In this document: piece after piece, positions 1-34,869 of the stretch
Layout of the letters: the number at the start of each line of letters is the position of its first letter
How positions within the stretch are numbered: the stretch's first letter is position 1
DNA from: Abditibacteriaceae bacterium
Lineage (GTDB): Bacteria; Armatimonadota; Abditibacteriia; Abditibacteriales; Abditibacteriaceae
Direction of reading: 5' to 3'
DNA: 34,869 nt
Assembly: GCA_031425655.1 (NCBI GenBank)
Contig: JANPJS010000044.1
Span: 1 to 34,869 of the forward strand
Program-made: the position numbers and the translations under genes
The notes under the pieces: generated by a model
Seen by the model: only the letters and a program-made list of their open reading frames with translations
The model's database searches: none
Told to the model about the DNA's origin: nothing

Positions 1-66
1 GGCGCACTTGGCGTCTTGGCGGTTAATTCAAAGCGAAAATGCATATTTGATGTGAAACTGTGCGTC

Positions 67-2118
67 GTGAAGCGTCCCGCATTTTGGCTGTTTTGCGCCT
101 GTTGGCTGGCAGTTTTGCTCGCGCCGCCGCTGCGCCGGATGCTGTGGATTCAACTCAGCGGTCAAAGCCCCGTTTATAAGGCGTGGGTTTACGGTCCGTT
201 TTCGTTTTCGCAGTGGGAGCCGTCGCCGCAAAAGATGCGCGACCGATTTCCCGACGACCCGCGCGTGTTGGCAGTGGCCATCGAAGAATCGAGCGATTAC
301 AAATACAAACCTTCAGCGAATGTCACCGCCGCGACAATCAACACTCTATTCAGCGATGAGGAGCGGCGCGATTCGCGCGCTTACGACGCGCTGATTCGCC
401 GTTTTCCACAAGACACTTGGCTCATTGCGCGGCGTTTGGAGAAAACACTCGGCTGGATGAAAAGGACACGTTTGGGCGGAGAGTTTTCCGACCCAAATCT
501 GCAAGCCAACAAAGCCGCCGGCATTCCTTCGCCGGAAAAATCGAAAGACCCTCCGAATTACACGACGCAGGATTGGCACGAGGCTGTCGGCGTGGCGCGT
601 TTGGGGCAAAAACGCGAGCCGGACAACGCCTTTTTTGACTGGGTTTTGTTTTATCTGCTGATGATGAACTGGCGCGACGAGGAAGCGTGGCGTGTGCTGT
701 CGCGCGCCTCGCACAAAACCGATTACAACAGGCATGACCGCGAATGGGCGCAGGCACAAATCGCGGTGCAGGAACTTGAACTGGGACGCCCTTTGCTATT
801 TGAGGAAAAGCTGTATGTGTATGCAGGAACATACAGCTTTTCCTCAAATAGCAAAGTGCGGGAAATAGGGAGCATTGTGACATGGGAAGGCTTGAAAGCG
901 GGCCGGCGACGCGGCGACCATCGCAAGGCGCTGCAAATTTACAGCGACTTCGCGCGCCTTGAAGCGTTGCACGCGCGGCTCAGTTATTCTACCAGCGAAG
1001 GCTTGGTAGCGCGGGCGATGATCGCTCAGGCGCTTGGCGTTGAAGGCAAAGTTAGGCGCAAGGAATTAACGCCGCAACAAGTGGATTCGATGGAGGCGTG
1101 GGCGCGCCTCAGTGCCTACAAATTTGCTCGCTACGCCACCAAGCATGGCCGCCCTGATTTAGCGCGAGAAATCGCGCAATTGCGTATCCAAGCAGGGCGC
1201 GACCAAGATACCATTCGTGCCAGTGTCGGAAACGCGGATTCTTACTATGGAATGGCGCCGCGCCCGATCATCAATGTGCTGGTGAGCTGGTGGGCCGCCG
1301 AAATGGTGCTTTTGCTGCTGACGCTGCTCGGCGCTTTGTGGTTGGCGCTGGGTGCGGCGCTGCGCGTTCTCAGGATGCCCACGCCTGCTGTTGCTCGGCG
1401 CGATTTAGCAGCGACGGCAAGCATCGGCGCGTTGGCGGCGGCTCTGTGCTTCGCCATTCCCCTATTTTTAGGAGCCGGCTGGAATTCGATCTTTGGCATA
1501 GGCGGCATGGAGCTGGAGGATCGTTCTGAAAATCTGTTGTGCATTTTGCTGTCCGGCGTGATTCTGCCGCCACTTATTGTTTCGCTTTGGTGCTGTTTCG
1601 CAATGGGCCGCCGCGCGCAAATTTCGCAGGCGTCGGACGAAGCGCCGATGCTTTGGCGCGAACGATGGCGCGAAGTGCGATTGATGCCTCTGATGAATGG
1701 CGTTGCGCTGTGGCTTTTTCTGATTTTTTCGGCGGCGTGGTGGATGGCTGTGCTGGTTAAAAACGGCAGCGAAATCGTGTTGCCCGACGTGACGAGCTGG
1801 CTCATCGGCGAGCCTTTGCCGCCCATTTACTTTTGGCCGGTGCATCCTCTGTGGCCGCTGGCGTGCTTCACATCAGGTTTATTGGCGTTGTGGGCGCGTC
1901 CGCTTTTTAGCACCGCGCCGCACGAAAAGCCGTTTGTCGCTTACGGTTTGCGCTGGCTGCACGCTTCGCTCGGCGCGTTAATCGTGGCGGGCAGTGTGGC
2001 CTATCTTTTGGCGCTCGTTGTGTCGCTGCCGCTGCGCGCCGAGGCCGATGCCGCGATGAATCAACTGTTGCTGCGCGGCGAATACGCGCTGATATTGAAC
2101 CCTCCGCCTGTGCCCTGA
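67..2118 (+). CDS. Uncharacterised membrane protein, paralog family member 1 (N-terminal anchor, helical TPR-like domain, multi-TM C-terminus)
   Basis: ORF 16..2118. GTG at 67 is preferred because VKRPAFWLFCACWLAVLLAPPLR aligns with the N-terminus of the 8928 paralog (MKHRWPVFLVLFCWLAVLLAPPLR). Family motifs EPDNAFF, PLLFEEK, GDH, HGRPDLA, LLRGE. Confidence 0.8.
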   Translation: MKRPAFWLFCACWLAVLLAPPLRRMLWIQLSGQSPVYKAWVYGPFSFSQWEPSPQKMRDRFPDDPRVLAVAIEESSDYKYKPSANVTAATINTLFSDEERRDSRAYDALIRRFPQDTWLIARRLEKTLGWMKRTRLGGEFSDPNLQANKAAGIPSPEKSKDPPNYTTQDWHEAVGVARLGQKREPDNAFFDWVLFYLLMMNWRDEEAWRVLSRASHKTDYNRHDREWAQAQIAVQELELGRPLLFEEKLYVYAGTYSFSSNSKVREIGSIVTWEGLKAGRRRGDHRKALQIYSDFARLEALHARLSYSTSEGLVARAMIAQALGVEGKVRRKELTPQQVDSMEAWARLSAYKFARYATKHGRPDLAREIAQLRIQAGRDQDTIRASVGNADSYYGMAPRPIINVLVSWWAAEMVLLLLTLLGALWLALGAALRVLRMPTPAVARRDLAATASIGALAAALCFAIPLFLGAGWNSIFGIGGMELEDRSENLLCILLSGVILPPLIVSLWCCFAMGRRAQISQASDEAPMLWRERWREVRLMPLMNGVALWLFLIFSAAWWMAVLVKNGSEIVLPDVTSWLIGEPLPPIYFWPVHPLWPLACFTSGLLALWARPLFSTAPHEKPFVAYGLRWLHASLGALIVAGSVAYLLALVVSLPLRAEADAAMNQLLLRGEYALILNPPPVP

Positions 2119-2243
2119 AACGCTTCCGTCTCGCAAAAGTTGAGAACTGTCCGAGCAGCGGGTTAGAATCTCTGCACAATCTTCTGTTTAGCGAACTTTC
2201 GCCGTGTCTCGTAGCTTCAAAGCAGAGCGGCGGGAGGCGCAGC

Positions 2244-2873
2244 GTGGACGTGGCATTGGCGCTCGGCGATTTTTTACAAAAAGGCACGGTGCGGCGCCGT
2301 GAGTCGCACATTCAGTCGCAAAATAAGCCTGCAAACGCTTCGAGCCTCCACGCTTTGAAGGATGCGGCGCTGGTGGCACGCGCTCGTCGCGGCGAAAGCG
2401 CGGCTTTCGAACTGCTGATTGATCGCCATCGAGAGCGCATTTTGAATCTCGCTTTTCAGCTTTTGCGCGACCGTGACGAAGCCGAAGATGTGGCGCAGGA
2501 CGCCTTCGCCAATGCTTTTGCGGCGCTGAAGAACTTTCGCGGCGAAGCGCAATTTTCCACTTGGATTTATCGAATTACCTTCAATTTGTGCGTGCATCGC
2601 AAGCGCCGCGCACGTGTGACCGAAGAATTCGAGGAAAACCGTCACGGCGGGCGCGGCGAAGACACGGCGCTGACAAAAGTGATGGTCGAAGAAACGCTGC
2701 AACAGCTTTCGCCGCCGCTGCGCGCCGCTTTAATCTTGCGCGAAATGCACGATTTGTCTTACGAAGAAATCGCCGATGTGCTGCAAATCCCGGTCGGCAC
2801 AGTGCGCTCGCGCCTCAACGAAGCGCGCCGCCAATTTCGCGTGCTGTGGATGGAGAAAGAGGCTGGGGAATAG
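2244..2873 (+). CDS. ECF (sigma-24/RpoE-like) RNA polymerase sigma factor
   Basis: Region 2 (AEDVAQDAF, FSTWIYRITFN) and region 4.2 (LSYEEIADVLQIPVGTVRSRLNEAR). Start codon uncertain. Confidence 0.93.
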   Translation: MDVALALGDFLQKGTVRRRESHIQSQNKPANASSLHALKDAALVARARRGESAAFELLIDRHRERILNLAFQLLRDRDEAEDVAQDAFANAFAALKNFRGEAQFSTWIYRITFNLCVHRKRRARVTEEFEENRHGGRGEDTALTKVMVEETLQQLSPPLRAALILREMHDLSYEEIADVLQIPVGTVRSRLNEARRQFRVLWMEKEAGE

Positions 2874-2942
2874 AGGCTGGGGGCTGGGGAATAGAGGTTG
2901 GAGACTTGTATTTCCAGCCTCCAGCCTCTATTCCCCAGCCTC
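2859..2942. repeat. Inverted repeat built of heptamer-like units (GAGGCTG/GGGAATA)
   Basis: gaggctggggaatagaggctgggggctggggaatagaggttgga ... tccagcctccagcctctattccccagcctc. It overlaps the sigma stop codon. Confidence 0.8.
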
Positions 2943-2950
2943 CTAATGTT

Positions 2951-5185
2951 ATGGATTGCCGTCAAACGCTTGAAAATTTGGAAGCCTTCGCGCGCGACGA
3001 ACTTGATGCGGCTTGCGCGCAGGATGTGGCCGCGCATCTGAAAACGTGCGCGAATTGCCGCGCTTTGCACGACGATATATTCGCCGTGCGCGTGACGCTG
3101 TGCGAATACGCCGATGCGACGGTAACGGTTGCCGCGCCCGATTTCAACCGGCGCGCGATGGAAAAATTCGCCGCAATGCAATCTCAGCCCGAAACGCCGA
3201 ACACTGCGCCGCACAACTCGACGCCACGCCGCGTGCGGCAGAACCCCCAAGCCCCCTTGGTAAGGGGGTTGGGGGTTCTGCCTGCCTTCAACTTCGCGCA
3301 ACGCCTGTGGGCGCCGCTGGCTTTGGCGTGCATGGCGCTGCTGATTTGCTTCACGCCGTCGCTGCGCGTGGCATGGCGATCACAAACTTCGCCTGTTTCG
3401 CTGCTGACAAAGCCGACGACATCATCGGACAGGACAGAGCGCGAGACGCAACTCTTGCGGGAGTTAAACGCAGTAGCGGCGCGCCATCCCGAAAACTATC
3501 GCTGGAAAGCTGTGGCGTTTTTGCCTCAGCCAAATGTTGATTCGATTTCCGTGATTGATCTAAAGTATCGCATCAAGCAAAGCGAAAAGGTGATGGATAC
3601 GCTCCTCGCACAACACCCGCGCGATGTGTGGTTGTTGGCGCGACGACTGCGTGCAGAGCCTTATCTCGTCGGGTGGTTATACGGGTCAGATGGTGCCGAT
3701 CCTGCCCAAGAAAAGGCAGAGTTTACGGCCCGCACGAAAGCGATTTTGCCTCTGGCCGAGCGCGGCGTCGCGCTGGAGCCGGATAACGCCTTCTGGAGCC
3801 GCACTGTAGCTTTTTGGCGCTTTAAAGTTGGGGACACCGAAGGCGCATTGCGCGCCGTGGCTGCAGCAGCGCGTCAAAAACAGTTCAACGATTACACGCT
3901 GGAAGACCGGCGACAGAGTTTCGCGTTGTTTTCAGAGCAACGCCCGCTTTTAGCGGAAGAAAAACTCTGGGTTTGGTCGTCCAGCGCGCTGCTCACGTCT
4001 GGAAGTGGCCTTGTCGTAAGCGAAACGGTGCGCGCGGGCGCACGCGCCGAAAAAGCAGGCGATCATGTCGCTGCGTTGGGCTTTTACCGGAACGCTTTGC
4101 GTTTATGTATCAAGGCATCGGAGAACGAAATGAATTTTGCGCCCCGGCGTTTGCAAAGGGTTTTGCGCCGGGGAAAAGCGTCCAATCCTATTGACCTTAA
4201 CGTTTTGACTCTCCAAAGTTTTGCCGGCTATGCGCGGCAACACGGTCGCGCCGATTTAGCAAACGAAGCATCACGCGTTTTTGATCTTGTTTCGCAGCGA
4301 GAGGCCGCACGGCAAAAAGTAGCACGACTCGATTATCCGCCCGGAGTGCCGCAAAACGCCCAAGCGTTTTTGCTCCTGCAAAACGCCGTGCAGCCTTCGC
4401 TGCGACAATTCTGGCACGGCGGCGCGTTGTTGTGGCTGGCGCTGGGCGCTTTTATATTGCTGGTGCCTCGTTTGCTTTCACGGTTTCGAGGCCGTTTGCC
4501 GGCAGTTTTCACCAAGCCAACCATTGCTTTGTCTGCGCCGCCACGCCGTGCGGTATTCGGCGTTTTTGCGCTGTGTTTGCTCTTCGCATTGGGAGCGTGC
4601 TTGATAGAATCAGCATTTGCCAACGATCCATTCGACGACAGCAGGTGGCCAATCGCCTTGCGTTGGCTGTTGCCCTGGTTGCCAATTTTCTGGGGAATTC
4701 TGGGATGTTGGAGTCTTGCAGTGCGTGCGCAAGAGCGCACAGCGGGACGGCAAACCAACTCGCTCAAACGCGCTTTGGACGAACACTATTTAGCGGCATT
4801 GTTGCCCTTTGCAGCGCACTGGACGCTCACGTTCACCACGATAGTAGCGTGGGGCGCGCTCATAGCGGCGCCAGATATGACAGACGACGTTATTTGGGGC
4901 TACATTATTGGGTTGGCAATTTTCTGCGCCGCGTTGTGCCTGCTGCGAATCATCAGCCGCTGGGCGCGTCTGCCGCATCGCCGCGCCGCGTTGGGATTGG
5001 CTTTCGTCACGCTGCATGGTGTATTAGGCGCAAGTTTGGTGGCAGGCGCGTTGCTGTGGGTCGGGTTACAACTCGCGGTTCAGCCGGCGCGGCGCAATGT
5101 GGACACGGCCATCGCCACACTTTTGCGCGACGGCGAAACCAAAGTCGTGCTGCGCCGCGCGGCGCAAATGGAGTCCGAATCGTAG
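2951..5185 (+). CDS. zf-HC2 (ZAS) anti-sigma domain fused to the membrane-protein family (member 2)
   Basis: ATG at 2951 gives MDCRQTLENL...HLKTCANC (C...HxxxCxxC) directly after the ECF gene. The remainder has EPDNAFW, PLLAEEK, GDH, HGRADLA, LLRDGE. The longer ORF start at 2561 overlaps the sigma gene. Confidence 0.85.
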   Translation: MDCRQTLENLEAFARDELDAACAQDVAAHLKTCANCRALHDDIFAVRVTLCEYADATVTVAAPDFNRRAMEKFAAMQSQPETPNTAPHNSTPRRVRQNPQAPLVRGLGVLPAFNFAQRLWAPLALACMALLICFTPSLRVAWRSQTSPVSLLTKPTTSSDRTERETQLLRELNAVAARHPENYRWKAVAFLPQPNVDSISVIDLKYRIKQSEKVMDTLLAQHPRDVWLLARRLRAEPYLVGWLYGSDGADPAQEKAEFTARTKAILPLAERGVALEPDNAFWSRTVAFWRFKVGDTEGALRAVAAAARQKQFNDYTLEDRRQSFALFSEQRPLLAEEKLWVWSSSALLTSGSGLVVSETVRAGARAEKAGDHVAALGFYRNALRLCIKASENEMNFAPRRLQRVLRRGKASNPIDLNVLTLQSFAGYARQHGRADLANEASRVFDLVSQREAARQKVARLDYPPGVPQNAQAFLLLQNAVQPSLRQFWHGGALLWLALGAFILLVPRLLSRFRGRLPAVFTKPTIALSAPPRRAVFGVFALCLLFALGACLIESAFANDPFDDSRWPIALRWLLPWLPIFWGILGCWSLAVRAQERTAGRQTNSLKRALDEHYLAALLPFAAHWTLTFTTIVAWGALIAAPDMTDDVIWGYIIGLAIFCAALCLLRIISRWARLPHRRAALGLAFVTLHGVLGASLVAGALLWVGLQLAVQPARRNVDTAIATLLRDGETKVVLRRAAQMESES
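3237..3282. repeat. GC-rich palindrome inside the anti-sigma coding sequence
   Basis: ggcagaacccccaagccccctt-ggt-aagggggttgggggttctgcc, a near-perfect hairpin with one bulge. Confidence 0.75.
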
Positions 5186-5248
5186 GGGCGTAACCTGTTA
5201 CGCCCAAAAGCGGGGCGCGTTATTGGGCGTAACAGGTTACGCCTCTAC
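5182..5248. repeat. GTAG-type REP dimer (REPIN-like)
   Basis: GTAG+gggcgtaac-ct-gttacgccc, a spacer, then the inverted copy gggcgtaacaggttacgcctCTAC. Confidence 0.8.
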
Positions 5249-5251
5249 ACC

Positions 5252-7195
5252 ATGTCACTTCGTTTTTTCCGCCGCTTCTTCGGGCCGCTCTTGTTTCTAC
5301 TGATTTGGGCCGTCATTTTAGGCGTGCCGCGTCTGCGTTTCGTGATGCTGACGCAAGCGGGCAGCGACGAAACGCTGGCTTATTTGGCGCCGTATGCGCT
5401 GCCTCTTGCGAAGATTTTCGTGCCGCGCGAAACCTCGCCCGCTGAGTTGGCGGCGCGCTATCCTGACGACGCGCGCGTGCAAGTCTGGGCCGTCGCCGAT
5501 AAAACGCCGCGCGATGCGGAGCGCGATTTCGGGCCGATTATTGAACGCTTTCCACGCGAGGCTTGGCTGCACGCCACGTATTTGCGGTTTCTCACGCTGA
5601 CTCTGCGAACCGGGCGCGTGCCCGGCGTTTTCGCCGGTGCGCCGGGCGCGATTCCGCCGGAAACGCCGTCGAATATAAGCCGCGCCGATCTTGAACGCGC
5701 CGTCGCAGTGGCCCGCGACGGCGCGCGATTGGAGCCGGACAACTGCTATTTCGATGTCATGCGCGCCGATTGCCTTTTCGCTTTGCGCCGCGACACAGAA
5801 GCGCTGCAAGCTCTGCGTGAAGGCGGGCGCAAAAAGCGTTTCGACGATCATGTCACAGACTACACCCGCTTCTTTATTGAAGCGAATGAGTTAGCACGCC
5901 CCCGTCTTTTTGAGGAGCGCGTTTCACTGTCGGCGGCGGCGCTGTATCCACACTTGGCGCATATTCGTGAGGTGGGACGCTTAGCCTTGTGGCGCGCGTT
6001 GCAACTGGAGCAGCGCGGCGATTGGCGCGGCGCGCTGGACATCCGCGTTGCGCTGTTGCGAATCGGCGCCCGAATGCGCGACAACGACGGCTCACTGATA
6101 ACCGGACTCGTCGGCGGTGCCATCACGAATCTGGCAATGAAATCCAACGCGGCATTGCCGAACGCGCCTCTCAAGAATCCGCAGAAAACAAAGTTCTGGG
6201 CCAATTATTTCGCGGGTTTGTGTCGCGCGCATGGACGCCCCGATTTGGTCGCCGAAGCGTTGCGGGAAACCGCCGCGTCGGTGCGATTCTACGAGTTGAG
6301 CGGTGCCGCAGCGAATAGCGCCGTCTTTTTTGGCATTCCCGACCGCACTTTTGCGCCGTTGGGCGCGACCAATTGGGCCGGCGTGGCGCTGCTTTTTCAA
6401 CTGGCGATCACGCTTCCGGCGTGGATTGCGCTGGCGCTGATTTTAGGGTTCAAACGCGCGCCGGGCGAAGAAAAAAGCCTCGGCGCGGTGTTGACGGTTT
6501 ATGGAGTCGTGGTGCTGCTGTGTGCGTGCGCGTTTTTCGTGGTGTTGCGTGTAATTAATGGAATTAGCGGCGGCTGGGGCGCTTATTTTTGGGGTAATAC
6601 CGGATCGCAAAGCGCGCTCATCGGCGCGTTGCGCTGGGTTGTGGCGTTGGCGCCGCTGCTTATCGGTGCGCTGGTTTGCGCTTTTGCGACGTGGTGGAAG
6701 CATCGCTGCGCTTTGCGCCAATCCGACCGCGATGCGCAAAGCGGCGACGTGCGCTTGCCGCCAATTCTGCGTATTGGGATAACGGGTCTGCTCTTGGCGC
6801 TGACGCTGCTTTCCATCGTCTGCGCGGTTCTCGTTCAGAACGGCCTGATAGCTCCGCTTAATGTTCCGTTGCTGGATTTCTGGCTGAGTTCGTCCGCGTC
6901 GGCGCGGGCAGCGCTCTTTGCGCCGCTTTATATGGTTTTGGTTTTCGTGGCGTGGTGGATTTTCGCAAGTTTGTGGCTATTGCCCGCGCCGGCATTGCCG
7001 TTATTCGGCAGCGGCGTCAAGTGGCTGCGCCAAACTCTCGGCGCCACGCTTTTGCTTTCCAGCGCGCTGTATTTGCTGGTGCTACTCGTCTCGTTGCAGG
7101 CGCGCACACAGGCCGACGCCGCTTTCGACAATTTTTTGCGGCGCGGCGAAATGGCCACGCTGCGCGGAACGCAAAAAGCCGCAAACGTCCGGTAA
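5252..7195 (+). CDS. Uncharacterised membrane protein, paralog family member 3
   Basis: 647 aa ORF with motifs YPDDARV, EPDNCYF, RLFEER, GDW, HGRPDLV, FLRRGE and several C-terminal hydrophobic helices. Confidence 0.85.
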   Translation: MSLRFFRRFFGPLLFLLIWAVILGVPRLRFVMLTQAGSDETLAYLAPYALPLAKIFVPRETSPAELAARYPDDARVQVWAVADKTPRDAERDFGPIIERFPREAWLHATYLRFLTLTLRTGRVPGVFAGAPGAIPPETPSNISRADLERAVAVARDGARLEPDNCYFDVMRADCLFALRRDTEALQALREGGRKKRFDDHVTDYTRFFIEANELARPRLFEERVSLSAAALYPHLAHIREVGRLALWRALQLEQRGDWRGALDIRVALLRIGARMRDNDGSLITGLVGGAITNLAMKSNAALPNAPLKNPQKTKFWANYFAGLCRAHGRPDLVAEALRETAASVRFYELSGAAANSAVFFGIPDRTFAPLGATNWAGVALLFQLAITLPAWIALALILGFKRAPGEEKSLGAVLTVYGVVVLLCACAFFVVLRVINGISGGWGAYFWGNTGSQSALIGALRWVVALAPLLIGALVCAFATWWKHRCALRQSDRDAQSGDVRLPPILRIGITGLLLALTLLSIVCAVLVQNGLIAPLNVPLLDFWLSSSASARAALFAPLYMVLVFVAWWIFASLWLLPAPALPLFGSGVKWLRQTLGATLLLSSALYLLVLLVSLQARTQADAAFDNFLRRGEMATLRGTQKAANVR

Positions 7196-7202
7196 AGCCA
7201 AC

Positions 7203-7341
7203 TTTCAATAGAACACGGGGCTTCGCCATCCTGCCCAGAGGGCGCCCGAAACGACACAGATTTTCGCAGATCAATCCAAAGAAAAATCCGTGTAAATCCC
7301 CGCCGTTTCCGTGTAGGCGAAGCCTCCGTGTTCCATTGAAA
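7203..7341. repeat. ~135-bp palindromic MITE/REPIN-like element, copy 1 (contains 19-nt insert)
   Basis: Arms tttcaatagaacacgggg... / ...ccgtgttccattgaaa. Core gatcaatccaaagaaaaatccgtg is shared with the copy at 33444. Confidence 0.85.
7229..7247 (+). mobile_element. 19-nt mini-element, copy 1
   Basis: tcctgcccagagggcgccc; identical copies at 12417 and 28475. Confidence 0.7.
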
Positions 7342-7360
7342 AATTCGACTTGTCAAACCT

Positions 7361-8068
7361 ATGGCTAAAAAGTCAACTTCTCGCTCGAAATCGCGCCGAT
7401 TGAAAATTCTGCTGGCGCTGAACCTAATTTTGCTGGCCGGCGCCGGCTGGACGACGCGCAAAAATCCCGATTGGTGGCGTTTGCCGCTGCACGCGCTGGG
7501 TATTGATGTCACGCGGCGCGTAGCGGCTTCCGACGAATTAGCGGCGCGCATCGTTGACGCGGCGAAATCGCAGCAGGGCACCCTTTACAGCGCGGCCTAT
7601 GCGCAAATTGGCTATCCCGGCGGCGATGTGACTCCGCAAAAAGGCGCTTGTTCCGATGTCGTAGTGCGTGCCTTGCGCGGCGCCGGATACGATCTGCAAG
7701 CGCTGATTCACGATGACATTACGCGCAATTGGGCCGCTTATCCCAGTCACTGGGGTTTGGAACGGCCCGACGCCAACATTGACCATCGCCGCGTGCCCAA
7801 TCAGATGATTTTCTTCGCGCGCTGGGGCCAAAAGTTGTCGAATGAGCTGTCGGCGCAAACGCGCAAACAATGGCAGCCGGGCGACATCGTGTGCTGGAAA
7901 ACCGGCCCGCGCCGTTGGCATACGGGCGTGCTTTCCGACGGCCTGAATGCGCGCGGCTGGCCCTTAGTCGTGCATAACGGCAGCATTTGCGTCGAAGCCG
8001 ATTGCCTGACGCGATGGCCGATTATCGGGCATTATCGCTTTCCGCTTCGCGCGAAAGCAGGCGTCTGA
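7361..8068 (+). CDS. DUF1287 (YijF-like) exported protein
   Basis: YPGGDV...GACSDVVVRA, DANIDHRRVPN, WQPGDIV.W, HTG, VHN, IIGHYR motifs; N-terminal hydrophobic segment. Confidence 0.88.
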   Translation: MAKKSTSRSKSRRLKILLALNLILLAGAGWTTRKNPDWWRLPLHALGIDVTRRVAASDELAARIVDAAKSQQGTLYSAAYAQIGYPGGDVTPQKGACSDVVVRALRGAGYDLQALIHDDITRNWAAYPSHWGLERPDANIDHRRVPNQMIFFARWGQKLSNELSAQTRKQWQPGDIVCWKTGPRRWHTGVLSDGLNARGWPLVVHNGSICVEADCLTRWPIIGHYRFPLRAKAGV

Positions 8069-8188
8069 AAATGAGGCTGCGCGCCGCATTGAACTTGCAA
8101 TTTTCCGAAACGGGCGAAGCAAAAAATGGTTTAACCTACGCGCCTTATGGCTACAATAAGTTAAGTCATTTTTCAGGAGAAGTCCGAG

Positions 8189-8821
8189 ATGAAATTCCAC
8201 GTTTTTTCCTCTTTGCCGCGTCGCGCTTTCACTTTGATCGAACTTTTGGTCGTCATAGCGATAATCGCGCTGCTGGCCGCGATTCTGTTTCCTGTTTTCG
8301 CGCGTGCCCGCGAAAACGCGCGCCGCAGTTCCTGTCTGAACAACCTCAAGCAAATCGGGATCGGCTTCGCGCAATACACGCAAGATTACGACGAAACGCT
8401 GCCGGGCGGCGCGCCGTATTCGGCGACCGCTTTCGTGCCGGGCCACTGGGTCGGCGTGCCGGCGTCGCCGGGCTGCACGACCGCTTCGCCCTGTCGCCCC
8501 GACCTCGGTGCGCTGTTTCCCTATGTGAAAAGCAGTCAAATTTACATTTGTCCGTCCGATAGCCAGGGGCCGTTGAAGCGCCTGAGCTATTCGACGAACG
8601 CCGTCTGCTCGTTTCGCAGTCTGGCGGACGCCACGCAGTCCTCGAAGACGATTTTGCTGATTGACGAAGGCCCGTCACTCCAAGATGGTTTTCTGTCGTA
8701 TTCCAACCCCGCCGATTTGCCTTCGGTGATTCACCTCGACGGCACGAATTTCGGTTATCTCGACGGCCACGTCAAATCGCGGCGCCCCGATCAGGTGACG
8801 GGCGTGGATTTCGCATTTTAA
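8189..8821 (+). CDS. Prepilin-type N-terminal cleavage/methylation, DUF1559 / H-X9-DG protein
   Basis: [45 protein letters not shown] and C-terminal [15 protein letters not shown]; ggag RBS upstream. Confidence 0.93.
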
Positions 8822-8839
8822 CGCGGTATTCGAGGACGA

Positions 8840-8874
8840 AAACGGGGCGCCAAGCGGCGTCCCGTTTCGTTTTT
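8840..8874 (+). terminator. Intrinsic terminator after DUF1559 gene
   Basis: aaacggggcgcc-aagc-ggcgtcccgttt followed by a T-rich tail. Confidence 0.7.
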
Positions 8875-8927
8875 GGTTGCCTGAGCCAATCGAATTTCCC
8901 CGGCCCGGCGCTCCTCCAACTGGTGCC

Positions 8928-10880
8928 ATGAAACATCGCTGGCCGGTTTTTCTTGTTCTCTTTTGTTGGCTGGCGGTTCTGCTCGCGCCGCCGCTGCGGC
9001 TGGCTTTTTGGGCGCAGACTTTTCGGCCCGCGCCGCCGTATCGCGGCTTCGGCTACGGGCCGAGTTGGATGAATCCGGGCAGCGCGTCATTCTCTCCGCT
9101 GCCCGTTAATTCCGCCGATTTGGCGGTGCGGGCCATCGCTGTCGAAGAAGGCAAAGATGCGCAAGGCTACAACCAGAGCGACAATCTCAAAGCTGCCGGA
9201 TACAACGCGCTGTTTCGCAGCCGCCCCGACCTGCTTTGGCTGCGCGCCCGGCAATTGCTTTATCTGCGGCTTTGGATGAAATCGGGCCGTTTGGCCGGCG
9301 AGTTGGACGATGTGAATTGGGAAAAGCATCGTGCGCAGGGAGCGGCGTCGCCGGAGCGCGGCAAGGAGCCGGCGAACTTCACGGCGCGCGAATGGCAAAG
9401 CGCCGTCGCGGCGGCGCGCGAGGCGGCGCGTCGTGAGCCGGACAACGGTTTCTGGCAGTGGTGTCTGGCCGAATTTCTGCTTGACGGCGGGCGCGACGGC
9501 GAAGCGTTCGCGGCCTTGCGCGCGGCGGCATCAGCGCCGCGCTTTGACCGCTATGATCGTGAGTATCAAGCTGCGCGGCTGCGCGCCGAATCGGCTCGTC
9601 ATGGCCGCGCGCTGCTGCCCGAAGAAAAGCTGGTTTTCGCCGCCGAATCCTCCGTTTCCATCGCCGAGCAACCGACGGCGCGGCTCTTCGCGTGGCAGGC
9701 GCTCAAGGCCGAACGGCGCGGCGATCATCACACGGCGCTGGACATCGAATTGAATCTGGCCCGGCTCGGATTGCTCAGCGCCAGAGGCGCCTATTGGGAT
9801 GCACAGCGGCTACGCGGCCAAAATGTCATCGGCATCGCGCTGCGTTCGCGGCATCGCGTAAAGAGGCCGCCGGGCGCTTCTCGCAGGCTCACGCAGACGC
9901 AAAGCGCGCAGCGAAACGTGTCTTCGTTTTTGCCTTACGCCACCGCGCACGGCACGGCGGCGCAAGTCGCGGCGGCACGCGAGATTGCCGCGCGCTACGT
10001 TGATTCGGCGCGCGAAGGAGACCGGCTCAAAGGGTTGGCAAACTACGGCTTTGTGAACGGCGCCGTTTTTGTGCGAGTTCTGACGCTGAGTTGGGCGGCT
10101 TCGGCGACGTTGTGGCTGCTGGCGTTGGCGCTACCGCTGTGGCTGTTCGTGATGGCGCTGCGCCGCGCGGTGAGCGTGCCGGATGTGGAAATCGCCGCGC
10201 GCGACCGCAAAATCACTGCCGCGCTTGGCGTTTTCGTGCTGCTGGCGCTGGCCGCCGCCGTGCCGTCGGGACTGGGGTGGAATTACTTTCCGTGGGGCGT
10301 GTTGGCCTCCGACACGCAGCAGCCCGAAGCCTATCTCAAGATTTCCGAAGCGCTGCTCTGGCTGACTCCGTTCATCGCGCTGGCGCTGCTCAGTTGCTGG
10401 TGTGTGATCGCCGTCACGCTGCGCTTTGGCCGCGCGCCCAAAGCCGCAGGCGTCGCGGAGCCGCTGACGCTCGGCGATTGGCTAAATTTTGGCTGGGGCC
10501 TGCTTTTGGGCGCGGCGGAATTCGGGGCCGCCGTGTGGTGGCTGAACATTGCCAACTACGGCACCGGCCCTTATGTCGGCGAACTGGGCGCTTACGATTG
10601 GCGGCGTTTTCATCCGCTGTGGCCGCTGGCGGCGTTCGGCGTGACGTTGGCCGTTTCGTGGACGCGACTGCTGTTCTGCGCGCCGCATCGGCGGTCTTTC
10701 GCGTCCTATCGCCTGCGCTGGCTGCAAAGCGCGTTGGGCACGCTGATTGTGGCTTCCAGCGTGTTTTACTTGGCGTTCAACGTGGCGGCGCTGCCGCTGC
10801 GCGCCGTCGCGGACGCCGAAGTGAATCAATTGCTGCAACGCGGCGAAGTGGCGCTGATGCGGGAGAAAGCTGGACGTTGA
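8928..10880 (+). CDS. Uncharacterised membrane protein, paralog family member 4
   Basis: ATG at 8928 (ORF from 8877). Motifs EPDNGFW, LLPEEK, GDH, HPLWPLA, LLQRGE; most similar to member 1. Confidence 0.85.
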   Translation: MKHRWPVFLVLFCWLAVLLAPPLRLAFWAQTFRPAPPYRGFGYGPSWMNPGSASFSPLPVNSADLAVRAIAVEEGKDAQGYNQSDNLKAAGYNALFRSRPDLLWLRARQLLYLRLWMKSGRLAGELDDVNWEKHRAQGAASPERGKEPANFTAREWQSAVAAAREAARREPDNGFWQWCLAEFLLDGGRDGEAFAALRAAASAPRFDRYDREYQAARLRAESARHGRALLPEEKLVFAAESSVSIAEQPTARLFAWQALKAERRGDHHTALDIELNLARLGLLSARGAYWDAQRLRGQNVIGIALRSRHRVKRPPGASRRLTQTQSAQRNVSSFLPYATAHGTAAQVAAAREIAARYVDSAREGDRLKGLANYGFVNGAVFVRVLTLSWAASATLWLLALALPLWLFVMALRRAVSVPDVEIAARDRKITAALGVFVLLALAAAVPSGLGWNYFPWGVLASDTQQPEAYLKISEALLWLTPFIALALLSCWCVIAVTLRFGRAPKAAGVAEPLTLGDWLNFGWGLLLGAAEFGAAVWWLNIANYGTGPYVGELGAYDWRRFHPLWPLAAFGVTLAVSWTRLLFCAPHRRSFASYRLRWLQSALGTLIVASSVFYLAFNVAALPLRAVADAEVNQLLQRGEVALMREKAGR

Positions 10881-10938
10881 AGTGGCCCTTGTTTCGTTTT
10901 GCTTGTGCCGTTGGCAGGGGCGGGCTAATCTAAAATAC

Positions 10939-12405
10939 ATGAACGAACAAACCGTGCAGGAGGCGACCAAGCAGGCCGCGCATTTGATGCGTCCGTCGCC
11001 GTCGTATTCGATGACGCTGCGCATTGAATACGGCAACGCCGTGGGCATGATGGGACGCATTACTTCGGTCATCGGCGAGGCCGGCGGCGATGTGGGCGCG
11101 ATTGACATCGTGTCCGGCACGCGCGAAACCACCACGCGCGACATCACCTTTTCCGCCGCCGATTACGAACACGGCCAGGCGATTATCGCGGCTGTGCGTA
11201 ATGTCGAAGGCGTGGACATCGTGCAGGTCAGCGACCGCGTGTTCTTGCTGCACATCGGCGGCAAATTGGACATCACGCCCAAAGTGCCGCTCAAAACGCG
11301 CGACGATCTTTCGATGGCCTACACGCCCGGCGTGGCGCGTATCGCCCAGGCCATCGCTGAAGAACCCGGCGATGCTTATAACCTGACGATTAAGAAGAAT
11401 TGCGTGGCCGTTATCAGCGACGGCAGCGCGCTGCTCGGATTGGGCAATATCGGCCCGCTTGCGGCGCTTCCGGTCATGGAAAGCAAGGCGCTGCTGTTCA
11501 AAGAATTCGCGGGCATCAACGCTTTTCCGCTTTGCCTTGACGTGCAAAGCGACGACGAATTCGTGGCCGCCGTGAAAGCGATAGCGCCCACTTTCGGCGC
11601 GATTCACTTGGAAGACATCGCGCCGCCGCGCTGTTTCGAGGTCGAGCGGCGACTTGGCGAAGAACTCGACATTCCTGTGATGCACAACGATCAACACGGC
11701 ACGGCGATTGTGGTTTTGGCCGCGCTGATTAACGCGCTGCGCATCGTTCACAAGCAGCCGGCAGCCTTGAAAGTTGTGATTCACAAAGCCGAAGCCGCAG
11801 GCGTGGCAACCGCGCGCTTGCTGCGCCATTACGGCGTGCGCGACATCGTGATTTGCGAATCTCACGTCGTTTTGGATGCTGAACGGCCCGATTTAGCGCC
11901 CGCCGTCGCCGAATTAGTGCATCAAACCAATCCGCGCGGCGTGACCGGCGGCGTGCGCGAAGCGCTCGAAGGCGCCGATGTGTTTATGGGGTTTGGCGGC
12001 AAGCATTTGCTGTTGCCCGGCGACATTTCGGGAATGGCTAAAGATTCCATCGTCTTCGAGATGGCCTATCCGTATCCTGAAATCGAGCCGGATTCCATTG
12101 CAGGATTGGCGCGCGTGATTGCGACGGGCAAGAGCGATTTTCCCAATCAGATCAACAATATGCTGTGCTTTCCGGGCTTTTTTCGAGGTTTGTTAGATGC
12201 GCGTGCGAAGGGCATCAACGACGAAATGCGCTTAGCCGCCGCGCACGCCATCGCCGACGTTGTAGGCCGCGAAGAGCTTTCCGAAGATTACTTAATTCCC
12301 AGCGTTTTCGACCGCCGCGTTGCCCGCGCCGTCGCCAACGCCGTCGTCGAAAGCGCCACACGCACCGGCATGGCGCAACGCGCCTTCAAAACCAGCCTGC
12401 GCTAA
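10939..12405 (+). CDS. ACT-domain NAD-dependent malic enzyme homolog with degenerate cofactor and active-site motifs
   Basis: N-terminal ACT-like domain; LSMAYTPGVA, LGLGNIGP, LEDI, NQINN, FPG motifs. HND replaces HDD and HKAEAAG replaces xGAGAAG. Confidence 0.85.
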   Translation: MNEQTVQEATKQAAHLMRPSPSYSMTLRIEYGNAVGMMGRITSVIGEAGGDVGAIDIVSGTRETTTRDITFSAADYEHGQAIIAAVRNVEGVDIVQVSDRVFLLHIGGKLDITPKVPLKTRDDLSMAYTPGVARIAQAIAEEPGDAYNLTIKKNCVAVISDGSALLGLGNIGPLAALPVMESKALLFKEFAGINAFPLCLDVQSDDEFVAAVKAIAPTFGAIHLEDIAPPRCFEVERRLGEELDIPVMHNDQHGTAIVVLAALINALRIVHKQPAALKVVIHKAEAAGVATARLLRHYGVRDIVICESHVVLDAERPDLAPAVAELVHQTNPRGVTGGVREALEGADVFMGFGGKHLLLPGDISGMAKDSIVFEMAYPYPEIEPDSIAGLARVIATGKSDFPNQINNMLCFPGFFRGLLDARAKGINDEMRLAAAHAIADVVGREELSEDYLIPSVFDRRVARAVANAVVESATRTGMAQRAFKTSLR

Positions 12406-12500
12406 ATTTTTCACCGTCCTGCCCAGAGGGCGCCCGACGCAGAGGACGCCAAGAAATTCAATTCTTCTTGGCGTCCTCTGCGTCTTGGCGGTGAAAAATT
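12405..12500. repeat. Long palindrome between convergent genes (probable bidirectional terminator) interrupted by the 19-nt insert
   Basis: aatttttcaccg[insert]gacgcagaggacgccaagaa ... ttcttggcgtcctctgcgtc-ttgg-cggtgaaaaatt; 20-bp perfect inner stem. Confidence 0.85.
12417..12435 (+). mobile_element. 19-nt mini-element, copy 2
   Basis: tcctgcccagagggcgccc sits where the opposite arm predicts ccaa. Confidence 0.75.
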
Positions 12501-13179
12501 AAATAATCGCTGAATAGGAATAAAGGCGCCCGCCTTCGGGCACGATGGCGGCTTCGCGGCGCACCAAGTGCAACTGATAAAGCTTCGCCACGCGGTTGTT
12601 GCAGGCGGTCGCCGATTCGATTTTTAATGTGTCAGCGAGTTCGCGCACCGTGACTTGATAGCGATCCATCACCGCGCGCAGCGTGTCTACGAGATGCCCC
12701 GGCAAGCCGCCAACCACGCGCCATTCGAGATTCTGGCGCTCGTCGTCGAGTGCAAGACCACTCGGAGGGCCATCGGGATTTTCGGCCTGCGCTTGCAGCG
12801 CGGCGATGACTTCCGGCACCACACTTTGCGGCAGAACAAGGGCGGCGACTTCGCGGCGATGCAGCGCGACTTCGATGTTTTCCATCAAGGCTTCGCTCAG
12901 TTCGTCGTCGGCGACCGATAAAATCAGAAAACGGTCGGGGTATTCTTTGGCCGACATCCGCGAATACAGCGTGCCCAACGCTTCGTCGGCAAACGAATAA
13001 TCCATCATGTCTACGCCGCTGAAATCCAGAACCATCACGCCGCCCGGCGGCAAGCCGCGTAGCTGCGCGTCTAAGGCTTCCTGAACCTTGCGGCCCATAG
13101 GACGCATCGCCAGAATATTTCCAAATTCGCCTAACGATTGTGTTTTAACCTTACTTTCTCCCGCATTCTTGATTCTCAT
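12499..13179 (-). CDS. STAS-like (DUF4325-type) domain plus C-terminal winged HTH
   Basis: VLDFSGVDMMDYSFADEALG (STAS-like, Ser in the SFAD motif) and VTVRELADTLKIESATACNNRVAKLYQLHLVRR (wHTH). RBS gaaggag upstream of the ATG at 13179. Confidence 0.75.
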   Translation of the reverse strand: MRIKNAGESKVKTQSLGEFGNILAMRPMGRKVQEALDAQLRGLPPGGVMVLDFSGVDMMDYSFADEALGTLYSRMSAKEYPDRFLILSVADDELSEALMENIEVALHRREVAALVLPQSVVPEVIAALQAQAENPDGPPSGLALDDERQNLEWRVVGGLPGHLVDTLRAVMDRYQVTVRELADTLKIESATACNNRVAKLYQLHLVRREAAIVPEGGRLYSYSAII

Positions 13180-13224
13180 GGTGCTTCTCCTTCACTCATA
13201 TCACTGAAATTGACTCTAAGGAGC

Positions 13225-13253
13225 ATTATGCGCTGTGCGACAGACCTTGTCAA
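13225..13253 (-). promoter_or_regulatory. Near-consensus sigma70 promoter of the STAS/wHTH gene
   Basis: Minus strand reads TTGACA-17 nt-CATAAT, 46 nt upstream of the ATG at 13179. Confidence 0.7.
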
Positions 13254-13378
13254 GCCAAAAGCACAGGACACCTTGCACAACAGGGGGTTCAGGCGCGAAA
13301 ATTGTTACTACCAAGCGTTTTAGTCGCGTAGGAATTCGCTGCGACAGCGAATATCCGGCGACGTAAGGAATCGTTTTT

Positions 13379-14227
13379 ATGGCGACCGCAGAACCTTCTT
13401 CTTCTCAACCCGCAGGCTCCAAGCCTGCTTCCAAACCCGTCGCATCCGGCGCGGCTTCGGCTTCCAAACCGGGCGCGCCTCGTGCCGCGACGACGAATAA
13501 AGCGAGCGTGAGCAAAACTTCGGCAGCCCGCAGCGGTGTGGCAGTGAAAAGCGGCGCGGCGCGCAAGGCAAAAGCCGATACGCCGGACGTGCCGGTCAAG
13601 GCGTCGGGCACCGCGCAGGAAATCAGTCCGCAAATCGCGGCGATGGCTATTGGCGGATTGGTCGTGCTGCTTTTGGTCGGCTATATGGTTTTTGGCAGCA
13701 AGGGACGGCGCAAGCCGGTTCGCGTGACTGTCCCAACTTCCAATGGATTGACGACAAAGGTTCCCAGCGCCATCGCGCCTGCACCCGCGCCTGGAGCCGT
13801 CGCTCCCGTGGCGCCGGGCGTTAATCCGGTGGCGCCGGCTAACCCCATAGCGCCGGCCACGCGCGCGGCTGCGGGCGCAACAACATTTTCGGCACCGGCG
13901 CCAGCGCCGGCTCCGGCTTCCGTGGGGCCTGCTCCCATTGCGCCGGGCGCGGACGGTGGCACCGGCACGACAGCAACTACGGGCACCGTTCCGCTGCCAA
14001 ACCCGGTCATCGCACCGGCTCCCGCGCCGCCGGTGACAAGCGGCACCGGCGGGACGGTGGCAAGCGGAACTGGCACGACCGGCGCGACGACCGGCAGCGG
14101 CGAAGTCAAAGGCGGCGCCAAACCCGCCGCGCCTGCCGGCACGGGAAGCATCTCGGTTGGCGCCGGTTCTCGCGTGGCCCCGATCCGTGAAGATGACAAT
14201 AGCGCGGTCACGCCGCCGAAGCCGTAA
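13379..14227 (+). CDS. Low-complexity Ala/Pro/Gly/Thr-rich single-pass membrane protein
   Basis: Lys/Ser/Ala-rich N-terminus, one TM (IAAMAIGGLVVLLLVGYMVFG), Pro/Ala-rich tail; aagga RBS upstream and terminator downstream. Confidence 0.75.
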   Translation: MATAEPSSSQPAGSKPASKPVASGAASASKPGAPRAATTNKASVSKTSAARSGVAVKSGAARKAKADTPDVPVKASGTAQEISPQIAAMAIGGLVVLLLVGYMVFGSKGRRKPVRVTVPTSNGLTTKVPSAIAPAPAPGAVAPVAPGVNPVAPANPIAPATRAAAGATTFSAPAPAPAPASVGPAPIAPGADGGTGTTATTGTVPLPNPVIAPAPAPPVTSGTGGTVASGTGTTGATTGSGEVKGGAKPAAPAGTGSISVGAGSRVAPIREDDNSAVTPPKP

Positions 14228-14242
14228 ACATCACATAAAACC

Positions 14243-14282
14243 AACGGGCGCGCTCAGGAAACTGGGCGCGCCCGTTTCGTTT
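14243..14282 (+). terminator. Intrinsic terminator
   Basis: aacgggcgcgctcag-gaaa-ctgggcgcgcccgtt followed by tcgttt. Confidence 0.75.
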
Positions 14283-15831
14283 GCCGTGTTTGAGCGCTCA
14301 TGTCGCGCAACCAAAATATCGGCAAGTCGCTAAACTGCCCCCTGTGTTACCGATTGAAAATGCCGCGCAGAACTTAGGTTTGCGCGATGACGAATGGAAG
14401 CCGCGCGGCGCCGAGCGCCTGACCTTAGAAGCCGAACGCGCCACCCAGCGTTTGGCGATGGAGAGGCCGATTCTTGGGCCTTTGGTCGCGCTGTGCGATG
14501 CCGATGAGCTTTGCTCGCACACGCTGCGTCTGGGCGCAGCTCTGGCGCATGAACTCAGCGATCTTGACAACACCCTGAGCGCGGTGTCTGCGGATGGCGC
14601 CGGGCCGCGCTTGTCCACATGGCTGCTCGAAATCGGCGCGGCGCACAACGCTTTAGCGCGCACGCTCGACGAGCATTTAATCAGCGGCAACCGCGCGCGT
14701 CTCGATCCGCGCCGCTTAAGTTGGCCGCGCTGCATCAGCGATAGCGCGCCGCATCGTGCATTGCGCCGCATCGTCAGCGGACTCGATCCTGAAGCCACGC
14801 TGGAAACCATCGCGCGCGAAGAAACGTTCGTCACGCCCGCTCAAAGCGAACTGGCCGCGCTGCTTTCTGCGGCCATCAGCGAAGACGATTTATTAGCGCG
14901 CTTAGAACGCCTTATCGTTGGCTGGCGCGGCAATGGCGAGCCGATTTTCGCGCCCGCCGTGTTGCCAATCGAAGAATTGCGCGCTTTATTGCCGCCCGAC
15001 GTTTTGGCGCCGTTGTGGATGGACGAAGCGATGCCCGGCGGCGCGGCGACCGTGCCGCGTTTTCAGCACGGCGGCACGATTGACTGGCCGTTTGCCGGCG
15101 CGATTGCCTTGCGCGCGGCGCAGCGATTGGGCGGCGCGATTGCCGTCATTGGCGGCGGCATTATCGGTTTGCGGAACTGGTTCGACGTGTTTTGCCCGGC
15201 GTGTAATTTCGAGACGCGCACCATCGTGATTCGCGCCAGTGTGGAATCCATTCGGAATTTCGGCGCCGCAGCGGACGACGGCGGCGATGAATGGATGGCC
15301 GGCCTCAACGCCTTGCAAAACCGCGTCACGCTGCTCGACCGCTTCAGTTTGCCGCCGCTGATTGCCGTCGAAGCGGCGCGCGGCGAATATACGGCAGCCG
15401 ACAGCGCGGTTCACGTTTTAGAATCCTACGGCCTGCGCGCCATCGCGCTCGAACGCGTTGCGTCGGACGAGACACACGCGCCGGATGTCGCCGCCCTTGC
15501 CGCGATGACGCGCGAGTGGATTCATATGCAGGCAATGCCGCATCCTTTCATCATGGCCGGGCGCGCAGTGCGCGAGCAAACCGTGGATATTATCAACAAC
15601 ATTTACGGCGCCGCCTGCGAATGGAGCGCGGCGGCCACGGCGCAAATCGCGCGCATTGAGCAGGCCGGAGGCGGTGAAGCGGCGGTCGTAGTCGAAAGCG
15701 AAAACGGGTGGGACACCTGGGTCAGTTCGCACGCGCTTTACGGCTATTCGTCGCCGAACGCGCTCATCACGCAAGTCGAATGGCGCGCGGCGGCAAGCTA
15801 CGTCAAAGTCACGATTCGCAAAACAAGTTAG
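14281..15831 (+). CDS. Highly divergent formate--tetrahydrofolate ligase (Fhs)-like protein, probably non-catalytic
   Basis: Colinear Fhs-like segments (AAHNALARTLDEHLISGN...DPRRLSWPR...RALRRIVSGL; REETFVTPAQSELAALL; DLLARLERLIVGW; HGG; NIYGA) but no GEGKT P-loop. Start uncertain. Confidence 0.7.
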   Translation: MPCLSAHVAQPKYRQVAKLPPVLPIENAAQNLGLRDDEWKPRGAERLTLEAERATQRLAMERPILGPLVALCDADELCSHTLRLGAALAHELSDLDNTLSAVSADGAGPRLSTWLLEIGAAHNALARTLDEHLISGNRARLDPRRLSWPRCISDSAPHRALRRIVSGLDPEATLETIAREETFVTPAQSELAALLSAAISEDDLLARLERLIVGWRGNGEPIFAPAVLPIEELRALLPPDVLAPLWMDEAMPGGAATVPRFQHGGTIDWPFAGAIALRAAQRLGGAIAVIGGGIIGLRNWFDVFCPACNFETRTIVIRASVESIRNFGAAADDGGDEWMAGLNALQNRVTLLDRFSLPPLIAVEAARGEYTAADSAVHVLESYGLRAIALERVASDETHAPDVAALAAMTREWIHMQAMPHPFIMAGRAVREQTVDIINNIYGAACEWSAAATAQIARIEQAGGGEAAVVVESENGWDTWVSSHALYGYSSPNALITQVEWRAAASYVKVTIRKTS

Positions 15832-15847
15832 TTCAAGAAGGTGATTC

Positions 15848-16483
15848 ATGGTGGCGATGCCGCAGCGTGTAGCGAATTACATTACGGAAGAAGAATATCG
15901 AGAGTTGGAAATGAATTCCAACATCAAGCACGAGTATTTCGACGGCGAAATCTTCGCTATGTCGGGCGGCACTAACAAGCACGCAGAGATTAGCGGCAAT
16001 GTTTATCATGCTCTGCGAAATCAACTGCGTGGTAAATCGTGTCGGCCCGTCGGCAGCGACCAAATGGTTAAGGTCGAGGCGACAGGTTTAGGCACTTATC
16101 CTGATGTCTCGGTTTATTGCCGGGCGGCGCGCTTTGAAGGCAAAGGCGATCAAGCGCTGCTGACTCCGGTCGTTCTCGTTGAAGTGCTGTCGCCTTCGAC
16201 CGCAAGTTACGACCGGGGCGAGAAGTTCGATCATTACAAGCAGATGCCGTCGCTTTGCGATTACATCATTGTCTGGCAGGACTGCGTGCGCGTTGAGCAT
16301 TATCATCGCCTCGAAAATGGCGACTGGCTGCTGCATTCGGCGTGGACGCGCGACGAAACCATCGCGCTGGAATCTATTGGCGCTGTGTTGGCGCTCGCAG
16401 ATGTTTATGAAGACGTGGAAGCGCCGTCCGGCCCGCTTTTGCTGCGGCGCGACGAAGTTTTTCCCGAACTTGATGGCGCTTGA
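15848..16483 (+). CDS. Uma2 family endonuclease
   Basis: EEYRELE...KHEYFDGEIFAMSGGT..H, YPDVSV, VEVLSPSTASYDRGEKF..Y motifs. Confidence 0.93.
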   Translation: MVAMPQRVANYITEEEYRELEMNSNIKHEYFDGEIFAMSGGTNKHAEISGNVYHALRNQLRGKSCRPVGSDQMVKVEATGLGTYPDVSVYCRAARFEGKGDQALLTPVVLVEVLSPSTASYDRGEKFDHYKQMPSLCDYIIVWQDCVRVEHYHRLENGDWLLHSAWTRDETIALESIGAVLALADVYEDVEAPSGPLLLRRDEVFPELDGA

Positions 16484-16494
16484 TGGCGATGGAT

Positions 16495-16614
16495 AAACGA
16501 GAAGACGGGAAGGGCGGAAAGACGGGAAAACAACTTTGGATTTTAAACTGAAACAGGCCAAACCACTTTTTAAAATTTTCTTCCCGTCTTACCGCTCTTC
16601 CCGACTTCCCGTTT
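16495..16614. repeat. Inverted repeat built of ~8-nt units (GAAGACGG-like)
   Basis: aaacgagaagacgggaagggcggaaagacgggaa ... ttcccgtcttaccgctcttcccgacttcccgttt. Confidence 0.7.
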
Positions 16615-16668
16615 TAAAAACGCCAAAACCCTTGCCGCCGGTTTTCGTTAGAATTTAAGGCTGTTTAG

Positions 16669-18381
<1,713 letters not shown>

Positions 18382-18394
18382 AGGGGTTGAAACC

Positions 18395-18601
18395 ATGAAA
18401 TTAAAAGTTGAAACCGAGCGGGAAGATGATGGGCGATGGATAGCCGAAGTGCCGGAGTTGCCCGGCGTGTTGGCTTATGGCTCCACTTGTGAGCAAGCTG
18501 TCGCTTATGCCGAGGCGTTAGCCTTGCGTGTCATCGCGGAACGGCTCGAACACAACGAAGACGTGCCCGACATGGCCGGCCTCTTTTCGGTCGCGGCATG
18601 A
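18395..18601 (+). CDS. hicB: HicB family antitoxin (short form)
   Basis: MKLKVETEREDDGRWIAEVPELPGVLAYGST.EQA; ATG at 18395 after gaagggg. Confidence 0.9.
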   Translation: MKLKVETEREDDGRWIAEVPELPGVLAYGSTCEQAVAYAEALALRVIAERLEHNEDVPDMAGLFSVAA

Positions 18602-18810
18602 GCCAATGGAAATCAAGCAGGTCAAGACGTGTTCTGGCGGCGCTTCATAGCATTGGCTGGAGCATTAAGCGTCAAAGCGGCTCGCATCGCACGCTGGAGC
18701 GTGAAGGTTGGCCCAACTATGTGTTTTCCTTCCACGACAATGAAGAAATTGGGCCGGTCATGCTGGCACGCATTGCTAAACAAACAGGCTTGATGCCAGA
18801 TGATTTATGA
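18598..18810 (+). CDS. hicA: HicA family mRNA interferase toxin
   Basis: GWSIKRQSGSHRTL...FHDNEEIGPVMLARIAKQTGL; ATGA overlap with hicB. Confidence 0.92.
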   Translation: MSQWKSSRSRRVLAALHSIGWSIKRQSGSHRTLEREGWPNYVFSFHDNEEIGPVMLARIAKQTGLMPDDL

Positions 18811-18864
18811 ACGGCGACGGCTCGCTGACTTATAGACGACATTCGCCGCAGCATTGCCAAGTAA
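18810..18864 (+). repeat. Direct repeat copy 2 (degenerate duplicate of pyrG 3' end)
   Basis: aacggcgacggctcgct-gacttata-gacgacattcgccgcagcattgccaagtaa, 1 nt longer than copy 1. Confidence 0.9.
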
Positions 18865-18883
18865 TCGAAACAGGAGTTAAAGC

Positions 18884-18914
18884 AAAAGAGCGGGGCATTT
18901 GCCTCGCTCTTTTT
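18884..18914 (+). terminator. Intrinsic terminator after pyrG-hicBA
   Basis: aaaagagcggggca-tt-tgcctcgctcttttt. Confidence 0.75.
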
Positions 18915-18928
18915 CATAAAAATAAACC

Positions 18929-20197
18929 ATGAGCAAAAAACCAATCGCCGTTATTGCACTCATCATAATGGTAGCAGCGGCCATTTTTGGATGGTTGCAT
19001 TTTCACCCCCAAAATCGGCAATTGCGTCTCACAATTGTCGAACAAGGCATTCCCGCCACGGCGCTACGCAGTGCTCGCGTGGGATATGAACCGGGCGGCC
19101 AGCTGCATGTGGAAGACAATTTGATGGAAGCTACGGACGGACGCGGCGCCCGCAAAGAACGCAGCACTTGGGAAGTGCTCGATATGCGTTTCCGGGCCAC
19201 GCCTCAGCAGGAATGGAGGGCTGTGCCGCCGCCGCCCGGTTTAAAGGCGGCTTCGTGGCCCGTTGTGCTTCCGTGGTCTGGCGATTTACCTTATAAAATG
19301 GTCAATGGCCTCGCCGACAAAGCCGGCGAATGGCAAGTTGTATTGCGTAATACGCGAACTTACAGGGATAACGGCGGCACATGCCAAGGGAGTGCCGAAC
19401 ACACTCTGACACAAGTGCTGCGTGAAGATACACAAAAGCCTGCGTTTCGCCCTCTGGTGCCGGGCAAAGCCTACGTCGCAAGCATACAATGGAAGGAAGG
19501 CAATAGCTGGCGGGAAATTCCGCAGGCAGGTCAGGCCGAATTTCCGTTGATGCTATCGAGCGAAGGTTTTATGGATTTGCGCGCCGTCAACAAGAACCCC
19601 AAAGAACCGTGGCCCGGTGCGACCGGCGAGGGCGACAGTTGGCCGCGTTGGAGTGGTGACGGTATAGAACCGCGAAGTCCCGGTGATGCTCTGATGATGC
19701 TTGATAATCCTAATTTAATAGCGCGTCATGCCCGCGATTACAAAACCGTGTCCGCCATCTGTGGCAATACGGTGCAGCGACAAATCCTCTTCTTGCCCAA
19801 ACCCGACATCTTCGTGCGCGAGCCGATTCCAGCGTTTTCAAAGACACTGCGCAAGAAAACGAAAACGCTCAAATTCAACGTCGAAGCGGACGTGAAATGG
19901 GAAGGCGGCTGGCATCCTCCCATAAAGGTTCGCTTTTCTGCCCGTGAAATCAGGCGTAGGAGCGAGCGTTCTGCTGCCAGAACGATAGTCCAAATTAACG
20001 GCTCTGCGATTCAAGACGATACTGTGACTTTGCCAAGTGGCGGCGGAACCGCAAAAGTCACCTTGGCTGTGCCTGAAAGCGCCGGAATCGTGGAAGTCAA
20101 AGCTTGGTTAGTCACACCGGGCAACAACAGTTGGTTTCATAGCACACGGTTTAGCGCTTCAAAATTCAAAGCCGCTAAACCAAAAAACACAGGATAG
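18929..20197 (+). CDS. Hypothetical exported/membrane-anchored protein
   Basis: 422 aa ORF with N-terminal hydrophobic helix; shares motifs with the next gene. Confidence 0.75.
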   Translation: MSKKPIAVIALIIMVAAAIFGWLHFHPQNRQLRLTIVEQGIPATALRSARVGYEPGGQLHVEDNLMEATDGRGARKERSTWEVLDMRFRATPQQEWRAVPPPPGLKAASWPVVLPWSGDLPYKMVNGLADKAGEWQVVLRNTRTYRDNGGTCQGSAEHTLTQVLREDTQKPAFRPLVPGKAYVASIQWKEGNSWREIPQAGQAEFPLMLSSEGFMDLRAVNKNPKEPWPGATGEGDSWPRWSGDGIEPRSPGDALMMLDNPNLIARHARDYKTVSAICGNTVQRQILFLPKPDIFVREPIPAFSKTLRKKTKTLKFNVEADVKWEGGWHPPIKVRFSAREIRRRSERSAARTIVQINGSAIQDDTVTLPSGGGTAKVTLAVPESAGIVEVKAWLVTPGNNSWFHSTRFSASKFKAAKPKNTG

Positions 20198-20219
20198 CCA
20201 TCAAATGACTTCGTCAACG

Positions 20220-20256
20220 AAAAGCGCCGCCCGCGAAATTCGTGTGCGGCGCTTTT
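20220..20256 (+). terminator. Intrinsic terminator
   Basis: aaaagcgccgc...gcggcgctttt. Confidence 0.65.
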
Positions 20257-20300
20257 GGTTTGTGCAATGATAGAGTCATCGCATCTCAAAGGTTTATTTC

Positions 20301-21305
20301 ATGAAGGATTTGCAGCCATCAGATAAAGGAATCGTGGTTGTCGGCTTGCTGTGCGTCGTGGGGTTGTTGCTGGCTGGTCAATGGGTGTCGCACCGTCCGC
20401 CGCCTCGCGTGGTCATTGCTCCCACGGCAGCTCCGGCACCGACCGCCACTACTGTGCCAACGCCTGTGCCAACGCCCACGCCGCTTCCGCCTTTGGGGCC
20501 GCTCAGCATCGCGGTGCGAAATTCAAACGGCGTGGAAATAGCCGGTTTGCCCGCTCCGGCGCGCGTGCTGAATGGAGTCATCCAGATGCCGTCAGGCGAT
20601 ACAATTGAAAAAGAAGAGTGGAGTGTGCTTCGTTGCTTTTGGCTGCCCAAAGCCAAAGGAAAATGGCAAATCTATACAGGGGGCAACCCGCCCTTTCTGT
20701 GGAACTCTCATCATGTCATCGTGGGCGAGAATTGGAATTCCCAGCGTCTTCTGAACGATAACACTCATAAAACTTTTGATACAGCCTTTATCTATGCTCC
20801 GATTGGTCACTGGAAGATGGACATCCAGCTCGACACCACAATCCGTCATTATGGCGGTGACAGGACGAGGCAGGCCATTCGCACCATTGAATTCATTGTA
20901 GACATGAAAACGCTGCGTTTAACGTCTCTATCTCAGGCGAAGTTAGCACCATTCAACCCACAAACACCCCAACGGATTGCAAAGCTGCAATACAAGCGCA
21001 ATAGCAGTTATAAAGGTTACCAGTGGCATGATGCGCCGCAGTCAGGCAAGCCGGAATTTCCTTTATTCGTCAGAGATTGGGATATGGTTTGGTTTCGTGC
21101 TGTGAAAGCAAAGTCCAACCTGCCGTGGCCTTCAGCCGGGCACTTTTCGCCGATTTTTTGGAACACCCAGGACGATAACTCCGCAGGCGACGACTTGGAG
21201 TCTTTGGTATTTGAAAAGAGCGCTCAACCGATTGTTATCTCGGCGCAGTGTGTCAACGTGAAATCTACTTTAGTCTGTGTGCTACCCAAAGGTGCAGACC
21301 AATAA
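20301..21305 (+). CDS. Hypothetical membrane-anchored protein with Pro/Thr linker, distant paralog of the upstream gene
   Basis: 334 aa; TM followed by PTPVPTPTP linker; PQSGKPEFPL / RAV...PWP / SAQCVN...LPK match the upstream protein. Confidence 0.75.
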   Translation: MKDLQPSDKGIVVVGLLCVVGLLLAGQWVSHRPPPRVVIAPTAAPAPTATTVPTPVPTPTPLPPLGPLSIAVRNSNGVEIAGLPAPARVLNGVIQMPSGDTIEKEEWSVLRCFWLPKAKGKWQIYTGGNPPFLWNSHHVIVGENWNSQRLLNDNTHKTFDTAFIYAPIGHWKMDIQLDTTIRHYGGDRTRQAIRTIEFIVDMKTLRLTSLSQAKLAPFNPQTPQRIAKLQYKRNSSYKGYQWHDAPQSGKPEFPLFVRDWDMVWFRAVKAKSNLPWPSAGHFSPIFWNTQDDNSAGDDLESLVFEKSAQPIVISAQCVNVKSTLVCVLPKGADQ

Positions 21306-21314
21306 TTCTGAATC

Positions 21315-21349
21315 AAGTGGGCACACTCGAATTTCGAGTGTGCCCACTT
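21315..21349. terminator. Near-perfect palindrome after the CDS (terminator or REP-like)
   Basis: aagtgggcacactcgaa-t-ttcgagtgtgcccactt. Confidence 0.6.
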
Positions 21350-21533
21350 CCGCACCAAACGCCGCATTTCAACGCGATAAACACGCGAAATTCACAATTC
21401 TTGCAAAGTTTCGGAAAGCACTTGTAGGAAATCGCGCACGGAAATCGGTTTGGTGAGATAAGCGCGGGCGCCGGTTGTCGGCGGGTGATTAATTCTTTTG
21501 TGAATTTCCCCTTACTCAAAACCTGTGACAATC

Positions 21534-21563
21534 AAAAGGCGCTGCCGGTTGGCAGCGCCTTTT
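21534..21563. terminator. Bidirectional intrinsic terminator of the YHYH gene
   Basis: aaaaggcgctgcc-ggtt-ggcagcgcctttt. Confidence 0.8.
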
Positions 21564-21565
21564 AT

Positions 21566-22615
21566 TTATCTGCGCGGAGGCGGCGGGAAAGGCGGCGGAG
21601 GCCCGAAACCGCCATGCGGAGGCCTGAAACCATCGGGAGGCGGGCCAAATCCGCCGCCGGGCGGGCCGAAACCACCGGGGCCACCGTTCGGCCTTCCGCC
21701 GGGGCCGCCATTTGGCCCGCCTCCCGGCCCTTTGTGTTGAAAGCTAACGTCCGGCGTGCCGCGAAAATTGCGCGGCACGAAGGGAAATTGCTCGGTGATG
21801 AAGTAATGATAAATGCCTTTGGGATAGTCCGGCGTGACGCCAAAGCGACCGTTGCATTCGTCTAAATCGCCGCTTCCGGCGACGTATTCGTAATCGCGCG
21901 TGAAAGTGCCGTCGTAGGCGCCGCCCGGCCCGTCGTTGCCGGCGGGGCGCGTGCCCGGCTTCAAGCGATAGCTGGGACGCATCTTCTGCAACTCGCTTTT
22001 GGCATCGCCGGCTTTGGCATGGCCGTAATTCGCGTAAATCGGAAAGCCGTCTGCCGCCCAGCCGAGCATCGTCATTTTTTGCTTCTTTTGAAGCTTGGCG
22101 ATCAGCGCCGTCGGCAGACCGTGATAATGATAAACGCCGCCGGGCTGGACGTGCGCGTTGCTGGCGTCGGTTCCCATATTGAGCTTGCCCGTAAGCGCTT
22201 CGTAATTCCAATCGGCGCGCCGGTCGCGGTTCCAATATTCCGCCGTGCCGGGGTCGAAAGGCACGCCGTTGAGCGCCACGCCAAAAAGCCCATGTCGCAG
22301 CGGCGTGGTCTGCGCGGCAGCTTGCGGCTCTGCGGGCATTTTGAATGCGTAGTTTTGCGCGCTGATCGTGCCGGGATTGTTGCGATTGGGAAACTGGCCG
22401 GTTTTGTGGTCGGCGATGCCGTTGGACGTGATGACGCGAACGCCGTCTTTGAGCGTGATGCTGACCTTGTTTTTGAGGGCGTTGGGGTTATCCAGCGCGC
22501 CGTCGTCGTCTTCCGTGTGCGTCTGGATGGCGTGCAAAAAAGCATCGCCGGGATGCGCGACGGCGATGCTGCCGGCCAGCGCCGTGACGCCGATTAACAG
22601 AAAAAATGGTTTCAT
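21566..22615 (-). CDS. YHYH domain protein, secreted, with Gly/Pro-rich tail
   Basis: Signal peptide; GVALNGVPF, HVQPGGVYHYHG, GWAADGFPIY, DLDECNG, YHYFIT motifs. Confidence 0.92.
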   Translation of the reverse strand: MKPFFLLIGVTALAGSIAVAHPGDAFLHAIQTHTEDDDGALDNPNALKNKVSITLKDGVRVITSNGIADHKTGQFPNRNNPGTISAQNYAFKMPAEPQAAAQTTPLRHGLFGVALNGVPFDPGTAEYWNRDRRADWNYEALTGKLNMGTDASNAHVQPGGVYHYHGLPTALIAKLQKKQKMTMLGWAADGFPIYANYGHAKAGDAKSELQKMRPSYRLKPGTRPAGNDGPGGAYDGTFTRDYEYVAGSGDLDECNGRFGVTPDYPKGIYHYFITEQFPFVPRNFRGTPDVSFQHKGPGGGPNGGPGGRPNGGPGGFGPPGGGFGPPPDGFRPPHGGFGPPPPFPPPPRR

Positions 22616-22822
22616 CGAATTGTCTCCTTCAAAGCAAGTCTAAGCCGCATCGCGCCGCCGTGCCGCCATTCTAATGTGAAGATTTCTGAACTTGGAAAAG
22701 CGCAACGAAGCGACGGAAAAAGACTCTTTTGTAGAGATCACCGTTGCCCCGGTGCGGCGAGGTGTGTATACCGAAAGAGTTTGCTTGATGCGCTTTTTCA
22801 TCGGCTGTGCCGATTTTTTCTC

Positions 22823-24475
22823 ATGTCGCCCAGTTACTTTCGCCGTTTTTGCCGTCGCTCCATCGTTAGTTTTGCTACGCTGAGCGCTTTGTCGTCGCTG
22901 TCCCACGCTCAGGCGCCGGTTCCGGCCCCCGCACCGGTTCCCAACGTCCCTGCCCCGCCCGTTACCGTTCCAGCTTCGAATGCACCCGCTGTCAACGCGC
23001 CGGCCACTTCCGCCGCGCCCGCCGGAACTGTGCCGCTTTTGCCCGCTCCGGCGCCTGTTCCTGCGGTTCCGGCAGTTGCTGCGACTCCGGCGCTGCCGGC
23101 GCGCGGCGTTTATGAAATCACCGGCGCCGCGCCGTCGCTGAGCGTGTTTGCGGTCGGCGTGGACGCGCAGGAATTGTTTACGGCCATCGCCGACAAAGCC
23201 AATCTGCGTCTGGTGATGGACGACATCGTATCGCGCTCGATTACCATCAATATTCCCACCAAACCGGCGCGGCAAATCGTGGACGACATCGTGTCGGCTT
23301 ACGGGCTTTCCGTCGCCGAAGTCGGCGGCGTGACGATGATTTCCGAAGGCATTCCGCGCTCGCCGTCGTCGTATTTGCTGTCGGATATTGACTCGATTCC
23401 CACCAAATACGTGGACGCCGCCAACGCGCGCAACCTGCTGCCGGTTTTTTTGCAGGATTATGTGAAAGTCAACGCCGAGCAGAATTCCGTGGTGCTTTCG
23501 GCGCCGCGCGAAGTGCTGGCCAAGTTCCGCGAAGACATCGCGCAGTTCGACATTCCTGCCGCGCAGATTCTCATCGAATTGCAGCTTATTGAACTCACCG
23601 ACACTTCGCTCGATCAGTTGGGTTTGAATTTCAACTACAACAATTCCGGGCACGGCGGCGGCTTCAATAACGAAACGGGCAACTTGGTTTATCGCACGCT
23701 TTCGAGCCTGACCGACCAATTTCGCATCAATTTGCAGGCGCTCAAAGAGCAGGGCAAAGCGCGTGTGCGTGCCAATCCGCGCATCGCCACTGTTTCGGGG
23801 CGGCGCGCCTCGGTTTTCGTGGGGCGCCAGCGTTACGTGATTCAGCCGATTGTAGATTCCAACGGGCGTTCGTCGAACTTTATTGATGCCGGCGTGCGAT
23901 TGGGCATCACGCCGTTTACCGGCGGGCAAAGGCAAGTCCTGATTGACGTGGACGCCGAAGTTTCCACGCTTTCAGCGCCCGATCCGGTCACGCGCCTGCC
24001 CGAAAAAAGCACGCGCACTGCCAGCACCATCGTGCGCGTCAACGACGGGCAAACCATCGTCATCGGCGGCTTGCGCCAGCAGGAAACGCGCGCCGTGAAA
24101 ACCAAAATGCCGATTTTGGGCGATATTCCGATTTTGGGCAAGATATTTTTTCAAAGCAAAGACGTGCGCAGCGCGCAAACCGAACTCGTGCTTTTTATCA
24201 CGCCGCGCATTCTTTCGGATACAGGGCATTTGCCCGAAGCCGAAGAAAAGCAGCTTAAAGACACGTTTTTGAATTCCGATCTCAGCCGCGCTTTGCCGCC
24301 GGCACCGCCCATCGAATTGCCGCGCGAATTGCGCGAGGCTTTCGGAGCGCGCGGCTCGACGCTGCCTTTGCCGCCGGAATTGAATGGCCCGTCGCTGCCG
24401 CCGCCGGGCGCGATGTCGGGCGGCGCGCCCGTCGCACTACCGCCGGCTCCGGTCGCTCCGGCGCCCAAACCATGA
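22823..24475 (+). CDS. Secretin (type II/III secretion, GspD/PilQ-like) with Pro-rich termini
   Basis: FDIPAAQILIE, ANPRIATVSG, DAGVRLGITP, DGQTIVIGGL, KMPILGDIPILGKIF, ELVLFITPRI. ATG at 22823 gives a signal peptide ending SHA. Confidence 0.9.
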   Translation: MSPSYFRRFCRRSIVSFATLSALSSLSHAQAPVPAPAPVPNVPAPPVTVPASNAPAVNAPATSAAPAGTVPLLPAPAPVPAVPAVAATPALPARGVYEITGAAPSLSVFAVGVDAQELFTAIADKANLRLVMDDIVSRSITINIPTKPARQIVDDIVSAYGLSVAEVGGVTMISEGIPRSPSSYLLSDIDSIPTKYVDAANARNLLPVFLQDYVKVNAEQNSVVLSAPREVLAKFREDIAQFDIPAAQILIELQLIELTDTSLDQLGLNFNYNNSGHGGGFNNETGNLVYRTLSSLTDQFRINLQALKEQGKARVRANPRIATVSGRRASVFVGRQRYVIQPIVDSNGRSSNFIDAGVRLGITPFTGGQRQVLIDVDAEVSTLSAPDPVTRLPEKSTRTASTIVRVNDGQTIVIGGLRQQETRAVKTKMPILGDIPILGKIFFQSKDVRSAQTELVLFITPRILSDTGHLPEAEEKQLKDTFLNSDLSRALPPAPPIELPRELREAFGARGSTLPLPPELNGPSLPPPGAMSGGAPVALPPAPVAPAPKP

Positions 24476-26286
24476 GGCGCCTTTGTGGAATGCGAAGCGG
24501 CGCTCTTCGCCCTCCCCTAACCCCTCCCGACGGGAGGGGAATACTCCTCCCCCGCCGGGGGAGGCAGGGTGGGGGTCTTCTCCTGCTCTTATTGTTCTTC
24601 TGTTCTCCGGCATCCGCGCAGCTTGCCAAAAACTTTTACAACATCACGCGCATCGAAACGCGCGTTTTGCCCAACGCGGTTCAAGTCATTATTCGCACCG
24701 ACGGCGTGGTGCAATTCGGCGGCGATTTAGACGAACTTTTCGTTTTTGATGAGCGTGGACGCTTTCAAACGCGAACTTTGACCAAACTGCGCCTGCGTTT
24801 TGTCAAAGCCCGCGCCAAACTGCCGGTTTTCAACGAAGTCGGCGCTTATCCCATTGATGGCGCCGTCGTGACGCCGGGGCGCGACGAGTTGAAAATTCCG
24901 TATCTGAGCGGAGAAAGCGACCCCGGCGACCCCGTCACCGACATAGAACTGCGCTTTTACGTGCCCATTCGCTTGATGCGGTTCGCGCCGTTCGGCAGCA
25001 CCGGCGACATTGGCGACGACAACGGCGGCGGCCTCGATTTCAGCAATGTTTTAGGCTCGCTCGAAGCCGGCGTCGAACTGGGCCGCGACCGCCGTTCGGT
25101 TGTCATTACCGTCATTCCCGACCGCGTGGATGCTCTGCGAACGCCCAGTTTGCGCCGCGCGCCAACGCTTACCAAACAACGTCTTTCTGTGAAAGCGCTG
25201 GCCGGAAAGCCGGGCCAATATCGCTTCGACGTGCTGCACACGCCGCTGCATCGCGTGTTGGACGAAGTCGCGCAAACCACGAGAACACAACTGCTGACAC
25301 GCAGCGAAATCGCCGACATGGACGTGTCGCTGCTGCTTCCCTCGGCGACACCCGGCGAGTTTTTGCAGGCGCTGATCGCCGGTTACAATTTAAGTCTGGC
25401 GCCGATTCCACTGCTCGAAGGCGGCGGCCTGCAAATCGGGCGCGGCGGCGATTTGGATGTCACGGCGCGCGTGCCGCTGAACCATCTTACGCCCGAAAAT
25501 GCGCGCCTTCTTTTCCCCGATTTTCTTTTGCCGCGCCTGCGTGTGGATTCCGAAAACAACGCTTTGCTTGCCACGGGCACGGCGCGCCTTGTAGCGCGCA
25601 TCGCGCACGACGTGGAACTGCTGGATCAGCCGCGCCCCCAAGTGCGCGTTGAGGCCGGCGCCTGGGAAGTGACGGGCGGCGCCAGCTTCGATTTCGCTTT
25701 GCGTGCCGCCTTCGACGGCGGCGATAAAAATCTCGGCGGCGCGTTGGATTTGGGGGAGGGCGAAACCGCGCTCGTGATGAATCCGGCGCGGGCTAAAGCC
25801 TTTTTCCTCGCGCTGACCGCGCTCCAGACTAAGCGTAGTGCGCGCTTGATAGCCAAGCCGTTCGTCGTGGTCGAGTCGGGCCAAAAGGGCGTTTTGTTTT
25901 CCGGTCAGGATCGCTTCATTTCGGTATTGCGAGTGCGGCGCGGGCAGCAAAATCTGGAAACCGTGCCGCTGCAAGTCGGTTATTCGCTCGAAGTCACGCC
26001 GCGCGTGGGCGGCGTCGAAAAAGACGCGGAAATTCTGCTCGAATTGCATCCGAAGGTTTCCAATGTCGAGGAAATCGAAGCCGGCACCGGCTTGCCGACG
26101 CTCTCGCTGCGCGAAGTGCAAACCACGCTGCGCGTGCGGCCCGGCGACACCGTCATTTTAGGCGGGCTGGAATCGCAGTTCGAGTCGAAAAACAAGCGCG
26201 GTTTCCTGGCTCCGGCGCCGTCGCGCCGCGATTTCGAGTCGCGCACCATGCTCATCTTCCTGGTCACGGTGCAGCGCGCCGACTAA
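24472..26286 (+). CDS. Second, divergent secretin-domain protein with a distinct N-terminal domain
   Basis: LDQPRPQVRVE, AKPFVVVESG, VGYSLEVTPRV, PGDTVILGGL, IFLVTVQ; ATGA overlap with the first secretin. Confidence 0.82.
   Translation: MRRLCGMRSGALRPPLTPPDGRGILLPRRGRQGGGLLLLLLFFCSPASAQLAKNFYNITRIETRVLPNAVQVIIRTDGVVQFGGDLDELFVFDERGRFQTRTLTKLRLRFVKARAKLPVFNEVGAYPIDGAVVTPGRDELKIPYLSGESDPGDPVTDIELRFYVPIRLMRFAPFGSTGDIGDDNGGGLDFSNVLGSLEAGVELGRDRRSVVITVIPDRVDALRTPSLRRAPTLTKQRLSVKALAGKPGQYRFDVLHTPLHRVLDEVAQTTRTQLLTRSEIADMDVSLLLPSATPGEFLQALIAGYNLSLAPIPLLEGGGLQIGRGGDLDVTARVPLNHLTPENARLLFPDFLLPRLRVDSENNALLATGTARLVARIAHDVELLDQPRPQVRVEAGAWEVTGGASFDFALRAAFDGGDKNLGGALDLGEGETALVMNPARAKAFFLALTALQTKRSARLIAKPFVVVESGQKGVLFSGQDRFISVLRVRRGQQNLETVPLQVGYSLEVTPRVGGVEKDAEILLELHPKVSNVEEIEAGTGLPTLSLREVQTTLRVRPGDTVILGGLESQFESKNKRGFLAPAPSRRDFESRTMLIFLVTVQRAD
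24511..24575. repeat. CCCCTCCC/GGGAGGGG-type REP-like double hairpin in the secretin 2 N-terminus
   Basis: cctcccctaacccctccc-gac-gggagggg aata ctcctccccc-gcc-gggggagg cagggtggggg. Confidence 0.75.
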
Positions 26287-26295
26287 TCAACTTTT

Positions 26296-26553
26296 TTTAA
26301 CCGCCGATGAACGCGGATAAACGCGGATTAAAAAGGGAAATGCTTGTGCAAATTCTCTCTCATGTTATGCAGTGGATGTGTTAAGCGGATCAACCCCTGA
26401 GGTATTGAGTCATTCTGAGTCCTGCCCAGAGGGCACCCGGAAGAATCTCGGCGCTTCGTGAATTTGCCTGCCTATCGCACTCCACTGCGTAAGGTGAATT
26501 CTCTGTCGTTCTAAAAATCTATCCGCGTTTATCCGCGTTCATCAGCGGTTGAA
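26296..26553. repeat. Long inverted repeat (AACGCGGAT units) enclosing nested elements
   Basis: aaccgccgatgaacgcggataaacgcggat ... atccgcgtttatccgcgttcatcagcggtt. Confidence 0.85.
26420..26438 (+). mobile_element. 19-nt mini-element, copy 3 (A variant)
   Basis: tcctgcccagagggcaccc inside gtcattctgag...gaagaatctc. Confidence 0.7.
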
Positions 26554-26578
26554 ATCCGGCTTTTGTTAGGAATAAATC

Positions 26579-28399
26579 ATGTGGTTGATGACCCAATACG
26601 GCTTCTTTTCGGTTGCGCGGCAGGGCGAGGACAGCGCGCTTTATCTGGTGCGCGCACGCGTGCGGAACGATTTGGAAAATTTGCGGCGTCTGGCGCAATT
26701 AGACAGCGATATTGTTGATTCGCAGGACGCCGATTATCGCTATCGCCTCTTTATTTCAGAAGGCGAACTCGAAACCATCATGAGCGTGTTGGCGCAAACC
26801 GTAGACTACGAAAACTTCCAGCAGCGCATCGGCGAATTGCCCGATCAGAAGCCAAAAAGCAGCGCATATCGCCATGTTTGGTCGCTGTTGCGCGAATTGC
26901 CGGAGCCGCCCGGAGAGGACGTTTTGCCCGACGACGATCTGCGTTTCTGGCCCGCCGATACCGGCGAAATCGAAGCGATGTTTCAAGAAGTCATCGCGTG
27001 CGGGCAAAGCGGCGAACACGAACACGCCCTCGAATTGTTGGACGAAATCATCGCCAAAGCGCCTGGCGCTCCGGTTCCGCATTGGCTGCGCGGCGTGCAT
27101 CTCGGCTCGCTGGGGCGGCACGAAGAAGCGGTTTGGGCTTTCAAAGCCGGGTTGGATATCGAGCCGGGCGACGCGCACGCTTTGTTCAACATGGCCCTTG
27201 CCTGCACACGCACCGGACGCCACGATGCCGCACAGCTTTCGCTCACACGCGCTTTGGAAGCCGAGCCGGATTTCACCGACGCGCTTTTCGTGCTGGGCTT
27301 TGTCTTCGCGCGCGAAAACGACATCGAAACGCCGCAAACTTTGGATGAATGGCTGGCAACGCACGATGACGACGACGCAGATTTGCCAAGCGCAGCAGAA
27401 AGCGCCGAAGCCTATTTTCTGCTGGCGCTGGCCTATATAGCCCTTGATGACCGCGATGCAGCGCTGCTTCAATGGGAAGAATTGCGCGACTTGAAAGCGG
27501 AGTTGGCAGAGTCGCTGGAACCGTGGCTTTTCGCCGAATTATCGGTGCGAGGCGAGATTTCGCCTCCCGATGAGTGGGAAAGCGAAAACGACGACTTGCG
27601 CGCCGCTTTGGAACGCGCCGCGCGCTGGGCTGCGCTGGGCGATAAAGTGCCGGAAGAAGCGACCGAAATGGTGTATCGCGCGCTGATGGACGGCTGGCTT
27701 TTGGTGCCGCTCAACGACGAGCCGGAGGAACACGAAATCGGCACCAGCTTGGCGCTGCGCTCCGGCCCGCTCGACGGGTTAAACGGCGAAACCGGCCTTG
27801 TCGCTTTTACCGACGAAGCCGCGATGGAGCCGTTTTTCGACGGCATGGCCGAGCATAACGTGGTTTTGCAAGGCGCCGATTTGTGCCGCGCTTTAGCGCA
27901 GATGGCCGGCAAATGGACGGACAGTGGCCACGCGCCCGTCGCTCTGGTGCTCAATCCGGCGGGGCCGCATCCCTACGCGCTGAGCTTGCCCAGTCTGGTC
28001 TTTTTAGCGACGGGCGGTGTGCCGCTCGACCCGGAACACGCGGTTATCGGCGAAGGCACACAAGTCGAAATCCGCCTGCCCGAAGCAGGCGAAAGCGGCG
28101 CCGACGAGCATTTAATGGCCGCGTTGCGCGCTGCGATTGAAGAAAGCGCGCCCGAAACCGGCGCCCGCGAAGTGTGGTGGTTCGAGGTGCGCTTTGGCGA
28201 AGGCGATTTGCATCTGGGATTGGGCGTCGCGCCCGGCGAAACAGCCGTCGTGGACGCTGTAGGGCGGGCCGTCAACGCGGCGTGGAGCGAACACGCGCCG
28301 TCGCTGGCGGTTTACGACGTGCTTGGCATGGAAGGCGACATGGCGATTCGCATTCGCAATAGCGGCGCGCTGCTGTGGCAAAGCGCCGAGCAAAACTGA
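26579..28399 (+). CDS. Multi-domain protein: uncharacterised N-terminal domain, TPR repeats, SseB-like domain(s)
   Basis: N-terminal MW..GFFSV...VRAR..DL...DYRYR...DYENF; TPRs (EPGDAHALFNMALA, EPDFTDALFVLG); SseB-like LLVPL...LVAFTD...LVLNPAG. Confidence 0.75.
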   Translation: MWLMTQYGFFSVARQGEDSALYLVRARVRNDLENLRRLAQLDSDIVDSQDADYRYRLFISEGELETIMSVLAQTVDYENFQQRIGELPDQKPKSSAYRHVWSLLRELPEPPGEDVLPDDDLRFWPADTGEIEAMFQEVIACGQSGEHEHALELLDEIIAKAPGAPVPHWLRGVHLGSLGRHEEAVWAFKAGLDIEPGDAHALFNMALACTRTGRHDAAQLSLTRALEAEPDFTDALFVLGFVFARENDIETPQTLDEWLATHDDDDADLPSAAESAEAYFLLALAYIALDDRDAALLQWEELRDLKAELAESLEPWLFAELSVRGEISPPDEWESENDDLRAALERAARWAALGDKVPEEATEMVYRALMDGWLLVPLNDEPEEHEIGTSLALRSGPLDGLNGETGLVAFTDEAAMEPFFDGMAEHNVVLQGADLCRALAQMAGKWTDSGHAPVALVLNPAGPHPYALSLPSLVFLATGGVPLDPEHAVIGEGTQVEIRLPEAGESGADEHLMAALRAAIEESAPETGAREVWWFEVRFGEGDLHLGLGVAPGETAVVDAVGRAVNAAWSEHAPSLAVYDVLGMEGDMAIRIRNSGALLWQSAEQN

Positions 28400-28449
28400 A
28401 TTCTTAGAAGCTGTCTGAGAATAACCATTAATCTTGGGTTGAGCTGCTT

Positions 28450-28585
28450 TTCAATAGAACGCGGAGCTTCGCTATCCTGCCCAGAGGGCGCCCGAAACGG
28501 CTTTGAAGGCGCGGTTTGATCCAAATAAAAACCAGCGAAAATCCGCGCACAACGTCCGCGTAGCGAAGCTCCGCGTTCTATTGAA
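28450..28585. repeat. ~135-bp palindromic element, copy 2 (contains 19-nt insert)
   Basis: 25-bp perfect inverted repeat ttcaatagaacgcggagcttcgcta / tagcgaagctccgcgttctattgaa. Confidence 0.85.
28475..28493 (+). mobile_element. 19-nt mini-element, copy 4
   Basis: tcctgcccagagggcgccc sits where the opposite arm predicts cgcg. Confidence 0.75.
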
Positions 28586-28767
28586 GAATCGTGGTATTAG
28601 GTTGTAACGAATTCTCACACGGTTTCTTATGCTTAATCTACATTTCAACTAAATTTAAAATTCGTGGCGTATCGTGAAATCGGTTCCTCCATCCTCGCGC
28701 AATTGTTGTTCAGTGTAGCGCCGAAAGCGGGAACACAATGAGAGGTAAAAGGTGAACGATTTCCACA

Positions 28768-30144
28768 ATGAAGATTTTCAAATCATGGACGAATGGCAGC
28801 ACGAAGTCCCGCCCCGGCAGCGTTTGGGCTTGCTCGACACCATCGCGTGGCAACCGCTGCCATCGGCGCTCTACGACGCGCCGGTTCGCGGCACGACTCA
28901 TCGTCAGCGCCAGCGTGCTTTCGGTGGGTTCGGCTTGGCTGGGCGGTTGCGGCGGCGGCGGTAACGGCGGTAATGGCGCTCCGGCGGCGTTTCGTTCGGT
29001 AGCCACCTTTAATGTGCCCGTGCCCGGCGGTTCGGCGGAAATTGCCAGCGTCACGCCCGATGGCCGCACTCTGGTTTATACCGATGCCGGCGCCGGATTA
29101 GTTGGATTCGTCAATATCGCCGATCTTGGGGCGGTGTCTCAACTGGGCGCCGTCAACGTGGGCGGCGAGCCGACATCGGTGGCTATTTCTCCCAAAGGCC
29201 GCTTCGCTTTAGCCGTCATTGTGGGCGCGCCCAGCCGTCTGGCGGTCATTGATATCGCCACGCGCACCGTCGTCCGCACGATCAACCTGAATGGCCAGCC
29301 CGATTCCGTAACCGTCAGCCCCGATGGGAATTTCGCCGCCATTGTTATTGAAAACGAGCGTTCCGACGAAGATAATCCGCTTCCCAGCGCGCCTGCGGGG
29401 CGTTTGGTCATTGTAAATCTCAACGGCGAACCGGCCAACTGGACATTGCGCAACGTCAACCTTGCCGGCTTGCCGAATATGCGCTTCGCCAGCGATCCCG
29501 AACCGGAATTCGTAGACATCAATCGCAGCAACAAGGCCGCCGTCACTTTGCAGGAAAACAACGGTATCGTGATCGTTGATCTGGCATCGGGCACTGTCGA
29601 GCGCTCATTTTCCGCCGGTTCGACTACGCACGTCGCCGATTTGCAGGACAACGGCACCGTTTCTTTTACCGATACGCTGACGAACGCGCGCCGCGAACCG
29701 GACGGCATCGCGTGGACGCCAAATGGCAATCTCATTACCGCCAACGAAGGCGATTACAACCTTGATTTAGCCGCCGGACAGTTCACGGGTGGCCGCAACT
29801 TCACGATTTTTTCGCCGACCGGCGCCGTGCTTTTTGACGACAAGGGCGATCTGGAAAAAGCCGTAAACAGCGCCGGACGCTATCCCGACAGCCGCTCGGA
29901 CAGCAAAGGCAGCGAACCCGAAGGCGTCGAAGTGGCCACGCTGGGAGGCCGCAACTTCGCCTTCATCGCGCTCGAACGCGCCGATGCTTTAGCCGTTTAC
30001 CGCTTGGATAGCGAAACCACGCCGACCTTTGTGCAGATTTTGCCGACCGGCGATGCGCCCGAAGGTGTAGTCGCCATTCCTTCGCGCAACTTAGTCGTAA
30101 CCGCCAACGAAGGCGATGGCACGCTGTCGTTTTTCGCGCCGTAA
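28768..30144 (+). CDS. Choice-of-anchor-I / alkaline-phosphatase-associated beta-propeller, probable lipoprotein
   Basis: GQPD, ENE, DPEPE, TLQENN, TANEGD, SDSKGSEPEG, IALERA, APEG motifs; lipobox-like WLGGC. Start uncertain. Confidence 0.75.
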   Translation: MKIFKSWTNGSTKSRPGSVWACSTPSRGNRCHRRSTTRRFAARLIVSASVLSVGSAWLGGCGGGGNGGNGAPAAFRSVATFNVPVPGGSAEIASVTPDGRTLVYTDAGAGLVGFVNIADLGAVSQLGAVNVGGEPTSVAISPKGRFALAVIVGAPSRLAVIDIATRTVVRTINLNGQPDSVTVSPDGNFAAIVIENERSDEDNPLPSAPAGRLVIVNLNGEPANWTLRNVNLAGLPNMRFASDPEPEFVDINRSNKAAVTLQENNGIVIVDLASGTVERSFSAGSTTHVADLQDNGTVSFTDTLTNARREPDGIAWTPNGNLITANEGDYNLDLAAGQFTGGRNFTIFSPTGAVLFDDKGDLEKAVNSAGRYPDSRSDSKGSEPEGVEVATLGGRNFAFIALERADALAVYRLDSETTPTFVQILPTGDAPEGVVAIPSRNLVVTANEGDGTLSFFAP

Positions 30145-30168
30145 TCAAACAACTTTAATCCGATGTGT

Positions 30169-30203
30169 AACGGGCGACTCGCAAGAGTCGCCCGTTTTGT
30201 TTT
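30169..30203 (+). terminator. Intrinsic terminator
   Basis: aacgggcgactc-gcaa-gagtcgcccgttttgtttt. Confidence 0.85.
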
Positions 30204-30256
30204 GGCCTGCCATCTGTTTCTTGCTTCCCGCCTCTCGCCGTCTGTGAAATAATCCT

Positions 30257-31441
30257 ATGGGCATGAAGCCTGAAGAAACGCCCTCCGAAAACCCACCCGC
30301 CTGGCCGTCCGGCCAAAATGAAACACCTGCCGGCCTCGGCGTCGAACGCGGTCGCATTGACGCCATTGATGCCGAAATTCTGCGTTTGCTCAACGAGCGC
30401 GTGCAATGCGCACTGCGCGTGGGCGCCATCAAACGCTCGCAGGGCTTGCCGTTTTTCGACCCGTCGCGCGAGCGTGCCATCTACGAAAAGCTGCGCGCCT
30501 TGAATACGCAGATTTCCGGCGGAGCGGAAACGCTGCCGGCTTTGGCGGTAACGGCGATTTACCGCGAAATTATTTCGGCGTGCCGCAACGCCGAACATCC
30601 GGTGCGCGTGGCGTTTCTTGGGCCGTCGGGCACCAACACGCAGGAAGCCGCTGTGCAGTTTTTCGGCTCGGCCTTCACGCCGCTGCCCTGCGGCACGCCC
30701 GACGAAGTGTGTCACGCGGTGATGCGCGGCATGAGCGGCAAGGCTGAAGACAGCGATGCCGCCGATTATGGCGTGGTCGCCATCGAAAATTCGATTCACG
30801 GCCTGGTTTCGCCAACCTTAGATTTGTTAGCCGATTCTGCCGTCACGGTTTGCGCCGAAATTGAATTAGTCATTCACCATTGCCTGCTTTCTACCGGCGA
30901 TTTGGGCAGCATCACGACGGTTTATTCGCACGAACAAGGCTTGGCGCAATGCCGCACCTGGCTGCGAAACCATTTGCCGGGCGCGACTTTAGTTCCCGTC
31001 ACCAGCACGGCGCGCGGGGCCGAAATGGCCACGCGCGAACCCGGCGCAGCGGCGATTTCATCGGCTTTGGCGGCCAATATCTACGGATTGCAGATCGTCG
31101 CGGCCAATATCGAAGATTTAGCCACCAATCGCACGCGCTTTTTCGTAGTCGGCCCGCCCGAAAGCGCGCCCAAACCCAGCGGGCGCGATAAAACTTCCCT
31201 CTCGTTTTTAGTGCCGCACAAACCCGGCGCGCTCGTGGACGTGCTGGAAGTGCTGCGCCGTCACGGCGTCAATCTTTCGATGATTCAATCGCGCCCCAGC
31301 CGTCAGCAAGCGTGGGAATACCGCTTTTTCGCCGATTTGCAGGGCCATATGCAAGACGAAACGCTGCAAGCCGCCATCGCCGATTTGCAGGAACACACCG
31401 TCAGCTACAAAGTCATGGGCAGCTACCCGGAAGCGGCGTAA
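30257..31441 (+). CDS. pheA: Chorismate mutase / prephenate dehydratase (P-protein)
   Basis: RIDAIDAEILRLLNER, VAFLGPSGT, IENSIHG, SHEQGLAQC, NRTRF, ACT domain with QSRP. Confidence 0.96.
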   Translation: MGMKPEETPSENPPAWPSGQNETPAGLGVERGRIDAIDAEILRLLNERVQCALRVGAIKRSQGLPFFDPSRERAIYEKLRALNTQISGGAETLPALAVTAIYREIISACRNAEHPVRVAFLGPSGTNTQEAAVQFFGSAFTPLPCGTPDEVCHAVMRGMSGKAEDSDAADYGVVAIENSIHGLVSPTLDLLADSAVTVCAEIELVIHHCLLSTGDLGSITTVYSHEQGLAQCRTWLRNHLPGATLVPVTSTARGAEMATREPGAAAISSALAANIYGLQIVAANIEDLATNRTRFFVVGPPESAPKPSGRDKTSLSFLVPHKPGALVDVLEVLRRHGVNLSMIQSRPSRQQAWEYRFFADLQGHMQDETLQAAIADLQEHTVSYKVMGSYPEAA

Positions 31442-31549
31442 AGGAAGGATGAGGGATGAAGGCGGAAGGATGAAAATCGCCTGCGGCGCGCAATTCAACG
31501 GCGCGAAGCGCCCTTTTCATCCTTCATCCCTCCGCCCTCATCCCTTCCT
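31442..31549. repeat. Inverted repeat of heptamer units (GGATGAA)
   Basis: ggaaggatgagggatgaaggcggaaggatgaaaa ... ttttcatccttcatccctccgccctcatcccttcc. Confidence 0.8.
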
Positions 31550-31572
31550 AAAACCTGTCACACTTTCTTTTC

Positions 31573-33444
31573 ATGCCGCACGAATTTCCCCTTGTCGAAA
31601 CTCTTGAAGAAAACCTCCTGCCGCGCTCGCGCGGAGCGATTACGCGCGATGATGGCCGCGTTTGCATCGGGCGCGTCGGAGCGCCCGTCGCGCAGGAAGC
31701 GACCAGCGAATGCTTCACCTTCTGGGTGCCGCCCGATGCCCTCGTTGAAAAAACGCAGCTCGTAACGTGCGAAAGCCGCATCGCCGGGCAGGAATTTACC
31801 TTTTATGCCATCGTGGACGAAGTGCATCGCTCGTCGCGCAAGCGCAGCATGGGTCACGAAGTAGACGAAGCCGACGGTGACCTGACTTACGAGCCGCCTT
31901 TCGCCAGCGAAGGCTGCACCTGGGCCGAAGCCGCGATTTTACGCACCGACCCGCCGGTTTTTACGCCTCCGCGCGAACGCAGCGACGTTTTATTAGCGAC
32001 CGAAGCCGACGCTTACATGGCGTATCGCGCCGACGAAGTCGAGCCGCATAATCGTCTCAAAATCGGCCTGATTAAAAACGGCGGCGCGCAAACGGCGGGC
32101 GCCGGCATCATTGATCTGGCTTACGTTTTGGGCGAAAACGGCGGGCACATGAATGTCAACGGCGCCGCGGGACGTGGCACCAAATCCAGCTTTTTGCTGT
32201 TCGTCAACTACTTGCTTTTGCAGCGTGCGCGTGAAATGAAAGAAGCCGCGCCGTCGTCCGAAGACCGCTTGCGAATCGTGCCGATTATCCTCAATGTGAA
32301 GAATTACGATCTGTTTCACATGGATCGCGCCAGCAAAAAATTCGACGCGAAAAAGCATCTCGAAGCATGGCAATCCATCGGCATCAATGACCCGGCGGAA
32401 TTTAAAAACGTGACGTTTTACGCGGCGCAGCAGGCGGGCGGCACGATTCCGGTTCCGACTTCGGGCCGCGCCGATGTCAAGCCGTATAGCTGGAGTTTGC
32501 GAAACATCATGGAGCGCGGTTTATTTCCGTTTTTGTTCTCGGAATCCGACGCGCACGACGCCACTTTCGGCGCGCTTGTGATGGACATCGAAAACCTGCT
32601 CACGCACGAGAAAATCAACAACGACGGCAGCTTGACGCGCACTCTCAACGACAAGCCGCTGGGCGTGCAAGGCCCGACGTTTTTCGGCTTGCGCGAATGG
32701 GTCAAAGACCAATGCATGGGCGAAACCGACAAAGGTTTGCACGGCCATCAAAAGGGCACCTGGCGCAAATTATATCGGCGTTTATTGAAGCTGCTTTATG
32801 ACGGCAAAGGCGTTTTGCGCCTTGACGACGACAAGGGAAATCCGCTCGATATTGTGCGCGCCGACACCTGCGATCCGATTGTCATTGACCTCAATGCGCT
32901 TTCGGCGCGCCCCGAATTGCAGCGTTTCGTTGTCGCTACGATTCTGCGTCAATTAGTCGAATCGCGCACCGGCACCAACGCCATAAAAGGCTTAATTTAT
33001 CTGGTGACTTTGGACGAATTAAACCGCTTTGCGCCGCGCGGGGCACGCGATCCGATTACGCAACTGGTGGAATTGGTGGCGGCGGAAATGCGTTCGCAGG
33101 GCGTGATTTTGTTGGGCGCGCAGCAGCAGGCCTCGAAGGTGTCGGAGCGCGTTATCGAGAACTCGGCATTGCGCGTTTTGGGCAAAAGCGGCTCGCTGGA
33201 AATGTCGCAGCCCGTGTGGAGCTTTCTGTCGCAAAGCGCGCGGCGCAAAGCCGAAAACCTTTTGCCCGACGAAAAACTCCTTGTGCAGGACAACTTCCGC
33301 GAACCGATGCACGTTCGCGTGCCCTTTCCCACCTGGGCCATGAATCCGAACGAAGCGATTTCGCCCGCAACGCGGCCCGCTTCGCTAAACGGCGCTTCCA
33401 ACGGTGCGGCAACTGTAGATTACACCGCATTGTTTGAAGACTAA
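31573..33444 (+). CDS. herA: HerA-like ATPase/helicase (HAS-barrel N-terminus)
   Basis: HMNVNGAAGRGTKSS (variant Walker A), IILNVK..DL, LDELNRFAP (Walker B), MRSQGVILLGAQQQAS; directly upstream of sbcD. Confidence 0.8.
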   Translation: MPHEFPLVETLEENLLPRSRGAITRDDGRVCIGRVGAPVAQEATSECFTFWVPPDALVEKTQLVTCESRIAGQEFTFYAIVDEVHRSSRKRSMGHEVDEADGDLTYEPPFASEGCTWAEAAILRTDPPVFTPPRERSDVLLATEADAYMAYRADEVEPHNRLKIGLIKNGGAQTAGAGIIDLAYVLGENGGHMNVNGAAGRGTKSSFLLFVNYLLLQRAREMKEAAPSSEDRLRIVPIILNVKNYDLFHMDRASKKFDAKKHLEAWQSIGINDPAEFKNVTFYAAQQAGGTIPVPTSGRADVKPYSWSLRNIMERGLFPFLFSESDAHDATFGALVMDIENLLTHEKINNDGSLTRTLNDKPLGVQGPTFFGLREWVKDQCMGETDKGLHGHQKGTWRKLYRRLLKLLYDGKGVLRLDDDKGNPLDIVRADTCDPIVIDLNALSARPELQRFVVATILRQLVESRTGTNAIKGLIYLVTLDELNRFAPRGARDPITQLVELVAAEMRSQGVILLGAQQQASKVSERVIENSALRVLGKSGSLEMSQPVWSFLSQSARRKAENLLPDEKLLVQDNFREPMHVRVPFPTWAMNPNEAISPATRPASLNGASNGAATVDYTALFED

Positions 33445-33576
33445 AACTTTCAATGGAACACGGAGCCTTCGGCTACACGGAAACGACACGGAAGGCACAG
33501 ATCAATCCAAAGAAAAATCCGTGAAAACCCGTGTCGTTTCCGTGTCGGCGAAGCCGCCGTGTTCCATTGAAAGTTT
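33444..33576. repeat. ~135-bp palindromic element, copy 3 (no insert)
   Basis: aaactttcaatggaacacgg...ctacacggaaacgacacgg ... ccgtgtcgtttccgtgt...ccgtgttccattgaaagttt. Confidence 0.88.
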
Positions 33577-33592
33577 CACATTCTCGTAAAAC

Positions 33593-34869
33593 ATGAAAAT
33601 ACTCCATACCGGCGACTGGCACATGAACGACACGTTGGGGCGCGTGGATCGCTCGGCGGATATTTGCCGCTCGCTTGAACAAATTGCCGCTTATCTTGAA
33701 GAACATGAAGTGGACGTGATGATCGTGGCCGGCGACCTTTTTTCCGAACGCAGCCGGTTGGATCAAATGCGCGGCGCCGTCGGGGAAATTAAGCGCATAT
33801 TTCATCCGTTTTTAGAGCGAGGCGGCTCAATCGTCGCCATCAGCGGCAACCACGACCGCGAAGTATTTTTTGAAATGCTGCGCGATATGCTCGAACTCGG
33901 CGCAAGTGCGGCCAAAAGCGCGGACGGCGTTTTGCCTGGCGGGCAGGTGCATATCGCGCCGACTCCGCGCCTTTTAAAATTAGCCGGACGCGACGGCGTG
34001 CCGGTGCAATTTTTATTGATGCCGTATCCGACGGCGCGTCTCTATTTGCGCGATTCGGATGCGAAATATGACAACGTCGAGCAAAAGCATTTGGCGGTGC
34101 AAAGCGAATTTAAAAACGCGCTGGAACAATATAAGCAGCGCATAGATTCGTCGCTGCCGACGGTTTTAGTCAGTCATATTCATGTGCGCGGCGCGCAAAC
34201 GCACACGCTTTACCGCGTGACTGAAGTCGAAGACGTGATTTTCGAGCCGAGCGATATTCCGGCTTCGTGGGCTTATGTCGCTTACGGGCATATTCACAAG
34301 CCGCAAATGGCGATTCCCGGCGCGGCGCACGTTCGTTATTGTGGCAGCGTCGAACGTCTCGATTTCGCCGAGCGCGACGATGCCAAAAGCGTGGTTTTAG
34401 CCGAAATAAACCGCAGTGGTTTAGTCGGCGAGCCGCAGATTCTACCGCTGGAAACTTCGCCGATTTGGGACTTCGATATTACCGAACCAGAAACCGAAAT
34501 GCCGCAAATAGAAGCGACATATAAAGACGATCCGCAGGCGAAAAATGCCTTAGTCAAATATAAGCTGCGCTGGCAGCCGGGCAAGCATAACCGCGATGCA
34601 ATCTGCAAAGAAATAGATATTCTATTTCCGCGCTGGTATGCACGCGAATTAATAGAATTGGGCCGCGACGACATCGCGGTGTTTTATAAATCGCGCCGTT
34701 TGGATGACGTGGTCGGAACCGTCCGTGAATATCTGGGGCAGCAGTTAAATACGCATTCGCAGGGAAATGAATTGCAGGCGATGGCCGAAAGCATTTTAGT
34801 GGAATTTGCCGGCGCTTCGCCGGATGGTGCGGGGCCGGGTGCCCTTTGGGCAGGTTCCTCTTCCAAACA
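33593..34869 (+). CDS. sbcD: SbcD/Mre11 nuclease subunit (runs off the window end)
   Basis: Absent from the ORF track because there is no stop in the window. ATG at 33593 gives MKILHTGDWH, AGDLF, SGNHD, SH.HV, AYGHIH, YCGSVERLDFAE. Confidence 0.93.
   Translation, partial: MKILHTGDWHMNDTLGRVDRSADICRSLEQIAAYLEEHEVDVMIVAGDLFSERSRLDQMRGAVGEIKRIFHPFLERGGSIVAISGNHDREVFFEMLRDMLELGASAAKSADGVLPGGQVHIAPTPRLLKLAGRDGVPVQFLLMPYPTARLYLRDSDAKYDNVEQKHLAVQSEFKNALEQYKQRIDSSLPTVLVSHIHVRGAQTHTLYRVTEVEDVIFEPSDIPASWAYVAYGHIHKPQMAIPGAAHVRYCGSVERLDFAERDDAKSVVLAEINRSGLVGEPQILPLETSPIWDFDITEPETEMPQIEATYKDDPQAKNALVKYKLRWQPGKHNRDAICKEIDILFPRWYARELIELGRDDIAVFYKSRRLDDVVGTVREYLGQQLNTHSQGNELQAMAESILVEFAGASPDGAGPGALWAGSSSK
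34837..34855 (-). mobile_element. 19-nt mini-element, copy 5 (variant, reverse orientation, in the sbcD tail)
   Basis: gggtgccctttgggcaggt is the reverse complement of acctgcccaaagggcaccc. Confidence 0.6.

What the first reader, a model, noticed from the sequence alone, without database searches (positions are those of the whole stretch)
7229..34855. A 19-nt mini-element that inserts into other repeats and replaces 4 nt of a hairpin arm
Seen: TCCTGCCCAGAGGGCRCCC, with an internal hairpin GCCC-AGA-GGGC and always followed by G, occurs at 7229, 12417, 26420 and 28475. A variant lies on the minus strand at 34837. Four copies sit in hosts from three unrelated repeat families. Where the opposite arm reveals the ancestral sequence, 4 nt are missing and there is no target duplication: CACG at 7229, CCAA at 12417, CGCG at 28475. 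The 33444 copy of the same host repeat is the empty allele (cta-cacg-gaaac). Inference: a tiny structure-targeted mobile sequence, or an excision scar, that recognises hairpin/cruciform DNA rather than a sequence. It could be written by a HUH/RAYT-type enzyme or another mechanism. It is conceptually like the very small dispersed repeats of Nostoc, but I recognise no described element with this sequence. No mobilising enzyme is visible in the window.
Basis: partly seen in the sequence, partly recalled or inferred. Interest (0 to 1): 0.88.

Follow-up and report, generated by a model that had tools for sequence, protein, structure and literature searches.

The report
Tiny hairpin element that overwrites five bases
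A 20-base hairpin sequence has copied itself more than 200 times through this soil bacterium's genome, each time overwriting exactly five bases of another repeat, and it is one of the smallest apparently mobile DNA pieces known, with no known enzyme to move it.

Summary
The unit is 20 nt: H-CCTGCCCARAGGGCRCCC-G, where H is T, C or A and rarely G. The core has 222 copies in this 5.98-Mb Abditibacteriaceae genome, against 0 for the reversed control. Copies sit in at least 64 different flank contexts, mostly other small repeats: hairpin repeats, a MITE-like element and heptamer arrays. Paralogous empty sites show it replaces 5 nt, not 4. The first replaced base is C in 467 of 471 sites, and in 39 of 39 site families. 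The same 20-mer, with the same 20-for-5 rule, occurs at 11-32 copies in five Chloroflexota MAGs. The two halves do flank an IS110-family element at about nine sites. But the junctions show a duplicated CT core, and the IS left end carries bridge-RNA-type guides matching the 20-mer. So the 20-mer is that IS's target, not its scar. No reverse transcriptase was found. No RAYT gene is flanked by the element, and three carrier MAGs have no HUH transposase match. The closest known kind is the Nostoc small dispersed repeats. This scan's earlier notes describe similar hairpins in Patescibacteria, but not this sequence. The mobilising enzyme remains unknown.

The parts
7229..7248 (+). 20-nt mini-element copy (TCCTGCCCAGAGGGCGCCCG). 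It replaces CACGG in the left arm of a hairpin repeat.
   Evidence: The opposite arm (7308-7343) reads ...cgtttc cgtg taggcgaagc..., which gives the ancestral bases. Paralogous 5-nt sites are listed.
7202..7343 (.). Host repeat 1: a long hairpin repeat of the 'TTTCAATrGAACACGG...GCTTCGC' family, with the element in its left arm.
   Evidence: sequence. Many paralogs of this family appear.
12417..12436 (+). 20-nt mini-element copy. It replaces CCAAG in the left arm of a hairpin just after the malic-enzyme gene.
   Evidence: The right arm reads gcgtc ttgg cggtgaaaaatt.
12404..12500 (.). Host repeat 2: a hairpin of the 'TTCACCG|CCAAG|ACGCagaGgACGCC' type, built from octamer-like units.
26420..26439 (+). 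20-nt mini-element copy (TCCTGCCCAGAGGGCACCCG) inside a MITE-like repeat, at the site GTCATTCTGAG|CTTGC|GAAGAATC.
   Evidence: The genome has 25 filled copies of this context and 76 empty sites with CTTGC.
26299..26549 (.). Host repeat 3: a MITE-like element bounded by the inverted ends aaccgccgatgaacgcggataaacgcggat / atccgcgtttatccgcgttcatcagcggtt.
   Evidence: sequence.
28475..28494 (+). 20-nt mini-element copy. It replaces CGCGG in the left arm of a second member of the hairpin-repeat family.
   Evidence: The right arm reads gtc cgcg tagcgaagctccgcg. Paralogs with CGCG number 9.
28447..28587 (.). Host repeat: the 'TTTCAATAGAACGCGGAGCTTCGCTA' hairpin repeat, a relative of host repeat 1.
33446..33573 (.). 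Empty allele of the host-repeat-1 family. The unreplaced 5-mer CACGG lies at 33476-33480.
34836..34855 (-). 20-nt mini-element copy, AAA-loop variant (ACCTGCCCAAAGGGCACCCG). It lies in a fourth host context (TTTGGAAGAGGA|..|GCCCCGC), at the 3' end of a metallophosphoesterase ORF at the contig edge.

Best explanation
This is a family of ultra-small non-autonomous mobile DNA elements, of the same kind as the small dispersed repeats (SDR) of Nostoc.

Anatomy. The main family is 20 nt: one variable base (T, C or A), then CC, a 4-5-bp hairpin (T)GCCC-ARA-GGGC(R), and a CCCG tail. Sister families of 19-24 nt keep the CC and CCCG tails but carry different stems with compensating changes.

What is shown. 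The element enters many unrelated sequence contexts, mostly C-rich arms of other hairpin repeats and heptamer arrays. There it replaces exactly five target bases, the first of which is always C. Net gain is 15 nt and there is no target duplication. The same element and the same rule occur in two phyla. An IS110-family insertion sequence has adopted the 20-mer as its bridge-RNA-specified target.

What is inferred. A trans-acting enzyme recognises the small hairpin with its single-stranded tails. On single-stranded or extruded DNA it cuts the target twice, 5 nt apart, on the 5' side of a C, and joins the element in place of the excised 5-mer. The variable first base is best read as a junction base that is not copied faithfully: on the other strand it is A, G or T and almost never C, like non-templated addition. 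The enzyme is not identified.
For: - Abundance and sharp edges: 222 copies against 0 for the reversed control; flank information content near zero.
- The 20-for-5 rule: of 831 unique paired-flank sites, 471 have a 5-nt gap and 235 a 20-nt gap; the first base of the 5-mer is C in 467 of 471.
- Many independent events: 213 copies fall into 64 flank clusters. The 471 empty sites fall into 39 clusters, all 39 starting with C.
- Recent events: 8 filled/empty pairs are identical over all 59 compared flank bases.
- The replaced bases are ancestral: in 24 hairpin hosts the opposite arm still carries the 5 nt, and in 22 both arms are filled.
- Copy number varies between species of the genus: 222, 124, 23 and 48. 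Among the 41 genomes searched, the element is found in only three genera of the family.
- Cross-phylum occurrence: 17, 32, 14, 11 and 24 copies in five Chloroflexota MAGs, with controls at 0.
- Same rule in another phylum: in Thermomicrobiales MAGs the repeat CCTCTC|CATTG|CGATGGAGAG appears with the 5-mer in about 110 of the 142 listed rows from G042, G046 and G049. It carries ACCTGCCCARAGGGCRCCCG instead in 10 rows and a 19-nt variant in 5.
- Sister families share the tails and have compensating stems: GCCC/GGGC, ACCC/GGGT, GCCCGC/GCGGGC, ACCCGC/GCGGGT.
- A 24-nt sister occupies the same site of the same host repeat.
- First-base spectrum per distinct context: T33, C24, A21, G3.
Against: - No enzyme is identified and no de novo insertion has been seen.
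- The public contigs laid on the window show no filled/empty polymorphism at these loci. Contigs cannot show rare variants.
- Much of the copy number comes from amplification of host repeats that already carried the element. For example, 25 copies lie in one MITE-like context. The number of true insertion events is nearer 60-110 than 222.
- The first base correlates partly with the preceding host base: A follows C in 16 of 21 cases. It may therefore not be simply untemplated.
- About 6% of sites show a 6-nt rather than a 5-nt gap (51 of 831).
- Species of the genus are only about 75-80% identical in genes, so orthologous empty sites could not be examined.
Confidence: 0.75

Rival explanations
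1. The 20-mer is the joined ends, or an excision footprint, of the IS110-family insertion sequence that is found splitting it. Solo 20-mers would then mark places the IS has left.
For: Nine contig ends carry H-CCTGCCCAGAG followed by IS sequence. Nine carry IS sequence followed by GGGCRCCCG plus host flank. These lie in the same host contexts as solo 20-mers. The ORF at the IS end is a Transposase_20 (IS110 family) domain, E = 2.7e-16.
Against: - Read in IS orientation, the junctions are CGGGYGCC-CT-[IS]-CT-CTGGGCAGG. That is a duplicated CT core inside an intact target.
- The IS left end holds GGGTGCCCT (left target plus core) at 50-58 and CCCAGAG (reverse complement of core plus right target) at 94-100, on the 5' and 3' sides of one stem-loop. 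Only 3 of 2000 shuffles carry both.
- This is the layout of a bridge-RNA target-binding loop: 8-9 nt on the 5' side pairing with the bottom strand, 4-7 nt on the 3' side pairing with the top strand, core included, CT core. IS621 likewise targets REPs (PMC11208160, passages read).
- IS110 excision restores the target, so it cannot create it in a new context.
- No close IS copy was found in G001, which has 124 copies of the 20-mer. Only distant homologues (27-38% identity) were found in G002 and in the Chloroflexota carriers.
Confidence: 0.05
2. It is a REP-type element moved by an HUH tyrosine transposase (RAYT or IS200/IS605 TnpA). The enzyme would bind the hairpin and cut the single-stranded tails.
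For: - The element is a hairpin with conserved single-stranded tails, as HUH substrates are.
- The genome has 6 Y1_Tnp matches, 4 of them RAYT-like and flanked by their own hairpin repeats.
- The element lives inside such repeats.
- Like REPs, it is targeted by an IS110-family IS (PMC1525189, title and abstract seen in the listing).
- The target shares a weak likeness with the element ends: the first base is C, and the fourth is C in 24 of 39 families.
Against: - None of the six genes is flanked by the 20-mer. RAYT genes are described as always flanked by two inverted REPs, and REPs carry a GT(A/G)G head (PMC2817692, passages read). The 20-mer has neither feature.
- PF01797 gives no match in three of five carrier Chloroflexota MAGs (G041, G042, G046). 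Their completeness is unknown.
- IS200/IS605 elements insert next to a fixed 4-5-nt target without deleting bases (from my own knowledge of the family). Here the left flank is unconstrained and 5 nt are lost.
Confidence: 0.12
3. It is not mobile. It would be a conserved functional motif (protein or RNA binding site, terminator, uptake signal) that is part of each host repeat or spreads only by gene conversion.
For: - The sequence is conserved across two phyla, down to the same two A/G polymorphisms.
- 171 of 222 copies are intergenic, against about 12% non-coding DNA by a crude ORF call.
Against: - It breaks the symmetry of host palindromes.
- It occurs in 64 unrelated flank contexts with identical boundaries.
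- Filled and empty alleles exist with identical flanks.
- Orientation relative to flanking genes is 44 to 31. Convergent gene gaps are not enriched: 17 of 109, against 458 of 2590 in the background. This argues against a terminator or mRNA-end role.
Confidence: 0.05
4. The insertion is templated by a reverse transcriptase copying a small hairpin RNA at a nicked target (target-primed synthesis). This would explain the one non-templated junction base.
For: - On the complementary strand the variable base is A, G or T and almost never C. It sits at what would be the 3' end of a copied 19-nt strand.
- Both internal polymorphisms are A/G, and one of them keeps a T-A or T-G pair in the stem (sequence).
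Against: PF00078 finds no reverse transcriptase in this genome, which is 97% complete. Multi-copy genes can be missing from a fragmented assembly, and other polymerases were not tested.
Confidence: 0.03

Closest known systems
Small dispersed repeats (SDR1-8) of Nostoc punctiforme and relatives (Elhai et al. 2008, Genome Res 18:1484). The paper is not held in the library. Its content is recalled, except for one passage in PMC4390886 and a mention in PMC3116915.
   Same: Both are dispersed repeats of about 20-27 nt with sharp ends. Both nest in tandem heptamer arrays, in mini-transposons and beside or inside each other. In both, families of different sequence share a hairpin supported by compensatory changes. 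No mobilising enzyme is known for either.
   Different: - The phyla differ: Abditibacteriaceae and Chloroflexota rather than cyanobacteria.
- I could not test sequence relatedness.
- Here insertion overwrites 5 nt beginning with C. SDR5 is described as inserting precisely between the 3rd and 4th bases of HIP1 (PMC4390886).
- Here the element is also the dedicated target of an IS110-family IS.
REP / REPIN elements with RAYT transposases (Nunvar et al. 2010, PMC2817692; Bertels and Rainey 2011, PMC3116915)
   Same: Both are short GC-rich extragenic hairpins at high copy number. Both are preferred targets of IS110-family insertion sequences (PMC1525189; PMC11208160).
   Different: The 20-mer has no GT(A/G)G head. 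No RAYT gene is flanked by it. It sits inside other repeats rather than standing alone or in fixed-spacing doublets. Replacement of 5 nt is not, to my knowledge, described for REPs.
IS621 / ISPpu9 / ISPpu10-type IS110-family elements that use a bridge RNA to insert into REP sequences (Durrant et al. 2024, PMC11208160)
   Same: This comparison concerns the IS found splitting the 20-mer. It has a Transposase_20 domain, a CT core duplicated at both junctions, and 9-nt and 7-nt guide-like segments in its left end that match the two target halves. Its target is a small repeated hairpin.
   Different: This describes the element's parasite, not the element. The full IS is not assembled in any genome searched. 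Only 392 nt of one end and 168 nt of the other were available, so the DEDD domain and the donor-binding loop were not seen.
MITEs and IS200/IS605-derived PATEs
   Same: Both are non-autonomous, structured and multi-copy.
   Different: MITEs are over 50-100 nt, with terminal inverted repeats and target duplications. PATEs insert beside a fixed short target. The 20-mer shows none of these features.

Membership tests
Nostoc-type small dispersed repeats (SDR) | Dispersed repeat under about 30 nt with sharp boundaries and many copies | tested here: met
   The element is 20 nt with 222 copies, and flank information content is near 0. Sister families are 19-24 nt.
Nostoc-type small dispersed repeats (SDR) | Found nested in tandem heptamer arrays, mini-transposons and copies of itself | tested here: met
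   Copies lie in CCCTCAT arrays and a MITE-like host, and adjacent double copies occur. In Chloroflexota they lie in CTCATTG arrays.
Nostoc-type small dispersed repeats (SDR) | Families share a secondary structure kept by compensatory changes | tested here: met
   Stems GCCC/GGGC, ACCC/GGGT, GCCCGC/GCGGGC and ACCCGC/GCGGGT lie between the same CC and CCCG tails.
Nostoc-type small dispersed repeats (SDR) | Sequence relatedness to SDR1-8 | not testable with these tools
   The paper and its sequences are not held.
REP / RAYT system | GT(A/G)G head at the 5' end of the palindrome (PMC2817692) | tested here: not met
   The ends are H-CC and CCCG. On the other strand they are CGGG and GG-D.
REP / RAYT system | RAYT gene flanked by two inverted copies of the element (PMC2817692) | tested here: not met
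   The genome has 6 Y1_Tnp loci, none with the 20-mer beside the gene.
REP / RAYT system | Extragenic GC-rich stem-loop at high copy number | tested here: met
   171 of 222 copies are intergenic. The hairpin is GCCC-ARA-GGGC.
Ends or footprint of an IS (IS110 family) | Element boundaries coincide with the IS termini | tested here: not met
   The IS boundaries fall inside the 20-mer at a duplicated CT core. The outer 20-mer ends are the same with or without the IS.
IS110-family bridge-RNA insertion sequence (applies to the IS that splits the 20-mer) | Transposase_20 domain; CT core at both junctions; left-end RNA with guides matching both halves of the target | tested here: met
   PF02371 matches at E = 2.7e-16. 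The junctions are shown. Guides lie at LE 50-58 and 94-100, and 3 of 2000 shuffles match as well. The N-terminal DEDD domain and the donor loop are not assembled, so they were not tested.
MITE | Terminal inverted repeats and target-site duplication | tested here: not met
   There is no duplication, and 5 nt are lost.
IS200/IS605-derived PATE | Insertion 3' of a fixed 4-5-nt target, with no loss of target bases | tested here: not met
   The left flank is unconstrained, and 5 nt are replaced.

The most novel reading that the evidence does not exclude
The 20-mer and its sisters are moved by a transposition chemistry that has not been described. A trans-acting enzyme, shared or exchanged between Abditibacteriaceae and Chloroflexota, would swap a 5-nt target segment beginning with C for a 19-24-nt hairpin cassette on single-stranded DNA. 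If so, this genome shows three nested layers of genomic parasitism: REPIN- or MITE-like repeats are invaded by the mini-element, and the mini-element is invaded by a bridge-RNA-guided IS110 element programmed to it.
Probability: 0.4. Interest if true: 0.9.

Novelty: new variant of a known kind. Interest (0 to 1): 0.72.

Why it matters
Very small dispersed repeats were described in cyanobacteria in 2008, and as far as I know their mobility has never been explained. I could not read that paper. This case adds three things that make the problem tractable.

1. A strict, countable insertion rule: 20 nt in, 5 nt out, and the first replaced base is C. Any proposed enzyme must reproduce it.
2. The same element occurs in two distant phyla with widely different copy numbers. 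That allows phylogenetic profiling for the enzyme.
3. A natural bridge-RNA IS is programmed to the element. This shows that even 20-nt repeats can become stable 'landing pads', and it supplies a natural guide-target pair for IS110 studies.

On the practical side, these elements break short-read assemblies. Many copies lie 50-90 nt from contig ends. Because each insertion adds 15 nt, a multiple of three, copies can sit in frame in genes.

Tried and rejected
- Elhai et al. 2008 could not be read. Two searches failed on argument form. One literature search for SDR/STRR/heptamer found nothing relevant.
- Orthologous empty sites: species of the genus are only about 65-80% identical over the window's genes, and intergenic repeats do not align.
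- Public runs: only assembled contigs were available. They break at the element and show no filled/empty variant at 7229, 12417 or 26420. The joints seen at 26328/26520 are other members of the MITE-like family.
- Rfam finds no family on the IS ends.
- The first fold of the IS end was done on the wrong strand and repeated.
- Full IS copies were sought in G003 and G017. These copies are broken or interrupted, and the G017 copy (84% identity) is not flanked by the 20-mer.
- RVT_1 is absent from G000.
- Uma2 (PF05685) was tested as a candidate because of its expansions. It has 11-32 matches in each of the 11 genus-g2 genomes, none of which carries the element, so there is no correlation.
- Y1_Tnp is not linked to the element.
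- Orientation relative to genes and enrichment in convergent gene gaps show no signal.
- This scan's notes hold nothing similar by sequence.
- No held paper prints CCTGCCCAGAGGGC, and no relevant paper on Abditibacteria repeats turned up among the 10 top-ranked papers listed.
- The abasic-site 'A-rule' spectrum that I recalled as matching the first-base spectrum was not checked in any paper, so it is not used as evidence.
Full report
**1. The observation**

None is expected by chance; 100 shuffles gave 0 matches.

Reading the five loci and the proposed empty allele confirms the anatomy.
- At 7229, 12417 and 28475 the element sits in the left arm of a long hairpin repeat. The right arm still encodes the missing bases: CACG, CCAA and CGCG.
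- At 26420 it sits in a MITE-like repeat bounded by 30-nt inverted ends.
- The repeat at 33446-33573 is the same family as the one at 7202-7343 but has CACGG where the other has the element.
- All window copies are intergenic except the last, which lies at the 3' edge of a metallophosphoesterase ORF at the contig end.
- The window's genes are ordinary: malic enzyme, formate-tetrahydrofolate ligase, CTP synthase, secretins and prephenate dehydratase. None is a transposase.

**2. Genome-wide picture**

The window is contig C44 of a 5.98-Mb, 327-contig assembly. The 18-nt core CCTGCCCRRAGGGCRCCC occurs 222 times (113 forward, 109 reverse), and the reversed pattern never occurs.

An alignment of all copies shows razor-sharp edges.
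- Every position outside the unit carries under 0.5 bit of information.
- The base before the core is T120/C52/A46/G3.
- The base after it is G in 215 of 222.
- Two internal positions are A/G polymorphic. One is the loop (AGA 172, AAA 50). The other follows the stem (G 132, A 90) and can pair with the T before the stem as T-A or T-G.

**3. The insertion rule**

I searched the 30-nt left and right flanks of 213 copies separately against the genome and paired the hits. Nine copies were too near contig ends to use.

Moving the right boundary one base outward shows that the trailing G belongs to the element. Among 831 unique sites the gap is 5 nt in 471, 20 nt in 235, 6 nt in 51 and something else in 74. 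The fifth replaced base is C233/G161/A51/T26. The first replaced base is C in 467 of 471.

Further counts:
- By flank similarity, the 213 filled copies fall into 64 contexts.
- The 471 empty sites fall into 39 contexts, and all 39 begin with C. The fourth base is C in 24 of 39.
- 141 of 213 filled copies have a 5-nt paralog. In 8 of these, all 59 compared flank bases are identical.

So the event is 20 nt in, 5 nt out and no duplication, for a net gain of 15 nt.

**4. Where it lands**

Hosts include several hairpin-repeat families, some of which flank RAYT-like genes. They also include a MITE-like element, octamer and heptamer arrays such as CCCTCAT, and adjacent sites in one host that give tandem double copies.

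A test for mirrored flanks within 300 nt gave both flanks mirrored for 52 copies, one flank for 80 and none for 81. For 400 random sites the figures were 0, 15 and 385.
- In the 52 clear cases the partner arm carries the 5 nt 24 times and the element 22 times.
- The element lies in the 5' (C-rich) arm on its own strand 45 times.

The target strand is C-rich on both sides. Hairpins are therefore favoured but not required, and there is one strict sequence requirement.

By a crude ORF call that marks 88% of the genome as coding, 171 of 222 copies are intergenic. Orientation relative to flanking genes is 44 to 31, and convergent gaps are not enriched. A terminator role is therefore unlikely.

**5. 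Sister families**

- A 19-nt form lacking the T (TCCGCCCAGAGGGCACCCG) has 25 copies.
- A 24-nt form (H-CCGACCCGCAAGCGGGTGCCCCG) has 11 copies. Some sit in the same site of the same host repeat as the 20-mer.
- A scan for CC-hairpin-CCCG units finds further families whose stems differ by paired changes while the tails stay the same.

This is the pattern expected if a machine reads a small hairpin with fixed single-stranded tails.

**6. Distribution**

Among 41 related genomes the core occurs in all four species of the genus (222, 124, 23 and 48 copies). It also occurs in four of six genomes of a second genus (18, 3, 2 and 4 copies) and one of two of a third (2 copies). It was not found in 11 genomes of another genus of the family or in 16 genomes of other families of the phylum.

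- Many are single matches inside genes of GC-rich bacteria, as expected by chance.
- Several Chloroflexota MAGs had repeated matches. Counting them gave 17, 32, 14, 11 and 24 copies in five MAGs titled Thermomicrobia, Thermomicrobiales, Chloroflexia and Herpetosiphonaceae, with controls at 0.
- In these MAGs the element again lies in heptamer arrays (CTCATTG, implying a lost CATTG) and in C-rich palindromes.

In three Thermomicrobiales MAGs (G042, G046, G049) I examined the repeat CCTCTC|x|CGATGGAGAG. Of the 142 listed rows, x is a 5-mer in about 110 (CATTG, CATCG or CATTA, and TATTG in 3 rows). It is the 20-mer ACCTGCCCARAGGGCRCCCG in 10, a 19-nt variant in 5, and something else in 17. Thirty further matches were not listed.

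The rule therefore holds in a second phylum, with the same A/G variants.

**7. The IS test**

- Nine contig ends read H-CCTGCCCAGAG followed by ATTCTATGGTTGAAG....
- Nine read ...CAACCATACAA followed by GGGCRCCCG and then host flank.
- These lie in the same host contexts as solo copies.
- The ORF running off the longest end is a Transposase_20 domain of the IS116/IS110/IS902 family, E = 2.7e-16.

In the IS's own orientation the junctions are CGGGYGCC-CT-TGTATGG... and ...CCATAGAAT-CT-CTGGGCAGG. The intact 20-mer reads CGGGYGCC-CT-CTGGGCAGG-D. The IS therefore sits at a CT dinucleotide that is present at both junctions.

The 168 nt of left end that are assembled contain GGGTGCCCT at 50-58, which is seven bases of left target plus CT in the same sense. 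They also contain CCCAGAG at 94-100, which is the reverse complement of CT plus five bases of right target. Only 3 of 2000 shuffles carry both. The predicted fold places the two segments on the 5' and 3' sides of one stem-loop, closed by a 13-bp stem.

This matches the target-binding loop of IS110 bridge RNAs as described for IS621 (PMC11208160, passages read):
- 8-9 nt on the 5' side pair with the bottom strand;
- 4-7 nt on the 3' side pair with the top strand;
- the core is included in both pairings and is CT;
- REP elements are the natural targets.

Both A/G polymorphisms of the 20-mer face a U or a G in these guide segments, so all variants could be read through wobble pairs. That last point is my inference.

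Close copies of this IS were found only in G000, G003 and G017. None was found in G001, which has 124 copies of the 20-mer. Only 27-38% identical homologues were found in G002 and in the Chloroflexota carriers.

The 20-mer is therefore the IS's landing site, as REPs are for IS621 and ISPpu9. It is not the IS's scar.

**8. What moves the 20-mer**

This is not solved.
- No RVT_1 domain is present in the 97%-complete genome.
- There are six Y1_Tnp matches: two IS200-like and four RAYT-like. Each has its own flanking hairpins, and none has the 20-mer beside it.
- PF01797 is not found in three of the five carrier Chloroflexota MAGs.
- Uma2 nucleases do not track the element.

The data do constrain the mechanism.
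- Two precise breaks 5 nt apart in the target, the left one 5' of a C.
- Precise ends on the element.
- A preference for C-rich strands that can fold or slip.
- A first base that varies (T33, C24, A21, G3 over distinct contexts) while the other 19 bases are nearly fixed.

I read this as a cut-and-replace reaction on single-stranded DNA by a hairpin-reading enzyme, with a poorly templated junction base. I put about 0.75 on 'trans-mobilised mini-element obeying this rule', and much less on any particular enzyme class.

**9. Comparison and novelty**

The closest known kind is the small dispersed repeats of Nostoc. I know that paper from memory and from two citing passages only. The likeness is strong in size, nesting in heptamer arrays and mini-transposons, self-nesting and shared hairpin. 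The differences are the phyla, the 5-nt overwrite and the dedicated IS110 parasite.

It fails the defining tests for REP/RAYT: the GT(A/G)G head and a RAYT gene flanked by copies (PMC2817692). It also fails the tests for a MITE, a PATE and an IS footprint.

Earlier notes of this scan report small GC hairpins in heptamer arrays of Patescibacteria. The look-up by sequence found nothing like this element. No held paper prints its core.

I class it as a new variant of a known kind. It has a well-defined rule and a cross-phylum distribution, which make the unknown mechanism testable.

Noticed in passing
Outside the window: G000 contig ends C15, C58, C71, C97, C101 (5160-5552), C154, C205, C248, C302 (one end); C65, C66, C70 (66800-67084), C88, C136, C170, C189, C212, C220 (other end): An IS110-family insertion sequence (Transposase_20) sits at about nine sites, always inside the 20-mer at a CT core. 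Its left end carries 9-nt and 7-nt segments matching the two halves of the 20-mer, laid out like a bridge-RNA target-binding loop. It breaks the assembly, so no full copy is available.
   Followed up: yes
G000 genome-wide, e.g. C103:4699, C186:20748 (19-nt form); C228:16384, C304:6792 (24-nt form): Sister mini-elements share the same CC and CCCG tails but have other stems. They include TCCGCCCAGAGGGCACCCG (25 copies), H-CCGACCCGCAAGCGGGTGCCCCG (11 copies) and CCACCCGCAAGCGGGTTCCCG. The stems differ by compensating changes.
   Followed up: partly
G000:C12:4782-5123, C70:3418-3744, C100:112-465, C37:30312-30569: Four RAYT-like Y1 transposase genes are each flanked by their own long hairpin repeats. 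The repeat beside the C12 gene (…ACGAAGTC|CGCCT|TCGCGGACT…) is one of the host families invaded by the 20-mer.
   Followed up: partly
window 26299-26549: A MITE-like repeat of about 250 nt has 30-nt inverted ends made of the units CGCGGAT/AAACGCGGAT. Public contigs hold relatives with the same ends but different internal sequence (joints at 26328/26520).
   Followed up: partly
G000:C202:1429, C267:5874, C51:752, C114:6609: Copies of the 20-mer lie within CCCTCAT heptamer arrays deep inside long ORFs (355-985 aa by a crude ORF call). A net gain of 15 nt keeps the reading frame. I did not check whether these ORFs are real genes.
   Followed up: no
L127 (G017:C3:10030-13347), inside the IS110-type transposase ORF: A 19-nt unit TCCACCCAAAGGGTGCCCG, of the same architecture as the mini-element, lies inside the transposase reading frame of the related IS in another genus. 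The mini-elements may also invade the IS.
   Followed up: no
window 15848-16483: A Uma2-family putative restriction endonuclease gene. The family has 18 matches in this genome and up to 47 in genomes of the phylum, with no relation to the mini-element.
   Followed up: yes
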